From a virus: 64,000 bases of DNA. The position numbers and the translations under genes were made by a program. The stretch is taken from positions 32,001 to 96,000 of the IMG/VR virus record IMGVR_UViG_3300047480_000598. One strand, written 5' to 3'. Below, one piece after another: positions 1-64,000 of the stretch (positions are counted from its first letter, which is position 1; each line of letters begins with the position of its first letter). The notes below the pieces were generated by a model. The model worked only from the letters and a program-made list of their open reading frames with translations, was not told the origin of the DNA and ran no database searches.

Positions 1-2
1 AA

Positions 3-929
3 AGCTGCTTTTAATTCTTCATTGAATGTTCGAACAGTTAATCGATCAACTAGATCATTAACAATATCTTCGGGGATACTTTGTTCTTCTCTTTCTTCGA
101 ATGATTCTGCAAATGTTTCATAAAATGCAGGTCGTTGTAATTGTTGTATTTCTTTTTTAATTTCGTCAATTCTACCAACTACGCGATCAGTCACAGCACC
201 CATTGCTTCGGAAACCATAGGTGTGCGACCAACAAATCCTTTAAATTTACGTAGATGTGTAAGTTCTTCGCTTAATCCAGTAATATATTTCCCAATAGAA
301 TCATAAGGATTGCCGCCGTGCTTGATATGTTCGGCTAACGCTCTTGCGCCATTAAGGTGTTTGAAAGGATATTTAAATCTTTCGCCTTCTACATTTTCAA
401 CATAGATACTACCGATATGCATTGTTCTGCCAGCAGGTAAATCATAATTAACCGGTTGTGTATGTTTAATGATAAGACGTGCTTCGCCTAAATCTTGATA
501 GCTAACTTTTGATGTGCCAAATAACTTACTTTCCATCATTGGGAATTCCTTACGTTTTGCTTGAAATTGATAATCTCTTTTATCTAAATTGCTTTTACCG
601 ATGTTCTGTACGTCAAAGTTAAGTAGTCGATTCTTAGCAAATTGTCTAAATGACTTTATAAATTTGTACAAACTATGACCGATTACATTAGCATTTGCTA
701 GTGCATCACTAATCTGTACAATAATACCGTCGTCTTCATCTAAAGTAATTGCAATAGTTCCTAATGACTCTCCGTTCTCTTCGTAATTAAACTCAAAAAA
801 TCTTGCATTTGGAATATCTTGTTTTTTACTCAATACTTCGGCATTCTCGTCGCCGATTTTAATACTAGGAAATCTAGTTTGTATTTTGCCGTAAAGCTCT
901 TGTGCGATTTTATCTAAATTCGAATTCAT
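3..929 (-). CDS. Phage hypothetical protein (3' end beyond window)
   Basis: Not in ORF track. Manual translation from ATG at 929 gives MNSNLDKIAQELYGKIQTRFPSIKIGDEN...ERFKYPFKHLNGARALAEHIKHGGNPYD..., with no stop seen before the window edge. Preceded by an ATAAATA box. Confidence 0.8.
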   Translation of the reverse strand, partial: MNSNLDKIAQELYGKIQTRFPSIKIGDENAEVLSKKQDIPNARFFEFNYEENGESLGTIAITLDEDDGIIVQISDALANANVIGHSLYKFIKSFRQFAKNRLLNFDVQNIGKSNLDKRDYQFQAKRKEFPMMESKLFGTSKVSYQDLGEARLIIKHTQPVNYDLPAGRTMHIGSIYVENVEGERFKYPFKHLNGARALAEHIKHGGNPYDSIGKYITGLSEELTHLRKFKGFVGRTPMVSEAMGAVTDRVVGRIDEIKKEIQQLQRPAFYETFAESFEEREEQSIPEDIVNDLVDRLTVRTFNEELKAA

Positions 930-933
930 GTTG

Positions 934-940
934 TATTTAT
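934..940 (-). promoter_or_regulatory. T4-like late promoter box ATAAATA
   Basis: ATAAATA 4 nt upstream of ATG at 929; overlaps terL stop. Confidence 0.6.
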
Positions 941-2535
941 CACATACTACTAGTTACATAGATTGGTAGAGGTGGTTCCCATTCCTCATCTAAATGCATT
1001 CCGACACTTAAAGTTTCGAACACATGAGGATCCCATTCTGCTAAAACTGCGCTCATTCTAATTACTAGTAGCAATGCAGATACTAAATCGTCGTGTTGTC
1101 CTTGTTTTGCTTTAAATGTAATACCTTGTGCAGTAAAACCTTTTAATTCGGAGATTAAAGGTTTACTGTATATTTTCATCTTATCTTCTTCGACTAAAAA
1201 TTTAAGTCTCGAACACGCAGAAATTTTGCTTGTGTATGTAGTATTAAACCCTTTTCTAAACTTTCTTACATGTCCTTTTCTACCGGGCTCGCTTAAGAAT
1301 AATCCAGGAAAAGTTTCTTCTCCTAAATCTTGTATTACAATTAACCCCGCTTCACCGACGGTATTATTTTCAATTGACCAATATATGTTAGTTGAATTTT
1401 CAGATCCTATTTCTGATTGTATATGTTTCAATACATCTCGAAATAGCTTAATTTGTCCTTGAATTGGAGTAATGTTATGCTGCCATTCTGCTACTTGATC
1501 GAAACTCGGAAGTTCAAATACTTGTATTCCGGCGTAGTCTCCTCCAGTCCCTAAACTTGGATCTAATGCAACTAAGTATAGATTTTTTGGACTCGGTTTC
1601 TTATACCATCTAACCTGCCCCATCTTTGTAATCGGGTCTTTTCCTAGCAATTCACTTAGTTTAATACTGTTGATTAATGTTTCATCATATACTAAGAATT
1701 CGCATCCATATTCACGGCGAAATCTTTCTTCGCCGATGCGACCCATTTCAGTTTTACGCCAGTCTTCGTCACGATCTGGATGTTCGTCCCATTCTGCTCT
1801 ATAGCCATAAAATCCATTAATTCCAGTTCCGTCGTCATTTTCGTTACCAAATTCGTCAAATAAATTCTGACTTTCCTTCCAAATTTGAGCAAAGGTATCT
1901 TCGTCTGAATTAGGTGTAGATGTTAGAATTGCGCGACCACCTGTTGCTAATGTAGGCGATATCGAAGTCCAAAACTCATCTGCAATATTAGGTTGTACGA
2001 ATGCAAACTCGTCGCAATATAGTAATGAAATTGACATACCTCTACCAGTATTGCCAGTCGTAGTTGCACTTACAATACGTGATCCGTTATCAAATTCCAT
2101 CGAACCTTTGTTATAACTAATAACCCCTGCTCTTAAGAAATCAGGGCATAATTCATAACCATATCGAATACGCTGCATAATTTCTTGTGCGCCTGTATAC
2201 TTGTGAGCAGCAACAAGAACCGTCTGATCTGGGTGAAACATTGCATACCAAAGTAGGTAAGCACTGGCACATGTTGTTTTTCCACTTTGACGCGGTAACA
2301 TGTTAATATTGAATCTATGATTATGATAACTTGATAATAAGCGTTCCTGATAAGGATACGGCTCGAATAGCAATTTCCCTTTTACAGCATGTTGAATGTG
2401 GAAAAAATGCTTGGCAAAATGCAAATATCCATTTTCTCTATCTGCGCATGTTAATAGATGTGTTACTTGTTCTTCTGTAAATTTTTCTTTTGAATGGGCT
2501 TTCTTTGTAAGTACCCCATCGAGTGATTTACTCAT
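940..2535 (-). CDS. terL: Terminase large subunit (T4 gp17-like)
   Basis: Q-motif PYPYQ, Walker A PRQSGKTT, Walker B LLYCDEFAF, coupling motif TSTPN, RNase H-like nuclease ALDPSLGTGGDY ... HDDLV. Confidence 0.97.
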   Translation of the reverse strand: MSKSLDGVLTKKAHSKEKFTEEQVTHLLTCADRENGYLHFAKHFFHIQHAVKGKLLFEPYPYQERLLSSYHNHRFNINMLPRQSGKTTCASAYLLWYAMFHPDQTVLVAAHKYTGAQEIMQRIRYGYELCPDFLRAGVISYNKGSMEFDNGSRIVSATTTGNTGRGMSISLLYCDEFAFVQPNIADEFWTSISPTLATGGRAILTSTPNSDEDTFAQIWKESQNLFDEFGNENDDGTGINGFYGYRAEWDEHPDRDEDWRKTEMGRIGEERFRREYGCEFLVYDETLINSIKLSELLGKDPITKMGQVRWYKKPSPKNLYLVALDPSLGTGGDYAGIQVFELPSFDQVAEWQHNITPIQGQIKLFRDVLKHIQSEIGSENSTNIYWSIENNTVGEAGLIVIQDLGEETFPGLFLSEPGRKGHVRKFRKGFNTTYTSKISACSRLKFLVEEDKMKIYSKPLISELKGFTAQGITFKAKQGQHDDLVSALLLVIRMSAVLAEWDPHVFETLSVGMHLDEEWEPPLPIYVTSSM

Positions 2536-2559
2536 AAAATTTCCTTTTATTGATTTTAT

Positions 2560-2566
2560 TATTTAC
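2560..2566 (-). promoter_or_regulatory. Late promoter-like box GTAAATA for terL
   Basis: Directly downstream of the terminator; followed by SD AAGGA before terL ATG. Confidence 0.5.
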
Positions 2567-2595
2567 AAAAAAAACGGGCAAAAATGCCCGTTTTT
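2567..2595 (-). terminator. Intrinsic terminator (possibly bidirectional)
   Basis: AAAAACGGGCA-AAAA-TGCCCGTTTTT hairpin; T8 tail on minus strand after ORF 2625..3215. Confidence 0.85.
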
Positions 2596-2624
2596 GAACT
2601 AAGTATACCAACGACAGTATTCTT

Positions 2625-3215
2625 TTACTTTCTTGTTTTAACTTCGTCGTAGTGTGAACTTAATCTACTAAGAAGTGACTCGCTTATTGATGAAATAACA
2701 GCAGCCTTCTTAATAGATGCCATAGCATTGTCGCCTTTTTGAGCCATTGGATACGCTGCTTTTTCCTTATTTAGATCGTCACCGCTAATAATATTATCAA
2801 ATTCTTGAGTGGCTGGTTCGTTTTCATATTCTTCCTCGTCCATCTCCGGTTCTTCCATTGGCTCTTCGTCAGGTTTGCTAACACCTAATGGTATTTCTTT
2901 TGGTTTATCTTGCGGATTACCTACAATGATAGAGTCTTTTTCTTTATTTGCCGACGGAAGATTGGTATCGATGTTTCGTAGAATGTCCATTAAGTCACGA
3001 ATACCGCCTGCACCCTGCCCGTTCATGTTAACACTCATGCTAACTGAATCTTGTTGCTTCGGTTGTGACGGTTGCTCTGCGGAACATTGGCCTTCCATAC
3101 CAGATCCACATTCGTTAGTTTCGGGCATAGACGGCGGAGCCATGATACCAGTTCCTTGATTCATGTCGCCTTCGTCGAGTCTTTTTAAAGTTTTATATAA
3201 ATCTAAAAAATTCAT
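2625..3215 (-). CDS. Hypothetical acidic, probably disordered protein (possible head-internal protein)
   Basis: 196 aa ORF, TAATG overlap with upstream gene, E/P/D-rich. Confidence 0.75.
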   Translation of the reverse strand: MNFLDLYKTLKRLDEGDMNQGTGIMAPPSMPETNECGSGMEGQCSAEQPSQPKQQDSVSMSVNMNGQGAGGIRDLMDILRNIDTNLPSANKEKDSIIVGNPQDKPKEIPLGVSKPDEEPMEEPEMDEEEYENEPATQEFDNIISGDDLNKEKAAYPMAQKGDNAMASIKKAAVISSISESLLSRLSSHYDEVKTRK

Positions 3216-3832
3216 TATAGGTCTCCAGCTGTTGGCAACTTAACAGATTTGCTGCCAATAACACTCTGTGAACTACTTGATTTTTCTATAGCTTTAGCGG
3301 CCGGTCCTTTTTCAGATGGCGATTTTTTTGCTAAAATCTTATCGTTAACACCTTTATATTGTTCACCTTGGTGTTTAGTTTTGTTCAATTCTTTTAGTAA
3401 GTTCATTTTTTGCTTTTCACCGACTATATGTTGATTATTTTCTTTATCATAGTCAGTACCAAGCAATGCCTTACCCGATTTTGTATCAAATTGATGATTA
3501 AGTTCTTCTTCTTCTAGTTCTTTGGTGTTTCTAACCTTAACACAACAATCAGGAATTTTTAATGCTTCGGAAATTAAAACACCAATTTCTCGACTTGTGC
3601 TAGGGTAAGAGCAACATACGGTGCATGTAGTAACGCTAATGTTTTTTTGTTCTGGAAAATCTACTTGAGTTTCCTGAATAGGTGTTCGTTTTTCTTCTGA
3701 ACATGATTCAACATTAAACTTGGCTAATGCTTCTTTAATTTTGTCGGTGCAACCTTCATGGTCTCCGGCAATTTTAATCTTAAATTCGTAGGTTTTTTTG
3801 CTCTCAGTTAAGTATTCTTTAAATGATTTCAT
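3215..3832 (-). CDS. Phage hypothetical protein
   Basis: 205 aa; N-terminal MKSFKEYLTE resembles the KSFxEYLxE leaders of T4-like head-internal proteins; SD AAGGA. Confidence 0.75.
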   Translation of the reverse strand: MKSFKEYLTESKKTYEFKIKIAGDHEGCTDKIKEALAKFNVESCSEEKRTPIQETQVDFPEQKNISVTTCTVCCSYPSTSREIGVLISEALKIPDCCVKVRNTKELEEEELNHQFDTKSGKALLGTDYDKENNQHIVGEKQKMNLLKELNKTKHQGEQYKGVNDKILAKKSPSEKGPAAKAIEKSSSSQSVIGSKSVKLPTAGDL

Positions 3833-3850
3833 GATAGTATCCTTATACTA

Positions 3851-3857
3851 TATTTAT
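3851..3857 (-). promoter_or_regulatory. Late promoter box ATAAATA
   Basis: Upstream of SD and ATG of 3215..3832. Confidence 0.55.
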
Positions 3858-4333
3858 TTCAAATTCTTCAGTTTCTCAAGTAGGCTATTGCGATCGGCAA
3901 CAATATAACCGTCACCGGGTATACTGATTCCTTTGTCTTCACTTGAGTCTTGTTCGAGTTTTGCCTTCTTAAGTTGGAGCTCGATCATTTTAAGTTTCTT
4001 GTCAACCTTAGCAGCTTTAGCATCGATGGCATTTTTTAACATACTAGCAGCAACTTCAAATACTCTACCACTATATCGAGCCTCAACGTTCATTCCTAAG
4101 TCCATTAAGTCATCGTATGCGTTAGTTGCTCTTTGTGCAAGGTCATCAAACTCTTTATCCGAGATGTCTCCGAGACCTTTAACTTGAGGTAATGCAGCAG
4201 ATATCTTGTCAAAATCTTCAATATCTCTAAGGAAAGGTTCTACCTTCGACGGGGGATCAACTTTTGGCTCTTCTTCTTTGATGATTTCTTTGCTATCAGG
4301 TAAATTTAGTAAATCTTCGAGTTTTTTAGTCAT
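3854..4333 (-). CDS. terS: Probable terminase small subunit (gp16-like)
   Basis: Helical segment ATNAYDDLMDLGMNVEARYSGRVFEVAASMLKNAIDAKAAKVDKKLKMIELQLKK resembles gp16 (RxxEVxxxLxK...KL.DLQ); 159 aa; near terL. Confidence 0.6.
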   Translation of the reverse strand: MTKKLEDLLNLPDSKEIIKEEEPKVDPPSKVEPFLRDIEDFDKISAALPQVKGLGDISDKEFDDLAQRATNAYDDLMDLGMNVEARYSGRVFEVAASMLKNAIDAKAAKVDKKLKMIELQLKKAKLEQDSSEDKGISIPGDGYIVADRNSLLEKLKNLK

Positions 4334-4368
4334 ATTTTACTTATCAATTGTTCGGGTAAACTAATTGT

Positions 4369-4794
4369 TTATTGATGAAAGATGTCGTTTTCATTAACTA
4401 CTCGAAATTTAATACCTTGTTGTTTGCACCATGCATTAGCAGCAGCCCATTTTGCTTGATTTTTGATATATTGTATTTGATTGGCTTTGCTTTTGCCAAC
4501 TCTCTCTAAAATCGACTGACTTGCAGGTTTTATTTCAATTAGTTCAACTAGCATTTTTCCAGTTTTGTCGAGATATTGAATGAAAAAGTCCGGAACATAA
4601 ATGGTATTACGCCCGCTTGTTGGATCTCTGTAAGGAATTGAAATTGCTTCACTCGCCCACTTCTGTATACTTGGGTTAGTATCACAAAATCTCATAAAAT
4701 GCCACTCCCAAGAGCTTCTGTATATAGGAGTTTTAGTACCTACATACTTTTCTGGGTTTTTCATGACGAATTTATCCCGAGCAAACTTTGCCAT
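4369..4794 (-). CDS. g4: Head completion nuclease (T4 gp4-like, PD-(D/E)XK)
   Basis: KNPEKYVG, YRSSWE, WASEAISIPY, YVPDF, IEIKP, NQAKWAAA motifs. Confidence 0.9.
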   Translation of the reverse strand: MAKFARDKFVMKNPEKYVGTKTPIYRSSWEWHFMRFCDTNPSIQKWASEAISIPYRDPTSGRNTIYVPDFFIQYLDKTGKMLVELIEIKPASQSILERVGKSKANQIQYIKNQAKWAAANAWCKQQGIKFRVVNENDIFHQ

Positions 4795-5165
4795 TAGACT
4801 AAAATATTTCTAGATTCGTATGTATCAACTAAACTAGCAATTCGATAACCTAATAAACTAGTTTTTTCTCGATATGTGTTTAATATCTGAGCTACTACTT
4901 GACTTAATTGAACATCATTCAATGCTCTAAGTGAATCTATAAGTTGAAAAACGTCAACATTATCGATTTTTGCTTGGTTTAATAAGACAATAGCTACGCT
5001 TTGAGAGCTTTGTAAATCGAAACCGTGTTTAAGGAAAAAACCTATAGTTGCATCAATCTCGTTGCTAGGAAAACTAACTTTGTGGGTGTAAAATTTGTCA
5101 AAAAATTGACGAACCTCTAATGCGCTATCGGTATTGTCTACTGGAATATTAGTTATTACTGTCAT
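4794..5165 (-). CDS. Hypothetical protein in tail module
   Basis: 123 aa, coupled to both neighbours by start/stop overlaps. Confidence 0.75.
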   Translation of the reverse strand: MTVITNIPVDNTDSALEVRQFFDKFYTHKVSFPSNEIDATIGFFLKHGFDLQSSQSVAIVLLNQAKIDNVDVFQLIDSLRALNDVQLSQVVAQILNTYREKTSLLGYRIASLVDTYESRNILV

Positions 5166-6142
5166 AGTTTAGTAAGTTTTGCTATAGTTTCTGTTGTAGT
5201 TTGATAAACAGGAAATTCAATACCAGTTATTCCGCTTACCCCCGATATTGCAGTTTGAGAAACATTATTAATAATACCGTATATACCCCCGACCGGTAAT
5301 GCTCCAGTATTTTGATAGGTATTAATTGTAGTAGACGAATTATTTACAAATGCTGTTTTATCTACAGTATATGCTGATGAAAAACTTGGACTAGCTGTAC
5401 CTGTTCTGACACCGGTTAATGGACTTGGAGTTTTATCGTAATGCTCTTGTCCAAATCCTTCTGGCGATCCTTCAGACACTGTGCCGGTATTATACGAAAC
5501 TGCTTCATATGCAATTTGCATAGTTTGATCGTGTATTCCAGTATCAGATGAACTGACTGCATTATGATTCCATGATGTAATTATTGGATTGTATAGACGA
5601 TATTCTACAAATTCATGTCTTGCCATTTGATAAATTTTAATGTATTTAAAAAACGGAAGTTGGCTACCGTTATCAAATCCATACGTATTTTTAACATAAC
5701 TAAAATTCTTAGTTGCATTTCTTGCATATGCTCCGGGGTCTTTAGAAGACGATGGATCAGCATAGTAATAGTTATAATAATTTTGCCATAACTGATTAAT
5801 TAACCCCATATTATCATCATGGAATGTGATACTAATCGGGTTATATGTATGAGTAACTTGTGTATTCTTTTTTCGATTATACTGATTTAAAGTTTCAGTT
5901 TTAATTGTAAAATTTGGTAAATCACACTTTTTAACAAGCATGTTGATTTCGTTATTATGTCTCTGTACCAGATTAATATTCATTAATGCAGCTGAATTGA
6001 TACCAAATGCTACATGAAATAGAAAGTTAAATTTAGGTGCTAATCGAAACTGATCGTCAACAAATAGCCTTGCAGCATGTTGTTGATCTCTCAATGTTAC
6101 TGTTTGATTTGCATTTAAAAATTGTGTTTGTACAAAGGCCAT
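5162..6142 (-). CDS. Tail tube-like / tube initiator protein (gp19/gp54 fold)
   Basis: LVKKCDLPNF...YNPISITFHDD...LYNPIITSW...MQIAYE pattern of the tube-protein family; adjacent to tube gene. Confidence 0.7.
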   Translation of the reverse strand: MAFVQTQFLNANQTVTLRDQQHAARLFVDDQFRLAPKFNFLFHVAFGINSAALMNINLVQRHNNEINMLVKKCDLPNFTIKTETLNQYNRKKNTQVTHTYNPISITFHDDNMGLINQLWQNYYNYYYADPSSSKDPGAYARNATKNFSYVKNTYGFDNGSQLPFFKYIKIYQMARHEFVEYRLYNPIITSWNHNAVSSSDTGIHDQTMQIAYEAVSYNTGTVSEGSPEGFGQEHYDKTPSPLTGVRTGTASPSFSSAYTVDKTAFVNNSSTTINTYQNTGALPVGGIYGIINNVSQTAISGVSGITGIEFPVYQTTTETIAKLTKL

Positions 6143-6147
6143 ACTAA

Positions 6148-6155
6148 TATTTATA
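6148..6155 (-). promoter_or_regulatory. T4 late promoter consensus TATAAATA
   Basis: Exact consensus 5 nt upstream of ATG at 6142, just after a terminator. Confidence 0.75.
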
Positions 6156-6190
6156 TTCTATAATTAACTACGTATATTATAAAATGTCAT

Positions 6191-6213
6191 AAAAATGCCC
6201 GCCGAAGCGGGCA
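6191..6213 (-). terminator. Intrinsic terminator with C(UUCG)G tetraloop
   Basis: Minus strand TGCCCGC-TTCG-GCGGGCA-TTTTT directly after the tail tube stop. Confidence 0.92.
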
Positions 6214-6219
6214 AATTCA

Positions 6220-6846
6220 TTATACTCTTGCACCGGAACCAGTAGCAAGTACTCCTGTTCCTCGTGTAGTCGGAGCAGTTGCTCCTCCTGTAATCTGAAT
6301 GCAATTGTCTGGTTGAATTGTAAGATCAATTGTCATAGGATCTTGTGCAGTATAGCTTAATGTTTGATAGTTAGCTGCTTGTACATAACATCCGTAACAT
6401 TCCCATGTTTCTAAAACATTAGGTGTATGTATGCCGTTGCCTCCGTCTAACATTTCAATACGCATTAAGAACTTATAGTCGCCGCCTGAAGCAGCAGAAC
6501 TTTGTTCAAAGAAGTCGTATTGCTTCTGCATTTGTTCCCCGACAAGTTTGCTAACTGCGCCTGTTACATCGTCTCTTAACTTAATAGCAATAGTCTGCCA
6601 AACTGGGCGGCCTGCATAGTTAATTGTTGAATTGTACACTTGAATCTTTTGAGCATCAAAAGATACGTTCGGTCGAGCAGCATCTTGAACTTGCTTAGTT
6701 AATTCAGTAGTCGGCGTTGAAACTCCAAAATTTTCAAACATCACTCTAAAGCGAAATTTGAGTTTTGGCATTAACATACCTTGTGACGTTGCACTTTGGT
6801 CTGACGCTAACGGTACTGTGAATTTTGATAATGATGCGATTGCCAT
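6220..6846 (-). CDS. g19: Tail tube protein (gp19-like)
   Basis: Directly downstream of sheath; FRFRV, YAGRPVWQTIAIKLRDD, WECYGCY, LSY...IDLTIQPD. Confidence 0.85.
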   Translation of the reverse strand: MAIASLSKFTVPLASDQSATSQGMLMPKLKFRFRVMFENFGVSTPTTELTKQVQDAARPNVSFDAQKIQVYNSTINYAGRPVWQTIAIKLRDDVTGAVSKLVGEQMQKQYDFFEQSSAASGGDYKFLMRIEMLDGGNGIHTPNVLETWECYGCYVQAANYQTLSYTAQDPMTIDLTIQPDNCIQITGGATAPTTRGTGVLATGSGARV

Positions 6847-6865
6847 TTTATTACTCCGTTATTCC

Positions 6866-9800
6866 TTATCTACCTACTGTATTTTGAATTTCGCCAGTGT
6901 TCTTTAAACGTAGTGGAATGTAAATAAATTCTACTGCTTTAACTGGTTCGATAGCAATATCTAAATATAGTTCATTGCGATCAATTCTTGCAGGTGTGTT
7001 GTTTGATTCGTCGCAAACAACTATATAATCGTATAAAGCACGTTGTCCTACTAATTCTAATAGTAAGTTTTCTGCCGCACCTTTCAATTCGTCTCTTGTA
7101 ATTTTATCGTTCGGTTCAAACACATAAGGTCTTGCTAACTGTGCAAATCTTCTACGTAGGTATACAACTAAACGAGCAACATTAATACGATCTAATTGAC
7201 TTGCATTTCTAGAACGTGTAAATTGTCCGTAATTAACAAGTGCACCTGAGATAGTAGTAATTGGGTTGATCTTAACAAGGGACATTGCATCGCGTTGGCC
7301 CGATGTTAAAGATACAGTTACAAATTCGCCTTCGGAATCTATATAACCTACTGAAGTAGCGTTAGTAATTCCACCTCTTCTAGTACCAGCCGGAGCAAAC
7401 CATGGATAACTTACATTGTCGCTAAGTGAAAATGTACGTAACATCATGTGACTCGGTGGAACAACAACATCATTGCCTAAGTTATCTGAAGTGTACCCCC
7501 ATGGATAGAACACACCTAAATATTCGTCGCTGCTTGATAATCCAGATGAATTATTTGTTGCTGATTGAGCGGAGTTATTTCCCCAGCTAGTTAAGGAAGT
7601 TGCATCTGATGCTAAACGAGCAGGAGTATCACCGATAACAAATGCTGTTAATCCTCGATCATAATTTAATGCAACCATTTCGTCGATTAATTCTGGGTAA
7701 CCCGGACAAGCAATTAAGTTAAAGATTCTGCTTTCTTCTTCTCTAATCTTTTGATTGCTATTAACAAGTGCTTGTAATGCTTTTACTACTACACCTCTTT
7801 GAGCAAGTCTACCGAAAGATCCTACACCGTTTTCTTGATTTGGAGCTTCACTGACCCAACGATGTGGATAGTAAGTAGTCATTCCTTCGCCGTTGTAAAC
7901 AAGATTATCAGCAGTTGTATCAATGTAATCAGTTACATAACGCTTTACATTGAAGCCTGAACGACGTAAGTTCCATAATAACATACCTGTAGGATAAAGA
8001 GCAGGATCTACACAATCCGGATCAACAAAATCACTAGTTAATAACTCTGGAATTGTTCCTTGCGGTGAAGTTCCGGTTTGTGCAATCGGATCATAAGTTC
8101 CGCCCGAAGTCCCCCATCGAGCATCGGCAAATACTACACCATTTTCAGTTGTTTGATCAGTAGTGTCTATTTGTAACCACTTATTTAATTCTTTACTATA
8201 TCTGTAAATTGATGGATAGTTTTCAATTCCAGCATCACTAACGTCGATCCAAATATCACCTTCTTCAAGATCAGTTAAATCGGATTGCTTTTTTGGCTTA
8301 GTTGCTGAAATAATCGGACCATTATCATCAGTGTCAATGTTAGCAGCATAATTCTTATATCCTACCCATTCAGTACCGTTATTAATCATAATATCAACAT
8401 CGTGTAGATAACTGTTGTACCATAATTGACCGTCTACCGGTGTAGTTGTTAATGCTGTCGGGCTTGCTTCTGCTAACCAGCTATCACCGATACTAGAAGT
8501 CCATAAAGACCCTACATAGTGATCGGTTCCTAGTGCAAAAGCCGGATCTTCGTAGAAATTTGCTGAATCTGTAAATAAGGTACCGATCGGTGTTCCTGAT
8601 GTATCTACAAATTTAATTTCTCCACCTAACCTATGACGTAAAACAATTTTGTTAAATTCGTTTTTAGTAGCAACAATATTTGACGCATATGCATTACCGC
8701 TTAATGTTGTTTCTGCTAATTTAGTTGTTAGTGCTGTGATAAAGCTATCAGCATCTGCACTAGCACTACCAGAAGCAACAAATTGAACTGAAAGAGGTGC
8801 TGTAAAAACTGTGCTATTCTTTACAGATTCTGAAATAGTAAATGTATACGTTCCTGCTGTTACTGTGCTTTGTGATGTAAGAACAGTATCACCTACTGCA
8901 TTTCTAGCATAAATCTTAAAGTTTGCAATTTGAGGATCGGCTTCGCCTTCATTAAATTTTACATATAATGAGCCTAATGCTAAATTACGGCCGCCGCCGG
9001 TTTTATCTAATTCAGCTAATGCAGCAACATTTGATTCATATAAAGGAGCTGAAACATTTTCCCAAGCATCAGTAACTTGGTTAAACTTACGAACAATCCA
9101 GTTTGCACCAAAGTTTGGATTAGTTGTTTTAATCCAAATCGATCCAGTTGGCTTTCCTCTAGCAGAATTAGTTAAGCTAGTTGTTTTAAATACCGGAACA
9201 TCTGTGTGCTTAGAAATTTGCAATTCTGGTGCATAGTAAGTTTTACCCGATTCTAATCCGACTTTGCTTACTGATGTTCCTGCTAAACTAATCGGAGTTC
9301 CTGTAGAATATAGCTCTAATTTACCATTAATTCTGGCAGCAGTAACTCCTGGGATACTTGCTGCATTGATTGCAGTTACTAGTTCGGCAATTGTAGTTAC
9401 TGTGTTAATCGAACTATATGTTTGACTATTGGCAGTAATAGTAAATGTATCAGCATCTATTCCTGCACCGTCTAAAATGTCACCATTGCTCGATACTGTT
9501 CCTTGTGCTGTAGGCCAACTTGCAACCCATTCTTCAGATCCAACTTCTACCCATACTCCAGCAGGCTCGTCTGTAAGTGACTTTTTAAACCATAGTTTGT
9601 TTAATGTAGTTACCGAAACAAGAGCATAATCCCCAACTGCTCCGATACTTGATTTAGGAGTGTAATCTCCCGCTTCGAAGTCTACTACCTTAGTAGTTTC
9701 GGTGATTACTAAAGGAAGTTTATTAGTAAATGTCTGCCCGCCTGGTTCTTTAGCCGGAGCTGAATTCCACTCAAAAATACCAAATCTTGTCGAATTGGTA

Positions 9801-10216
9801 TTGAACCAAAGTGTACCGTCCTCTGGATTACCAGTCGGTTCGGTTGAAGTACCGTCAAGTTGTGATAAATCAAGATCTGCTCTAACAACATAGGCTCTAT
9901 TGCTAACACCTAAATAACTATAAGCTGCCTGCAATCCATATTCATTTTGCTCTCCAGCATGAATAGGATTGTTGTTAATATCAGTTTTAAATACAGGTGT
10001 TCCGAATGTGTCTACTAGTTCTCTTTGACTAGTAATTAAATATACTTGTCCGGAATTTACCTTTTCAGTTCCAGCAGCGGTTCCGGTTCCTCCGCTATTT
10101 TGCTTATTTTCTGCCGAAGCAACGACGATTAATGGTACAGTACCTGGTGCGGATGTAGCATAGAAACTTTCATCTGTAACTGTAACACTTACGCCTGGTG
10201 AAATTAATTGGGCCAT
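6866..10216 (-). CDS. g18: Contractile tail sheath protein (gp18-like, enlarged)
   Basis: N-term LISPGVSVTVTDES; C-term YPWFAPAGTRRG, RINVARL, FEPND, VCDESNNTP, IEPVKAVEFIYIP. Confidence 0.96.
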   Translation of the reverse strand: MAQLISPGVSVTVTDESFYATSAPGTVPLIVVASAENKQNSGGTGTAAGTEKVNSGQVYLITSQRELVDTFGTPVFKTDINNNPIHAGEQNEYGLQAAYSYLGVSNRAYVVRADLDLSQLDGTSTEPTGNPEDGTLWFNTNSTRFGIFEWNSAPAKEPGGQTFTNKLPLVITETTKVVDFEAGDYTPKSSIGAVGDYALVSVTTLNKLWFKKSLTDEPAGVWVEVGSEEWVASWPTAQGTVSSNGDILDGAGIDADTFTITANSQTYSSINTVTTIAELVTAINAASIPGVTAARINGKLELYSTGTPISLAGTSVSKVGLESGKTYYAPELQISKHTDVPVFKTTSLTNSARGKPTGSIWIKTTNPNFGANWIVRKFNQVTDAWENVSAPLYESNVAALAELDKTGGGRNLALGSLYVKFNEGEADPQIANFKIYARNAVGDTVLTSQSTVTAGTYTFTISESVKNSTVFTAPLSVQFVASGSASADADSFITALTTKLAETTLSGNAYASNIVATKNEFNKIVLRHRLGGEIKFVDTSGTPIGTLFTDSANFYEDPAFALGTDHYVGSLWTSSIGDSWLAEASPTALTTTPVDGQLWYNSYLHDVDIMINNGTEWVGYKNYAANIDTDDNGPIISATKPKKQSDLTDLEEGDIWIDVSDAGIENYPSIYRYSKELNKWLQIDTTDQTTENGVVFADARWGTSGGTYDPIAQTGTSPQGTIPELLTSDFVDPDCVDPALYPTGMLLWNLRRSGFNVKRYVTDYIDTTADNLVYNGEGMTTYYPHRWVSEAPNQENGVGSFGRLAQRGVVVKALQALVNSNQKIREEESRIFNLIACPGYPELIDEMVALNYDRGLTAFVIGDTPARLASDATSLTSWGNNSAQSATNNSSGLSSSDEYLGVFYPWGYTSDNLGNDVVVPPSHMMLRTFSLSDNVSYPWFAPAGTRRGGITNATSVGYIDSEGEFVTVSLTSGQRDAMSLVKINPITTISGALVNYGQFTRSRNASQLDRINVARLVVYLRRRFAQLARPYVFEPNDKITRDELKGAAENLLLELVGQRALYDYIVVCDESNNTPARIDRNELYLDIAIEPVKAVEFIYIPLRLKNTGEIQNTVGR

Positions 10217-10249
10217 TTTATGATCTCCATCAAATACGATTTCTAATTG

Positions 10250-10256
10250 TATTTAG
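10250..10256 (-). promoter_or_regulatory. Late promoter-like box CTAAATA for sheath/tube operon
   Basis: In the divergent intergenic region, upstream of SD GGAG of sheath. Confidence 0.55.
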
Positions 10257-10311
10257 TGGATTGTTTTAATTTTGGACCGGTTAACTACACTATAAAAGGG
10301 GTGTAAAAGGT

Positions 10312-10318
10312 TTAAATA
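10312..10318 (+). promoter_or_regulatory. Late promoter-like box TTAAATA
   Basis: 4 nt upstream of HNH ATG. Confidence 0.5.
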
Positions 10319-10322
10319 ACAT

Positions 10323-10658
10323 ATGAGACCGATATGTAAGTGCGGAGAACGTCCTAAAGCCGTTAATTATATTAAAGACGGACGAACATACTATCGAAAG
10401 CTATGCGAAGTATGTATGAAAAATGGGTTATATCACGGTATACCTCGATGGAAGAGGGCCGGATATAAGTTACACAAGTGTTGTGATAAATGTGGATTCA
10501 AATCCCCGTACAAAGAAGTGTTTTCAGTGTTTCATGTTGACGGGGATCTAAATAATTGCTCGTTTTTAAATCTTAAAACAGTTTGCGCAAATTGTCAACG
10601 AGTTCTAGCGAGAGAAGGGATTACTTGGAGACAGGGGGATCTTGTACCAGATCTTTAA
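10323..10658 (+). CDS. Small Zn-binding HNH-like endonuclease
   Basis: CKC, CEVC, CDKC, HVDGDLNNCSFLNLKTVCANCQ (HNH core, last H replaced by Q). Confidence 0.75.
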   Translation: MRPICKCGERPKAVNYIKDGRTYYRKLCEVCMKNGLYHGIPRWKRAGYKLHKCCDKCGFKSPYKEVFSVFHVDGDLNNCSFLNLKTVCANCQRVLAREGITWRQGDLVPDL

Positions 10659-12339
10659 TAGATTGATATAGTTCATCAATAGTTCCATCATTTTCAATAG
10701 TCACATCAATGTTAGGCCCTATCCAAGACATTTCGCTTTCGTGAATTTTACGATACTTTAGTTTATCAGCTGCACCAGATTTGCCGATGTTTGCATCGTA
10801 CGCAAATTTATACCAATCTGGTTCTGGCCCTCGTTTTATACGAACTACAATTCCTCCAGCTTCTTTGAGTGCCTTAATTTCGTTAGGAAATCGACAATCT
10901 GTAATTACAATGTTGTCGTTACTAAATCGAAGTTTGTTTTCTACACTAGCGATCCATATGTCAGGATGAAATTGATGTCGAAGTATTTCTGTTCCCCAAT
11001 GCTGAAGTACAAATCTCGGAGTTATAGTCATATCCAACCTGTTTGACCACCATTCATCGGGCTCTTCTCGCCATTTTCTTGATTCAGCTGTGCGTCCTTC
11101 TAGTAAGACACGATCCCAACCAAATATTGCTGATACTGCATCTTTTAAAGAACTTGCAAAACTTTCCCTTCTAAAACCATGAAAATTAACTAAGTAATCG
11201 GCAACAGTATCTTTGCCTGACCCTATAAATCCGCATATACCTATAATCATATTTCCTCTAAATAAAAAGTGATATTTGTTATTTTTATATTCAAATCGAT
11301 CTTTAGTGTAAACTATTTTATCATCATATTGAACTACTAATTTTCCAGCTTCTATTATAACTGTGTAAAAGTCATCAAGAACATCTGAAAAGACTGTTTG
11401 ATCGTATAGATGATGTGTATTATAATTTATTTCTTGCACAAAAATTGGACCTGATGTGCTAGTCATTCCGAATAGAGATATAATAGATGCATGTTTATCA
11501 ACTACAAGATCAGTAACTTGCTCACGAGATGGCGATAATATTGTATATATTGTTAGATTTAGTAACGACGATGCTCGATTATACTTAATAAAATTATCTA
11601 TCATAGTATCAAACATTATGCATCGAGTTATACCATAATAACTAATGTAAGATGGCCAGATATTATTGTCATCATCGCACCAAAATTGATTTTTACAAAA
11701 CTTAAATGCTGGCAAAAAGAATAATGCTAAACTAGTACCATGATGTAATATTCTAGTATGCATACATCTATCGTTATTATCAATTTTGAAGAGCTTACCG
11801 TTTCTATGTAATAAACGGTAATAAAACTCATGGGAGTGTTCTTCAATTGCGTCCGATCGTATTTTTTGTGTGTATTTTTCGCTAATCGATCTTGTTAAAA
11901 TAGATGAATTGTTAGCCCATTTAATGTCTTTTTTCGAAGTATCTTGATATGTTTTAATAATATTCGCATCAATTGCAGTATCTTTATATGTATTTGTAAA
12001 CTCTAATAGATCTTTCTTATCGAATGGTACAATTACATGATCAATCTTTCCATATCGATTATTTAATTCTTTGTAGTTTGAGATTTTATGTGATACTGCA
12101 ATTACAAATACTAATCCTAATTCGGCACACGCATAAAACCATGGAGTATAATAATTTCCAAATGTAATGATAACTTGGTCTCCGGCTTTAACATTAACCT
12201 CTTTAATTAAATAAGTTTTTGCCCTATCAATTAACTCAATTAGCTCATCGTACTCAAAAATTAACTCTTTGTCGACTATATGTAATGATAGGTCAGAATT
12301 GATACAAGCTCGAGTTATTATTTTATCATTCGACGACAC
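10621..12339 (-). CDS. Degenerate adenylate-forming (ANL) domain fused to deoxynucleoside monophosphate kinase (T4 gp1-like; kinase part 10621..11250)
   Basis: C-terminal MIIGICGFIGSGKDTVAD P-loop, SFASSLKD, LQHWGTE, ITDCRFPNE, HESE, IENDGT; N-terminal ~360 aa paralogous to 12318..13613; internal SD AGAGGA before ATG 11250. Confidence 0.85.
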   Translation of the reverse strand: MSSNDKIITRACINSDLSLHIVDKELIFEYDELIELIDRAKTYLIKEVNVKAGDQVIITFGNYYTPWFYACAELGLVFVIAVSHKISNYKELNNRYGKIDHVIVPFDKKDLLEFTNTYKDTAIDANIIKTYQDTSKKDIKWANNSSILTRSISEKYTQKIRSDAIEEHSHEFYYRLLHRNGKLFKIDNNDRCMHTRILHHGTSLALFFLPAFKFCKNQFWCDDDNNIWPSYISYYGITRCIMFDTMIDNFIKYNRASSLLNLTIYTILSPSREQVTDLVVDKHASIISLFGMTSTSGPIFVQEINYNTHHLYDQTVFSDVLDDFYTVIIEAGKLVVQYDDKIVYTKDRFEYKNNKYHFLFRGNMIIGICGFIGSGKDTVADYLVNFHGFRRESFASSLKDAVSAIFGWDRVLLEGRTAESRKWREEPDEWWSNRLDMTITPRFVLQHWGTEILRHQFHPDIWIASVENKLRFSNDNIVITDCRFPNEIKALKEAGGIVVRIKRGPEPDWYKFAYDANIGKSGAADKLKYRKIHESEMSWIGPNIDVTIENDGTIDELYQSIKDLVQDPPVSK

Positions 12340-13613
12340 TTGATCCTCACGGCATTTGCATTAAACTTAACACCACTCATGAATCTACTTTTAGGAAGTG
12401 ATAGTTGTTTAGATATTTTATAATTACTTCCTAATAAAGTTTGTATATTTAGATTTAGTTCTTCTAAGTTTAGTTCACAAGTCGTTCTAAGATATATCTC
12501 ATTGAAAACAGAATCTATAACAATATCAAAATCGTTGATGTATTTTATGATAAGATTGTTTAGTAAATTAACATCAACGAGTTCATTGTTTATCGAATAT
12601 CTATTGCCTCGTCCTTGAAAGATCATACGATTGTCAATAACAGAAAACTGATCGCCCGTATCGATAATTTGACCCGACGGCATTGTTACTTGCAGCAAAT
12701 TATTTTTTATATTAATTTTGTAAAAATTATCAAGTAACTCCCCGAAATCGTTTGGTTGAAAAGAGAGTTTATTCTTATTGTTTAATTTTGACAAGAAAAT
12801 AGGACCCGATGTCTCAGTGCATCCGTACAGAGAAATAACTTCGATTCGATCATTAATTATTCGGTCAAAACCGTTGGGTAACTTTGATGCTACAAATATT
12901 GTAAAATTATAATCGATGTCATTGTCGAAGTTATTATGAATTGCATCTAGGTACTTTAAAAATACTAAACATCGATTGATTTTGTTCTCTTTTATAAACT
13001 TTACCCACTTATCTTTCTTACCGTCAAAGTAATAGTGATTTTTACAGGAAATGATGACCGGAAGGAAGTATACTCCTACAGTACTACTATGAGCTAAGGT
13101 TCGTGTATGAATGCATCTATCTTGCAGTTGTAAATTATATAACTTACTGTTACGATGCGCTAACTTATATAAAAAGTTATGTGTGTATTCGACAATTTTA
13201 GGATCGTTGGTCGACCCAGAACTTAAAGTTTCGATTAAAATCGAATCAGGTTCGGCCCAGTATTCATTTTGAAGCGAGGTGTCGGTCCAATCTAAAATTT
13301 CCCCAAAGTCTGATAATAAGTGGTCGATATTGCCGTATAACTTTAATGTGCTTTTAGATTCCTCTGCATTAGAATCAACGACAATAAACTTTAATCCAAG
13401 TTCGGCTCCTGCTAGAAACCAAATGAACAATCCGGGCCACTTGCTGTTTAAAATTAGAACACGCTGTCCTTTTTTAACTTGTTTAATTTTTATTAAGAAT
13501 GTTTTAGCACGATTGATATAATCAATAATATCATTATAACTGTAGTGGGTTTCTACAGTTTCAGAATTAACTGTAATATTAAGCTGTGAATTAAGTATTC
13601 TTCTTGTAATCAA
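12318..13613 (-). CDS. AMP-binding / acyl-CoA synthetase-like (ANL superfamily) enzyme
   Basis: P-loop SSGSTNDPK, YGCTETSG, TGD, hinge FQGR. Confidence 0.8.
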   Translation of the reverse strand: MITRRILNSQLNITVNSETVETHYSYNDIIDYINRAKTFLIKIKQVKKGQRVLILNSKWPGLFIWFLAGAELGLKFIVVDSNAEESKSTLKLYGNIDHLLSDFGEILDWTDTSLQNEYWAEPDSILIETLSSGSTNDPKIVEYTHNFLYKLAHRNSKLYNLQLQDRCIHTRTLAHSSTVGVYFLPVIISCKNHYYFDGKKDKWVKFIKENKINRCLVFLKYLDAIHNNFDNDIDYNFTIFVASKLPNGFDRIINDRIEVISLYGCTETSGPIFLSKLNNKNKLSFQPNDFGELLDNFYKINIKNNLLQVTMPSGQIIDTGDQFSVIDNRMIFQGRGNRYSINNELVDVNLLNNLIIKYINDFDIVIDSVFNEIYLRTTCELNLEELNLNIQTLLGSNYKISKQLSLPKSRFMSGVKFNANAVRIKCRRMIK

Positions 13614-13845
13614 GACTATTTTGCAACCATGCTTTGTAAGAAGGATTAGGATGATTTTCTAATCGCTGTTTATATAGCTTTATAACAATAAATGCTGCTG
13701 TACCTTTGAAGAAGAAAGGAAAGATTGCATGTATAATTGATGCTATTGCTGCATAGAATAGCAGAAAACCGGCATAGATTGCAAATTTTAGATGTTCAAA
13801 ATACGATGTTTGGCTGTCTTTTAAATGTTGTGTTAAAAATTTCAT
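13591..13845 (-). CDS. Small membrane protein, DUF6356-like
   Basis: HL...SYFEHLKFA...hydrophobic helix...IHAIFPFFF. Confidence 0.65.
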   Translation of the reverse strand: MKFLTQHLKDSQTSYFEHLKFAIYAGFLLFYAAIASIIHAIFPFFFKGTAAFIVIKLYKQRLENHPNPSYKAWLQNSLDYKKNT

Positions 13846-14630
13846 TACCCAATAATAAATGTATAAGGAGTGCCGCCCGGAATATTTAACTCTATTTCCT
13901 TATCGAGTCTTTCAATTTCTTGATTGCCTTCTGTAATAAGTGCAGTTCCGTTTAGTGTAATACCGCCACTTGGCCCTGCGATGTTTCCAAATAAACTACG
14001 TGCTTGCCCTAACATAGTCTTACAGGTCGCTAATGTATAATCTTTAATCCATTGCTTTGCATAGATGTCTTGCAATAATACAAAGTCTGGACGAAAGTTA
14101 TGAGTTCTTAGAAGAATTTGCTCGCCTTGTGCAAACGGACGTTGTAAGATTGTTAAGATATGACTAGTTGGTTTCCATTTAAACTCAACAAAACTACCGA
14201 ACATTCTTCCTACTAACTTTTGATATCCTGCAAATAGCTCGTAAGTTGCTAAACCGCCCATCATAGTTCCGCTTAACAAATAAGTGTTAGTGTATGCTAA
14301 GTTGAATGGTTCAAATAAAGTACCACCTGCACCTAAGCCGCTTCTAGAACCAATAGATCTACGAAAAATAGATTGAACTTCGATTACTTCGTCAGGAAGT
14401 CTATACTCGTTCACATCCTGCATTAATTCGAGAAACATATAACTTTCTTCGACTGCATTTGAACTTCTTTGACGGAATCTAGTCAATGCTCTATCTAATG
14501 CTGTTTCGTAATGCTTAGGATCGAGCTCTACATCAATCATGCCGTCACCGAGCATATTTCTCACATAATCAAATACTTTATTTCTTTCAATTAACGAGGT
14601 TGATTCGTTGCTAGCTGGTAGATCATCCAT
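13845..14630 (-). CDS. g13: Neck protein (gp13-like head-tail adaptor)
   Basis: LGDGMIDVELD, WIKDYTLATCKTMLG, GPSGGITLNG...EG..EIERL motifs. Confidence 0.88.
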   Translation of the reverse strand: MDDLPASNESTSLIERNKVFDYVRNMLGDGMIDVELDPKHYETALDRALTRFRQRSSNAVEESYMFLELMQDVNEYRLPDEVIEVQSIFRRSIGSRSGLGAGGTLFEPFNLAYTNTYLLSGTMMGGLATYELFAGYQKLVGRMFGSFVEFKWKPTSHILTILQRPFAQGEQILLRTHNFRPDFVLLQDIYAKQWIKDYTLATCKTMLGQARSLFGNIAGPSGGITLNGTALITEGNQEIERLDKEIELNIPGGTPYTFIIG

Positions 14631-14646
14631 TTTTAATTCTCCATGT

Positions 14647-14668
14647 ATATTTATCCTGCGATAAATAT
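14647..14668. promoter_or_regulatory. Back-to-back divergent late promoter boxes forming an inverted repeat
   Basis: ATATTTATC-CTGC-GATAAATAT: ATAAATA on minus strand (14648-14654) and on plus strand (14661-14667). Confidence 0.7.
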
Positions 14669-14672
14669 GAGT

Positions 14673-16244
14673 ATGCCTAGATTATCCCTTTATAAACCTG
14701 AGAAAGGTAACAATTATAAGTTTATAGATCATCATATATCTCAGATGTTTCAAGTCGGGGGTACTGATGTATATGTTCACAAATATATCGGACCTAAAAA
14801 TCCTACAGAAGGAACAGCAGATCAACCGATTTATAATGATATACAAGTAACTAATATACAAGATTTGCTATTCTTAGAAAATCGAGATAGAAAGTACGAT
14901 TCCGAAATATATCTTATAAGAGGTATTTACAATGTTCAAAATATTGATTTTAATTTAAGTCAATTTGGACTATTCATTGATAACGACACGTTGTTTATGA
15001 CTGTACATATTAACGATTTTATCAATTATATCGGAAGAAAACCCATTACAGGAGATGTTCTCGAACTTCCTCATTTGCGAGATACATTTCAGTTAGGAGA
15101 TTACGATGTAGGTCTTCCTAGATATTATGTAATCGAAGACGTAGGTCGTGCAAGTGAAGGATTTAGTGCAACATGGTATCCTCATTTATATAGATTAAAA
15201 CTAAAGAAACTGACTGCAAGTCAACAATTTGATGATATTCTTAATAAACCAGTCGGTGCTGATATTGATCGATTTGTCGGTGAATGGAATAGTAGCGATA
15301 TGTTTTATACTGGTAATATTGTAAGATATAACGGGATACTATACGAAGTTAAACCTGGATACGAGGCACCTAATGGAACTACATCATCACCGACGGATCA
15401 AACAGCATGGTCGGTATACTCCGGAAATACATTAGAAGATATTTTGAGTACTAGACAAAAAGAACTACAAATTAATGATTCAGTAATTGCACAAGCGGAA
15501 GCAGATGCACCATTAAGCGGATACGAAACTAGACACTTTTATACTTTAGCTGTAGACGACCAAACCGGACAAACTTTATTGCAAACAGCAGATCTTGATC
15601 GACTAAGTGCTAGTAATGCATCTTATACAGCCGACGAAACTAACACTCGACCAAAGAGAACTTCATATACTGGTTACCTAGTCGGCGACGGATTCCCTTC
15701 TAATGGTCATAATTTTGGACACGGTATACAATTTCCAGATAATCCAGGTCAAGATGATTATTTCTTAAGAACTGATTTTATGCCTAATAGACTATTTAGG
15801 TTCGATAAATCAAGATGGGTTCGTATAGAAGATGCTGTTCGTACAACAATGACTAATAATAACGCCCGAGCAACTCAGAAAACATCATTCATTAATAACG
15901 AAAATTATATTTACAATGAGATGGTTGCAGTCGATTATGTAAAATTAGAGCAAGGTGATACTATTTTTGATACAAATTTAGATGTTGTTTCGGCAATATA
16001 TCTAGTATTAAAAATACAATCAGATTTAGTGTATTCAGAAACTGCATACACTATTAACGATCATGCAGGTATAATTACAACTTATTTAAATGAGTTAGGA
16101 GATGAAAAAATTAGAGTTACTTTACCTAATGAGATTCCTGCATCTGGTTTATGGAAAATTAGTCTATGTAATAATCGAGAAGAACAGAGACAAAGTTTGT
16201 CAAAAGCTATTAAACCTAGAGCGTCCTTACAATCGGATATATAA
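14673..16244 (+). CDS. g14: Neck / head-closure protein (gp14-like) with extra domains
   Basis: LLFLENRDRKY, LSQFGLF, GRKPITGDVLELP, YVIEDV...WYPHLYRL; start moved from 14643 to 14673 (MPRLSLY) because of promoter position. Confidence 0.75.
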   Translation: MPRLSLYKPEKGNNYKFIDHHISQMFQVGGTDVYVHKYIGPKNPTEGTADQPIYNDIQVTNIQDLLFLENRDRKYDSEIYLIRGIYNVQNIDFNLSQFGLFIDNDTLFMTVHINDFINYIGRKPITGDVLELPHLRDTFQLGDYDVGLPRYYVIEDVGRASEGFSATWYPHLYRLKLKKLTASQQFDDILNKPVGADIDRFVGEWNSSDMFYTGNIVRYNGILYEVKPGYEAPNGTTSSPTDQTAWSVYSGNTLEDILSTRQKELQINDSVIAQAEADAPLSGYETRHFYTLAVDDQTGQTLLQTADLDRLSASNASYTADETNTRPKRTSYTGYLVGDGFPSNGHNFGHGIQFPDNPGQDDYFLRTDFMPNRLFRFDKSRWVRIEDAVRTTMTNNNARATQKTSFINNENYIYNEMVAVDYVKLEQGDTIFDTNLDVVSAIYLVLKIQSDLVYSETAYTINDHAGIITTYLNELGDEKIRVTLPNEIPASGLWKISLCNNREEQRQSLSKAIKPRASLQSDI

Positions 16245-17746
16245 TGAAACATTTTTACGATGCCCAAATAAGAAGATACATTACACAAACTATAAGAATT
16301 TTAAGTAATTTTGTAGTAAAGTACGGAGATGGGTCTTTAGTTAGAGTTCCAGTAATGTACGGCGACATGGACAAACAAGTTGCTAACATTATTAGATCAA
16401 ATTCAGAAAATGCAGTAAATGCTTCTCCGAGAATTGCAGTATATGTGTCCGATCTAGATATTGACAGAGATAGATTAAGTGATTCGACTTATGTCGGTAA
16501 GTTACATATTAGGGAAAGGGACATTGTTGACGAAACATATACTGTAGGTCAGGGTCGTAACTACACAGTTGAACGCCTTATGCCTACTCCGTATAAGTTA
16601 AGTTTAAAGGTTGACATTTGGTCGTCAAACACCGATCAAAAATTACAAATCTTGGAACAAATTTTAGTACTGTTTAATCCTAGCTTAGAATTACAAACTA
16701 CAGATAATTATATCGATTGGACAAGTTTAACAGTTCTTAACTTAGATAGAGTTACATGGTCAAGTCGATCAGTTCCTATCGGTACTCAGGAAACTCCGAT
16801 TGATATTGCTACTTTAAATTTAACTACTCCAATATGGATCAGTCCTCCGGCTAAAGTTAAGCATCTCGGTGTTATAACTAAAATTATAACTAGTTTTTAC
16901 AATTCGGCAACGACTGAAAACGATGCAGGTTATGTCGAGGGGTTAGGTCATCCGTTAATCAACCCGTCATCAGAGGTAACAATGCAAGGTCAATTGTCAA
17001 GGGATTATACAACCATAACTGATTATAATCTTCAAGTTTACAATAATTCTCAAGGACAAGGACAAGCGATCGCTTTAGGCAAATCTGAAAATGTATCATC
17101 GAGAGATTCATCTTTAGATATTCCAGTAAGATCAGGAGCTCCTATTTTATGGAAGGATGTGTTTGATCGTTATCCCGGCCAATACGTTGCCGGATCGTCG
17201 ACATTATTTTTAACTCAATCGAACGGAACTGAAATTGTCGGTACTGTAGCTATAAATCCCTTAGACGAAACTATCTTAACAGTATCATGGGACCCGGATA
17301 CTTTAACTACTAACACAGGAATTGATAGCCAAGGATATCTAGACATGGATATTGATTACAATGCCGAAAGCAGTTATCGATCAAGTAGCCCAGGAACATT
17401 TGATGCAATTATTGATCCGTTAAAAGTCGGACCCGGACACGGAATTAGTAATTTGCAAGCAGGTGATAGATTTTTAATTATCGAAGATATTGGATCAAAT
17501 TTAAATACAGAAGGTGCAATAGCATGGAGAAATACTGATAACTCCGATCTTATTGCTTATGCTAATGATATTATAGAATGGTCAGGAACACAATGGTCGG
17601 TTATTTTTAACTCTAGTGTACAAACTGATTCGATTGTGTATCAAACTAATGTGTTTACCGGTGTACAATATGTTTGGAACGGAGTACAATGGTCTAAATC
17701 ATTCGAGGGAGATTATCGTCGAGGTTTTTGGAGAATCGAACTCTAA
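16244..17746 (+). CDS. g15: Tail sheath stabiliser / tail completion protein (gp15-like) with C-terminal extension
   Basis: HFYDAQIRRY, VPVMYG, PRIAV, PTPYKL, QILEQILVLFNP. Confidence 0.88.
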   Translation: MKHFYDAQIRRYITQTIRILSNFVVKYGDGSLVRVPVMYGDMDKQVANIIRSNSENAVNASPRIAVYVSDLDIDRDRLSDSTYVGKLHIRERDIVDETYTVGQGRNYTVERLMPTPYKLSLKVDIWSSNTDQKLQILEQILVLFNPSLELQTTDNYIDWTSLTVLNLDRVTWSSRSVPIGTQETPIDIATLNLTTPIWISPPAKVKHLGVITKIITSFYNSATTENDAGYVEGLGHPLINPSSEVTMQGQLSRDYTTITDYNLQVYNNSQGQGQAIALGKSENVSSRDSSLDIPVRSGAPILWKDVFDRYPGQYVAGSSTLFLTQSNGTEIVGTVAINPLDETILTVSWDPDTLTTNTGIDSQGYLDMDIDYNAESSYRSSSPGTFDAIIDPLKVGPGHGISNLQAGDRFLIIEDIGSNLNTEGAIAWRNTDNSDLIAYANDIIEWSGTQWSVIFNSSVQTDSIVYQTNVFTGVQYVWNGVQWSKSFEGDYRRGFWRIEL

Positions 17747-17783
17747 AACTCTTTCTTATTAAATTTTAAAAACTATATAGTGT

Positions 17784-18218
17784 ATGGTTGATAAAATTGT
17801 TTGTAGTGGTGCCCTAGTATATTCAAAAGAAACTAAAAGATTTTTATTATTACAAAAATCTCATGGAAAGCACTCCGGTACATGGGGTTTAGTAGGCGGA
17901 ACTACTGTCGAAGGAGAAAATCCGTGGCAAGGGTTGCAAAGAGAAATTGTTGAAGAAATTGGATCTATTCCGGCGATAATTAAAACTATTCCGATAGAAA
18001 CATTTGTATCTAACGATACTGTTTTTCATTTTCACACATACTTATGTGTAGTCGAAAACGAATTTATTCCAGTGTTAAGTGACGAGCATTGTGGATGGTC
18101 GTGGGCTACAATTGACAAATCGCCAAAACCTCTGCATCAAGGATTAAAAAATAGTTTTTCGAGTAAAATTATTCGAGCTAAAATACAAACAATTTTTGAT
18201 TTAATGGATTTAATATAA
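17784..18218 (+). CDS. Nudix hydrolase
   Basis: Nudix box GGTTVEGENPWQGLQREIVEEIG; EH..W.W; PLH.GL. Confidence 0.9.
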   Translation: MVDKIVCSGALVYSKETKRFLLLQKSHGKHSGTWGLVGGTTVEGENPWQGLQREIVEEIGSIPAIIKTIPIETFVSNDTVFHFHTYLCVVENEFIPVLSDEHCGWSWATIDKSPKPLHQGLKNSFSSKIIRAKIQTIFDLMDLI

Positions 18219-19039
18219 TGTGGTTTAAAAAGAAAAGTTGGGTTCGATTTTATTCTCTAGATCAAAATGTTGCTACTGTTTATCCGATTATCGAATCTAA
18301 AGTAACTCCTCGAGATTGGAACGGGGTTGGAAATTTAGAGAGAAATAGGCCCGAACAAGGTAAACAAACTGTACTAAATTGTCCTGCAATAAAACAAGTT
18401 ACGAGCATAGGGTATGTATTAAAAGCGCCTGCTGATTTTGTTATTAAAACCGACGGTAACCATTCACCGATATCTTGGGAAACTCCGATTTTATTTAAAC
18501 GGCATAGTGACAAATACACATTTAGCACTTCTGATTATTATGTTAGTTGGCATAGCCCTGCACAAACAGAACCGGTTATTCCTCGCGAATGCCCTCATGC
18601 AGATAAAGAATACATGCATAGTGCGATAAAAGTCGAAACTCCATGGAGAGTAAAGTCTAGCGATGATATTGTATTATTACAATTACCTGTAACTTATAAT
18701 AACGAAGAACGATTTAGCGCCGCAGTTGGAATAGTTGATCCTCGATATATGCATGCCATTAGTGTACAACTGTTATGGCATATCACCAAAGGTGAAACTT
18801 TAATAAGAGCAGGTACACCTCTAGTTCAGTATATTCCCGTTAGTAGAAAACTACTAGAAAAGGGTAATATTGATTTTATTGTTGATACAGCAACCTCTGT
18901 TGAAGAGGAAATCGAAGATGCATATATTTTCTCAAATCATAGTCGATTTCCAAGAAGTGACACAGTAACAAATAAAATTAAAGTTATTACATCGTTGTTT
19001 GATTATTTTAGAAAGAAATATCCAAGATCTAAAATTTAA
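18218..19039 (+). CDS. Phage protein, possible dUTPase-like fold (paralog of 32861..33658)
   Basis: CPAIKQ..GYVLKAPADF, KVETPW, GIVD, IRAGTPLVQYIP. Confidence 0.6.
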   Translation: MWFKKKSWVRFYSLDQNVATVYPIIESKVTPRDWNGVGNLERNRPEQGKQTVLNCPAIKQVTSIGYVLKAPADFVIKTDGNHSPISWETPILFKRHSDKYTFSTSDYYVSWHSPAQTEPVIPRECPHADKEYMHSAIKVETPWRVKSSDDIVLLQLPVTYNNEERFSAAVGIVDPRYMHAISVQLLWHITKGETLIRAGTPLVQYIPVSRKLLEKGNIDFIVDTATSVEEEIEDAYIFSNHSRFPRSDTVTNKIKVITSLFDYFRKKYPRSKI

Positions 19040-19626
19040 ATTACTAATCGTGTAAGAGGGGCTAGATTAATATTACCTTTTACAAATGTATTAAATGCCA
19101 AACTAATCCTGGGAGTTTCTCCAATATATTCCTCAACTAAGTGTTCAACGTTACTTGGAAACAAAATCATCGATCCAACCTCTGGAGTCATAGACCAACT
19201 TCTAGAATTATATAAGTTAGCTTCTACGATATTATATTCAATAGTATCAAACTGGCTTGTGATAAATTTAATTCGTCCGCTGTCTCCAGCTGATTCAAGA
19301 AATACAACTCCGGATACTATCGAGTTTGGGTGCCAATGTCGATGATGGGATTGCCTACATTCTGTTTTATTAAACCAGCTTTCTGTAATATATATTTCAA
19401 CATCTTGATTAGCTCCCATTACCCCATAAAAGTATTCCGATAATCCATCTGATATTCCAGATAGTAAATTACTATATTTTGATTCAGATAATACATTCTG
19501 TGATGTACTAATCCAATTTTGATAATTTTGTGCCCATTGTATTTCCGATAAATCTACATTAGTAGTGTTTAAATACGTTTTAAATACAGGTTTTGAAAAT
19601 AAAGGTATTAACGACTTTTCATTCAT
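19036..19626 (-). CDS. Putative Fe(II)/2OG oxygenase, TIGR02466-like (HxH)
   Basis: SWFN, HWHPNSIVSGV, FPSNVEHLV, RISLAFN. Confidence 0.88.
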   Translation of the reverse strand: MNEKSLIPLFSKPVFKTYLNTTNVDLSEIQWAQNYQNWISTSQNVLSESKYSNLLSGISDGLSEYFYGVMGANQDVEIYITESWFNKTECRQSHHRHWHPNSIVSGVVFLESAGDSGRIKFITSQFDTIEYNIVEANLYNSRSWSMTPEVGSMILFPSNVEHLVEEYIGETPRISLAFNTFVKGNINLAPLTRLVI

Positions 19627-19698
19627 AAATCTCTCTAAATTTAAGAAAAGTATATAGTCATTTGATATATATTACTACCAAATAAACGATATTTTCAC

Positions 19699-20277
19699 AT
19701 GGAATTAAAAGAACACATCGCATCATTTACAAAAGTAATGACGCACAAAGAATGTCAAATTCTTATCGATCATTATAACACATTGTCGAATCTAAATCTG
19801 AGCTTTACTCGAATTGATCTTAGAGATGCACCAAATCATAAAAAATCAGATACAGCAGTATTTGTATTAGAAGAATCGTCTGTACGAATTACTCCAGATA
19901 TGGGATTTTTAAATTTTTTCTTAGATAGGCTTTGGAAATGCTATGAAGAATATACTACTAAGTATAGCATCCTTGAACAAGCCAACAAACATCAAGTTAG
20001 ATCGATGAAAATTCAGAAAACTCTTCCGGGTGAAGGTTATCATGTGTGGCATTTTGAATCTGATACATTAGAACATTCATCTAGACTCATAACTTGGGGA
20101 TTATATCTCAATACAGTGGAAGAAGGAGGAGAAACTGAATTTTTATATCAAGGGTTGAGAGTTTCGGCAGTTGAAGGAACATTAGTAATGTGGCCAGCTA
20201 CTTATACCCATGTTCATCGAGGTAATCCTCCGTTAAGTGGAGAAAAGTATCTTCTTACAGGATGGATTGAATATTAA
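19699..20277 (+). CDS. Fe(II)/2OG oxygenase, prolyl-4-hydroxylase-like
   Basis: GYHVWHFE, YLN.VEEGGETEF, WPATYTHVHRGNPP..GEKY. Confidence 0.92.
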   Translation: MELKEHIASFTKVMTHKECQILIDHYNTLSNLNLSFTRIDLRDAPNHKKSDTAVFVLEESSVRITPDMGFLNFFLDRLWKCYEEYTTKYSILEQANKHQVRSMKIQKTLPGEGYHVWHFESDTLEHSSRLITWGLYLNTVEEGGETEFLYQGLRVSAVEGTLVMWPATYTHVHRGNPPLSGEKYLLTGWIEY

Positions 20278-20900
20278 TGGAAGTTCTTAATCTATTTCCT
20301 ACTGAAGTTTTTGTTTTTAAAAATTTAACAATTGATAATTCTAATTTAATTATTAATCTAGAAAAGTTTGCAGACCAAGTTAAACAATCAAGTAACATAA
20401 GTTATATTAGAAATATTCATGATAAACAAGAAACTAAAGAATTGTTCGATTGGTGCAAAAATTGCTTAGAAGAAATTAGATTAAAGAATCGTTATGATTG
20501 TGATCAATTTGAAATTACAAGTAGTTGGTTTAATAGAGCATTACCAAATTCCGGAATGTGCCAAAATTACCACAGGCATTCTTTAAGTTTTTTTAGTGCT
20601 GTTTATTATCTTACCGACGGATCTCCTACTGTTTTTGAAGATCCTGTAATTCATAGAACACAAGCACAATTAGAAGTATTACGAAAAGATTTCAATCCAT
20701 ATGAATACATACAACCCGAGCCGGGAAAATTAGTAGTTTTTCCAAGTTGGCTGTATCACACTTCTTTACCTCATGTTACAGGTAAGGATAGATATATTAT
20801 CAGTTTTAACACTTTGCCGACGGGGTACGTAAATTATAATGTTGCTACAGATTCCGTTGCTCATATCACATTAGAAACTAAAGAAAAAAAATATGATTAA
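20277..20900 (+). CDS. Putative Fe(II)/2OG oxygenase, TIGR02466-like (HxH)
   Basis: LFPT, SWFN, HRHSLSFFSAVYY, FPSWLYH, RYIISFN. Confidence 0.88.
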   Translation: MEVLNLFPTEVFVFKNLTIDNSNLIINLEKFADQVKQSSNISYIRNIHDKQETKELFDWCKNCLEEIRLKNRYDCDQFEITSSWFNRALPNSGMCQNYHRHSLSFFSAVYYLTDGSPTVFEDPVIHRTQAQLEVLRKDFNPYEYIQPEPGKLVVFPSWLYHTSLPHVTGKDRYIISFNTLPTGYVNYNVATDSVAHITLETKEKKYD

Positions 20901-22380
20901 TTCAGTATGTGTGTTAGGAGGAGGTAATGCAGGTCTAATGGCTGCACTTTATCTTAAAACTTCATTACCTGCATTAGATGTATTGCTTATTAAATCTAAA
21001 AAAATCGGTACAATCGGAGTCGGTGAAGGAAGTACAGAACATTGGTCAGCATTTGCCAATGCAGTTGGGATCAACATAGTCGATTTAATACAGCATTGTG
21101 GTGCTACTATTAAAATAGGTATAAAATTTGAAAATTGGCACGGAGATGGAACTAGTTATTTTCATAGTCTTCCGGAATTTTTAGCATCAATGCATTCATA
21201 CTCTGGTGCACCGTATACTTTAATGAGATTAATAGGCGACGGCATAGGAACTGAACAATTACATTGGGACTTACCGATGAAAGGATATGTTCGAGAACCG
21301 TTAACTGACTATTATCAATTTCATTTTGATAGTGAAAAACTAAATTTGTTTTTAGAAGATAGATGTAAGTTAATCGGAATTAAAATTATTGATACTGAGA
21401 TTGTTGGACCGGAATTAGACAATGAAGGATTTGTACAAAATATTGTCGATGTTAATAGCCGACGATTTTATGCTGATTTCTTCATCGACAGTAGTGGATT
21501 TAACAGAGTCATTGCTTCTAAATTAGGAGCAGAATGGGTTGATTGGTCAAAATATTTACCTTTGAATAGTGCCATTGCATTTCAAACAGCGTATGAAGAA
21601 GAGATCCCTCCCTATACTTTAGCAAAAGCTATGAGCAGTGGGTGGCATTGGAGAAGTCCAGTACAGGATCGATATGGAAACGGATATGTATTTAGTGACC
21701 ATTTTATCTCAGAGACACAAGCAATCGATGAAATTCAAAAACAGTTTAAAGATACCATTCATATCGGACGAAAAATAAACTATATCTCAGGGAAAGTTAA
21801 TCGAGCATGGATTAAAAATTGTGTGTCTATTGGACTTAGTAGTAATTTTGTTGAACCTTTAGAGGCGAGTAGTATTTCGACTACTATAAAACAACTACAG
21901 TTATTAACTACTACAATGTGGAATTGGTCTAAAGAAGATGTTAATGGAATTAAATCTTATAATGCAAACGTCGATGATATGATGAATAACATCTTAGACT
22001 TTATACAGCTTCATTATTTTACACAAAGAGATGATACTAATTTTTGGAAATGGTGTAAGAATGAGATTGTCATGACTGATTTTAATAAAGAAAATTTAGA
22101 ATATTTTAAGAAAAATTTTGTAAATCATGCATTATTACCCGAGGACAGTGTATTCCAGAATTATCGTATATATGATTGTTTAAATTGGATTCAAGTAATG
22201 CACGGGTTACGAATGTTTGATACTGCAAAAATTAAAGAATTATATGAAAAGCATTTTGGTTTTATGAGGTATGCAGATGAACAAAATATTTCTACAATTC
22301 AAAATAATAAAACCGACGAATGGATGACTTGTCGTGAAGCGATTAATTTTGTTAAGAATCCAAAGGTATATAAATTATGA
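20893..22380 (+). CDS. Flavin-dependent halogenase, tryptophan halogenase family (H1)
   Basis: GGGNAG, GVGEGS, ATIKIGIKFENW (catalytic Lys), GWHWRSP, FVEPLEASS. Confidence 0.92.
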   Translation: MINSVCVLGGGNAGLMAALYLKTSLPALDVLLIKSKKIGTIGVGEGSTEHWSAFANAVGINIVDLIQHCGATIKIGIKFENWHGDGTSYFHSLPEFLASMHSYSGAPYTLMRLIGDGIGTEQLHWDLPMKGYVREPLTDYYQFHFDSEKLNLFLEDRCKLIGIKIIDTEIVGPELDNEGFVQNIVDVNSRRFYADFFIDSSGFNRVIASKLGAEWVDWSKYLPLNSAIAFQTAYEEEIPPYTLAKAMSSGWHWRSPVQDRYGNGYVFSDHFISETQAIDEIQKQFKDTIHIGRKINYISGKVNRAWIKNCVSIGLSSNFVEPLEASSISTTIKQLQLLTTTMWNWSKEDVNGIKSYNANVDDMMNNILDFIQLHYFTQRDDTNFWKWCKNEIVMTDFNKENLEYFKKNFVNHALLPEDSVFQNYRIYDCLNWIQVMHGLRMFDTAKIKELYEKHFGFMRYADEQNISTIQNNKTDEWMTCREAINFVKNPKVYKL

Positions 22381-23882
22381 TTAACTCTTTGTGTATTTTG
22401 GGCGGGGGTACTAGTGGATTAGTCTCAGCATTAATACTTAGGAAAGGTTGGCCTGAACTTAAAATTACTATTATCGAAAGTTCAAAATATGGAATTGCCG
22501 GAGTTGGAGAAGGTAGTACCGAACATTGGAAGAACTTTATTCAGCATGTTGATATTACAATACCTGATTTAATCAGAGAGACAGATGCTACATTTAAAAT
22601 GGGTATTAAATTTACAAATTGGCATGGTGATAATACACACTATTTCCATAGTTTATCAGAACAATGGGGCGGTATAAGTAGAACTAATGGAGTTCCGTTT
22701 ACTTTTGCAAAACAAATTAGTGAAAATGTTGATCCGTTAGAAACAGCATGGCATTTATCTAAAAATAGTCGACATATTGAACCTTTACATGATATTCTTA
22801 GCCAATATCATTTTGATACATTTAAATTAAATGAATTTTTACATAAAAAATGTATCGAACGAAATATCGATATTATTGATACTGAAATTAATGACGTGAT
22901 CTTAGATAACGAAGGTCATGTGAAGTCGTTACTCGATTGTAATAATAACATTCATTCTTACGAATTTTATGTTGATTGCAGTGGATTTCGACGTGTAATA
23001 GGTTCTAAATTAGGGGCTAAATGGATTGATAGAAGTGCGCAATTACCGATGAACTCTGCAATTGCATTCCCTACCAGTTACAAAGAAGAAATTCCATCAT
23101 ATACAGAAGCTACCGCATTAAGTAGCGGTTGGTGTTGGCGAATTCCGACGCAAGAAAGATTTGGAAACGGTTATGTATTTTGTGATCAATTTATTACCGA
23201 AACTAAAGCATACGACGAAGTACAACAACATTACAAAAATTTAGGTATTAATGATTCGATAGACATTGGACGAACTTTCAAATTTCAAGCAGGATATGTT
23301 GATAAATTTTGGATTAAAAACTGTGTAATGGTGGGGCTATCAGGTGTATTCGTGGAGCCACTGGAAGCTAGTTCGATAGGAACAACAATTCAACAACTCT
23401 TTATATTAGTAGCATCTTTATTTTATTATGATCGAACCAATTCCAATACTGCTACTAGATATAACAAACATATGACTGAAATTTCTGAAAATATTATTGA
23501 TTTTATACAATTGCATTATTTTACTCAGCGTGAAGATACTGAGTTCTGGAAATGGTGTAAACACAACATTAAATTAACAGATTTTAACGCCGAAAATTTA
23601 GATCATTTTAAAAATGATTTTGTAAATGCACAATTTTTTGGAACTCCGATGGTATTGTTTTCTCAATTAAATTGGATTCAAGTAATGCATGGACTAAGGT
23701 TGTTTAATATTCCTGCACTAAAGGAGAAATATGATAAACATATGAAGGATATTTATACTTCGGTCGTAAACAATATAATGGAAGAAGATCGCGAATTTGT
23801 TAAAAAGAGGGAATCCTTTCCTCATCGTATTGCATTAGAAATGATTAAGGAGAGGTTCAATGAAGTTAAAATACAACTCTAA
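22377..23882 (+). CDS. Flavin-dependent halogenase, tryptophan halogenase family (H2)
   Basis: GGGTSG, GVGEGS, ATFKMGIKFTNW, GWCWRIP, FVEPLEASS. Confidence 0.93.
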   Translation: MINSLCILGGGTSGLVSALILRKGWPELKITIIESSKYGIAGVGEGSTEHWKNFIQHVDITIPDLIRETDATFKMGIKFTNWHGDNTHYFHSLSEQWGGISRTNGVPFTFAKQISENVDPLETAWHLSKNSRHIEPLHDILSQYHFDTFKLNEFLHKKCIERNIDIIDTEINDVILDNEGHVKSLLDCNNNIHSYEFYVDCSGFRRVIGSKLGAKWIDRSAQLPMNSAIAFPTSYKEEIPSYTEATALSSGWCWRIPTQERFGNGYVFCDQFITETKAYDEVQQHYKNLGINDSIDIGRTFKFQAGYVDKFWIKNCVMVGLSGVFVEPLEASSIGTTIQQLFILVASLFYYDRTNSNTATRYNKHMTEISENIIDFIQLHYFTQREDTEFWKWCKHNIKLTDFNAENLDHFKNDFVNAQFFGTPMVLFSQLNWIQVMHGLRLFNIPALKEKYDKHMKDIYTSVVNNIMEEDREFVKKRESFPHRIALEMIKERFNEVKIQL

Positions 23883-25419
23883 AGTAGTTATTTTAGGAGG
23901 TGGAACAGCCGGATGGCTTACTGGTTTGTTTATAAGAAGAAATTGGCCGAATACATCTATCACTATTGTAGAAGATCCAAATAGACCTCCAATTATAGCA
24001 GGCGAAAGTGGAAATACTACGTTTCTTTCTTTATTAAGACATTTAAAAATTGATAATGACGAGTTTATTCGAGAGGTAAATGCTACACCTAAATTAGGAG
24101 GAAAATTTACAGACTGGAACGGAGTTGGAACAGAATTTATACATTGTTTGCAAACCGATTATGCTCCTTGGTTAGATGGTTGGACTGACTATGTAACTCA
24201 AAATATCGATAAGGACGATGACTTAACCTTAGGGTCATTAGTTAGTATCATGGACAACGAACGGTCTAAAGATGCTTATCTAAAAACTTTAATCGGAAAT
24301 AATATACCCTTAGCTGATGCATTTTTTGCTACATATTTTATTAAAGAAGATAAAGTTCCATTTGGATCATTGCTAGATATCCCGTGTATTCCGATGTGGC
24401 ATTTTGAAAGTCGAGGAGCTGCTGCATATTTTAAAAAAATTGGATTAGAAAGAAACATTACATTAGTCGAAGGGGAATACAAACATTCAATTCAATGTGA
24501 GAATGGAGATATTAGTAGCATCACATTAAATAACGGAGTTTCTTTAGAGGGGGATTGGTTTTTTGATTGTTCAGGATTTTCAAGGTTATTGCTTGGCGGT
24601 GTTTTAAAAGAGCCAATAGTAGATTACACGAATTATTTTCCTGCAAGATCAGTAGTTGCATGGTGGGATCAATCTTGCCCATGTGTTACAACTAATTCGA
24701 TAGCTATGAAATACGGCTGGTCTTGGAATATTAATATACGTTGTCGATCAGGAAATGGATATATCTACGATCCCGATCATATAAATCTCGATCAAGCAAT
24801 CGACGAAGTGAATCAGCGATTTAACCTTAAAATCGATCCTATTGCAAATTTCACATTTGTCCCCGGAATGATGCGTAAAGCATGGAAAAATAATGTTTTT
24901 GCCATAGGGTTAAGTAGCGGATTTTTAGAACCGTTAGAAGCAAATGGCATTGCTGTAATTGTAGAAAGTTTGTTCGGGTTACAAGATTATTGGAGTCCTT
25001 CTCAAAAAAATTATGAAAAATCGACTATAGATAGATTCAACGATCGTATTTGGTATATTACAGAAGATATTAGAGATTTCCTAACTTTACATTATCGAGG
25101 CCATCGTTCTGATAGTGATTTTTGGAGGAGTCATAATAATGACTCGTTTAGAGTACCTGATTCTCTAAAGGAAAAACTAAGTTTATGGGATCAGTTTTAT
25201 CAAGGAAAGGGACCAGAACCATATATAACCGGATATTCTCCTGCTGCTTGGTTAATGGTATTACAAGGATTAAAGATTTTTGACCATACTCGTATTGCTG
25301 ATTTAAATAAAAATTTATTACCGTTAGGTAAGAAGATACTAAATATCAATGAAAATAAATATAAGTCTATGGTTGATTCATGTTGGACTATACATCAATG
25401 GATTAAAAATATAAAATAA
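23860..25419 (+). CDS. Flavin-dependent halogenase, tryptophan halogenase family (H3)
   Basis: GGGTAG, IAGESG, ATPKLGGKFTDW, GWSWNI, FLEPLEANG. Confidence 0.9.
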   Translation: MKLKYNSKVVILGGGTAGWLTGLFIRRNWPNTSITIVEDPNRPPIIAGESGNTTFLSLLRHLKIDNDEFIREVNATPKLGGKFTDWNGVGTEFIHCLQTDYAPWLDGWTDYVTQNIDKDDDLTLGSLVSIMDNERSKDAYLKTLIGNNIPLADAFFATYFIKEDKVPFGSLLDIPCIPMWHFESRGAAAYFKKIGLERNITLVEGEYKHSIQCENGDISSITLNNGVSLEGDWFFDCSGFSRLLLGGVLKEPIVDYTNYFPARSVVAWWDQSCPCVTTNSIAMKYGWSWNINIRCRSGNGYIYDPDHINLDQAIDEVNQRFNLKIDPIANFTFVPGMMRKAWKNNVFAIGLSSGFLEPLEANGIAVIVESLFGLQDYWSPSQKNYEKSTIDRFNDRIWYITEDIRDFLTLHYRGHRSDSDFWRSHNNDSFRVPDSLKEKLSLWDQFYQGKGPEPYITGYSPAAWLMVLQGLKIFDHTRIADLNKNLLPLGKKILNINENKYKSMVDSCWTIHQWIKNIK

Positions 25420-25422
25420 ATA
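25416..25422 (+). promoter_or_regulatory. Late promoter box ATAAATA
   Basis: Overlaps H3 stop; upstream of SD GGAG of 25440. Confidence 0.5.
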
Positions 25423-25439
25423 TAGTATGGGAGAAAAAC

Positions 25440-25646
25440 ATGGCTGTTTATAAAATGATTCTAAGAGACGGTGAAAATCCGGACACTTCTAAATTGCATG
25501 TAATTGCATACTTTTGCAATGCAGAAACTAAACTTGAAGCTGCAAAATTATTTGACGACAAGTTTGGGCCTAAGTGGAATGTAGCAGGTCCAACAAAAAT
25601 TGAAGACGAATCTTCAATTCCAGGCGACGCAAATTTTATTAATTAA
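25440..25646 (+). CDS. Small hypothetical protein
   Basis: 68 aa, SD GGGAG, fills the gap exactly. Confidence 0.7.
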   Translation: MAVYKMILRDGENPDTSKLHVIAYFCNAETKLEAAKLFDDKFGPKWNVAGPTKIEDESSIPGDANFIN

Positions 25647-26278
25647 ATTTTACTTGCATTATCTATAAGATCTTTAACAGTTGCAATATGTTGTAACTCA
25701 GACTGCACTGCCTGGCTGGTGTACTCGAACGGTAATCCTAAGCACGGCCGAGTATCATATTTTAGCCAGGCATCTGTACCTGTTGCATCTACATATTGAA
25801 GGAAACATTGTATATGCTTTGAACTAGTCAACGGATCTCTCCAATGTGCATGTTTTCTTCCACTATAAATTCCAGCATCTCCGACTTCTAGTCGGATTTC
25901 ATGCGTTGTGCCGTTTTCGTTTTTAACGTACAATGGCCAAATTTCGGTTTGCATCAAACATATACTAACTGTTACTTCAGAGCTTGCTCTGTCAAAATGA
26001 TATTGCAGTTTGCTTCCTTCGTAGTAAATTCTAGCATAGGAATATGTAGGATACAATTTCATTTGTACTGCTTCTTCAATTTTCGGTTGTATTTTTACAG
26101 CTAATGCTTCTATCATGAGAGGACTATATCTTGCAAATGTATTTTCACACAAATCGGCTAAATTTGCAGTAGGATAAAGATGCTTACATACATCTTCCAT
26201 CATTTGATATTCTAATGCAATAAATTCTGCTAACTCTTTACTAATAATGTTTTTAATAATTTTATAATCTTCTTTCAT
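25643..26278 (-). CDS. Fe(II)/2OG oxygenase (HxD)
   Basis: YPTYSYARIY, HFDRASSEVTVSI, WPLY, GD..IYSG...HWR. Confidence 0.85.
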   Translation of the reverse strand: MKEDYKIIKNIISKELAEFIALEYQMMEDVCKHLYPTANLADLCENTFARYSPLMIEALAVKIQPKIEEAVQMKLYPTYSYARIYYEGSKLQYHFDRASSEVTVSICLMQTEIWPLYVKNENGTTHEIRLEVGDAGIYSGRKHAHWRDPLTSSKHIQCFLQYVDATGTDAWLKYDTRPCLGLPFEYTSQAVQSELQHIATVKDLIDNASKI

Positions 26279-26829
26279 AATAGCGGTATTAAACTCATGT
26301 TTCCAAAAGGTCGTTCAATATATTTTGTTACATATTTTTGTAAAGGTAGTGTGTGAACATCGTATCCGATAGTTGTTCGGATTCCTTCAAACGGCTCTAT
26401 TAATTCAACTTTATGTTTTCTATAACCGGGAGCAAAATAAATCTGTCCTACTTCGTTTTTAATAGTATAATTTTCGAAAATAGTGTTAGTATTTTTTGGT
26501 TCAATTGAAATGTATCCGTGATATTCAAATTCGTGAGCATGCCAATCTAACATCTCATCAGAACTATGATAATTAATCCACGCTTGTATCCATAAAGGTC
26601 GATCGTCGCCCAATTGCGATCTAATAAGTGTTCTAAGTTCCTTATATATTTGATGAAATGCACTAGATGGTGCTGTGAGAGCAAATACATTATATTTGTG
26701 ATAACTCCATGTTGAGTCATCTGCTGGAAATACTTGTTTAAACACTCGATGAGCGATTGCAATATCTTCTTTAATTAAATCGATATTATCGACAATATAT
26801 TGAGATTGATGAAGAATATAATCATTCAT
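26275..26829 (-). CDS. Putative Fe(II)/2OG oxygenase (HxH)
   Basis: QAWINYH, WHAHEFEYHGY, HKV, RTTIGYD. Confidence 0.75.
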   Translation of the reverse strand: MNDYILHQSQYIVDNIDLIKEDIAIAHRVFKQVFPADDSTWSYHKYNVFALTAPSSAFHQIYKELRTLIRSQLGDDRPLWIQAWINYHSSDEMLDWHAHEFEYHGYISIEPKNTNTIFENYTIKNEVGQIYFAPGYRKHKVELIEPFEGIRTTIGYDVHTLPLQKYVTKYIERPFGNMSLIPLL

Positions 26830-27437
26830 AAAATTATAGATCCTAAATTAATGTTTATCAAGCATCTAAATTCTGATTCTTTGCAAAAACTTGCTGTGTG
26901 ATAATAATGCCCGGGAAATAATAATAGTTTTCCTTGTTTAGGAGTAATACGTCTTTTAACACTAAAAGGTCCTAATTTTATTTTATTAATATCCTTTTCT
27001 CCAGAATCAAAATCGTCATTCGTTTCATTAAAAATAATTGTATCCCCGTCACTGTTATTAACATAATAAATTGCCACATAATGAGGGAAGAAACTATCAA
27101 TATGAGGCATGAACTGATCTAATTCCGTAGACTGGCCTGATAATGTAAGATTAGCTCGCATTCTTAATAACCTATTGATTGGTAGATTCTTAACTTGGCT
27201 TGTTAATGATAATACTATCGGATATACCATATCGAAAAAGTTACTAGTTGATTTATTATGCTCGTAAAAAAAATGGTTGAATCCTGGGGGATTATTTTTT
27301 TGATTTAAAAAACAATCGTCGCCAGACACAATATTTTTGTTTAATACCCACGGGAAACTAAATCCAGTCATAATGTCGGCGATATATTTTTGTTGATCTA
27401 CAGGAATTATGTTGTCAATTTCGATTATGTCAGTCAT
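26826..27437 (-). CDS. Fe(II)/2OG oxygenase (HxD)
   Basis: PHID, IYYVNNSDGDT, PKQGKLLLFPG..YH, RCLININ. Confidence 0.88.
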   Translation of the reverse strand: MTDIIEIDNIIPVDQQKYIADIMTGFSFPWVLNKNIVSGDDCFLNQKNNPPGFNHFFYEHNKSTSNFFDMVYPIVLSLTSQVKNLPINRLLRMRANLTLSGQSTELDQFMPHIDSFFPHYVAIYYVNNSDGDTIIFNETNDDFDSGEKDINKIKLGPFSVKRRITPKQGKLLLFPGHYYHTASFCKESEFRCLININLGSIIL

Positions 27438-28051
27438 TGCTTTTTTCGTATATTACCGGATATAGAAATTCGATAGCCATCGGCTGTAGAAAAAGGATAA
27501 ACCATATGCGGAAGTGCAGATGGAAATAACATTATTGTCCCTTCAGATGTCCGATCAACTACAAATTCAGATTCTCTTGATTCTCCAAATACATTAGTAT
27601 ATACAAAAGAGAACATACCCGGGCGGGGCATATTGGTTAATTTACACATATCAGTTAATATTTCGTCTTGAAAATAAAATGGTACTTTTAACCATATTAC
27701 GAAACTATATATACCATCATGTGTATGCATGGGATTAAACTCGTGTTTTTTTTGAAAATTGGACCAATATACATACATTTCAAGATTATTAGAACTTAAA
27801 TTGTTGCGAGTATATGTAATATCCCAGTTTTGCTCGTATTGTTGACATAAAGTTAACACATACTGTTCTAACTCTTTATGGCATTTACTCAACTTAAATT
27901 CTAACGAAATATTTCCAGCAAGATTATTATTATATCTTTCTGCTGTGTTAAAATCTAACTCGTTTATTTCTGTGTTTAGTTTATTAAATAATGATTGAGG
28001 AACGCTATCTTTAATAAATCCATAGTTTGCAAAATTGCCGTATAGTGTCAT
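27434..28051 (-). CDS. Putative Fe(II)/2OG oxygenase (HxH)
   Basis: WSNFQKKHEFNPMHTHDGIYSFV, FPSALPHMVYPF, RISISGN. Confidence 0.88.
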   Translation of the reverse strand: MTLYGNFANYGFIKDSVPQSLFNKLNTEINELDFNTAERYNNNLAGNISLEFKLSKCHKELEQYVLTLCQQYEQNWDITYTRNNLSSNNLEMYVYWSNFQKKHEFNPMHTHDGIYSFVIWLKVPFYFQDEILTDMCKLTNMPRPGMFSFVYTNVFGESRESEFVVDRTSEGTIMLFPSALPHMVYPFSTADGYRISISGNIRKKQ

Positions 28052-28659
28052 ACAGCTAAACCAAAAAAGTTAATAGTTAATCTAGAATCATCTAAATTGT
28101 TTCCAAAAAACTTATCTGCACCGTGCCATTGTTCCGGATGAAACATTAAACACCGATTAAAAATGTTTTCCACCGACATTGTTCTTGTAAACAGTTTTTT
28201 CTGATCTAATTTAAATTTTTCAAAATTAGAACGTTCATCTAAATTAGCAGAAATTTCGTCAAAAAATAGCTGATTAAAGTTAGTATCACTCGACGATATT
28301 TTGTTATAAAAACTTGTCCCTGTCCCTTCTGGCGGATCTGGGTTTAAATAAATTACTCCTGCTACATTATATTGTGGTTCGTCTTGATGCAGCCAACCGG
28401 ATCCAAAACTTCCGTCAACACTTGTAAAATTTACCTTAAGATGTAAAAAATTATTTTTATCGTGTATATGCAACATAAGTTTCGATGCAAGAGAATTAAA
28501 TAGTTCCATATCTAACTCGTTTAACGTTGCTGATCTTACACCCGGCCATGTTGAGGTCTCATCTCTCGAATACTGCTGTTTTAATGCAAAGATTCTCCAT
28601 AAATCCGGAGACTCAAAAAAGTTATCGATAACTTTAATCGGTTGTTTTAATTTTCTCAT
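28048..28659 (-). CDS. Fe(II)/2OG oxygenase, DUF6445-like (HxD)
   Basis: IDNFFESPD, WPGVRS, WLHQD, AGVIYLNP..GT, NIFNR..WH, RLTINFF. Confidence 0.82.
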   Translation of the reverse strand: MRKLKQPIKVIDNFFESPDLWRIFALKQQYSRDETSTWPGVRSATLNELDMELFNSLASKLMLHIHDKNNFLHLKVNFTSVDGSFGSGWLHQDEPQYNVAGVIYLNPDPPEGTGTSFYNKISSSDTNFNQLFFDEISANLDERSNFEKFKLDQKKLFTRTMSVENIFNRCLMFHPEQWHGADKFFGNNLDDSRLTINFFGLAV

Positions 28660-29363
28660 GACTTTATAAAAAATACCTGTGTTAATCTAGAATCTTCTTT
28701 CGTTTTTCCGAAAAAGTTGTCGGCGCTATGCCAACACCTTGAATCAAACATAATAAGACGATTAAAAACATTCTCGACTACAATACTTTTTTCGAATTTT
28801 GATATTTGATCTTCTCTATATTTTTGATATTTTTCTCGATCGTTAGGTGACGACAAATGTACATCTTCAACAAACGCTTTTGAATACTGGTCCCCGTTGA
28901 AATCTACCGAATCCTCGTATATCGTTGTACCTGCACCTAACGGTGCATCTTTATTTAAATATATAATCCCTGCTACTTGAAACGAAGGGTCGTCATCATG
29001 TACCCATCCTCGGCCATATGTTTCGTCGATACTTTGAAATCCGGTTTGAAGTTCTGATACTTCTGTTATTCCGTATTCTTTTAAGATAAACAAAAGTTTT
29101 TTTAACGTTACATTAAACAGATTTCGATTTAATCGATGTAATAATTCAGTTCTAAGACCAGGCCAATTCCCTCGATCACCTTTAAAAAATTCTTGACTTA
29201 ACGCAAAATCTCTCCATAAATTAGGATCTTCATAAAAATTATCTACTACGATAGTCGGTATGTATGGATATAAAAATCTGTTTTTTAAATCATTAAGTTT
29301 GATAAAATCTGAACTACTTTGATTTAACTCATTAGTGAAACGATTAATAAAATGATTATTCAT
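28656..29363 (-). CDS. Fe(II)/2OG oxygenase, DUF6445-like (HxD), tandem paralog of 28048..28659
   Basis: VDNFYEDP, WPGLRT, WVHDD, AGIIYLN, NVFNR..WH, RLTQVFF. Confidence 0.82.
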   Translation of the reverse strand: MNNHFINRFTNELNQSSSDFIKLNDLKNRFLYPYIPTIVVDNFYEDPNLWRDFALSQEFFKGDRGNWPGLRTELLHRLNRNLFNVTLKKLLFILKEYGITEVSELQTGFQSIDETYGRGWVHDDDPSFQVAGIIYLNKDAPLGAGTTIYEDSVDFNGDQYSKAFVEDVHLSSPNDREKYQKYREDQISKFEKSIVVENVFNRLIMFDSRCWHSADNFFGKTKEDSRLTQVFFIKS

Positions 29364-29940
29364 GGTGTGTAGCTTTAAAGTTTATGGTTATAGCTAATCT
29401 TTTTGTATGTACTTTTGGGCATGTACTTGAATGATAATGTGCTCCATTAAAAATTAATAGTTTTCCTTGTTCAGGAGTGCATTTATGCATAGGATAATAT
29501 TTTTCCGATTGTTCAAGTTCATGAAAAACTACCGTATCACCGTCGGATTTATTTACATAATAAACTGCTACATAATGATCAGTATGGAAGTCTTTATGGG
29601 GTATATTATATCTATAAGGCATACTCGGAAGTGAATACTTTGTGTTTAATAAAAACCCTGCCCTAACTCGTAATAAATCTACAATTTTTAAATTTGTTTT
29701 TTCATTAATTGTATTTACTAGCGGTTCAATAAATTTAAAATGTGGATTTTCAGTTTGATCGTAGTAATATAATAGATTTCCAAATGCCGGAGTACTTATT
29801 TCCGGAGTATTAGAATATACAGTTGTAGAATCCTCCATGAAGTGCCAATCAAATTTTATATCAGTAAGATATTGGTATATTGCTTTTTGGTACTCATAGT
29901 CTACAAAATTATTAATTTCAATCGGTTTAAATATGCTCAT
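29356..29940 (-). CDS. Fe(II)/2OG oxygenase (HxD), paralog of 26826..27437
   Basis: PHKD, YYVNKSDGDT, PEQGKLLIFNG.HYHSS, RLAITIN; start moved to 29940 (SD AGGA). Confidence 0.85.
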   Translation of the reverse strand: MSIFKPIEINNFVDYEYQKAIYQYLTDIKFDWHFMEDSTTVYSNTPEISTPAFGNLLYYYDQTENPHFKFIEPLVNTINEKTNLKIVDLLRVRAGFLLNTKYSLPSMPYRYNIPHKDFHTDHYVAVYYVNKSDGDTVVFHELEQSEKYYPMHKCTPEQGKLLIFNGAHYHSSTCPKVHTKRLAITINFKATHHE

Positions 29941-30652
29941 GATTAATCCTATATATATTTCTATCAATAGAGTTAGTCGGTAATTCTGTAGGGAATCTAT
30001 TCCAACAAGGAATACTCATACTTAGTCTCTTTGTGGTTGGATTTGCAACGTGGAAACATCTAGATGGTATATACAATCCATCGCCGGGTGTTAAAACTAC
30101 ATCGATTGCAAGATCTAATTCATCTTCTTGAATTAAGTTATTCATTATTCCTGTTCGATGCATATACGATATTCTATTATTAAATACCTTCCAGTGTGTT
30201 TCTCCTTCTACTTGAATAATAAAGTTACACGGGTAATCGTCATGGATAGGAAACGAAGTCGAAGAACCTAATCCGCAATACACATGAATAGCAGCATTCA
30301 CACTAAACATCTTTTCAAATATCGATAATAAATGATTTGTTTTTTCGCTATAGAATCCATAATTTGTTATTACAAGTCCGTATCCTTGATTAACTTTACT
30401 AAACATGAATTCTTTATCCTGCACTTTTCGATCCCATATCCATGCTTTAGAATGCTCAGGGATTTCAATCTTCGAATTCGTTTCTGGATCAATCAGTTCA
30501 AATGTATATAGTTCAGGTCTATTTAAACAATTTTCAACATCAGACCATGTAAGAAGATCATTAGAATTAGGTAGTAAATTTTTAAAAAAATGAGGGTTAT
30601 CATTAGTTAATAAATTTGTCTCATTTAATATACGTTGACCTAAATAATTCAT
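29927..30652 (-). CDS. JmjC/cupin-like oxygenase (ROX/YcfD-like)
   Basis: FPIHDD..NFIIQVEGETHWKV, LTPGDGLYIP..FH, RLSMSI. Confidence 0.85.
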   Translation of the reverse strand: MNYLGQRILNETNLLTNDNPHFFKNLLPNSNDLLTWSDVENCLNRPELYTFELIDPETNSKIEIPEHSKAWIWDRKVQDKEFMFSKVNQGYGLVITNYGFYSEKTNHLLSIFEKMFSVNAAIHVYCGLGSSTSFPIHDDYPCNFIIQVEGETHWKVFNNRISYMHRTGIMNNLIQEDELDLAIDVVLTPGDGLYIPSRCFHVANPTTKRLSMSIPCWNRFPTELPTNSIDRNIYRINHEHI

Positions 30653-31248
30653 TCTTCTGTCCTAATTAATTTTACATTGAACGCTACTGATATTCTATCA
30701 TCTTTAGTTGGGTTATGACCAACTCCGTGAGGCAAATGCCCTGGAAACATTACTAATCTTCCGGTCATTGCTTCATATGTTATAGCACTTGCACTAATAG
30801 GTGTATAATTTTTAATTATAGCTTGAGAACTTACAATATAATCGAGTGCATGATTTTTGTAGAAGGTAATATTTCCTTGTCCGGGTTTTGCTTTAACATA
30901 AAAGCAACCGGATAGAAAAGAATTATCGTGAATGTGTACCGAATTACTATTTCCGAAATTGTTAATATTAAACCAAAAATTTTCAATTTTAAGTTTACAA
31001 TAATCTTCATTATACCCGTAATCTCTAATACAATTTTCAGATTGAATTAAAATTTTATCCTCTAACTCTTGCATCTCGGCATAAAGTCCTGGTCGGAAAT
31101 CTTTGCTTTGCCATCCGCCTTCATTGCTTAGTTTTCTTCCTTCCTGATCCGCGTCTCTCATCGTTAAACATAATGATAAAATCGGTTCTGGGTCTATCGA
31201 TGATTGTTCCCACCAAATAGGTGTCGGAAAGTATAGATCATAATTCAT
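30649..31248 (-). CDS. Putative Fe(II)/2OG oxygenase, TIGR02466-like (HxH)
   Basis: SNEGGWQS, WFNIN, HIHDNSFLSGCFY, FPGHLPHGV, RISVAFN. Confidence 0.9.
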   Translation of the reverse strand: MNYDLYFPTPIWWEQSSIDPEPILSLCLTMRDADQEGRKLSNEGGWQSKDFRPGLYAEMQELEDKILIQSENCIRDYGYNEDYCKLKIENFWFNINNFGNSNSVHIHDNSFLSGCFYVKAKPGQGNITFYKNHALDYIVSSQAIIKNYTPISASAITYEAMTGRLVMFPGHLPHGVGHNPTKDDRISVAFNVKLIRTEE

Positions 31249-32042
31249 CGAAATAGATCTCCTATAGTGCGTGGAGGTAATTCATGGCTAAATGCAAATG
31301 CATGGCTCCATCGAAAATCTACCGTGTCTGATATATAAGCAAGATGACATATATTAGATTCATACATTGTTACAGTTCTCGCTCGAGTAGGTACTATTCC
31401 TATAAGATCAAATCCCCATCTCAGTAATTCGTCATCAGACAAATTGAACCAGTTATTAGACCTTGTTGGATTTTCGCTCATTATTTTCCATTCTTTATGC
31501 ATTATATGATGTTCGTCTATTTGAAAATCATATATTTCGTTATACATTCTTCCGTTATATCGGTATAATTTAGTACCGCTTTCATTTATAGAATGATCAG
31601 TAAACCACATATTTGCCACCATACCGTGTACATAGTCAATATGAGGAATTCTCCAACACGAAATAGGTCTACTTCGATTTTTAAAATATACATTTCCCCA
31701 CTCATGTATTTGTGGATCAAACCAATCAGTCCGTACATTTTTATGATAAAAATCTCTAACTAAAAAACACAATCGATTACTAACCCACTCCGGCACATGG
31801 ATAGTATCAAATGGATTAGGATCAACATTATCGTCGTGATTGTTGTCTTTTTGTATTGGAAAACATGAAATTAAATTTTTATAAATCTCAAATCCGTTAT
31901 CGATAAATGGATCTTCGGCAATCCAATATCCTATCGATTTATCGAGCTTTATATATTCGACATTCCAGTCTTCGACATTCTTAACTTTGATTACCTTATC
32001 AAAATTGTTTGCATCAGGATAGCATACTTTAAAATCTTTCAT
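31245..32042 (-). CDS. Putative Fe(II)/2OG oxygenase (HxD), divergent
   Basis: RIPHIDY, SGTKLY, YESNICH, FRWS. Confidence 0.6.
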   Translation of the reverse strand: MKDFKVCYPDANNFDKVIKVKNVEDWNVEYIKLDKSIGYWIAEDPFIDNGFEIYKNLISCFPIQKDNNHDDNVDPNPFDTIHVPEWVSNRLCFLVRDFYHKNVRTDWFDPQIHEWGNVYFKNRSRPISCWRIPHIDYVHGMVANMWFTDHSINESGTKLYRYNGRMYNEIYDFQIDEHHIMHKEWKIMSENPTRSNNWFNLSDDELLRWGFDLIGIVPTRARTVTMYESNICHLAYISDTVDFRWSHAFAFSHELPPRTIGDLFR

Positions 32043-32623
32043 TTTATATTAAAAGTCATTACAATTCGTTCATTATCGGTATTATTAGGTTGTACACGAT
32101 GTTTTATCCAGCCGGGAAATATTAATACATCATTTTCTTGTGCAGGGATCTCTTTATATAAACTTTCTTCAGGGTAGATTGGCCATGCTGATTTGTGATA
32201 TTCTAAAGGATCTTTAAATTCTATAAAACCAGAGTCAGGGGGGAGCTTTATATACGATGCAACAACAAAAGTAGTAAAATTATGATTATGCTCTAATGTT
32301 ATTCCATCTCTATAATGTTTATTAAACCAAGATCTAGTAACTTCTGAATAGGTATATGTAAATGCATGGTCCCTTCGGATTTTTGCAATTTTTTCTCCTA
32401 ACCAGTTTTGAAAATCTGATAATTCTTTCCATGTATGAGGTTGTAAATTGTTATCAACAGTTGCAGTCGATATAGCGTCTCCGTATTCTAATTTTGAATT
32501 ATTTTCAACCAATCTAAATAATTCGTCTATTTTAGGAGTTAGCGTATCTAATTCAAACTGGTAATTAAATTTCCATATATGTGGCGGAAATAAAATTACT
32601 CCACCGTCATTAAGTTGCAGCAC
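32039..32623 (-). CDS. Putative Fe(II)/2OG oxygenase, TIGR02466-like (HxH)
   Basis: SWFNKH, EHNH, FPGWIKHRV, RIVMTFN. Confidence 0.87.
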   Translation of the reverse strand: MLQLNDGGVILFPPHIWKFNYQFELDTLTPKIDELFRLVENNSKLEYGDAISTATVDNNLQPHTWKELSDFQNWLGEKIAKIRRDHAFTYTYSEVTRSWFNKHYRDGITLEHNHNFTTFVVASYIKLPPDSGFIEFKDPLEYHKSAWPIYPEESLYKEIPAQENDVLIFPGWIKHRVQPNNTDNERIVMTFNIK

Positions 32624-32861
32624 CTTCTACAACCTCTGCATATGTTTCTAATGCAAGTTTTAGGCCCATAATTGCACCTTCCATTTTAATAACATCTGTT
32701 GATAATTCTTGTCTTTTTCCGAAATCAATTGATGTAATTCCGTAAGGGTTTAATTTAACATTTGCAAATTCTTCTTCTAATTCAGCTAATTCTTTTTCTG
32801 CGTCAAGTTTTTGAATTTCAACCTTTTGAATTGTTGATTCAATTTGTTCTTTAAAGCTCAT
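32610..32861 (-). CDS. Small coiled-coil hypothetical protein
   Basis: 83 aa, heptad-like E/K/L pattern, SD AAGGAG. Confidence 0.75.
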   Translation of the reverse strand: MSFKEQIESTIQKVEIQKLDAEKELAELEEEFANVKLNPYGITSIDFGKRQELSTDVIKMEGAIMGLKLALETYAEVVEGAAT

Positions 32862-33658
32862 TATCTTTTCTCCTTTTTATATTTGTTTAATACTGTAATA
32901 ATTCGAGTTAGTCTTGATGATAATTTATCATCGGATAAGAATGCACAGTTTGATGCATAATTAAATTCTTTTTCTTTTTTTACATCTCGTTCAGATGCAG
33001 AGTCTATACTAATATTATAGTAAGAAGTATTTAACGACTTCCTTGATATAGGAATAATCTGACACAACGGCGTTCCTGCTTTAACTATTGTTTTTCCTGA
33101 AAGTACATGCCAAAATAATTGAATATTAATTAAATGTCCGTATTTTGGATCAAGTATACCAGTAGCAGCAGTAAATCTTGATTCGTTATTGTAAGAAACA
33201 GGCATTAATAAAAATAATACATCATCACTTGCTTCAATTCGCCACGGTGTTTCAATTTTAACTACTGATTTTAACGTATTAGATGGATTATCAAGTAAAG
33301 GTTCTGTTTGACTTCGTGTGTGCCCCGAGACATAAGTATCCATTCCTTGATTTATTTTAGTAAATCGATACGGTTCATTCCACTCAAATGCTACACCGTC
33401 TCCAATAGTTGAAATTGAAAAGTCGGCAGGAGCAGGAACAATCCATCCAGTTGAAATAAGTTTTTTAATTCCGGGACAATTTTTTGAAGATAATGTTTCG
33501 GGCAAATCACCAACTTGTTCTTCGTCCATAAATTTTCGTTTAACACTAATTGAACGAACAATTGGATATAGAGTTAGAACTCCAGATTCTAAAGTATAGA
33601 ATCTAATAAATGGTTTTGATTTAAATAATCTTTTAAATATATTCATCTTTTCCGCCAT
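32861..33658 (-). CDS. Phage protein, possible dUTPase-like fold (paralog of 18218..19039)
   Basis: CPGIKK..GWIVPAPADF, KIETPW, GILDP, VKAGTPLCQIIP. Confidence 0.6.
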   Translation of the reverse strand: MAEKMNIFKRLFKSKPFIRFYTLESGVLTLYPIVRSISVKRKFMDEEQVGDLPETLSSKNCPGIKKLISTGWIVPAPADFSISTIGDGVAFEWNEPYRFTKINQGMDTYVSGHTRSQTEPLLDNPSNTLKSVVKIETPWRIEASDDVLFLLMPVSYNNESRFTAATGILDPKYGHLINIQLFWHVLSGKTIVKAGTPLCQIIPISRKSLNTSYYNISIDSASERDVKKEKEFNYASNCAFLSDDKLSSRLTRIITVLNKYKKEKR

Positions 33659-35246
33659 AAATTTCGTTTTTTAGAAATTCGTAATGGCTCGGTAATTTAT
33701 TCACATAATCTATAACAAAATCTCTATATTCCTCGTATCTTCTTTTAGTGTATCCAATTTCTTCCTGTCGACGAGTAACTTCGATTCGAGATCCATTAAA
33801 GAAAATTAATTCTTTTGTTGAAATTGATTTAACCCCCATTCCTGCTGCAATAAACATATTTCCAACATACTCACTAGGGTAAGTCATCGAGCTAGTTATG
33901 TTCCCCATAAGGTTAGGATATTGTGCTTGCATTAACATAACGTCTCCCATTTGATCCGGACAATATTCGTTAATTTGTGTACACCATCTCCAATAAGGAG
34001 TATCTGTTCTTCTTGATAGTGCATAATGTTGTGATACAAAGTCTCTAAATTTTAATACTTCATATTCAACTGCAAAATTATATCCTTCGCGCTCGGTTCT
34101 TGTAATATAACCGTCACGTCGATTTAATACTTCGACTAATTTTATAATATTTTCATGCGTAGTTAACAGTCCGGTGGATTCTAGAGGCTCAACAAATCCA
34201 TAACTTAAACCAACTCCTACTACATTAAATAGCCAAGCTCTACGCCTACGACCGTGACGGATCTTAATATGCATCATTTCGGCATTTTCAGCTCTTTCTT
34301 TCGATCCTATTGTTGCTAAATGTTTTCTAAACTCTCTTTTAGCTTCTTCATCTGATACAAATCTAGAAGAATAAACATATCCGGTACCGATTCGATTCCA
34401 TAATGGAATATTCCATACCCACCCGTTATCTAATGCATGACAATCAGTAACATTGTGCATTTCTTTTTCACGGTCTTCGTAAGGAATTCGACATGCCCAT
34501 GCACTATCGTTTGCTAGATATTTGTCAAATGGTCGAAACTCTGAACCCATGATATTTTCGAGTAATAAGGATTTAAATCCAGTACAATCAATCCATAAGT
34601 CCGATTTTAATACAGTCCCATCTGCTAATAAAAGATCAGTTAAATGGCCTAGGGAGTCTTTTTTATGAGAATGTACATCTCCCAATATATGTTTAACTCC
34701 ATTTGGGATAGCAATTGTGTCTTTTAAATATTGTCCTAATAGTTGTGCATCAAGGTGATATGCGGTATCCCATCGAAAATCATAATTTCTTAGAATTCCC
34801 TGTTCGTTTCGAGTTTGTTTGTTGTATTTTGCTAGCATTGTATTGCCAGTTACATAAAATTCTGCAAATGTATCTGGTGTATATTCATCCGGATACATTG
34901 TTGCCAACTCGGACCATGCTTGTACTCCGGCCGGTTTATCAGAAAAGTCTAATCCTGCGCTAAATGGATATTCAAAATGTGTGCCGTCATTGTCTCGAAA
35001 ATTTGTAAATCTAATAGAATTTTTATAAGTAGCATTACATTTTGGCATCCATTCTTCATCTTTAAGCCCTAGTAACGAGAAGAATTTATTAATGTGACCT
35101 AATGTACTTTCTCCTACGCCAATTGTTCCGACTCGAGCTGATTCAACTAGTGTAATGTCTAAATGCGGACATAACTTAGATAATGCTGCTGCTGTCATCC
35201 AGCCACTTGAGCCTCCTCCAACAATTGTTACTGTTTTAATTTGCAT
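33633..35246 (-). CDS. Flavin-dependent halogenase, tryptophan halogenase family (H4)
   Basis: GGGSSG, GVGEST, ATYKNSIRF, GWVWNIP, FVEPLESTG. Confidence 0.95.
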   Translation of the reverse strand: MQIKTVTIVGGGSSGWMTAAALSKLCPHLDITLVESARVGTIGVGESTLGHINKFFSLLGLKDEEWMPKCNATYKNSIRFTNFRDNDGTHFEYPFSAGLDFSDKPAGVQAWSELATMYPDEYTPDTFAEFYVTGNTMLAKYNKQTRNEQGILRNYDFRWDTAYHLDAQLLGQYLKDTIAIPNGVKHILGDVHSHKKDSLGHLTDLLLADGTVLKSDLWIDCTGFKSLLLENIMGSEFRPFDKYLANDSAWACRIPYEDREKEMHNVTDCHALDNGWVWNIPLWNRIGTGYVYSSRFVSDEEAKREFRKHLATIGSKERAENAEMMHIKIRHGRRRRAWLFNVVGVGLSYGFVEPLESTGLLTTHENIIKLVEVLNRRDGYITRTEREGYNFAVEYEVLKFRDFVSQHYALSRRTDTPYWRWCTQINEYCPDQMGDVMLMQAQYPNLMGNITSSMTYPSEYVGNMFIAAGMGVKSISTKELIFFNGSRIEVTRRQEEIGYTKRRYEEYRDFVIDYVNKLPSHYEFLKNEIYGGKDEYI

Positions 35247-35269
35247 AAAAAATCCTCTTATTAGCAGGG

Positions 35270-35277
35270 TATTTATA
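35270..35277 (-). promoter_or_regulatory. T4 late promoter consensus TATAAATA heading the leftward enzyme operon
   Basis: Exact consensus between terminator and SD AGAGG of H4. Confidence 0.72.
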
Positions 35278-35299
35278 GGTAGGATTTTTTATAGTCATT

Positions 35300-35326
35300 A
35301 AAAAAGGTATCGTACGATACCTTTTT
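35300..35326 (-). terminator. Palindromic (bidirectional) intrinsic terminator
   Basis: AAAAAGGTATC-GTAC-GATACCTTTTT, a perfect palindrome at 35301-35326. Confidence 0.8.
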
Positions 35327-35342
35327 ATAAAGTTTTAAGATT

Positions 35343-35840
35343 TTAATTCAAAGATTGGTACCCTTTCCAACCAGGATATCTAATCCACGACTGTAATTCA
35401 GGAGTACTCGGAACACAGGGTTTATTAACACTCGGTTCTTCTGTTGTCGATTTTAACATTAATTCTTCAAGAGAGATAGGTTCTTCTATAACTGGTTTTT
35501 CTATCATAGTTTTTACATTAACAATATGTTGGAACCATGCACTATTTTGATCTAAACTTCCATTTTCTTTTATATCATCAAAAATCATTCCAAGTTGTTC
35601 GCCTATTTCCCCATATGCAACTTTTCTTGCAACAGCATTATTAGTGAATCCACCTTCTCTTTCAATCCAAATCATCTCTCCCCGACTTGGACTCCATTCC
35701 AATGTCCAGTCTAATTGAATATTATCCGGAGCATCAACCCATGCTATTGTAGCATCCGGTCCTTCGTATATTTCATAATCTTCTCCCGGATCACGAATTT
35801 CGCTTACGTATCCTTGATAAGAAACAATTGCTTTTTTCAT
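35343..35840 (-). CDS. Tail-fibre assembly chaperone-like protein
   Basis: RKVAYGEIGEQLGMIFDDI...WFQHIVNVKT..EKP resembles fibre-chaperone C-terminal motif; directly downstream of Gly-rich fibre genes. Confidence 0.6.
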   Translation of the reverse strand: MKKAIVSYQGYVSEIRDPGEDYEIYEGPDATIAWVDAPDNIQLDWTLEWSPSRGEMIWIEREGGFTNNAVARKVAYGEIGEQLGMIFDDIKENGSLDQNSAWFQHIVNVKTMIEKPVIEEPISLEELMLKSTTEEPSVNKPCVPSTPELQSWIRYPGWKGYQSLN

Positions 35841-35859
35841 ATTACTTTCCTAATTTGAG

Positions 35860-36714
35860 TTATTTATATTCTTCAACAACAATAATTCCCGGTCTTCCAT
35901 CTGAACCTCTATGTCCGTGAAAATATCCTCCTGTGCCGCCCGATCCCGGAGCAGCATGACCTTGGTGATTGTGAGAAAAGTGACCTCCTTGAGGATGTCC
36001 TGATGGTGCCGGACCTCCGAAGTGACTAGTCCCACCCGGACCAAAACTATGATAATGTGCTCCTCCGCTTCCGGTATGAATATTTAGATCACCGCCGGAC
36101 CCTAATCCGCTTACACCACCTGAATGTTGATTTTGTCTATTTGCTCCATGTCCTCCGCCAGCGGAACAATACGGTCCAAATGAGCTAGTTCCGCCGTCGT
36201 TACCTGCCCCTGAATAATAATTGCCGCCACCGCCGCCACCAATCGTAACTGATACTGAGCTAATTCCACTAACATCTAGTACACGTTCTGAATACCCGCC
36301 TGCTGCTCCTGATTCTCCATGACCGGACGCGCCGCCGCCTCCTCCTTGAACTTTAATTTTAATATATCTCACACCTGCAGGTCTATTCCAAGTTCCGGTA
36401 CTAGTAAATACTTGCATACTTGAAAAACCAATTTGAGCATATTCAAGACCGGTTGCAGAAGAGTTTGTTCTAAGCACAGTGTCAGTACTACCAACGCTTG
36501 ATAACCCCGTGCCTCCTTTTCCAACCGGCATTAAATTAGTTACTCTATTCGAAGTATAATCAACTGCGCCCGTTGCAAACTTTGCTGATGTTACATTTCC
36601 GTCAGCAATATCATTCACTCCTATTGTGTTGTTTGCAAAATCTGAAGAGACTAGCGTCCCGTCAATAATATGTGATCCGGTAATTTGTTTTAAAGTTTGA
36701 TAATCAAATGCCAT
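35860..36714 (-). CDS. Gly/His-rich fibre-tip or adhesin-like protein, paralog 3
   Basis: MAFDYQTLK start, short fibre repeats, FTSTGTWNRPAGV..VQGGGGG Gly-rich domain, ends HGHRGSDGRPGIIVVEEY. Confidence 0.75.
   Translation of the reverse strand: MAFDYQTLKQITGSHIIDGTLVSSDFANNTIGVNDIADGNVTSAKFATGAVDYTSNRVTNLMPVGKGGTGLSSVGSTDTVLRTNSSATGLEYAQIGFSSMQVFTSTGTWNRPAGVRYIKIKVQGGGGGASGHGESGAAGGYSERVLDVSGISSVSVTIGGGGGGNYYSGAGNDGGTSSFGPYCSAGGGHGANRQNQHSGGVSGLGSGGDLNIHTGSGGAHYHSFGPGGTSHFGGPAPSGHPQGGHFSHNHQGHAAPGSGGTGGYFHGHRGSDGRPGIIVVEEYK
35861..35868 (-). promoter_or_regulatory. T4 late promoter consensus TATAAATA for chaperone-like gene
   Basis: Exact consensus embedded in the last codons (TAT AAA TAA) of the upstream gene. 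Confidence 0.55.
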
Positions 36715-36725
36715 ACGTTAGTCTC

Positions 36726-37589
36726 TTAAAAATATTCTGTAATTACGATAATTCCCGGTCTTCCATCTGAACCTCTATGCCCACTGAAATACCCTGATGT
36801 TCCGCCGGTACCTGGAGCAGAATATCCTTGATGATTATGTGAAAAATGACCGCCTTGTGGATGTCCCGCAGGAGCAGGTCCTCCAAAAAATGTACTTCCT
36901 CCCATTCCTGACGACCGCTGTTCGTGGCCTCCACCGCAGCCTTGATATAAATTTAGGTCTCCGCCTGATCCAGTACCACTAACACCACCGTTATGATTGT
37001 TATGTCGATTGCATCCATGTCCGCCGCCCGCTGAGACATATGGGCCAAATGAGCTTCCTGCTCCATTGCCGCCTGCATTATTGTAATAAGTGCCGCCGCC
37101 TCCGCCACCGATCGTAACTGATACCGAGTTAATTCCGTTTTGTGCAACTTCTAACACTCTTTCTGCATAACCTCCCGCAGCTCCTGATTCCCCGTGGCCT
37201 CCCGCGCCTCCGCCCCCGCCTTGAACTTGAATATGAATATATCGTACGCGAGAATCTCTACTCCAAGTTCCATTACTAGTAAATACTTGCATCCTAAATA
37301 TTCCAGAGTTTGCAAAAGTTAATCCGCTTGCTCCGCTGTTCATTGATAATACTTGATATGCGCTACCAATGGCAGTTAATCCTGTGCCTCCTTTAGTTAC
37401 AGGGACAGTCCCTGTAACTGTACTATCTGATAAGATTACAGAATTAACTCCTAATTCTGTATTTGTAATTGTACTATTTGCTATTTTAGCAGTAGTAATA
37501 TTTTGATCAGCTACATCTGTTCCGGTTATTGTATTACTAATAAAAGAATCAGAAGATAAATTTCTTAATGTTTTATAATCGAATGCCAT
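36726..37589 (-). CDS. Gly/His-rich fibre-tip or adhesin-like protein, paralog 2
   Basis: Same architecture; GHPQGGHFSHNHQG, GHRGSDGRPG. Confidence 0.75.
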   Translation of the reverse strand: MAFDYKTLRNLSSDSFISNTITGTDVADQNITTAKIANSTITNTELGVNSVILSDSTVTGTVPVTKGGTGLTAIGSAYQVLSMNSGASGLTFANSGIFRMQVFTSNGTWSRDSRVRYIHIQVQGGGGGAGGHGESGAAGGYAERVLEVAQNGINSVSVTIGGGGGGTYYNNAGGNGAGSSFGPYVSAGGGHGCNRHNNHNGGVSGTGSGGDLNLYQGCGGGHEQRSSGMGGSTFFGGPAPAGHPQGGHFSHNHQGYSAPGTGGTSGYFSGHRGSDGRPGIIVITEYF

Positions 37590-37600
37590 GTGTGATCCTC

Positions 37601-38452
37601 TTAATAGTAACTTGTTATAACAATAATACCAGGTCTTCCATCTGAACCTCTATGTCCATGAAAGTGAGCGCCGGCTCCGCCTGTGCCCGGTGCAGTATGT
37701 CCTTGGTGGTTGTGTGCAAAATGTCCGCCTTGTGGGTGACTACTTGGAGCACCACCGCCAAAAAATGTATCTGCGCAGCTTTGAGCACTATATGCATGAT
37801 GACTAAATCCGCCGCCCATGTGAAGATTTAAATTCCCCCCGGATCCTGCACCGCTTACACCTCCCGAGTGTTGATTTTGTCTATTTGCGCCGTGCCCGCC
37901 TCCGGCCGAAATATATGGTCCAAATGAGCTACCATTACCGTTTCCGCCGGCTCCTGAATAATAAGTGCCGCTGCCTCCTCCTCCGATTGTCACGGCAACT
38001 GTGCTCAAACCTCTAACATCAAGAAATCTTTCAGCATATCCGCCTGCACCGCCACCTTCACCATGTCCGGATCCACCACCGGCACCACCTTGAACTTGGA
38101 CTTTAACATATCGCACATTTGAAGGTCTAGTCCATGTGCCGTTTCCAGTAAAAACTTGTAAACCTTGTATTCCATGAGTATAAAATTGAGGGTTACTACC
38201 GTCACTATATAATGCTTGAAATGCTGACCCTAAGGATGTTCGATTTAGTCCACCGCGGTTAATAGGTAGTGTCCCTGTTGTAGTTGAACTTGAATTATCG
38301 ATAGAACCGGATCCTAATTTTACATTAGTTACATTTCCTGCTGCAATCTGTGTTGCAGTAATATTGTTGTCAGCTATTTCAGCGGTAAGAATAGTCCCAT
38401 CAATAATACCGTCATTTCTAATATTTTTAAGTGATTGATAATCAAATGCCAT
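37601..38452 (-). CDS. Gly/His-rich fibre-tip or adhesin-like protein, paralog 1
   Basis: Same architecture; SHPQGGHFAHNHQGH, HFHGHRGSDGRPG. Confidence 0.75.
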   Translation of the reverse strand: MAFDYQSLKNIRNDGIIDGTILTAEIADNNITATQIAAGNVTNVKLGSGSIDNSSSTTTGTLPINRGGLNRTSLGSAFQALYSDGSNPQFYTHGIQGLQVFTGNGTWTRPSNVRYVKVQVQGGAGGGSGHGEGGGAGGYAERFLDVRGLSTVAVTIGGGGSGTYYSGAGGNGNGSSFGPYISAGGGHGANRQNQHSGGVSGAGSGGNLNLHMGGGFSHHAYSAQSCADTFFGGGAPSSHPQGGHFAHNHQGHTAPGTGGAGAHFHGHRGSDGRPGIIVITSYY

Positions 38453-38464
38453 AATTTTACTCTA

Positions 38465-39280
38465 TTAAATACCGTGGGCTATTAACCAACCATAACTTGC
38501 ATTTCCTGACCAAACTAATGCAAATGCAGCACCATTTGTTGATACCGTCATAGTATCTAACTGCCTCATAATTCTATTTCCATTATTACCTATTGTTAAA
38601 TTTTGGCTTGAAAAAGTTCCGGCTAAGTCAATAATATGAATTACATCTCCGGTTGTTGGGGATCCTGGTAATGTAATTGTAAATCCTCCGCCACTAGTAT
38701 TCGCAAATATTCGATCACCTGCCGCTGCGGTTGTTCCACTACTTATAGTAGTCCACGGTTTACCATATTTTAATTCAGTAAACGTTTTAGTCATTAAATC
38801 GTAAGTATTAGACGGGGTAAATGCCGAGCTTGCAGTTACTGCTGACCCATTAAAAGTCGCCGTTCCACCGAATGTCGAATTTGCTGTTACACTAAGACCG
38901 GTTCCTGTTGCTTTTCCTGCAGTTAAAGTATCAGTAAAATTACCAGTACTACCTAATTGAGGTCCACCTTCGTTATTTGTAATAACATAGTTAGTCCCGT
39001 CTGATGTTAATGTATACGTAGCATATTGTGGAATAGTTTGCGATGTAGATGATGTAAATCCAGGACCGATAATATTTCCACTTGGTGTTGCGATAGTAAT
39101 AGTTCCTGTAGTATTATTATAGAAACTTTGTGCTAATCCAGTATATAAACCAGGGCTGGCTAAGTTTACCGTATACGGCGCCGTTCCTGAAAAAGTTGTA
39201 AGTAACCCTTGTGCAGGAGTCGAAAACGTTGTTCCTCCTGTAGTCGATGACGTTGAAGTTACGGTATTATAGCGTGCCAT
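38465..39280 (-). CDS. Thr/Gly-rich fibre-associated structural protein
   Basis: C-terminal NTSGGGFTITLPGSPTTGDVIHIID....NLTIGNNGNRI repeat similar to T4-like proximal fibre repeats. Confidence 0.65.
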   Translation of the reverse strand: MARYNTVTSTSSTTGGTTFSTPAQGLLTTFSGTAPYTVNLASPGLYTGLAQSFYNNTTGTITIATPSGNIIGPGFTSSTSQTIPQYATYTLTSDGTNYVITNNEGGPQLGSTGNFTDTLTAGKATGTGLSVTANSTFGGTATFNGSAVTASSAFTPSNTYDLMTKTFTELKYGKPWTTISSGTTAAAGDRIFANTSGGGFTITLPGSPTTGDVIHIIDLAGTFSSQNLTIGNNGNRIMRQLDTMTVSTNGAAFALVWSGNASYGWLIAHGI

Positions 39281-39295
39281 TAATTTAGTCTCCTA

Positions 39296-39622
39296 TTATA
39301 CTACTGATGTTTCAATACCGTATACTGTAACATTAACAGCAGAACCAGCACTTGCATATGCAACTACATATTTTCCTGAATCTAATACTAGTCCAGTTCT
39401 TTCAAATACTCCCTTTGCAACAATAACAGTATCGTATTCGATCCACTCTGCTGTACCCGGGGTTGAAGTAGTTGCAAGAGCCAATCGAACTGTTACAGCA
39501 CTGGTACTTGTATTAGTCATTGATACATTAAACACACTATAGTAGCCTGTTGGTACCACGTATACGTTAGTATTAGTCGTTGCTGCTAACTGTACCGGGG
39601 TATATAATCTTCCTGTTGCCAT
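39296..39622 (-). CDS. Small beta-rich virion structural protein
   Basis: 108 aa, alternating hydrophobic pattern, in fibre operon; similar in character to 59737..60093. Confidence 0.65.
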   Translation of the reverse strand: MATGRLYTPVQLAATTNTNVYVVPTGYYSVFNVSMTNTSTSAVTVRLALATTSTPGTAEWIEYDTVIVAKGVFERTGLVLDSGKYVVAYASAGSAVNVTVYGIETSVV

Positions 39623-39639
39623 TTATAATTTCTCCGTTA

Positions 39640-42600
39640 TTATCTTTGCATAAAGAATCCAAGTGCAACGGGAGACCCGTCAATGCCACCTGTAAAATTC
39701 ATTTTAGTTGTTACATTAATAGCTTCACCTGTTGTGGTGCTAATACTATTTCCTGCAATGTACACAATACCAGATGTAAGTGTATTTACATTCAATGAGC
39801 TCTGCCCGCCACCAATTTGTGAAGTAATGTATGATTTAATTGCTCTTTGTGTTGGTACAATACTGTCACTATCCGCAGTAAAGAACGGGTCTGTACTGAA
39901 TTGTGTAATAATTGCAGATCCTACACCAAGTTCAACTGATCCTAATTGTAAACTATTTAATCCGCTAAGGTTAAATGCACTAGCATTCAACGTTGCAGTA
40001 CCAGTTGCCTGTTGAACTCCGAACAAGTTACCGACATTAAAGTTACCGTCTTGGTCTGTACTTGTGAAGAATACACGACCTCCTGCCGAATAAACTGTTT
40101 GATTCGCTTGTATCGCTGTCGAAATATCAACATTTGGATAATTGGTTCTTTCTTTGCCACCGGTGCCAATATATAAGAAGTCGTGTCCAGTTAATCGTAC
40201 TTGAGAGTATTTAATACGAGCTGTTACTCGATCACCATGTACCGGAGCTTGTAATACCGAAAGCGCAGGGTTAATTTGGAAGGTTGCTGTTTTAGAACCT
40301 AAACTTCCTAATTCATTAGTAATAGTTACTAATTTAAAGTACACACCCGGTAGACTATCAAACTCAACATTTGCACCTGCTTCTGGAATATCATATAACC
40401 CTTCAACATTAATAAATGAACTTGGTTGATATAAATCTGCATATCCGTCACCATTCGGTTCTGCGGTTGCAGTTGTCATATCGGTACCTCGATTACTAAA
40501 GCTCGGATTTCCTAATGCACCGTCTCCCATTCTTACTCTAAATGCTGCGGATTTAACTTTATTCGGATCAGTTACTGTAAATATCGGACCAGCTCGATAT
40601 GTTCCTGATAAACCAGTTACAGTTGTTAAATTAACAGGAGTAGAGCTTCCTGCGGTTGCTGAAACTTTAAAACTAGTATCAGTTACAATAGTTGAACCGA
40701 TAACATAATATGTAATATTTTCTACTAGTCCTGCACTTGAACATCCTGTAAACTCAATTGGTTGACTATCAATTAAGTTAGTAGTATCTGATACTGTAAT
40801 GCTGTCAGTTGCTCCGCCAGTAGCTGCTGTAACTGTTCCTGTTGGATATCCTGATCCCGGTTCTATCATTCTAACTTCGGTTACAACACCGCTCGATACC
40901 TTAACACGGCCTAATGCTTGAGCCCCTGTCTTGATACTACATGCAACAGTTCCACTAGTATTACTAATTGCAACCCATACAGGAGTATCATTAGTGTTTC
41001 CGAACTGTGCGCTAATCCAGTTTGAACTACTTGACAAAGCTCGTACTGTCCAATTAATACCGTCGGGGCTTGTAGCTGCTACAGATCCACCGCTTGATAC
41101 AGCTAAGAACAGCCCTTGGCCATAAGATACCTTGTTCCATGTTTGGCTTGATGGTAACCCAGGAGTTGCTGCAACCCATGATGTTCCTTTATCTGTGCTT
41201 ATAGCAACATTTCTACCTCCACTTTCTATAGCAACAAATCTACCGTTACCATATGCTATACTAGACCATGTAGTTGAAGTTGGTAGATTTCCGCCTGCTG
41301 TCCAAGAGTTTCCATTTGAACTTACCGCAGTTACTAGATTACCTGTTGATATTGCAACAAATGTTCCGTTTCCGTATACAACCGCAGAATAAGTACCAGA
41401 ACCTAATGTCGGAATCGATCTTCCAGTCCAAGTGCTTCCGTTTGTACTCGATGCTGCACTATTTGTTCCGCCTACTGCAACATATACTCCGTTACCGTAT
41501 GTAAGACTAACGAAGTCGGATGCCGGTAACGCAGATCCTGCTGTCCATGCAGATCCTGCAAGAACTCCTGCGCTTGTTGTATAACAGTTATCAGAAGACC
41601 CGGTAGCAATAGCTACATATCGTGCGCCGGTATCTAATATTGTAACTGTTGGTGTTGTTGTATATCCTTTACCGGAATTTGTAATTGTTAAAGTTTTAAC
41701 ACCTGCATTTTCTAGTGTCGGTGTCAATATTGCAGTTGTTCCTATATACAATAGAACCGCAGTTCCATTTGATGCCGACCCGCTAGTGTGTATTGGTCCG
41801 GTTGTAGTAAATGTTCCCCCAGTAGTAACAGTATACCAATGTTTAACACCAGTATTTACATAGTAGATAGTTTGATTTAATGTTACAACACCGCCTGAGC
41901 TCCATGCAGAACCTGTAAATGGATCGCTAACAGTTACCGACGGTGTACTAAAGTAATTTCTACCCCAGTCAACCGAAGTTGCAATCGTTACTCTATCAGT
42001 CACTGCTGCTACTGTCGGAGCAGCGTTGTAACCAGATCCCGGAATAGTAACTGTAACACTCACAATTTCTCCGTTTAATACTGCGCATGTTGCAACAGCA
42101 CCGGTTCCTCCACTTACTGAGGTAAACACAATAACCGGTGGAGTTGTATATCCTGCTCCTCCGTTTATAACTGTAACACTTGCAACTTGATCGTCAGTAG
42201 CTGCGCCAGTTGTATTTGGTACTCCTAATACTGCTTGAAGTACTGCACCCTGGCCTCCTAAACCTCCAATAGTAACTGTAGCAACTGCACCTTCTCCGCC
42301 TCCGTATACTACATCAGTCCAGCTTGCACTTGCAGATAACGACCCTGCTGTAGCCCATGTTGTACCAGTTGTAGAATATGTTGTGCTTTGACCAGATCCT
42401 GCAATTGCTAGATACTTGCTGTCTCCGTATGTTATATCTTTCCATGCAGCAGTAGAACTTAATGTTCTTGCAGTAGCACGATATCCTGGTGCAGTATAGT
42501 TAATTGTCGGTTCGATAATGTATTGAGTTGTTAAATCGAGTGCATTTTCAATTGTTCTTCCTGGTATTACATGATCCCACCCTGCTGCTAATAATGTCAT

Positions 42601-45600
42601 AGAGCCTGTGCCTGTTGTTACATTAACTGCGGTTCCACCGGCTATAGTGCTTATAGTAAATTGTGTAGTTCCGTTTAATGCTTTAACATAATATAAAGTA
42701 TTTGCAGTAATATTACCAAAAGTAGTTCCGGTAAAATAAATTGGCATGTCAACATATAATGTTGCGTTTGATGCAACATTTACATAATCTCCTGTATCAG
42801 TGGTAGATGTAACTGTTATTGAAGTAAAACTATCTTTGTAAACTGTTGCAATTTTACTTCCGCCTGAATAAGTTAAAATATTAGCATATTGACCAGCACC
42901 TGTTCCTGCGGTTAATTGTACTCTCATACCGTTATATGAATTTGTAAGTGCAGTATCAGTTGCAGCAATTGTAATAGATGTAGTATCACCTGTTTGTGCA
43001 GCATTAGATTGTGTTGCATAGCTAGTACCTCCAACACCGTTATCATCATTTAAATCGATAATTCTAGTTTCAAATACTGCCCCGTCGCGGAATTCATCCC
43101 CGGTTGCTGCTGCATTGTACCCTGCACCGCTTAAAGTATAACTAACATTAGTGTATGTTGTACCAGCATTTCCAAATTCTACACGGTGAATTTCGGTTAC
43201 GCCGTCTGTAATTACTAAAGTAGCTTGTGCTTGATTGTAGCGATTATCAACCGTAGCATATAATGGAACTTCATGCACATCTACACCTTCAGCAATGACA
43301 CCATATGTACCATAAGAGCTGTTACCGTTTGTTGCACGAATGCGACCGCCTAATTCTGCTAAGTATCCTGAATATCCATAGTAGTTAAACACTGATACAA
43401 GTTCTGTTAACGAATCTTCACCAGTACACCATACTCCAATACCGTCACTAATGATTGTTGTAAAGTCATTTTTAACCATTGACTTATTACCATATCGATG
43501 CAATGCGGCATCAATCTTAGCACCTGAGCATCCTGCTCCAAACATTGTGCAGTTTTGTGAATAGTGCGAACGACTTGTAACCCATACTCGACTATCGAAC
43601 GGTCCAAATCCTGGATTAAGAGCAACATATGCTCCGGCAGTCGGACGACGAGTACCAAAATCATTAAGCTCGGTTAAATCTCCAGACAACCCAGACATTG
43701 TTAAGTTTCTTAATCCGGATGCATTACTAACCCAGAACATATCCGATGCTTCTGAGCCGCTTACTGCATTGTTATAGAGCAATGCAGCATGTGTGCCTTT
43801 ATGATTTCCCGGTAATTGCAAGTCGTCAACTAATGCTAGTACATATTCTCCCATATCTCTCTTACAAGATACTTCGTCAAAAGAATACACAATAACTGCC
43901 GCACCAGTGTCTGTAGTAACAGTTAGCGTACTAGTACCATTAATGGTATCAGTTAGTGTTAATGTAGTCGAAGACGGTGTTGTTTTTACATAATATTGTA
44001 TTCCAAAATCTAATCCACCTAAAATGTCTCCAATTGTTGCTGTAACTACACTAGTAGATGTTCCTGGATCAAACACCGAACCATTATAGCTTGCTGAAAC
44101 TGTAATTTGAGTTGTATTTTCTACAGTTTTAACATAATATACCGTTCCGGCTACTAAATTGCCTAATGTACCGTTTGTAAATGTGATCTTACTTCCTGTA
44201 ATAATACCTGTTGTTGATAATAATGTAATAAGATTACCAACCGAAGAAGAGCTAGTTGCCGAAGTTGAAATTACATTATTAGGGAATATAACCGGATCTC
44301 CAACTGTTAAGTTATGTGCAGAAGAAGTAGTTAGTACACTAGTTGTTGAGGATGTACTAATAACAATACCTGTAAATGTATTTTTAATCCATGCTGTAGC
44401 TTCATTTTCTAAGAATTGCTTATTTGCTCTTAAGACTTCAACAGCATAAGTGTTGCCTAAGTTATTGAGATAGGTCACTGATCCATTAACATCAGGAGTC
44501 TCACCAACTCCTTTATCAAGAATGTTAAGAACAATTGTCATATTCTCATTTACCGATGCAAGTGCATCACTATCGGAAACAACAATATCTTTTAATTCGT
44601 CTTTTAAGAATCTAAATGCATTAAGAGTTGCTCTTTTTTGATCATCTAGTACTTTACTTGCTTGTGCTTGATAATATGCCATTCCTGATTTAATCGAGCG
44701 GAAGTTTGACCCTAACATCATGTCATATGCAACAGCGTCAATAATATATCCTACATCTCTCTCACAAGTGGTTGAGTCATAGTTAAGATTTGGATAATTT
44801 ATTTCAATATATGATGTAACTGCGGTTTGAACTGTTGATTTTGCAGAAATTAATGCAGTTGCTTGTGTAACTAAGTTAGTCGCAACCCACGAAGTACTCG
44901 GTAGAGTTTCTGCCGGAGCACTTGCGATTCCGCTGTTAATTGTAGTTGTTATACCGTCAATTAAGCTACCTACTACTGTTGCACTTGTTGCATCTCCACT
45001 AGTTCCAATGATATAAGAAGTATTAGTTTGCAACGGAGTGTACGAACTTAAACCTCCGTTTGCAATATCTTGAACAATTGTTTTTAAATTGCCGTATGCT
45101 GCAAGCGTAGCTGTCTTATCGTTAGTATCAATTTGTAATGCATCAGTTAACTTTGAATAATACGAAATTCCTGCTTGACGAGTTGCAAAATTCCCTCCAT
45201 ATGTCATATCGTATCTAATTGAATCAACAATGTAACCAACATCCCTTGCGCAAGTTAAATGGTCGTATACTACAGCAGGATAGTTGTCGTTAATGTATTT
45301 CAATGTTTCAGCTTGAATAAACTTTTTATTTTCAAAAATAAGTTTAGCAGCAGCAAAGTTTTCTGCGTCTATTCCGGTAAAATCTGGCCATAAGAATCGA
45401 GGTACAGCACCTCCATCGATAGTTCCGATAATGTCGTCGATAACTGTCGAAGCTTTAGATATTGCTCCCCCGACTGCATAGCCTTTAAGTTTATATTTTA
45501 AGAACTTAACTAATCCTAAACTTGCATGTTTTTGATTAGATATAACAATTTCAGCCGAATCAATAGCTCTGTAATAGCTTCTACCAACTGTAATTGCTGC

Positions 45601-48600
45601 AACATTTGACTTAAACAGCATGTCGTACATAATTGCATCAACCATGTATCCAACATCTCGATAACATACATCTTCATCATAAGACATCGATTGGAAGAAT
45701 TTTTGTACATACCCTAATGCATCATTTTGAACTTCAGTCTTTCTTGCTTGCATTAACTCATATGCTAATGTAGAAGCATTATCAGTTGGTAATGTAGGAG
45801 AAATAGTAGACGGTGATGTGCCGTTTGTTATCCAATCAATTACATCTTGAACGCGATCTTGTGCGAAAGTTGCAGATCCAGCGTTACCACCGGTACCTGA
45901 AAGTACTTGAAGAGTTGAATTTCCTGCTTGAGGAGTTACTGCTAGTTTTTTTGCAATATCGTCAATGATTGATTTAAGATGTGTATAAGCAGCTAATGTA
46001 GCTGTTAATTCTGTCGAATTAATAGTTCTTACAATTCCAGACCAATAAGCACTTCCTGCAATTAAACTTTGCGTGTTTCCGCCATATGTTAAGTCATATC
46101 GAATTGCATCAAGAATGTATCCTACATCACGTTGGCATGATGCTTGTCCGGTAGCACCTAACGCTGTCCAGACTGAACTGTAATTATTTTCAATATACTT
46201 ACTTACGTCTGCTTTAATAAATGCATAGTTATTAGCAAGTTGTGTTCTTGCATTTTCGTAATTAACATCTAAATCTGCCGGGTCAGTGATGATCTCGTTC
46301 GGAGTAGAATTTAATCCATTATTAATAATATCATATATTGTATTTGTACTAACTTCTACCCAATCAGCGTTAACAATATTACCAACATACCCCGAAGTTT
46401 CATACGCTAGTTCTTTAACAAAAGATCCAACTACTCCGATAGTTCCTAATGTAGGTTGTAATTGTTGAGCAAGAACTACGCCAGTTGATGTTAACGCTCT
46501 GTGATAACTCATTGCATTCCAGCAACTTAAGAAGTTACTTCCGAACATCATGTCGTAACAGACTGCATCTACAATGAAGCCAATATCACGTTGGCATGTT
46601 ATTTCGTTGTATATTAATTCTGGATAAGTGGAATTTATCCAGTTAGTTACTGTAGTTTTAATTAAAGTTTTTTCTGCTTGAATTGCAGTATTTGCATTAG
46701 AAAAAGCTGCGTGAACCCATGTAATGTCCGGAGAGACCGTTGTTGGCTCAATACCTGTATCTATTGTATCATATAATTCTTGTATGCGATTCTGTGCAAA
46801 AGTTGCTGCTCCGGCAGATCCGGCAGATCCGGCAGTTATTTGAGTTTCTAAATTACCCGATGACTTGGTGATCGATAGTCCTTTAACTATGTCGTCGATA
46901 ATTGTTTTAACATATGCCCATACTGCAAGTGCCTGTGCTTCTTCTCCAGTTTCAACTAGTACTCCGTTGCTGTAATATGATCTTGCAGCAATCTGAGTTG
47001 CTAAATTTCCGCCATATGTTAAGTCATAATGTAATGCATCAACAATATATCCTACATCTCTTTCACATGTAGCTTGGTCATATACAAATCCGCTAAATGG
47101 AGCAATAGGTCCGGCAATTTGTACATTAATCCATGCAGTTATTTCCGCTTTTAGGAACGCTTTATTTAAAAGAACAAGTCTTGCTGCATCGTAATAACCT
47201 GCAGTAAATGCGTTACCAGTACCACCTGTCGGAACTGGTAAATTAAAGGTTGGAACGGCAGTTAACCCGTTTGCAATAATTGATGTCATTGCATTTAAGC
47301 TAGTAGTAATCGAATCTGTTCCACCACTTGCATCTAATACTGCTAACCCAATAGCGAACATTAAGCCGATAGTTTCTTCCTTTTGATCAGATATTACTAC
47401 GCCGGTTGATGTTAAGCCTCTGTAATAACTTAATGCACTCCATTGTGTTAAGAAGTTGCTGTCAAATACCATATCGTATGCAAGTGCTTCAACTATATAT
47501 CCAATGTCTCTTGAACATAAAGTTTGATCAAATTGCAGTAATGGATAATTCGTAGTAACCCAATTAATCCCAATGGTTTGAATTTGAGATTTTCGTGCAA
47601 GTATTGATGTTAATGCAGTAACTTTATTAGACAATACATTTGTTGTGTTAGGAAGGACAGGTATCGGGTTATTTCCTGTTTTAATAGTGTTGTACATATC
47701 AATAATTCTTGATTGTGCAAATGTTCCTGCACCCGAGCTTCCTGCAGTTCCTGAATCGTCTTGAGATAATGCATTGCCTGATGTTTTAGTAATTAACACA
47801 CCTTGAGCAATGTCACTAATAATATTTCTTAGTCGAAGTTGTGTTGCAAGTGCTGCTTTCTTTTCTGTTAGAGGTTCAACAAAATCTCCTTTTGAATAGT
47901 AAGCACGGGCTGCAATTTGTGTTGCTAAATTTCCGCCATAAGTTAAATCGTATTCTAATGCATCTACAATATATCCAACGTCTCTTGCACATGCAACTGT
48001 ATCATACGATAACCCGTTGTATGTTGCTGTAATATATGAGATAGTGCTTGCCTGTATCGAAGATTTAGCACTTTGAAGACTAGATAATGTAGATTGAACA
48101 GCAATTGATTCAGCCGATGCACTCGGATATGTAATCGCCGGGGCAGAACCGGTGTTAATAATTCCGGTAATAATTGTAACTAATGCATCAATAGAAGTGT
48201 CGGCAGTTCCGCTTGTATAAGTTTTCATTAAACCGCCAAGCTGATTGTATGCAGCAATTGTTGCAGCCTTTTCACCGGATGCAATTTCTAATACTCCAAA
48301 TGAATAGTATGCTAATCCTGCAACAATAGATTGATAATTTCCGCCATATTGTACATCATATGTAATTGCATCAATAATATATCCAGTATCTCTTGCGCAC
48401 TTTGCTTGTTGTTCTGTGCTTAATCCGGCCCACACTGCATCGTAAGGGGAAGTTGAGCTAAGATATGTTGTAACACCGGAAATTAAGGTAGCTCGATTAG
48501 TTTGTAATGCTAACGCATCGGCCACGGATGTAGCATCAGATGTACCATTATCAGGCCATACATACACAGGAACCGCAGTTAATCCGTTTTCTAAAATATT

Positions 48601-51600
48601 ATAAACGTTATCAAATGCTTGTTCTGCTTGTAATAATAATGAACTATGTACATAATCAGATGCTGCGGTTTTTACAAAATTAATAACATCTAAAGTTTGA
48701 AATAGTTGATTGCTTGTTACTGGGTCTGATTGAATGCGATAATATGCTTCACCTGCAACACTTGATGCAAAGTTTGATCCTGTTACCAGATCGTAACATA
48801 CTGCATCGATAATTAATCCAACATCTCTTGAACATGTTGCAGAGTCATAATTGCTATTATAATTAACGAAATTGTAATTAACATATGCAATTGCTTCTGC
48901 TTTTAAAAACTCTTTGTTTGCTACAATTAGTCGTCGTGCGTTGTAATAACCATCGTCGTATCCTATTGGATCTACGATAGTAACAGGAACAGTTGTAGAC
49001 CCGTCTTCTAAAATATCTTGTGCAGTGATAACATTTGCTCTTACTGACTCTGATGCTATACTTTCGTAATTATTAAACACATATTGTTGTTCTGCAGAGT
49101 TACCAATCGAAGCTTCTACTATATTGTTTGAAACTAAGTTAGGCACAAGTGCTTTAATTCTATTTAATGCAGATATTGTTTTTGGTTTGTCGTTAACAAG
49201 ATTAGTAATAGCTGAATTTGGTGATATATTTGTTGATCGTAATTCATCGCCTACAACTGCTACATGATTTGGTATTATAATCGGTAACACTTCAACAAAT
49301 GTACCAGTTTTAACACTAATAGTGGTATTACCATAAGAAGCAGGAGCTATAGCCGATGTATCTCCAGCTAAAATACCGTCAGTAATTATAGTTAAAAGTG
49401 CAATAGCAGTATCACTTGAACTTTCTTCGGCTACATATGAAGTTTCAATTACTTGAGATGCTATACCTGATGTTAAGCCATTCAATTCTTGATAATTTAT
49501 AATTGGAGGACAATTGTTAATAACATTCGCCACTAAGTTCTTCATATAGTTATATGCAGCAACCGTTTGAGTTATTTGTTGCCCAAAATTACTATTGATA
49601 TAAGAGCTACCTGATGTTGTATAATATGCTTTTGCTGCGTTTGTAACATATTCGTTACCGCCGTGACCTAAATCATAGATAACTGCATCTAATAATATAC
49701 CTACATCTCGTTGACAGAAATTGTAATCGTATGATAGAGAGCCGATCATACTTCCGGAATCGTCACTTAACCCAAATATTAATCCACCTTGTGTTGTGCT
49801 AATAGTAAAATGAGTACTATCGATAACGGTTTTTACAAAGTACTTTGTGTTTGCTGTAACACCGCCGAGTGTTCCGTTAAATTCAATAGGCATATTTGCT
49901 ACTAAATTACTAGTGTCATTAGCAGTAAATTCTCCAGTTGATGCTACTGATGCGCTTATCGAAACTGAATATGTGCTTGTAACCCAGTTGCTAACTTCTT
50001 TCATAATAAACTGTTTATTCATTCTTAGAAGTTCTATAGCATTTGTATTACGATAACCTCTTTCAATTTGAGTACATGCGTATCTTACGGTTCTCCAAGG
50101 TTTATCAATTGTTAATCCGCGGCCCGGATCTCTGTCGTCGACTCCAGTAGGTGCAACATATACTACATTGTTAATAATTCCATAATATTCCCATGAAGGG
50201 TATCCGTTATTAACACGTAGTAGCTGTCCATCTGTTCCAATTGGGAGTCTAGTCGGTCCATTATTCCCAAAGTAATAAGTATCCCCTTCGGTTGTTAGGA
50301 CTGCTGACTCACTACCGGCAGCAAGAAGATTCCAAAATTCTGCTGTTGTATCTTGATCTGGTCTGTTTGTCGATGTTGCTATATGTGCGATGATTGCTAC
50401 ATAACTGTTTGCTCCAAAGAAAACAATGTCTCCTTTGATATAGCTGTCACCGTTAGTCCATGTTACTGCATATCCGGTTGCCGATAATGTTGCAATGTAA
50501 CCCCCTACTAAAGATTCGACAGTTATTATTGCATCATTAATCGGACTTAATCCGCCGAGATCGCTTCCTGAAATTAAGATTGTATCACCAACTTCATAAT
50601 TTGTTCCGGTAGATGAATAGTCTACCGAATAAGATGTTCCGTTTCTAGTAATATCGAATGTCGCACCAGATCCGATACCTGTTAATGTAATACCACTAAT
50701 ATCTGTATACGTAACTGGAGAATTGATCCACTTAAATCCTGAATTTAATTGATGCCAATAAGATGTATTTGGAGGAGTTTGATTTAAATTATCAGTAATA
50801 GAAAGATATGTATATCCTCCAAGTCTTACTACATCTCCAACTTTGTATGTTGTAGAATTATTCCAATCACCGACAAAATTAAATCCTGTAGTGTATAACT
50901 GCCAATCAATAGTTGCAGTTGCACCAGTTGACGGGTTTGAATTAGAATTGTTAGTTTTAGCAATATACGAATATCCACCGTACGTAACAACATCACCGAT
51001 CTGGTAGACGGTTAATGAGTTCCATGAATCTTCAAACTCTAGTCCTTCAACAAATACACTCCATTTAGTGTCGTCAAATGTTGTATCAGAAGTATGATTT
51101 GTAGTGCAAATCCAAGATCCGGATCCGTATTTGACTATATCATTTTCTTTATATCTTACAGAGTCGGTCCATTCTCCGAGATAAACAATGCCATTGTTAA
51201 AATTAGTCCAATAATTTTGGTCATCTTCTAGACCTAATAAGGAAGTTGCAGCAGATGTATGGGCAGTATTACAGAAATAAGTGATTCCTCCGTATACAAC
51301 AAAGTCATTAACTCGATATCTAGTAGTAGTGGTCCAAGATCCGGTCCAGTAAAATGACGACGCTATTAAGTCCCATTTAGAATTTGTTTGAGTCGGTAGG
51401 TCTTGATCTGCTTCTAACCCTAACGTAGTGGTTGCTGCTGACGTGTGTGCTTCGTTTGCTACATATACATTTCCGCCGTACTTAACTTGGTCTCCAACAT
51501 TATAATATGTTGATGTTTCCCAGTCTCCTCTCCAACTTAACCCGTCACTTACTAAGTGCCATTTTGGTGGAATAAAGTCGCCATCTGTAACAAATAACGA

Positions 51601-51735
51601 CGAACTTGTATGGTTTACTACACATATCCATGTTTTACCAGCGTTACTAATAACATCATCTACAACATATGATGTACTAGGAGTCCACTCGCCTTGCCAT
51701 ACAAATTTAATTCGACCTAATCTAAACTCTGCCAT
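39640..51735 (-). CDS. Giant virion fibre/appendage protein (4031 aa): CBM5/12-like N-terminal repeats, beta-helix scaffold, 12 CxRD phycobiliprotein-like helical repeats, YGNG beta-propeller repeats
   Basis: W..T.Y..GD.V.YGG..Y.C..HTS repeats; YVAPTG..PWRT, VGDELR; 12x C-x-R-D; W..V.YGNG.FVA repeats; C-term RLTGHDFL..TSTDQDGNF shared with 51800..59326. Confidence 0.85.
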   Translation of the reverse strand: MAEFRLGRIKFVWQGEWTPSTSYVVDDVISNAGKTWICVVNHTSSSLFVTDGDFIPPKWHLVSDGLSWRGDWETSTYYNVGDQVKYGGNVYVANEAHTSAATTTLGLEADQDLPTQTNSKWDLIASSFYWTGSWTTTTRYRVNDFVVYGGITYFCNTAHTSAATSLLGLEDDQNYWTNFNNGIVYLGEWTDSVRYKENDIVKYGSGSWICTTNHTSDTTFDDTKWSVFVEGLEFEDSWNSLTVYQIGDVVTYGGYSYIAKTNNSNSNPSTGATATIDWQLYTTGFNFVGDWNNSTTYKVGDVVRLGGYTYLSITDNLNQTPPNTSYWHQLNSGFKWINSPVTYTDISGITLTGIGSGATFDITRNGTSYSVDYSSTGTNYEVGDTILISGSDLGGLSPINDAIITVESLVGGYIATLSATGYAVTWTNGDSYIKGDIVFFGANSYVAIIAHIATSTNRPDQDTTAEFWNLLAAGSESAVLTTEGDTYYFGNNGPTRLPIGTDGQLLRVNNGYPSWEYYGIINNVVYVAPTGVDDRDPGRGLTIDKPWRTVRYACTQIERGYRNTNAIELLRMNKQFIMKEVSNWVTSTYSVSISASVASTGEFTANDTSNLVANMPIEFNGTLGGVTANTKYFVKTVIDSTHFTISTTQGGLIFGLSDDSGSMIGSLSYDYNFCQRDVGILLDAVIYDLGHGGNEYVTNAAKAYYTTSGSSYINSNFGQQITQTVAAYNYMKNLVANVINNCPPIINYQELNGLTSGIASQVIETSYVAEESSSDTAIALLTIITDGILAGDTSAIAPASYGNTTISVKTGTFVEVLPIIIPNHVAVVGDELRSTNISPNSAITNLVNDKPKTISALNRIKALVPNLVSNNIVEASIGNSAEQQYVFNNYESIASESVRANVITAQDILEDGSTTVPVTIVDPIGYDDGYYNARRLIVANKEFLKAEAIAYVNYNFVNYNSNYDSATCSRDVGLIIDAVCYDLVTGSNFASSVAGEAYYRIQSDPVTSNQLFQTLDVINFVKTAASDYVHSSLLLQAEQAFDNVYNILENGLTAVPVYVWPDNGTSDATSVADALALQTNRATLISGVTTYLSSTSPYDAVWAGLSTEQQAKCARDTGYIIDAITYDVQYGGNYQSIVAGLAYYSFGVLEIASGEKAATIAAYNQLGGLMKTYTSGTADTSIDALVTIITGIINTGSAPAITYPSASAESIAVQSTLSSLQSAKSSIQASTISYITATYNGLSYDTVACARDVGYIVDALEYDLTYGGNLATQIAARAYYSKGDFVEPLTEKKAALATQLRLRNIISDIAQGVLITKTSGNALSQDDSGTAGSSGAGTFAQSRIIDMYNTIKTGNNPIPVLPNTTNVLSNKVTALTSILARKSQIQTIGINWVTTNYPLLQFDQTLCSRDIGYIVEALAYDMVFDSNFLTQWSALSYYRGLTSTGVVISDQKEETIGLMFAIGLAVLDASGGTDSITTSLNAMTSIIANGLTAVPTFNLPVPTGGTGNAFTAGYYDAARLVLLNKAFLKAEITAWINVQIAGPIAPFSGFVYDQATCERDVGYIVDALHYDLTYGGNLATQIAARSYYSNGVLVETGEEAQALAVWAYVKTIIDDIVKGLSITKSSGNLETQITAGSAGSAGAATFAQNRIQELYDTIDTGIEPTTVSPDITWVHAAFSNANTAIQAEKTLIKTTVTNWINSTYPELIYNEITCQRDIGFIVDAVCYDMMFGSNFLSCWNAMSYHRALTSTGVVLAQQLQPTLGTIGVVGSFVKELAYETSGYVGNIVNADWVEVSTNTIYDIINNGLNSTPNEIITDPADLDVNYENARTQLANNYAFIKADVSKYIENNYSSVWTALGATGQASCQRDVGYILDAIRYDLTYGGNTQSLIAGSAYWSGIVRTINSTELTATLAAYTHLKSIIDDIAKKLAVTPQAGNSTLQVLSGTGGNAGSATFAQDRVQDVIDWITNGTSPSTISPTLPTDNASTLAYELMQARKTEVQNDALGYVQKFFQSMSYDEDVCYRDVGYMVDAIMYDMLFKSNVAAITVGRSYYRAIDSAEIVISNQKHASLGLVKFLKYKLKGYAVGGAISKASTVIDDIIGTIDGGAVPRFLWPDFTGIDAENFAAAKLIFENKKFIQAETLKYINDNYPAVVYDHLTCARDVGYIVDSIRYDMTYGGNFATRQAGISYYSKLTDALQIDTNDKTATLAAYGNLKTIVQDIANGGLSSYTPLQTNTSYIIGTSGDATSATVVGSLIDGITTTINSGIASAPAETLPSTSWVATNLVTQATALISAKSTVQTAVTSYIEINYPNLNYDSTTCERDVGYIIDAVAYDMMLGSNFRSIKSGMAYYQAQASKVLDDQKRATLNAFRFLKDELKDIVVSDSDALASVNENMTIVLNILDKGVGETPDVNGSVTYLNNLGNTYAVEVLRANKQFLENEATAWIKNTFTGIVISTSSTTSVLTTSSAHNLTVGDPVIFPNNVISTSATSSSSVGNLITLLSTTGIITGSKITFTNGTLGNLVAGTVYYVKTVENTTQITVSASYNGSVFDPGTSTSVVTATIGDILGGLDFGIQYYVKTTPSSTTLTLTDTINGTSTLTVTTDTGAAVIVYSFDEVSCKRDMGEYVLALVDDLQLPGNHKGTHAALLYNNAVSGSEASDMFWVSNASGLRNLTMSGLSGDLTELNDFGTRRPTAGAYVALNPGFGPFDSRVWVTSRSHYSQNCTMFGAGCSGAKIDAALHRYGNKSMVKNDFTTIISDGIGVWCTGEDSLTELVSVFNYYGYSGYLAELGGRIRATNGNSSYGTYGVIAEGVDVHEVPLYATVDNRYNQAQATLVITDGVTEIHRVEFGNAGTTYTNVSYTLSGAGYNAAATGDEFRDGAVFETRIIDLNDDNGVGGTSYATQSNAAQTGDTTSITIAATDTALTNSYNGMRVQLTAGTGAGQYANILTYSGGSKIATVYKDSFTSITVTSTTDTGDYVNVASNATLYVDMPIYFTGTTFGNITANTLYYVKALNGTTQFTISTIAGGTAVNVTTGTGSMTLLAAGWDHVIPGRTIENALDLTTQYIIEPTINYTAPGYRATARTLSSTAAWKDITYGDSKYLAIAGSGQSTTYSTTGTTWATAGSLSASASWTDVVYGGGEGAVATVTIGGLGGQGAVLQAVLGVPNTTGAATDDQVASVTVINGGAGYTTPPVIVFTSVSGGTGAVATCAVLNGEIVSVTVTIPGSGYNAAPTVAAVTDRVTIATSVDWGRNYFSTPSVTVSDPFTGSAWSSGGVVTLNQTIYYVNTGVKHWYTVTTGGTFTTTGPIHTSGSASNGTAVLLYIGTTAILTPTLENAGVKTLTITNSGKGYTTTPTVTILDTGARYVAIATGSSDNCYTTSAGVLAGSAWTAGSALPASDFVSLTYGNGVYVAVGGTNSAASSTNGSTWTGRSIPTLGSGTYSAVVYGNGTFVAISTGNLVTAVSSNGNSWTAGGNLPTSTTWSSIAYGNGRFVAIESGGRNVAISTDKGTSWVAATPGLPSSQTWNKVSYGQGLFLAVSSGGSVAATSPDGINWTVRALSSSSNWISAQFGNTNDTPVWVAISNTSGTVACSIKTGAQALGRVKVSSGVVTEVRMIEPGSGYPTGTVTAATGGATDSITVSDTTNLIDSQPIEFTGCSSAGLVENITYYVIGSTIVTDTSFKVSATAGSSTPVNLTTVTGLSGTYRAGPIFTVTDPNKVKSAAFRVRMGDGALGNPSFSNRGTDMTTATAEPNGDGYADLYQPSSFINVEGLYDIPEAGANVEFDSLPGVYFKLVTITNELGSLGSKTATFQINPALSVLQAPVHGDRVTARIKYSQVRLTGHDFLYIGTGGKERTNYPNVDISTAIQANQTVYSAGGRVFFTSTDQDGNFNVGNLFGVQQATGTATLNASAFNLSGLNSLQLGSVELGVGSAIITQFSTDPFFTADSDSIVPTQRAIKSYITSQIGGGQSSLNVNTLTSGIVYIAGNSISTTTGEAINVTTKMNFTGGIDGSPVALGFFMQR
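43800..50050 (-). repeat. Intragenic array of 12 helical ~140-160 aa repeats (CxRD motif)
   Basis: Cys codons at about 49715, 48833, 48398, 47990, 47516, 47066, 46595, 46136, 45665, 45251, 44765 and 43865. Confidence 0.9.
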
Positions 51736-51756
51736 TTTTAAATTCCTCTGATATTA

Positions 51757-51763
51757 TATTTAT
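51757..51763 (-). promoter_or_regulatory. Late promoter box ATAAATA
   Basis: Intergenic, upstream of SD AGAGG of the 4031-aa gene. Confidence 0.6.
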
Positions 51764-51799
51764 CTTAGTTAAAATCTTGTACTTTATTTGGTAACCTGT

Positions 51800-54700
51800 T
51801 TACCTACGATTCCATGTCTTCATAAAGTACGACATTGCCATACCGTCACCGTCCCATCCTGCAAATTCTCCTTGCATTCTTGCCATAACTGGAATATTCA
51901 CTACCCAGCCCGCTGACCCTTCAGGAATAGTACTTCTAATCTTATCTGCACCACCAACTACAACAGTACCAGCAATTAACTGTCCAGTAAACGTATTAGA
52001 TCCACCTTGTGATAGACGACTAGTTAAGTACGCTTTAATTGCTCTTTGTGTTGGAATAATATTATTACTATTAGCAATAAATGTTGTATCTGTACTAAAT
52101 TGTCGAACAACAACACTTGATCCTCCAACTGCTATGCCACCTAATGATAATGTTTCTAATCCAGTTAACCCAAATTGTGTTGCACTTAAAGTTACAATGC
52201 CAGTTGCTTGTTCGACTCCGAACAAGTCTCCAACTTTAAAGTTTCCGTCTTGATCTGTACTTGTATAAAAAACACGACCAAAATTTACTTCAACTGCTTG
52301 ATCTTGTGGTGCTAATACAGTATCTTCGGGTAAGTTTGGATAATTTGACTGTATTGCATTTCCATAACCGACATTTAAGAAATCATGTCCAGTTAGTCGA
52401 CATTGACTATATTTGGTTCTAATAATTAATGCTGCTTCATGTTCAGGGCTTTTTGCAACAGTCATCTCTGGAGATATTTCGATATTTGCCATAATATTCG
52501 GAGCCATAGTTCCATAAACTGGAGTTGCACGAGTGACTTTGTAAACAGTGCTATTGTCAGCAATTACTAAATTGTCACCTGGTGACGGTAATGCCGATAA
52601 ATTTTTAACAATTAATCTTAATCCTGACTGGAACGTATCTGCATATCCGCCACCGTTGATTGTTACTATTGTAGAATTAGTGTTATAATCTTGGCCTTTG
52701 TTAATAAATGTAGGATTAGCAAGAACCCCTTTTCCTATCCTCACTGATGTAGTTACACTTAATGTTATGTTAGGATCAGTAATTGTAACTGATGGCGCTG
52801 TTGAATAATTTGATCCAGGTTCAAACATAGTGATAGAATCAATAGTACCCGATGTTACGTTGACTCTTCCTTTTGTAGTCGATCCGGCTTTGATAATACT
52901 TCCTGATGTTGTTCCTCCAATTGCTACAAAAATACCATCATTAGTTGTTGGATCTAATCCAAACACAACATTATTAAAAGAACTGCTATCAATAGACCGG
53001 AGTGTCCATGAATAACCATCTTCTGTAGTATATGCATTTCCTGAAGAACTACTGCCTGCAACAAATATTCCTTGTCCGTATACGATTCTATCAACTCCTA
53101 ATATAGTATAAGGAGATTCATTCCAAGTAACACCGTCAGAACTATATGCCGGACTTACATTATCTGAGCTTGCTACAGAAACAAACAAACTGTTACCGTA
53201 CGACACACTTGCCCATGTAGACGAACTCGGCATAGTCGAACTGACCCAATTAATGCCATCTGTGCTGTATGCCGCTGTTGTTGTACCTGATGCTACAGCA
53301 ACAAATCGGCCTCTGCCGTAAGTTAATCCAGTCCATGTTGCAGAAGGTAAACTTGCTCCGTTGTTCCATGTTTTTCCGTAATCTGTAGAATATGCAGACT
53401 TATTAGTTCCTGTTGCTATTGCTACAAATTTACCATTCCCATATACAACATGCGACCATGTTGATGCCGACGGCATTGTAGTTGATTTCCACCCTTCTCC
53501 ATTGTTTATAGAATAAAGTGCAGTTGTAGAAGTCATACCTCCGGATGAGATAATAACCCATCGACCGTCCCCAAAAGCAATTCCTGACCACGTGTTAGAG
53601 GACGGTAATGACATTGAATCCCATGTATTACCCCCATCATCAGAAATTCCTGCAATTGCATTGCCATCCGGAACTGCAATAAATTTCTGATTTCCGTATG
53701 CAATGTAACTCCAGGATGTTCCTAATGCCGCAGTATTAATTGTTTTGTTTGTTTGACTAAATGACGGTTTAGTATAGGAAATTCTTGGTTCAACATAATA
53801 AACTGCCGAATTATCTAATTGAGTTTCGATAGAAGTTCCCGGATGTATGTGATCCCATCCTACTGCTGCAATATTCATCGACCCTGTATCTGTTTTTAAT
53901 GTAATAGGAGATCCGCCTAATGAAGAGCTAACAGTAAATGTTGTTGGACTATCGATTGTCTTAACATAATAGTTTGTTCCTTTTGTTACATCACCGAATA
54001 AGCTAGTTGAATATGTACCATTCATCGATCCGTAACCAATCGAAATACTAGTCTTAGTGTTAGTGCTGACTCCCTCCATGCTTCCGGATCCGTTTGACAA
54101 CTCGGTCGGAAGTGGAGTCGTTCTAACTAATACATCACAAACTGATGTTGACAAGTTAACAGCTGATCCGCCCGGAGAGACGCTAATAGTAAATGTCGTC
54201 TCATCATTAATAGCAAGAATGTAATATGTAATTCCTGTCGTGATTCCGCCGGTAGTCTTTCCGATAAATTGGATCGGATTGTTGGCAATAAATCCAGAAG
54301 TTGAATCAACTGTAATTAGATTAGTTATTGTTTCGGTAGAAGTTGCTGCTGTTTCGATTAACGAACCTACTACAGTAAAGTTACCTGAATTTATAACTTT
54401 GTTAATGTAGTATACTGTGTCTGCAACAATATTTCCAAATACAGTTCCTGTAAATTTAATGGGATTTAATGGAACTAATTGGGTTGTCGACGATGTAGTT
54501 AGATAATTGGTCCCTGTTGCTGTACCGGTTACGGTTACAGTCACTAACGATGACGAAATAGTAAATTTTGATGGGCTAACAACTTCATTGATATAATAGG
54601 TCGTTCCTACACTTAACCCTCCGATAGATACTCCGGTAAATGTTATAGGCATAGTTATTTGCATATTAGAAGTAGATCCAGCTAGATAATTATTATACCC

Positions 54701-57700
54701 AGGGAAGGTCATAGTCATTGACCCTGTTCCGCTGTTTAATAGCCAAACATTACCAAATATTTCAGTACTAATATTAAATGTAGTAGTATCTAAAATCTCT
54801 TTTACATAATATGTAAAATCAGTAGTAACGCCGCCATACACTGATCCTGAAAATCTAATAGGCATATTAATTGTTAACTTTGCAGTATTATCTACAGTCA
54901 TCGTATTAGTTGATCCGCCGATAACTGTGGTCACAGTTAATGAATCTAACCCTGTAGTAGTAACATTGGTATTATAATATGTCGGAATAAACTGAACTAT
55001 TTGATTTAGATATAATGTACTTGTAGTATAACCAGGATTTAAAGTTAGTATTCCGGTTGTATTATCTGTAGAAATTACATTTAAAATCGAAAATGATTCT
55101 TTTAAAATAGATGCAGTCTTAGTTACTGCATCATCAAATGAAGAAATATAGCCATATTGTCCTGCACCGGTACCTGATTCAATAAACAACCTCATACCGA
55201 TATAGTTAGTTTCAGTATTTGTATCCGATCCTGCTAATAAAATACTTAAATCGTCGCCGCCTTGTGCGTTGTTAGACGACACTAAGTAACCACGACCGCC
55301 GACTCCGGTTCCTGTGTCAGTTATACGAGTTTCAAATACTGCATTTGATCGAGTTTCGTCCCCTAATAAATCAGCTCCAATTCCCGAACCAGTTACAGTA
55401 AAGTTAGCATTACTAGTAAATTGATTCGTTTTAGTTTCTAAATAAAATGTAGGATCATCGGTTAGTTGAACTTGTGATCCGTACACTCTACTACTTCCTG
55501 TAAGTCCTGATTTACCTCGAGGGTATATGCGTACTTGTAAGTTATTATTTAGAGCAATCTTATCATAAACCGTCATCCATATTCTGTACCATCCGTTTGT
55601 AAGCTCTAACTTATCGTATGTCTTTGGAAGAGCACCGTTCGAATCGATTGCTGCACTTAAATCTCCTGTAGAAAAATTATAAGTTAAGGTAGTAGTAGCA
55701 GTAGTATCCCCACTAAAAATTGCACTAATGTCAATCGATGACGAGGTTCCTTGCTTTACATAAATGCTAATTGTATAACTTTGATTACTATTTGTAGGTA
55801 CTGTTCCACTTACACTAACATCTAAAATTGCCGAACCTGCAAGAGAAGTAACTGTTAAATAACAATCGTTAGTCCCGTCTGCTCCGCCAAATGTACTTCC
55901 TGGAATTCTTAATTCATTACCAGTAACATACCCACTTCCTCCATTATTAACAACCGCAGTATATCCTGTACTACCAACAGTAATATCAAAAGTTGCATTA
56001 ACCCCCGACCCGGATATGTTTAAAGTTTCAATATTAGTATATTCTCCCCCGGGTGGTAAAACATTGATATTTTGATAAATGTAACTAGCATCAGTACTCG
56101 ATGTTGTTCCTGTTAGAGTCCAGGCATCAGTCTCGTTAAACGGAGATGTTGAATTTTTTTGAATTACTACGTTACCGTCGGTACTCCATGATGTAAAAAT
56201 ATTACTATTTTTTATAAGATTTGTTGTTTGTTCAATATAGTTTGAACCTGCATTTACATATTCAATAGACAATAGTTCAGCAGATGACCCGAAAGCACTT
56301 TGAACACTCGCTTGTACTTGAGCTGATCTATTATCAATTAAACCGGTAATTGGAACTTCGGTATCATCATATCCTTCGGCAATAACGCCATATGTACCAT
56401 AAGAGCTGTTACCGTTTGTTGCACGAATACGACCGCCGTTTTCTGCAAAATAACCTGCATAGTTGTAATAAGAGAATACAGAAACACATTCAGTTAACGA
56501 CTGTGTACCGGTGCACCAAACTCCCACTCCGTCGGAAAGAATTTGTGTGTAATCGTTAGCGACCATTGAACGATTGCCACCGTTATGTAATGTTCCATCA
56601 ATCTTCATACCGGCACAACCGATACCAAAAGTTGTTACATTTTGACAATACGGGCTTCTATTAATAATCCATGCTCTAGTATCATCCGGTCCTGTTCCAG
56701 GATCTAAACTTGTGTAAGATCCACCAGTCGGTCTACGGGTCGTAAAAGTATTAGGGCTGCTTAATGAGCCTGCTAATCCAGTTAATGTCATATTACGAAT
56801 ACCTGTCGCATTTCTCATATAGAACATATCTTTTAAGCAGTCACCAGCATATACTGTCATATTTCCGATGCCAGACGTTAAGGTAACAGGGTCACCGCCT
56901 TCGGTTAAAGAAATCGTAACAGTCTTGTTAATAATTGATGCAACATAATAGGTCACTCCGAGATTAATTCCGCCAAAATCGTCATTAATACTCGATGCCG
57001 AAAATTGTATTGGCATTCCTACTTCTAATCCTACGACTGATAAGAATGTAAATCGATTTGTTAACGAACTACATGATTTAGTAAGAGTAGTAAATCTTGT
57101 TATAGGTTCTACTACTGCGCCTCTTAACTCGTCTCCTACTAATGCGGTATTATCCGGAATGACAATTGGTAATTCTTCAGAAAATGTACCAGTCTTAACA
57201 AAAATAGTTGCAGTTGCTCCGATATTAATTCTAGGAAGTTTTTCAGTAGTTGCATGTTCAATAGAAAAAATTACTAGATCCAACAATGTAGATATTTCAG
57301 TGTAGGAATTAACTTCGCTAACAATTGATAGATTTTTATTCTGAGGGACTATAAATTCCGGAAGATCGTACATAAACTCCCAACTTTCAATAGCATCCGG
57401 AGTGTCAGTATTATCATCAATTAAACTTGTAAAATAACCGTCTAAGTAATATACAACGTCTCCTGTTTGATATGTAGTTCCTGAATCCCATAGAATATTT
57501 TCGTTTTGATAACTTATAGTAGGATCAGTATTATCTAAAATAAATTCAATTAACAACTTTAATCTTTGTAATGATGCAACAATATATGGTTGAGCAGCAT
57601 CGGTTGCGTCATTAAAAAATGTAGTAGTGCTATTTTCTTTAAAATATGCTTTTGTAGCAGTAATAATTCTACTGTTACTTCCTCGAACAATATCATGAGA

Positions 57701-59326
57701 TAATGCATCAATTATATATCTTGCATCTCTTTTTGTTGAGTATTCGTCAAAAACAGATGACGATGTAAACGGGCTGTTATTATTGTTCTTTTGAAATAAC
57801 ATCCACTGATACATTTCTTCTATTAAATATTCTTTATTATTAACTAACAATGTATTTGCATTTTGAAAGAAAAATCCTTGTGATATCGATTCACATGCAT
57901 ATTTGATAGACCTCCATGGTTGGTCCCACGTTTTTCCATACTCTACATTATCTATTCCGGTTGTTGCAACATAAAATATGTCGGGTAGTTCAAATATTTT
58001 CCTCCAGTTTGGCTGAGTTCCTTCTATTTTTAATAGGTATCTGTCGGTATCTCCTTCGACACCATTTTCTGGTAGAATATGTATAGGTTGTGCTGATCCA
58101 TTATGGTAAGAAACTAAATCTCCTAACGTATTTCCTGCGTTTTCTTTTGCATGGATTGCATACACATCCCATAAAGAGTTAGTATCAAGATCGGGGCGAG
58201 ATATTGCACTTGAAGTGTGAGTACTAACACATTTATAAGTAATATTTTGCCAAGAAACTAATTCACCGACTACGTAACTAGTATTTGTAATCCAGAAATT
58301 TTTCCAAGAAACACCGGGAACAATTACTGACCAATATGCAGTATCATCTCCGGCATTAGCTGACGGGTCTTGTCCAGAACTATCGGAAATCGCAGTATAT
58401 AAATAACCTCCTCTATATACCACATCTCCTATTTTATAACTTGAACCACCTTGCCATTGTTGTCTACTAAGATACCCTTGTGTTAACAAATTCCAATCTG
58501 TGCTAGATACTGTCGGGATATTATTTTGATTATTAATAGTTTTACCTACATAAGAATATCCACCATAAACAGCAATATCTCCCGGTTGATAAATTACAGA
58601 CGACGACCATTGACCTGTGTACTCCTGTCCAGGTAGCCATAGATCCCATTTTAATTCGTCAAATAGTATAGATGATGTATGCCCTTCGATACATTTATAG
58701 ATATCTGTACCGTTTCTAGATAAATCATTTACTTTGTATCTTACAGAAGAATCCCAATCTCCTTTATATTCGATTCCTGCATTAACAATTTCCCATTTTG
58801 AATTTTCTTGTGTCGGTAGGCCTTGATCGGCTTCAAGACCTAATGCAGATGTTGATGCAGAGATATGATCAACTATACAACGATAAACAATTCCACCATA
58901 TTTTACAATATCACCGTAACTATAAACAGTTGACGTAGTCCAAGATGACTCCCAATTGTCAAATTGCGAATATGTTGTCCATTTAGTTAAATCAAGTTGG
59001 GTTGATCCACTGGTATGTTGATCGGTACAAATATAAACAATACCACCGTATGTAACAATATTTCCAAAATAGTAATATGTGTTAGGTTCCCATGCGGTTT
59101 TCCAAGCACGGCCGTCAACCATTAATAACCATCGAGGTAAACTTGCACCATCGGATGGACGTATGTAAGTTAAATCACTATAAAAATTAGTAGATGTATG
59201 AGGGTCTAAACAAACATATGTTTTTCCATTATAATGAACAACCGCATCTCTGTTATAATCAACATCTGTGTCCCAATATCCTTTCCAAGTATATCGCAAT
59301 CTACCAATTTTAAATTCTGAAGCCAT
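51800..59326 (-). CDS. Giant virion fibre/appendage protein (2508 aa), paralog of the 4031-aa protein
   Basis: Same N-terminus (EFKIGRLRYTWKG), CBM-like repeats, VGDELR, GGRIRATNGNSSYGTYGVIAEG, propeller repeats, same C-terminal domain. Confidence 0.85.
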   Translation of the reverse strand: MASEFKIGRLRYTWKGYWDTDVDYNRDAVVHYNGKTYVCLDPHTSTNFYSDLTYIRPSDGASLPRWLLMVDGRAWKTAWEPNTYYYFGNIVTYGGIVYICTDQHTSGSTQLDLTKWTTYSQFDNWESSWTTSTVYSYGDIVKYGGIVYRCIVDHISASTSALGLEADQGLPTQENSKWEIVNAGIEYKGDWDSSVRYKVNDLSRNGTDIYKCIEGHTSSILFDELKWDLWLPGQEYTGQWSSSVIYQPGDIAVYGGYSYVGKTINNQNNIPTVSSTDWNLLTQGYLSRQQWQGGSSYKIGDVVYRGGYLYTAISDSSGQDPSANAGDDTAYWSVIVPGVSWKNFWITNTSYVVGELVSWQNITYKCVSTHTSSAISRPDLDTNSLWDVYAIHAKENAGNTLGDLVSYHNGSAQPIHILPENGVEGDTDRYLLKIEGTQPNWRKIFELPDIFYVATTGIDNVEYGKTWDQPWRSIKYACESISQGFFFQNANTLLVNNKEYLIEEMYQWMLFQKNNNNSPFTSSSVFDEYSTKRDARYIIDALSHDIVRGSNSRIITATKAYFKENSTTTFFNDATDAAQPYIVASLQRLKLLIEFILDNTDPTISYQNENILWDSGTTYQTGDVVYYLDGYFTSLIDDNTDTPDAIESWEFMYDLPEFIVPQNKNLSIVSEVNSYTEISTLLDLVIFSIEHATTEKLPRINIGATATIFVKTGTFSEELPIVIPDNTALVGDELRGAVVEPITRFTTLTKSCSSLTNRFTFLSVVGLEVGMPIQFSASSINDDFGGINLGVTYYVASIINKTVTISLTEGGDPVTLTSGIGNMTVYAGDCLKDMFYMRNATGIRNMTLTGLAGSLSSPNTFTTRRPTGGSYTSLDPGTGPDDTRAWIINRSPYCQNVTTFGIGCAGMKIDGTLHNGGNRSMVANDYTQILSDGVGVWCTGTQSLTECVSVFSYYNYAGYFAENGGRIRATNGNSSYGTYGVIAEGYDDTEVPITGLIDNRSAQVQASVQSAFGSSAELLSIEYVNAGSNYIEQTTNLIKNSNIFTSWSTDGNVVIQKNSTSPFNETDAWTLTGTTSSTDASYIYQNINVLPPGGEYTNIETLNISGSGVNATFDITVGSTGYTAVVNNGGSGYVTGNELRIPGSTFGGADGTNDCYLTVTSLAGSAILDVSVSGTVPTNSNQSYTISIYVKQGTSSSIDISAIFSGDTTATTTLTYNFSTGDLSAAIDSNGALPKTYDKLELTNGWYRIWMTVYDKIALNNNLQVRIYPRGKSGLTGSSRVYGSQVQLTDDPTFYLETKTNQFTSNANFTVTGSGIGADLLGDETRSNAVFETRITDTGTGVGGRGYLVSSNNAQGGDDLSILLAGSDTNTETNYIGMRLFIESGTGAGQYGYISSFDDAVTKTASILKESFSILNVISTDNTTGILTLNPGYTTSTLYLNQIVQFIPTYYNTNVTTTGLDSLTVTTVIGGSTNTMTVDNTAKLTINMPIRFSGSVYGGVTTDFTYYVKEILDTTTFNISTEIFGNVWLLNSGTGSMTMTFPGYNNYLAGSTSNMQITMPITFTGVSIGGLSVGTTYYINEVVSPSKFTISSSLVTVTVTGTATGTNYLTTSSTTQLVPLNPIKFTGTVFGNIVADTVYYINKVINSGNFTVVGSLIETAATSTETITNLITVDSTSGFIANNPIQFIGKTTGGITTGITYYILAINDETTFTISVSPGGSAVNLSTSVCDVLVRTTPLPTELSNGSGSMEGVSTNTKTSISIGYGSMNGTYSTSLFGDVTKGTNYYVKTIDSPTTFTVSSSLGGSPITLKTDTGSMNIAAVGWDHIHPGTSIETQLDNSAVYYVEPRISYTKPSFSQTNKTINTAALGTSWSYIAYGNQKFIAVPDGNAIAGISDDGGNTWDSMSLPSSNTWSGIAFGDGRWVIISSGGMTSTTALYSINNGEGWKSTTMPSASTWSHVVYGNGKFVAIATGTNKSAYSTDYGKTWNNGASLPSATWTGLTYGRGRFVAVASGTTTAAYSTDGINWVSSTMPSSSTWASVSYGNSLFVSVASSDNVSPAYSSDGVTWNESPYTILGVDRIVYGQGIFVAGSSSSGNAYTTEDGYSWTLRSIDSSSFNNVVFGLDPTTNDGIFVAIGGTTSGSIIKAGSTTKGRVNVTSGTIDSITMFEPGSNYSTAPSVTITDPNITLSVTTSVRIGKGVLANPTFINKGQDYNTNSTIVTINGGGYADTFQSGLRLIVKNLSALPSPGDNLVIADNSTVYKVTRATPVYGTMAPNIMANIEISPEMTVAKSPEHEAALIIRTKYSQCRLTGHDFLNVGYGNAIQSNYPNLPEDTVLAPQDQAVEVNFGRVFYTSTDQDGNFKVGDLFGVEQATGIVTLSATQFGLTGLETLSLGGIAVGGSSVVVRQFSTDTTFIANSNNIIPTQRAIKAYLTSRLSQGGSNTFTGQLIAGTVVVGGADKIRSTIPEGSAGWVVNIPVMARMQGEFAGWDGDGMAMSYFMKTWNRR

Positions 59327-59347
59327 TGTACTGTTCCTTTTTCAATA

Positions 59348-59725
59348 TTAACTTATTTGTGATCCTGCAGGATAGTCGTATTGTTTATTTACTCTCGCTA
59401 CAAATTCGCCGTTATCGTTTATATAATAAAACATATTTTTATTATCCCACCGATATTGATCCCATTGTAAATTTGTATGAGGTCTACTATGATCAGACTC
59501 AAGCCTTCCGTCAAAGTAATCTGCTCCATATTGAAACTCGGTATAATCATTTTCAGTTAATCCAGGATTATTAATAATAATTTCTGCATCAATATCTCTT
59601 AATTGATCAATTTTAGCAAAATATAATATTCCGTCATCCGTTCTACGTATTGCATAAAAAAATCTCGGGTTTCCGATACCTAATATATCGTCTTGATTTA
59701 CTTCATTACCAATATAATATGTCAT
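59348..59725 (-). CDS. Phage hypothetical protein
   Basis: 125 aa, SD AAGGA, within fibre operon. Confidence 0.75.
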   Translation of the reverse strand: MTYYIGNEVNQDDILGIGNPRFFYAIRRTDDGILYFAKIDQLRDIDAEIIINNPGLTENDYTEFQYGADYFDGRLESDHSRPHTNLQWDQYRWDNKNMFYYINDNGEFVARVNKQYDYPAGSQIS

Positions 59726-59736
59726 AATAATTATCC

Positions 59737-60093
59737 TTAAATAATTTCAACATAGCTCATAACTAGATCTAAGCTGTCTGCTACAGTTGCTTGTATATAA
59801 ACTTTAGTCGACGAAGATAAAATTAATTTTTCACCTCCGTTAATAACTCGTAAACTTTGGTTGGGAGGAATAACTACTCCTTTAATATAGTATGCGCTTC
59901 CTTCAACAGTCGGGGACGGGAGAGAAATGTCATCTAATTGTTCAATTCTTACATCAGCAAGAACTATACCCCCTGTTAAATTTGTTAAACTCATTCCGAT
60001 AACAGTTGCTCGAGCATTATTTGCTACCGATAATACGTTTGTTTCTGTTGTTCCTAATTCAGATTCTAGAACATTTTTAAAATACGTTGCCAT
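59737..60093 (-). CDS. Small beta-rich virion structural protein
   Basis: 118 aa; IPPNQSLRVINGGEKLIL...SLDLVMSYVEI. Confidence 0.7.
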   Translation of the reverse strand: MATYFKNVLESELGTTETNVLSVANNARATVIGMSLTNLTGGIVLADVRIEQLDDISLPSPTVEGSAYYIKGVVIPPNQSLRVINGGEKLILSSSTKVYIQATVADSLDLVMSYVEII

Positions 60094-60100
60094 TTTATTG

Positions 60101-63100
60101 TTATCCTAATATTAATACCATTTGAATGCCGATGTCTGTTGCTTCTGCTGCGGTAATACCGGATGAAATACCAGCAACACTAGTCCAAATTAATCCAGTC
60201 CAGACTTCTACTAATCCTAATTCAGTATTAAATCGCATCATTCCAGTTTCTTTTAATGCAGGCCGGTCATTTTGTGAATCTCCTGCTGGAATTACGACTC
60301 CGTTAGTACCTGCGATTTTTACATATCCTTGACCGGTTTGTACAAATTCTGTAATTGCGTTCGAAACAACATTTGTTATAGTGTTATTTCTTATTCGCAT
60401 GTTTCCGATCTTAACCCCACCGGTTCCTGCGGTAACCAAATTTATATCACTATCGGGTAATAAAGTCGTAATGGTATTGTCGTAAATATCTAAATTATTA
60501 GTTTGGAATCTTTCTGTAAATAATTTAACACTATCAATTGTTGCTGTTAAATTGTTGTTTGCATAGAAATATAAAATATTATCGTTTGCTCCAGGTGTTG
60601 CTTCTGCTAATATTCTAGTATTACCGCTTACATCTTCTACCCCACCTAACTTTATCCAATACCCGTTTGCTCGTGCTTCGTATCTTGATGTAGTAGTGTT
60701 ATAACGAACCATACCGTTCGACGGGGTTGCAGGACGTTCTGCTGTGGTGCCGACAGGAATTATTAAACTTTGATTAGTATTAATAACAACACTACCAGTA
60801 CCTTGAGGAGTTAAAATAACATTCGAATCAGTAACTGTGCTTTGAATATTGTTATCTTGTACTTTTAATCCTTCGAATATTACATTACCTGTACCATTTG
60901 CTTGCAATATCAAATCGGTATTAGTAGTAGTTGTTTCTATAGTGTTGCCTGAAATAGTAATTACAGGAAGTTGTAGATATCCGGTGCCTGTAATGTTTCC
61001 AGTAACAGTAGTATTACCGCTAGTAGTAAAGTTACCAGTTTGATTTATATCGCCGACATGTGTTACTGTACCTGTTATTCCAACATTTTTAAGATAACTA
61101 GTTCCAGTAGTAACAGTAAAATCTTGAGTAACAGTTAAATTTTGATCTATCTGTACATCACTGCTAGGAATGTATATTCGACCTGTGCCATTAGCAATTA
61201 ATTGTAAATCGTCATTACCGATAGTTGTGCTAATAGTATTATTATCAATTACTACACCGTCAATTTCTATTCTATTAAGATATACATTCTTCCATCGTAA
61301 CGGAGTAATTCCGCCTTGCCCTAGATTGTATGTTGCAGTAGTTGACGGAATTAGATTACTATTAATACCTCCGATAAAATTAATGTTATCAGCAGAATTA
61401 TTACCTATTTGAATGTTACCGTTAAGGGTTACATCACCTGTAACATCAAGTGTTCCTGTAACAAAAGTATTATTTTGTAAATTAATTGTATTGTTTGCCG
61501 ATACTACATTTACATCACCAGTAAGACTTTCAATAGTGTTTCCACTTATTCGAATATTTCCTGTATCTATATTTGTTGGAAGTAATGTAGTTGTGTTTAC
61601 ACCGTCAGTAAATACTACTCCTTCAGGCGCTGTAATTGTTAATGCTTGATTATTAAACAATACATCGCCAGTTTTTTGATTTACATAAAATGCATCACCA
61701 ACTTTAAAGTTGCCTTCGTTATCAACACTAGTATAATAAATTTTAGCTCGATTTAACTCTACAACTTCATTTGCATCAATTCGATCGTTCGGGTCATTTG
61801 TTGATAATTTTCCTGATCCGATATATGCAAAGTTTTGTGATATTAAGTAAGCAATTACGCCGTCACCGTCACCGTAAATGCCGTAATTGCCGTATATGTT
61901 TGCCGATCCTATTGATCGAATTTCTGCTCCAAAATCCGAGTAATCAGCAAAATTAATTAAACTTGCGGTTCCACCTGCACTTGTTCTTAAATCTTGATAT
62001 GTAATTCCGTCATCTAAGAAAGTAGTTGAATTATTTGGTCCGTTAAAATGTAGTAATAATACTGTATTAAGATCACCAGTTAATGCGCTAGTAGGTGATA
62101 CGAATGTAGTATTATATCTAGATACACCTTTTGAAATCCTTACATCATCGACATATCCAGGAAATGCGTAATTGCCGTTTGGATCAGCTCCGATTCTTAG
62201 CCCTCTTGCTAGATAATTGTTAGAATCTGTATAGCTAGATCCAACTTGGGTTCCGTTTACAAATGCCTTTGTTACTCCGGTGTGTCGTGCTAAAACAACA
62301 TGCGACCAAGATCCAACTGGGACTGAGCCAACTGGTCCGATTCTATAATTTCCATTAAAGTAAAAATAAAGTGCATTAATATCACTTAAACCAAGAATAA
62401 TTCCACCTGTATCACCGGATGAAGATCTAAAATCAAATATTGTGCGGTATGTTCCTGTTGCTGTTGGATACACCCATGTTTCTAAACAAAAATCTCCGGT
62501 ACCAAATTCAAAATCTGGATTTGTTCCGATATTTGCAAAGTCTCCAGTTCCGTCTAACGATAAGCTAGCTGTACCAAACTTTTTTGTAATTGTAGTTAAT
62601 TTTGCGTCGCCGTTTGCAAATACTGTTTTTCCAGATCGATCGGTAATAGTTTGAAAACCGACACATTTACCTGTTAAGTTTATATAGTTTCCATCTATAC
62701 TTGCTATTGTACCTGAACCTAATACTGTAGTTCCGTCGGTATCATAATAAGTAACAGTATTTCCGACATTCCACGTGCCGGTTTTAGTATCGATTCTTAA
62801 CCTTGTTTTACCTTGTCCTGCGAAACCATCGTTGCTCGAAAATGCATTTATACCTTTATTTGCAAAATATGTAAACGAGTTTAACCATTCTATTCTCGAG
62901 CCGTTTGTAGTAGTAATTGTATCTACATTAGGTGTTATAAATGTTACAGAATGGAAAAGCATACTTGCTTCTTTTGAAGAAGTTGTTGCATATGCTCCAT
63001 CAATATATGCACCTTTACCTGCATCTCCTTGGGTAAATCCATAGGGGTCACTTACGCTTGTTACACTTCCTTTTGTAAGAACTGTACAGTTTCGAATATA

Positions 63101-64000
63101 TGGCGAGCGAGTAGTAACAGTAAAATCTGTTGCAAATCTAAATCCATATCCGTTGTCGGGAAAAACTCTTGTTCCTCCATTGCAACTAAATGTTAAATTT
63201 GATAAGAAGATCGTCCCAGCAGCTATACCGCCGCCGTGTGTAACTGTAGTAACACCAGTAGCATAGTTGTATGTTGCATTAGTTACTGCATAATCTGTTC
63301 CGTTAACATTTACAGTACCTCCGCTTACATATGTATGGGCAAAAGGAGAAATGCCAGCATTAAATGTTACAGATCCAGATGTTGCGCTAGTTACAGTAAA
63401 ATAATTTCCACCACTAAAGAAATCTGCGACAGATAAATCCTCAATAGTTGTTTCACCGTTAAGTAAAAATGCATCATTATATCTAGTTGCAGTAGTAGGT
63501 ACAATCTTAACTGCTCGTATTCCAGTACCTTTTATAGAAACACCAACTGGAACTGTTAGTGGAAATATTTCAGTATATGTACCCGGGTATATATAAACGA
63601 CATCCCCGGCTGTTGATAAACTTAGTGCATACTTTATAGTCGCTAACGGATCATTTTCGTGTACACCTGCATTAGTATCACTTCCGTTCTCTGATACATA
63701 AAATATATTTCCTTGTGGTAATCTAATATCAATATCATTTAAGAATAATTGATCAGCGTTGATATTTGTTGAATATAAATTATGTGTGTAAATCGATTGC
63801 CATGCTTTACCTGTGGCAAGAGGGTTGCTACCTGCTAAATTCCCTGGATCACTACCTAGATCAAATGTATTATTTGTGTTAGGATATACATTACTATCAA
63901 TTTCAGCGTTGAATACTACATTATCGGTATTTGAATCACCGATGTTAATTTCTCCATTAACATCTCCGTCGACTCGTAAATTTCCTGTAACATATAAGTC
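60101..64000 (-). CDS. Large virion fibre protein with beta-helix and LamG/ConA-like domain (5' end beyond window, at least 1300 aa)
   Basis: Frame stays open from 62962 to 64000 (manual: GNIFYVSENGSD..PLATIKYAL..VYIYPGTYTEIFPLTVP..RSPYIRNCT); LamG-like FGTGDFCLETWVYP..WSHVVLAR..GYVDDVRISKG; GMVRYNT fibre repeats. Confidence 0.85.
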   Translation of the reverse strand, partial: DLYVTGNLRVDGDVNGEINIGDSNTDNVVFNAEIDSNVYPNTNNTFDLGSDPGNLAGSNPLATGKAWQSIYTHNLYSTNINADQLFLNDIDIRLPQGNIFYVSENGSDTNAGVHENDPLATIKYALSLSTAGDVVYIYPGTYTEIFPLTVPVGVSIKGTGIRAVKIVPTTATRYNDAFLLNGETTIEDLSVADFFSGGNYFTVTSATSGSVTFNAGISPFAHTYVSGGTVNVNGTDYAVTNATYNYATGVTTVTHGGGIAAGTIFLSNLTFSCNGGTRVFPDNGYGFRFATDFTVTTRSPYIRNCTVLTKGSVTSVSDPYGFTQGDAGKGAYIDGAYATTSSKEASMLFHSVTFITPNVDTITTTNGSRIEWLNSFTYFANKGINAFSSNDGFAGQGKTRLRIDTKTGTWNVGNTVTYYDTDGTTVLGSGTIASIDGNYINLTGKCVGFQTITDRSGKTVFANGDAKLTTITKKFGTASLSLDGTGDFANIGTNPDFEFGTGDFCLETWVYPTATGTYRTIFDFRSSSGDTGGIILGLSDINALYFYFNGNYRIGPVGSVPVGSWSHVVLARHTGVTKAFVNGTQVGSSYTDSNNYLARGLRIGADPNGNYAFPGYVDDVRISKGVSRYNTTFVSPTSALTGDLNTVLLLHFNGPNNSTTFLDDGITYQDLRTSAGGTASLINFADYSDFGAEIRSIGSANIYGNYGIYGDGDGVIAYLISQNFAYIGSGKLSTNDPNDRIDANEVVELNRAKIYYTSVDNEGNFKVGDAFYVNQKTGDVLFNNQALTITAPEGVVFTDGVNTTTLLPTNIDTGNIRISGNTIESLTGDVNVVSANNTINLQNNTFVTGTLDVTGDVTLNGNIQIGNNSADNINFIGGINSNLIPSTTATYNLGQGGITPLRWKNVYLNRIEIDGVVIDNNTISTTIGNDDLQLIANGTGRIYIPSSDVQIDQNLTVTQDFTVTTGTSYLKNVGITGTVTHVGDINQTGNFTTSGNTTVTGNITGTGYLQLPVITISGNTIETTTTNTDLILQANGTGNVIFEGLKVQDNNIQSTVTDSNVILTPQGTGSVVINTNQSLIIPVGTTAERPATPSNGMVRYNTTTSRYEARANGYWIKLGGVEDVSGNTRILAEATPGANDNILYFYANNNLTATIDSVKLFTERFQTNNLDIYDNTITTLLPDSDINLVTAGTGGVKIGNMRIRNNTITNVVSNAITEFVQTGQGYVKIAGTNGVVIPAGDSQNDRPALKETGMMRFNTELGLVEVWTGLIWTSVAGISSGITAAEATDIGIQMVLILG

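Follow-up and report, generated by a model that had tools for sequence, protein, structure and literature searches.

The window analysed here (64,000 nucleotides of a 162-kb viral record, IMGVR_UViG_3300047480_000598, positions 32,001 to 96,000) carries an island at 17784-35246, flanked by gene 15 and three Gly/His-rich fibre-tip genes, that encodes a Nudix hydrolase, two dUTPase-fold paralogs, four flavin-dependent halogenases and 14 Fe/2OG or JmjC oxygenases (Table 1). This inventory, given in the initial annotation, was confirmed by Pfam, PHROG, hhalign and AF2 analyses. Plausible catalytic residues are present in all of the island enzymes and all PF13759 and PF13640 matches of the 162-kb record are confined to the island. 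The leftward block (35246 to 25643) had been described as 15 overlapping genes; overlaps (1-41 nt) occur at every junction but the block consists of 14 ORFs. Flavin_Reduct (PF01613) was not found in the 162 kb of the record, and a Pfam scan of the island found no scaffold-forming enzyme, carrier protein, transporter or exporter. The proposed lack of biosynthetic accessory genes holds for the island, although an adenylate-forming (AMP-binding) enzyme is encoded 4 kb away from it (12318-13613, minus strand).

Table 1. Genes and control elements of the island and the adjoining fibre-tip cassette (positions in the window).
Feature	Position	Strand	Evidence or remark
Nudix hydrolase, first rightward-arm gene	17784..18218	+	Pfam NUDIX E 5.7e-17
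dUTPase-fold paralog b	18218..19039	+	phrog_7084, PHROG E 2.4e-48
Three 2OG oxygenases	19036-19626, 19699-20277, 20277-20900	-, +, +	Pfam 2OG-FeII_Oxy_5 and Oxy_3, E 1e-9 to 5e-19
hal1-3, three tandem flavin-dependent halogenases	20893..25419 (20893-22380, 22377-23882, 23860-25419)	+	Trp_halogenase E 1e-84 to 1e-98
68-aa ORF with its own AATAAATA box	25440..25646	+	box 17 nt upstream
Eleven overlapping tandem Fe/2OG or JmjC oxygenases	25643..32623	-	Pfam and NCBIfam matches
First six of these	25643-26278, 26275-26829, 26826-27437, 27434-28051, 28048-28659, 28656-29363	-	
Other five	29356-29967, 29927-30652 (JmjC), 30649-31248, 31245-32042, 32039-32623	-	
83-aa protein, Syn9 gp44 family	32610..32861	-	51-53% identical to Syn9 and S-CREM1
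dUTPase-fold protein a, Syn9 gp43 family	32861..33658	-	phrog_7084; 26-nt overlap with halogenase gene
VirX1-orthologous flavin-dependent halogenase, first leftward-arm gene	33633..35246	-	PDB 6qgm (VirX1) E 1.4e-197, full length
Control region: terminator-like hairpin, then TATAAATA late-type box and Shine-Dalgarno	35247..35342	-	
gp40-family protein with its own TATAAATA box	35343..35840	-	phrog_1787
Three tandem Gly/His-rich fibre-tip paralogs, candidate substrates	35860..38452	-	Pfam Gly_rich_2, phrog_863

All four halogenases are matched by Trp_halogenase (E 1e-84 to 2e-108). The leftward one is 63% identical to its counterpart in S-CREM1 and 55% to those in Syn9/Syn10, and its motifs GGGSSG, Lys75 and WVWNIP keep the flavin-binding, Lys and WxWxIP signatures of VirX1, the iodinating flavin-dependent halogenase of cyanophage Syn10 (PDB 6QGM; about 55% identity). 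The other three are just 23-29% identical to VirX1 and only 25-29% to Kyanoviridae halogenases; GxGxxG and the catalytic Lys are present in all three, and of WxWxIP hal2 has an exact copy, hal1 (WHWRSP) and hal3 (WSWNIN) variant forms. The inverted arm that carries them is kept in relatives.

The count of 14 oxygenases is made up of 12 ORFs with Pfam matches to 2OG-FeII_Oxy_2/3/5, DUF6445 or JmjC_2 and two added ORFs: 26275-26829 aligned with PF13759-type paralogs (hhalign, 91%, E 1e-6), and 31245-32042 retains the conserved HxD...H+R and is the orthologue of Syn9 gp46, which was counted among the dioxygenases by Iyer 2010 (PMC2938197). In the leftward array, which is colinear with Syn9 gp45-gp54 (28-53% identity), HxD/H...H and Arg are conserved in each family, and the metal-binding residues are also conserved in the minus-strand oxygenase of the other arm. 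The JmjC protein falls in the MINA/NO66 clade, a group of protein hydroxylases (PMC2938197), several other island oxygenases are P4H-type by Pfam and one gave a weak AlkB-like match. The dUTPase-fold paralogs are 37% identical to each other and have the family-invariant residues in common, Cys included; paralog b is 44-46% identical to Syn9 gp43 and S-CREM1_70. No PF00692 (dUTPase) sequence match was found for these proteins even at E<=10. The AF2 model of protein a (pLDDT 79) resembles trimeric dUTPases both in Foldseek (E 6.5e-5) and in VIA, where about 128 of 129 residues align with a Z of about 10. The Nudix protein gave only weak NCBIfam matches, of MutT/NudI type.

The exact late-promoter motif that had been placed behind a terminator at the head of the leftward block was found at 35270-35277 on the minus strand (TATAAATA, 23 nt before the ATG of the VirX1-type halogenase), preceded by a hairpin of 11 bp with a U-run (-11.9 kcal/mol, z -4.1, 0/200 shuffles). 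In this genome the TATAAATA motif shows strong enrichment ahead of genes: of the 36 copies of NATAAATA in the 162-kb record, 23 fall within the 0-60 nt that precede the start of a gene on the same strand, the giant fibre gene being one of these. In relatives such boxes precede the tip or gp40 genes and the enzymes follow without a gap. Motif statistics and position thus support the late-type promoter control suggested for the leftward arm in the initial annotation, but this does not extend to the rightward arm, which has no canonical late box (NATAAATA) upstream of its Nudix gene, where CTATATA lies 4 nt before the ATG.

The view that the Gly/His-rich genes are fibre genes was borne out by the Gly_rich_2 matches, by PHROG, which assigns the proteins to tail-fibre families, and by an AF2 model (pLDDT 78) for which the top PDB matches were the fibre of cyanophage Pam3 (E 2.7e-7) and the tail tip of Bxb1; a fibre-tip-like nature is supported by this predicted fold. 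Two His residues and a Tyr are invariant in the family, a third His is present in at least 90% of sequences and the Trp of a 'TW' motif is largely conserved. The gp40-family protein (Atlas name 'Gp40 family') gave just weak leads to tail-assembly chaperone families and is possibly a fibre assembly chaperone; its gene is invariably found with the tip genes on one side and the halogenase on the other. All tip-seeded IMG/VR loci with room downstream (64/64) have a gp40-like gene and then a halogenase on the same strand, loci seeded with the dUTPase-fold gene have tip genes and gp40 upstream in all 63 testable cases, and a VirX1-type halogenase is present in 20/20 isolate phage records having the tip family, the link being seen in seven isolate lineages. 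Of the 15 phage records with a dUTPase-fold gene, 14 have it directly after the VirX1-type gene; in the other, S-RIM4, the match is weak and partial and the context differs. The dUTPase-fold gene is absent from several otherwise intact cassettes (S-WAM1, P-RSM6, L161, L163). The island is embedded in the structural module, with fibre genes on one side and neck genes on the other in S-RIM44 and Sf-FR1. The enzymes and the tip genes are thus linked far more strongly than by their adjacency alone. The expected co-occurrence thus holds when the tip genes are taken as the starting point, but some related halogenase/oxygenase/dUTPase-fold clusters are found in records without the tip family (280 kb, 85 kb and 58 kb long). 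In IMG/VR locus L227 a VirX1-type gene (58% identity) lies, without tip genes, among carbamoyltransferase, luciferase-like monooxygenase and glycosyltransferase-like genes, a small-molecule or glycan context. Halogenases (S-B64, S-H35) and JmjC genes (Syn30, S-P4) also occur singly, in replication modules.

The terminase best matches those of PA5oct-type jumbo phages (TerL 54% identical to PA5oct versus 34-36% to Kyanoviridae), and the phage is therefore not a typical T4-like cyanophage; it is an uncultured giant (jumbo) phage of the T4 superfamily, in a PA5oct-like lineage outside Kyanoviridae. The enzyme gene set, dUTPase-fold protein included, is already known from Syn9 (gp40-gp54; Iyer et al. 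2010, PMC2938197), and the island is an enlarged copy of this tandem dioxygenase-halogenase cluster, with the same families in the same order at 38-63% identity (gp40-family protein, VirX1-type halogenase, dUTPase-fold protein with the conserved Cys, small protein, and a 2OG dioxygenase array with one MINA/NO66-clade JmjC). It differs from the Syn9/Syn10 neighbourhood in having 14 oxygenases rather than 10 and four halogenases rather than two, in the extra inverted arm (Nudix, second dUTPase-fold paralog, three divergent halogenases) and in its PA5oct-like rather than Kyanoviridae carrier; the link to Gly-rich tip genes was not remarked on in the Syn9 paper (PMC2938197). The block 25643-38452 is colinear with Syn9 and S-CREM1 at 38-63% identity, far closer than the core genes (23-36%), which shows that its horizontal transfer was that of a single unit; the adjoining fibre-shaft genes have no similarity to Syn9/S-CREM1. 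What is new here, besides the atypical carrier, is that the tip genes, the gp40-family gene and the enzymes were transferred together, and the enzyme cluster is joined, physically and evolutionarily, to a receptor-binding cassette of three Gly/His-rich fibre-tip proteins and a gp40-family protein. This joint travel offers a testable, unproven idea of the target of viral halogenases such as VirX1, which to our knowledge is known solely as a small-molecule halogenase.

The best-supported reading, which we hold tentatively at a probability of about 0.4, is that the island enzymes tailor virion proteins. We infer its timing, substrate and chemistry as follows: the enzymes would be made late from gp55-type promoters, alongside the structural proteins, which the JmjC and 2OG enzymes would hydroxylate and the VirX1-type and three further flavin halogenases would halogenate with reduced flavin from the host. 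The Gly/His-rich tip proteins, as the main targets, and possibly the giant fibres would be modified before or during fibre assembly. Tailoring is favoured because of the tip linkage, the co-transfer, the late-type control, the protein-hydroxylase families, the lack of a scaffold enzyme in the island and a precedent in Iyer 2010, where Gly-rich and tail-collar proteins were proposed as dioxygenase substrates in bacterial operons (PMC2938197). It is weakened by the clusters without tips, the context of the 58% VirX1 relative, the lone halogenase and JmjC genes and the small-molecule activity of VirX1. Furthermore, 14 distinct oxygenases is many if the substrates are few and small, the linkage could be physical hitch-hiking since the region 3' of tail-fibre genes often harbours cargo genes, and nucleotide-like ligands are suggested by the dUTPase-fold and Nudix proteins. 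Viral 2OG oxygenases that act on the virus's own structural or repeat-rich proteins (the mimivirus L230 collagen lysyl hydroxylase/glycosyltransferase and the PBCV-1 prolyl 4-hydroxylase) resemble the mechanism proposed here, although they are single enzymes of giant eukaryotic viruses, directed at collagen-like or proline-rich repeats and without halogenases; we know of no phage example of a virus-encoded hydroxylase acting on its own virion fibre proteins. RiPP flavin halogenases such as MibH and SrpI show that the Trp-halogenase family can act on ribosomally made peptides, but these are short leader-bearing peptides in a biosynthetic cluster, whereas the candidates here are folded fibre proteins of 283-287 aa and no precursor or leader peptide is evident in the island.

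It is conceivable, if somewhat unlikely, that a host-derived aromatic, amino acid or glycan is instead converted to an organohalogen during infection, fibre adjacency being positional. VirX1 is reported (Gkotsi 2019) to halogenate diverse small aromatics in vitro, the 58% VirX1 relative lies in a carbamoyltransferase/luciferase-like cluster without tip genes and an AMP-binding enzyme is found 4 kb from the island. Small-molecule or peptide secondary metabolism is also the published reading of the Syn9 cluster (Iyer 2010, PMC2938197) and of a related cyanophage cluster of S-SSM6a/P-SSM2 type (Iyer et al. 2021, PMC7824862), which likewise combines a halogenase with 2OG or cupin hydroxylases and whose context is that of L227. 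That cluster, however, has carbamoyltransferases, methylases and sugar enzymes, none of which is in the island, which adjoins fibre-tip genes and has no scaffold-forming enzyme, carrier protein or exporter; late-type control and placement in a virion module would be odd for an infection-aiding metabolite, and the 64/64 retention beside tip genes and the co-transfer are left unexplained. Modification of host macromolecules (ribosome, EF-Tu, phycobilisome, cell envelope), leading to cell remodelling or a superinfection block, we consider unlikely. ROX-type JmjC and P4H-type enzymes do modify translation proteins in bacteria, and single JmjC/2OG genes occur in replication or early-middle regions of other cyanophages, with 24 scattered 2OG genes in S-SCSM1 (PMC9602691), but a late-type promoter leaves little time for host reprogramming and the tight coupling to tip genes is not accounted for.

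A role of the dUTPase-fold and Nudix proteins in processing modified (deoxy)nucleotides that the oxygenases or halogenases produce is improbable. The dUTPase fold (Z about 10), the overlap of its gene with the halogenase gene, the Nudix matches to NTP pyrophosphatase families and the weak AlkB-like match of one oxygenase are consistent with nucleotide or DNA modification; against these stand the missing PF00692 match, the lack of a TET/JBP-type oxygenase in the island, the atypical late-type control and fibre context and the intact cassettes without a dUTPase-fold gene. Least credible, and in our view very improbable, is that the 2OG enzymes mainly consume 2-oxoglutarate and so alter NtcA nitrogen-stress signalling, as was suggested for cyanophage 2OG oxygenases by Sullivan 2010 (PMC3037559), since this would explain neither 14 distinct families in fixed order nor the halogenases nor the fibre linkage.

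It should be noted that two small proteins accompany the enzymes. Neither gave a family match in Pfam or PHROG searches; the 83-aa protein is found in 80/80 loci seeded with the dUTPase-fold gene, and the 68-aa ORF is kept in about 40 related loci.

The island of enzyme genes beside the fibre genes reported in the initial annotation was confirmed, with small corrections. Two convergent arms of enzyme genes lie between a gene-15 homologue (Pfam T4-gp15_tss) on one side and the fibre operon on the other (see table). The leftward arm consists of 14 genes, rather than the 15 first counted, each overlapping its neighbour by 1–41 nt. All 14 oxygenases originally listed were retained: 12 are named by Pfam, one (26275–26829) falls in the PF13759 group by profile comparison (91%) and one retains a conserved HxD...H plus Arg and is the orthologue of Syn9 gp46, which is counted among dioxygenases in the literature (PMC2938197). 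Every PF13759 and PF13640 match of the 162-kb record lies within the island. A cluster of this kind has already been described in Syn9, including two tryptophan halogenases, and was proposed to carry out organohalogen secondary-metabolite or peptide chemistry (Iyer, Abhiman, de Souza and Aravind, 2010; PMC2938197). All four hallmarks of that neighbourhood are present here, namely a tandem array of 2OG oxygenases, a single JmjC protein of the MINA/NO66 clade (gp49 type), a tryptophan-halogenase-type flavoenzyme at the head of the array and a dUTPase-fold protein with a conserved cysteine. The gene set is thus known, and what we describe is an enlarged variant of it in a different phage lineage.

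Coordinates of features in the window and in related loci
Feature	Position (strand)	Content or length
Terminase large subunit	940-2535 (-)	
Tail sheath	6866-10216 (-)	1116 aa
Protein with dNMP-kinase-like domain	10621-12339 (-)	572 aa
AMP-binding (adenylate-forming) enzyme	12318-13613 (-)	431 aa
Gene-15 homologue	16244-17746	
Rightward arm	17784-25646	Nudix hydrolase, phrog_7084 protein, three 2OG oxygenases (one on opposite strand), three tandem flavin-dependent halogenases, 68-aa ORF
Leftward arm	35246-25643	in order: halogenase, second phrog_7084 protein, 83-aa protein, eleven oxygenase genes
PF13759/TIGR02466-type oxygenases	19036-19626, 26275-26829, 27434-28051, 30649-31248, 32039-32623	
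JmjC gene	29927-30652	241 aa
Syn9 gp46 orthologue	31245-32042	
VirX1-type halogenase	33633-35246	
gp40-like gene	35343-35840 (-)	165 aa
Three fibre-tip paralogs	35860-38452 (-)	283-287 aa
Giant ORFs	39640-51735 (-), 51800-59326 (-), genome 127482-142079 (+)	4031, 2508, 4865 aa
L227 (IMGVR_UViG_3300042402_002641, 280 kb, 79% complete)	5956-12615	cluster with VirX1-type gene
L264	9818-13354 (-)	three tandem ~320-aa paralogs, 206-aa gene
L165-L167		Acidimicrobiaceae MAG; Nonlabens xiamenensis draft genome (188-kb contig); Prochlorococcus single-cell genome (189-kb contig)

The 13 classical-type 2OG ORFs form at least five groups separable by hhalign, a comparison that left the gp46 orthologue and the gp40-like, 83-aa and dUTPase-fold proteins unlinked to any oxygenase group. 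In the five PF13759/TIGR02466-type oxygenases the conserved residues are HxH...H plus Arg where HxD/E...H would be usual, a pattern suggestive of an iron site made up of three histidines. The JmjC protein (Pfam JmjC_2, E 5.7e-16; H137, D139 and H201 conserved) is 53% identical to Syn9 gp49 and has the JmjC core and triad; its length leaves no room for the dimerisation and winged-helix domains that follow the core in ribosomal oxygenases of the ROX type (YcfD, NO66, MINA53). All four halogenases keep the GxGxxG flavin motif and the catalytic Lys; two have an exact WxWxIP and the other two, hal1 and hal3 of the rightward arm, a variant of it. The halogenase heading the leftward arm is a full-length orthologue of VirX1, the flavin-dependent halogenase of cyanophage Syn10 (PDB 6qgm, E 1.4e-197), and of Syn9 gp42. 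The three in the rightward arm are only 25–29% identical to Kyanoviridae halogenases; they are additions of the jumbo lineage and recur as an inverted arm in dozens of relatives. As first noted, there is no visible flavin reductase (no PF01613 match across the 162 kb examined) and, the record being only about 44% complete, a host enzyme is presumed to be the partner that would give the four candidate enzymes halogenating activity.

The phrog_7084 protein is dUTPase-like in predicted structure: its AF2 model (pLDDT 79) matches trimeric dUTPases (Foldseek E 6.5e-5; VIA Z 10.4, 128 of 129 residues aligned) and Cys61 is invariant in 32 sequences. The Pfam profile that holds the five dUTPase motifs (PF00692) matched neither the family members nor the genome at E<=10; by eye there is only a loose resemblance to motifs I, III and IV, and helices replace the C-terminal motif V arm. 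The three tip paralogs carry Pfam Gly_rich_2 and belong to PHROG tail-fibre families. Their AF2 model (pLDDT 78) is closest to the cyanophage Pam3 fibre (E 2.7e-7) and the tail-tip chains of mycobacteriophage Bxb1, followed by the ALK/LTK glycine-rich domain, so that by glycine-rich domain and modelled fold they are fibre-tip-like proteins. Neither the dUTPase-fold family nor the tip family, used as profile queries, gave a sequence match in the PDB. One Tyr and two His never vary across 32 diverse tip homologues, and at least 90% of them keep a third His; a 13-sequence alignment puts conservation of the Trp in a 'TW' motif at 90% or more. The gp40-like product belongs to the 'Gp40 family' and gives weak leads to tail-assembly chaperones. 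The examined part of the Syn9 proteome table lists gp32–gp34 and not gp38/gp39. An association between JmjC presence and an HNHxxH histidine cluster in the tip proteins was considered and dropped as the pattern is inconsistent: the cluster is absent in one JmjC-less lineage, but it is degraded in S-RIM44, which does have a JmjC, and Sf-FR1, which carries tip genes, has no JmjC.

Linkage between tip genes and enzymes is one-directional, the tip genes always occurring with the enzymes but the enzymes not always with these tip genes. In the isolates Syn9, S-CREM1, S-RIM44, P-TIM40, S-WAM1, P-RSM6 and Sf-FR1 a giant fibre gene is followed by one to three tip genes, a gp40-like gene, one or more halogenase genes, then, except in some of them, the dUTPase-fold gene, and finally the oxygenases. 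By tblastn the tip protein has matches in only 20 of 50,697 phage records, all 20 of which also hold a VirX1-type halogenase. The dUTPase-fold gene is present in 15 phage records and directly follows the halogenase in 14, the exception being S-RIM4, where the match is weak, covers only part of the gene and has other surroundings. With the dUTPase-fold family as seed, all 63 IMG/VR loci with upstream room show tip genes and gp40 there; with the tip family as an independent seed, all 64 loci with downstream room show gp40 followed by a halogenase on the same strand; JmjC is also present in 42 of 46 IMG/VR loci having 7 kb of room. The suggested co-occurrence of enzymes and fibre family therefore holds from the tip side but fails in part from the halogenase side, where tip genes and gp40 lie upstream in 39 of 57 testable loci. 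The other 18 are of several kinds and include loci with convergent tip genes, lone S-B64-type halogenases adjoining recombination genes, dUTPase-fold plus oxygenase clusters in whole records (85 and 58 kb) that are without this tip family, and the 280-kb record of L227 described below. It is these exceptions, together with JmjC relatives standing alone in replication modules (e.g. Syn30), that make the linkage one-directional. At L264, an IMG/VR locus that is one of these clusters without the tip family, three tandem paralogs and a smaller gene are convergent to the halogenase/dUTPase-fold/oxygenase cluster; at least one paralog ends in a C1q domain and resembles a different sort of fibre-tip protein, so these may be a different tip family in the same kind of enzyme association.

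For the terminase large subunit the closest match is that of Pseudomonas jumbo phage PA5oct (54% identity), followed by Rak2-like jumbo phages (43–45%); identity to Kyanoviridae is only 34–36%. CheckV estimates the 162-kb record at 44% complete, relatives of the cassette occur on contigs of up to 380 kb, and no psbA was found in the 162 kb examined. By these comparisons the carrier is a jumbo phage of the T4 superfamily and not a typical T4-like cyanophage. Against the whole Syn9 and S-CREM1 genomes its core genes are 23–36% identical, whereas the block 25643–38452 is colinear and 38–63% identical. The rise begins exactly at the tip genes, the adjoining fibre-shaft genes being without similarity to either phage. 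This contrast and its sharp edge show that tip genes, gp40 gene and enzymes have been exchanged as one unit between very different phage lineages. A near-identity DNA search of the island against the 50,697 phage records gave a single 50-bp match only. Bacterial relatives of the glycine-rich domain comprise 24 partial matches that cover only the N-terminal half and are without halogenase or oxygenase neighbours, and three full-length matches on contigs of a MAG, a draft genome and a single-cell genome (L165–L167) that carry the whole cassette and are probably phage DNA that was binned with, or sequenced alongside, the cells.

An 11-bp hairpin followed by a U-run (-11.9 kcal/mol, z -4.1) separates the gp40-like gene from the VirX1-type gene and is followed by an exact TATAAATA 23 nt ahead of the latter's start codon. 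TATAAATA is itself depleted, with 5 copies in the window where 14 would be expected. The 162 kb contain 36 copies of NATAAATA, of which 23 lie 0–60 nt upstream of a same-strand gene start; the 4031-aa fibre gene is among the genes so preceded, as is the gp40-like gene. From box, hairpin, motif placement and depletion we infer, on sound grounds, that the leftward arm is under late-type control, which upholds the promoter first proposed there. Ahead of the rightward arm there is only a CTATATA, 4 nt from the first ATG. The nearest late-type boxes in Syn9, S-CREM1, S-WAM1, P-RSM6 and P-TIM40 precede tip or gp40 genes, the enzyme genes then following almost or entirely without a gap. Island-type genes go unmentioned in the published P-HM2 transcriptome and its supplements, and the supplement of Chen and Zeng (2020) has orthologue lists but no expression class for them.

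The mechanism that we consider best supported, with a probability of roughly 40%, is that the enzymes would be expressed late, alongside the virion proteins, which would then be hydroxylated or halogenated post-translationally, above all the Gly/His-rich tip proteins. Such a role would account for the unvarying linkage of the genes and their transfer together, for a late-type promoter, for the presence of protein-hydroxylase families and for the absence of a scaffold-forming enzyme. The only known viral precedent for hydroxylation of a virus's own virion proteins is in giant eukaryotic viruses. The virion-modification reading of the initial annotation is partly supported: it gains from the promoter, the linkage to tip genes and the co-transfer, but is weakened by halogenase clusters without these tip genes. 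More tentatively, the cassette may be a mobile module for host recognition plus tailoring, its tip proteins being hydroxylated and halogenated post-translationally by up to 18 dedicated enzymes.

The published small-molecule or secondary-metabolite pathway is a serious rival, if on balance unlikely. The in vitro behaviour of VirX1 favours it, as does a 58%-identical VirX1-type gene at the related locus L227 which lies among a luciferase-like monooxygenase, a carbamoyltransferase and a glycosyltransferase-like gene, in a record with no member of the Gly-rich tip family anywhere in its 280 kb. At the present island Pfam and PHROG identified no scaffold-forming enzyme, leader-bearing precursor or exporter among the 31 ORFs of 17784–39622, which bears out the earlier remark that no NRPS/PKS, precursor peptide or transporter is visible; the gene content is not that of a natural-product (NRPS/PKS/RiPP) cluster. 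Modification directed at the host is a weaker explanation that we regard as improbable. Multiple 2OG genes and prnA-like halogenases have been recorded in cyanomyoviruses, with DNA repair or 2OG/nitrogen signalling suggested or function uninvestigated (PMC3037559; PMC9602691), and papers as late as 2022 describe the functions of the viral halogenases and 2OG oxygenases as uninvestigated (PMC9602691). Nucleotide chemistry as the role of the present set seems very improbable, and simple drawdown of 2OG scarcely credible.

Viral flavin halogenases (such as VirX1) and marine-phage 2OG oxygenases are abundant in the oceans and their natural substrates are a long-open question, which the fixed linkage and co-transfer with tip genes make directly testable in the cultured phages Syn9, Syn10, S-CREM1, P-TIM40 and S-RIM44. 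Were receptor-binding proteins found to be tailored, phage host-recognition chemistry would gain a new layer and biocatalysis a new class of halogenases that act on proteins; were they not, the published small-molecule reading would stand and the linkage would reflect hitch-hiking on a mobile fibre cassette. The module proposal, if true, would provide the first case of a viral structural protein halogenated in nature and would reveal what VirX1-type viral halogenases naturally act on.

Some further features of the structural region should be noted. The three giant ORFs are presumed to be fibre or structural genes; apart from short stretches, they do not resemble the fibres of Syn9 or S-CREM1. 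A lone AMP-binding enzyme and a protein with a dNMP-kinase-like domain lie among structural genes, 4 kb outside the island. The tail sheath protein is unusually long and bears a flagellin-IN-motif insertion.

Follow-up and report, generated by a model that had tools for sequence, protein, structure and literature searches.

We identified in the genome of a large, uncultured aquatic phage a very long protein of the tail-fiber type whose central ∼1,800 residues are, very probably, a tandem row of bilin-binding-globin homologs, and we tentatively favor the reading that these domains take up bilin and that the fiber may respond to light. The tentative wording applies to this statement as a whole, including the bilin binding that we infer; the repeats, their fold and homology, the conservation of their motif, and the gene neighborhoods were observed or computed. 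Bilin-binding globins have so far been described as subunits of antennae and, from 2023 on, as the small BBAG proteins of bacteria; their presence as a tandem array in a virion would put the fold to a new use.

The giant fiber gene and its repeats

The gene lies in the window, the 64,000-nt stretch of DNA analyzed here, which is part of a 162-kb viral record (Table 1). Its product matched the PHROG tail-fiber families phrog_9851 (E = 6e-167), phrog_4527, and phrog_5342, and its neighbors are a baseplate wedge gene, fiber-assembly-like genes, and a second fiber gene, in whose 2508-aa product CBM_5_12 was found in four stretches. These families, together with the position in the tail/baseplate module, assign the protein to the tail fiber or virion structural proteins, and homologs of the repeat protein are annotated as tail fiber or structural protein in S-PM2, syn9, S-RSM4, and P-HM2. 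The ORF is also collinear with a 1637-aa repeat ORF of a complete relative (G051; 382 kb). No Pfam family was found at E ≤ 0.01 in the C-terminal 1298 aa, which probably form the distal or receptor-binding part of the fiber.

The initial annotation had described twelve helical repeats, all with C-x-R-D, between nt 43800 and 50050. We located all twelve motifs in the 4031-aa ORF (aa 674, 968, 1113, 1249, 1407, 1557, 1714, 1867, 2024, 2162, 2324, and 2624), with motif codons running from nt 49716 down to 43866, inside that span; motifs 2 to 11 are spaced 136 to 162 aa apart, as had been claimed, and the peptides quoted at the time are present in the protein. The description of twelve repeats holds in full for repeats 2 to 11, which are complete by the repeat HMM; because the HMM covers repeats 1 and 12 only in part, we count these two as partial or degenerate, which leaves ten complete copies. 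From amino acid composition, 0.09 C-x-R-D motifs would be expected in 4031 aa, against the 12 observed, and only one further C.RD, a chance occurrence in a 2OG-Fe(II) oxygenase, is present among all 201 ORFs on the 162-kb record. Repeats 4 to 11 alternate between two subtypes in the identity matrix, with 42 to 53% identity among repeats 4, 6, 8, and 10, 35 to 41% among repeats 5, 7, 9, and 11, and 27 to 40% in cross-type pairs.

Table 1. Features of the fiber locus, with positions in the window
Feature	Position	Strand	Basis
Giant tail-fiber-type virion protein gene, 4031 aa	39640..51735	-	ORF call; PHROG tail-fiber families
N-terminal 625 aa, seven CBM_5_12-type repeats	49861..51735	-	Pfam PF02839, E = 2.7e-38, seven stretches
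Repeat 1, incomplete globin-like copy with CQRD (aa 674)	49336..49860	-	HMM match aa 666-742, E = 1.5e-14
Repeats 2-11, all complete (ten phycobiliprotein-like globin domains with one C-x-R-D apiece)	44386..48978	-	Alignment A1; HMM E = 1e-41 to 5e-50 per repeat
Repeat 10 (modeled domain), with CARD (aa 2162)	44911..45396	-	AF2 pLDDT 84.3, pTM 0.83
Repeat 12, behind a beta-rich insert; degenerate, with CKRD (aa 2624)	43537..44010	-	HMM match confined to aa 2617-2658, E = 7e-4
C-terminal 1298 aa	39640..43536	-	phrog_701 (virion structural protein) covers aa 2129-3050
Adjoining 2508-aa fiber gene, one Cys-less domain copy (reads STKRD)	51800..59326	-	A1 HMM match aa 487-575, E = 2.8e-11
Three paralogous tail-fiber-assembly-like genes, downstream of the giant gene	35860..38452	-	phrog_863, E = 1e-47 to 2e-55

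Homology to phycobiliproteins and conservation of the motif

The phycobiliprotein-like globin reading of the repeats, already made in the initial annotation, was supported by a Pfam search, a PDB profile search, hhalign, and comparison of AF2 folds. The whole protein matched PF00502 (Phycobilisome) at 29.3 bits (cut-off, 22.2; E = 9.5e-7). Single repeats scored 15 to 17 bits, under the cut-off (repeat 1 alone, 15.2 bits; repeat 12, no match), and in a set of 67 single repeats PF00502 was the commonest Pfam family (16/67; the next family, 4/67). When profile A1 of the repeats was searched against all PDB sequences, 35 of 35 matches were phycobiliproteins (best E = 4e-4), and the repeat Cys aligned on Cys84 in KCARDIGYY; the deeper profile A2 gave 22 of 22 phycobiliproteins at weaker scores (best E = 0.02). 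With hhalign, 67 repeats aligned to Acaryochloris CpcA/CpcB over 95 columns (probability, 81%; E = 1.2e-5). The sequence similarity is modest (15 to 29 bits) and lies mostly in the CxRD helix.

As had been anticipated, AlphaFold modeling and structure comparison of a single repeat gave a globin-type fold with phycobiliproteins as the best matches. The top eight structural matches of the repeat 10 model were all phycobiliproteins (Z, 14.7 to 12.5), ranking above globin-coupled sensors: the best was phycoerythrin 5aqd_M (Z, 14.7; rmsd, 3.3; 144 aligned), and allophycocyanin 8or7_A (Z, 14.6) and the ApcE bilin-binding domain 4xxi_A (Z, 13.9) were among the others. Heme globin sensors (Z, 9.5 to 12) and photocobilin (Z, 11.9) appeared lower in the list. 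A model of the repeat 8+9 pair showed six helices per domain (pLDDT, 73.6; pTM, 0.71). Foldseek of the repeat 10 model against the PDB returned no match at E ≤ 1e-3 (TM, 0.6 to 0.69; E at least 2.5e-3). High structural scores come easily to helical folds, and the AlphaFold training set included phycobiliproteins.

It could be argued that the repeats are an unrelated six-helix bundle, matched to phycobiliproteins by chance or convergence through a short motif and that training set, as the single-repeat Pfam scores under the cut-off, the weaker PDB match of the deeper profile, and the Foldseek E-values above 1e-3 would allow. We consider this highly improbable, given that four independent methods agree on phycobiliproteins, that the PDB profile lists hold nothing else, and that the PF00502 match is precomputed for many relatives and falls in an identical register in different repeats. 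Taken together, these data make us confident that the repeats are globin-fold remote homologs of phycobiliproteins, not typical members of the family.

The repeat family is large and has had no name so far: at E ≤ 1e-3 it comprises 1375 cluster representatives, the number of repeats per protein ranges from 1 to 36, and a full-text literature search returned no description of a phycobiliprotein-like domain in phage fibers. In an alignment of 842 distinct repeats, drawn from 128 related proteins, the Cys was conserved in 94%, the Arg in 97%, and the Asp in 97%, with all three together in 790; Arg-Asp was kept without the Cys in 25. Exactly one Cys is present in 682 of the 842, so an intradomain disulfide is not the reason for its conservation. 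Two further residues, D(+14) (99%) and Y(+30) (97%), are invariant in the phage repeats. No conserved His was found in the 842 repeats, in which no alignment column exceeded 11% His; the repeats are therefore not heme globins, and identity as a heme globin or globin-coupled sensor, which would call for a conserved proximal His, was ruled out.

These figures bear on whether the domains hold a ligand at all. They might be apo-globin spacers, descended from a bilin globin and now serving as rigid helical blocks that set fiber length, with C-x-R-D, D(+14), and Y(+30) kept for folding or interdomain contacts. The range of copy number per protein is as would be expected for a length module, the two phage-specific invariants have no phycobiliprotein counterpart, and Cys-less copies occur overall, in cpeT-adjacent genes (16/88), and in the adjoining 2508-aa protein. 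However, a lone Cys kept at such frequency among repeats only ∼30 to 40% identical would be unusual for a purely structural virion residue. We regard the spacer reading as possible but doubtful, and return below to the gene neighborhoods that bear on it.

Alternatively, the same site might hold another ligand, such as scavenged biliverdin or heme or a host-surface molecule, for receptor recognition or redox sensing in place of a reduced-bilin array. BBAG-2 globins are described as binding biliverdin (PMC10151467), and heme globin sensors and photocobilin stand in our structural list. Nevertheless, no conserved His is available for heme ligation, the CXRD kept in the repeats is, by the same description, missing from BBAG-2, and the repeats sit midfiber, away from the distal tip at which receptors would presumably be bound. 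Even with the probably noncyanobacterial hosts of this clade (see below) in its favor, such a ligand seems quite unlikely to us.

Bilin genes, cpeT, and light-dependent adsorption

No FDBR, heme oxygenase, CpeT, or psbA gene was found in the 162-kb record (G000), so the absence of bilin genes that the initial annotation had reported for the window extends to the whole record. Among viral contigs that bear pcyX, 13 of 50 carry repeats: 6/6 of those of at least 100 kb, 5/11 of those of 60 to 77 kb, and 2/33 of those under 60 kb. Among these 13 is the single complete genome, G051. G000 is collinear with G051 over ∼111 to 285 kb, and because the G051 pcyX, at ∼31 to 35 kb, lies outside this stretch, its absence from the G000 fragment says little. 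FDBR was found in 3/45 repeat-bearing contigs and in 0/11 contigs picked by terminase; G097 (133 kb), a member of the second group, has neither repeats nor FDBR, and its lack of repeats leads us to infer that it extends away from the fiber module. In the relative G025, the FDBR is PcyX (E = 7.7e-63 to 5owg_A versus 1e-13 to PcyA), and a heme oxygenase gene adjoins it. Conversely, the complete 141-kb Pelagibacter phage Mosig has hemO and a pcyX-like gene yet no repeat (best HMM score, 11 bits; no C.RD in its ORFs of at least 60 aa), and P-SSM2 has FDBR but no repeats.

CpeT (PF06206) was present in S-PM2, P-HM1, and P-HM2, all with repeats, and was not found in P-SSM2, Mosig, or P-SSP7, all without. 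In S-PM2, cpeT ends 1.45 kb upstream, on the same strand, of the giant "short tail fiber protein" gene that holds the repeats. At 21 IMG/VR loci encoding CpeT 56 to 100% identical to that of S-PM2, repeats begin 0.8 to 2.3 kb downstream on the same strand in 20, and the 21st has just 189 bp of downstream flank. The same cpeT-fiber order was seen in 17 named cyanophages, 2 to 6.5 kb apart and with CpeT identity down to 36%, when coordinates were compared by hand. Because gene order is broadly shared among T4-like cyanophages, this adjacency is perhaps inherited rather than selected. cpeT is present in only 66 phage records, against ∼178 with repeats, and the site at which T-type lyases are known to act is Cys155 of beta subunits, not Cys84 (PMC10452541). 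For the bilin-pigmented virion proposed in the initial annotation, genomic context speaks in favor through the cpeT adjacency, the pcyX of relatives, and the limitation of cultured-phage matches to cyanophages. Mosig is a clear counterexample, and P-SSM2 and five large relatives, in which no CpeS or CpeT was found (0/5), also speak against it.

For the spacer reading, these data again point both ways. In this phage's clade, bilin genes are missing from most contigs, and the large relatives are without lyase, as spacers would predict; the cpeT adjacency and the restriction of cultured-phage matches to cyanophages (all 178 matches in 50,697 records) would be left unexplained. psbA was found neither in G000 nor in any of 45 contigs or five large relatives, one of which is the complete G051. 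The hosts of this phage's clade are therefore probably not cyanobacteria, as judged from gene content.

Liu et al. (2019, PMC6628666) report that adsorption of P-HM1, P-HM2, and S-PM2 takes place exclusively in light, whereas P-SSM2 and P-SSP7 adsorb in darkness. In our searches, the three light-only adsorbers have repeats and the two dark adsorbers do not, in a comparison of five phages that includes two near-identical ones and mixes myoviruses with one podovirus.

Possible function and relation to known systems

In phycobiliproteins and BBAG-1/3, the Cys of C-x-R-D forms a thioether link to a linear tetrapyrrole, which the Arg and Asp of the motif hold in place. If the fiber repeats act likewise, most domains would take up bilin at this Cys in the infected cell, during assembly, with attachment either self-catalyzed, as in ApcE and BBAGs, or aided by the phage CpeT homolog where one is encoded. 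Cyanophages would draw the bilin from their host, and some large relatives could make it with their own hemO-pcyX cassette. The completed fiber would then be a row of chromophores, for which light-dependent control of fiber conformation and adsorption is a plausible use. That the fiber domains are related to cyanobacterial antenna pigment proteins suggests that bile pigments are borne by some phage fibers, which may be able to sense light.

A stronger version is that virions have their own bilin photoreceptor: light would alter the chromophorylated fibers so that adsorption occurs only in light, CpeT would serve as the lyase in cyanomyoviruses, and large phages of noncyanobacterial hosts would use phycoerythrobilin or phycocyanobilin made by hemO-pcyX. 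This would account for why S-PM2 and P-HM2 need light to adsorb, for what phage CpeT acts on, and in part for why phages make bilins, and we think it unlikely in its entirety. The question of why phages carry cpeT becomes testable in culture, for instance with S-PM2 and P-HM2. The accepted purpose of phage bilin genes is support of the host antenna, described in 2024 as "still enigmatic" for noncyanobacterial hosts, and no phage-encoded bilin acceptor protein is named in that account of phage bilin genes (PMC11480375). Why phages of such hosts make phycoerythrobilin also becomes testable, as does the cause of the photosynthesis-independent light dependence of adsorption described for some cyanophages (Liu et al.). 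Should the domains attach bilins by themselves, they could yield compact fluorescent tags.

Among known systems, phycobiliproteins such as C-phycocyanin alpha and the ApcE domain share with the repeats the six-helix globin-type fold, on the predicted model, the placement of C-x-R-D in the E helix, in the register of Cys84/Arg86/Asp87, and the Gly-Gly turn behind the CxRD helix, and the two alternating repeat subtypes recall alpha/beta pairs. They differ in that identity is ∼13 to 17%, that structural alignments begin near chain residue 26 and leave the N-terminal hairpin for alpha/beta pairing uncovered, that the invariant D(+14) and Y(+30) belong to the phage repeats, and that they are free antenna subunits, whereas the repeats are head-to-tail fusions in a single virion fiber chain. 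CpeT, whose gene adjoins the fiber gene in cyanophages, and the hemO-pcyX cassette of some repeat-bearing relatives (PcyX structure, 5OWG) are linked to the fiber by genome context; their products are enzymes or chaperones and do not include the fiber domain. Many phycobiliproteins hold their attachment Cys in CXRD, and BBAG-1/3, which have CXRD, bind bilins without lyases (Rockwell, Martin and Lagarias 2023, PMC10151467); in that paper, phages are mentioned only for PcyX and PebS. BBAG-1 and BBAG-3 are described there as phycobiliprotein paralogs outside antennae, in nonphotosynthetic bacteria, associated with HO/FDBR; they are single-domain, cytoplasmic proteins from small gene clusters, whereas the repeats stand in tandem in a fiber, and the likeness is drawn from their published description. 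By analogy, BBAG-1/3 would offer the best functional parallel where the host of a phage may not produce phycobilins.

The repeat-bearing phage and its giant fibre protein

The 162-kb viral record to which the window belongs (G000) was rated 44% complete, and by our arithmetic the completeness values of 45 repeat-bearing IMG/VR contigs imply a genome size of ~350-375 kb. The complete relative G051, with 381,886 bp and 42 predicted tRNAs, is collinear with G000 over ~111-285 kb. The window holds the structural module of a T4-like myovirus, with terminase, sheath, tube, neck and baseplate wedge genes. Because psbA was absent from G000, from all 45 repeat-bearing contigs and from all five large relatives, G051 included, the host may not be a cyanobacterium. 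A 129-kb contig carrying both repeats and pcyX (G043; loci L077, L084 and L086) is classed as a provirus by IMG/VR; if this classification is right, its flanks could identify a host.

As the initial annotation had reported, the giant fibre protein contains 12 C-x-R-D motifs, with the same positions and spacings, where 0.09 would be expected from its amino-acid composition. Among the 201 ORFs of the 162-kb record a single further C.RD was found, in a 199-aa ORF at 30649-31248; since this ORF is a 2OG-Fe(II) oxygenase, its motif was set aside as a chance occurrence. Repeats 2-11 were matched over their full length by the repeat profile, and the match to repeats 1 and 12 was confined to the region of the motif helix. 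Two subtypes alternate across repeats 4-11; in one of them the last two helices are separated by a loop of ~25 residues rich in Ser, Gly and Thr. In Pfam scans, the protein starts at its N terminus with seven CBM_5_12-type repeats and its C-terminal 1298 residues matched no family; PHROGs groups it with tail-fibre families. The globin-like copy in the neighbouring fibre protein has Thr in place of the Cys (STKRD).

Between the neck/sheath and fibre genes lies an island (19036-35246) in which eight or more 2OG-Fe(II)-oxygenase-like ORFs are accompanied by four tryptophan-halogenase-like genes; the equivalent oxygenase island by the neck genes of the pelagiphage Mosig contains a hemO-pcyX cassette. 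The 'ferrochelatase' (phrog_2954) at 25643-26278 was rejected as a tetrapyrrole gene, its only Pfam match being a weak one to 2OG-Fe(II) oxygenase. The phrog_863 paralogues coincide with the window's peak in GC content (0.457 at 36-38 kb, versus ~0.35 elsewhere). Beyond the window, G000 has another giant ORF (4865 aa; G000:C1:127482-142079, + strand), which lacks the C.RD motif and shares 37.5% identity with G051 217230-230798 over 3937 aa.

Fibre genes and neighbouring features in the window
Feature	Position	Strand	Remarks
Giant fibre ORF	39640-51735	-	4031 aa; contains the whole finding
Neighbouring fibre protein	51800-59326	-	2508 aa; four CBM_5_12 repeats and one globin-like domain
Three tandem tail-fibre-assembly-like paralogues (phrog_863)	35860-38452	-	At the GC maximum
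Tryptophan-halogenase-like genes	three in 20893-25419, one at 33633-35246		Oxygenase/halogenase island
AMP-binding enzyme gene	12318-13613		Near the oxygenase/halogenase island

Homology of the repeats to phycobiliproteins

The repeats are remote homologues of phycobiliproteins. The globin fold and homology put forward in the initial annotation were borne out by Pfam, a profile search of the PDB, profile-profile comparison, and an AlphaFold2 model with structural search. The Pfam Phycobilisome family (PF00502) scored 29.3 bits on the whole protein against a gathering score of 22.2, and at most 15-17 bits on single repeats, in constant register. When 67 diverse repeats were scanned singly against 24,736 Pfam models, PF00502 was matched by 16 and the next family by 4. 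Run against all PDB sequences, a profile built from ten repeats of the window retrieved 35 chains, every one a phycobiliprotein (best E 4e-4), with the repeat Cys aligned on Cys84 of KCARDIGYY. The deeper 67-repeat profile gave a weaker result (E 0.02), with phycocyanin alpha chains only, and profile-profile comparison with four Acaryochloris CpcA/CpcB sequences reached a probability of 81% (E 1.2e-5, 95 columns).

The AlphaFold2 model of repeat 10 has six helices (pLDDT 84.3, pTM 0.83). In a structural search against representatives, its top eight chains were all phycobiliproteins (Z 14.7-12.5), among them the bilin-binding domain of ApcE; 5aqd_M superposed with an rmsd of 3.3 over 144 residues. 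Globin-coupled sensors and photocobilin followed at Z 12-9.5. Foldseek on this model, a check that the initial annotation had proposed, likewise ranked phycobiliproteins first, with no row reaching E 1e-3. A two-domain model matched PDB entries of single-domain phycobiliproteins or smURFP only, beside isoprenoid-synthase rows that were dismissed as spurious (TM ~0.2). An ESM Atlas search with the domain returned no usable match.

Distribution and motif conservation

Run over 1.84 billion proteins, the repeat profile recovered 1375 cluster representatives (E<=1e-3), and the copy number reaches 36 in proteins of ~6000 aa; many relatives carry precomputed matches to PF00502 and Mtd_N. Across the 842 distinct repeats of 128 proteins, conservation was 94% for the Cys and 97% each for the Arg and the Asp; the complete trio occurs in 790 repeats, and Arg-Asp without Cys in 25. 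A single Cys is present in 682 of the 842, and the alignment was searched for a His-rich column with none found. The phage family, and it alone, also has an invariant Asp at +14 and Tyr at +30. In some relatives, among them P0011, P0013 and P0030, the repeat spacing is only 108 aa, a shortened domain in which C-x-R-D is kept.

All 178 matching records among 50,697 cultured-phage records are cyanophages, including S-PM2, syn9, S-RSM4 and P-HM2, and the matched proteins are annotated as tail fibre, short tail fibre, baseplate wedge or structural protein; megablast of the repeat region against cultured phages matched nothing. Across cellular genomes of 185,579 species only nine loci were found, all on bin/MAG contigs of mixed taxa, which are most likely mis-binned phage DNA and give no host signal. 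A near-length search for stand-alone forms yielded seven short proteins, five of them on contigs <1.3 kb and a sixth on a contig of unstated length, and was uninformative on free single-domain proteins. G051 has the domain in three separate ORFs of 1637, 852 and 325 aa, the last of which, with a single copy, may be a near stand-alone form.

Bilin genes, light and possible pigment binding

Judged from the sequence evidence, the best single explanation of the repeats is that they may bind a bilin, a reading that we favour tentatively. We ranked second, as the less probable possibility, an apo-globin spacer, in which the domain is a fibre building block without pigment. The observation in the initial annotation that the window lacks bilin synthesis and lyase genes holds, and extends to FDBR (the bilin reductase class), haem oxygenase and CpeT across the entire 162-kb record. 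Adjacent haem oxygenase and FDBR genes occurred in 3 of the 45 repeat-bearing contigs, the FDBR of contig G025 being PcyX (match to 5owg_A, E 7.7e-63), and FDBR was found in 0 of 11 contigs chosen by terminase. These absences were counted against bilin binding.

The co-occurrence of bilin genes with repeats in relatives, which the initial annotation had suggested examining, was upheld in part: pcyX and cpeT accompany the repeats in some, and Mosig and P-SSM2 break the pairing. Repeats were present in 13 of 50 pcyX contigs (6/6 at >=100 kb, 5/11 at 60-77 kb and 2/33 below 60 kb). They also occurred in 8 of the 11 terminase-chosen contigs and are thus a clade-wide trait, so that finding them alongside pcyX has little discriminating value. 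In the complete genome of the pelagiphage Mosig, which has hemO and a pcyX-like gene, a search for the domain revealed no trace of it, and this counter-example led us to reject a strict functional pairing of pcyX and repeats; the cyanophage P-SSM2 has an FDBR and lacks repeats. Both phages were counted against bilin binding. What hemO and FDBR genes are for in such phages is described as 'still enigmatic' in a 2024 paper (PMC11480375), which names no phage acceptor protein.

Six isolates were compared for the lyase homologue CpeT: S-PM2, P-HM1 and P-HM2 have both CpeT and repeats, and P-SSM2, Mosig and P-SSP7 have neither. In S-PM2, cpeT lies 1.45 kb upstream of a repeat-bearing giant fibre gene. 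At 20 of 21 metagenomic cpeT loci, the strand that carries cpeT also has repeats, starting 0.8-2.3 kb downstream; at the remaining locus the sequence ends 189 bp past cpeT. The same order was seen in 17 named cyanophages (coordinates compared by hand), with CpeT identity down to 36%. Of the 88 domains encoded by the cpeT-adjacent genes, 71 contain CxRD, and 16 lack the Cys but keep xRD. Several points here were counted against bilin binding: the adjacency could be preserved by T4-like genome collinearity without function; cpeT is rarer than the repeats (66 versus 178 records) and lies ~35 kb from them in P-HM1 and P-HM2; CpeS and CpeT were found in none of the five large relatives; and T-type lyases are known for Cys155 of beta subunits, not the Cys84 site (PMC10452541). 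In the S-PM2 record (NC_006820.1 168556-173383; L303), 16 tRNA features lie within, and share the locus tag of, an 11.3-kb CDS named 'short tail fiber protein'; this appears to be an error of coordinates or annotation in the RefSeq entry.

According to Liu et al. (2019; PMC6628666), P-SSM2 and P-SSP7 adsorb in darkness and P-HM1 and P-HM2 fail to, and adsorption of S-PM2 is light-dependent and photosynthesis-independent. With the phages grouped in this way, repeats are present in 3/3 light-dependent adsorbers and 0/2 dark adsorbers, a comparison of five phages, two of them near-identical (P-HM1 and P-HM2), whose size was also weighed against bilin binding.

Full-text literature searches of main texts returned no description of a phage-fibre domain that resembles phycobiliproteins or binds a chromophore, and the literature naming bilin biosynthesis-associated globins (BBAGs) together with phages described no such domain. 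The CXRD motif contains the attachment Cys in many phycobiliproteins, as stated in a passage of Rockwell et al. (2023; PMC10151467). Structural alignments of the repeat 10 model start at about residue 26 of the phycobiliprotein chains and therefore do not cover the N-terminal hairpin through which alpha and beta subunits pair.
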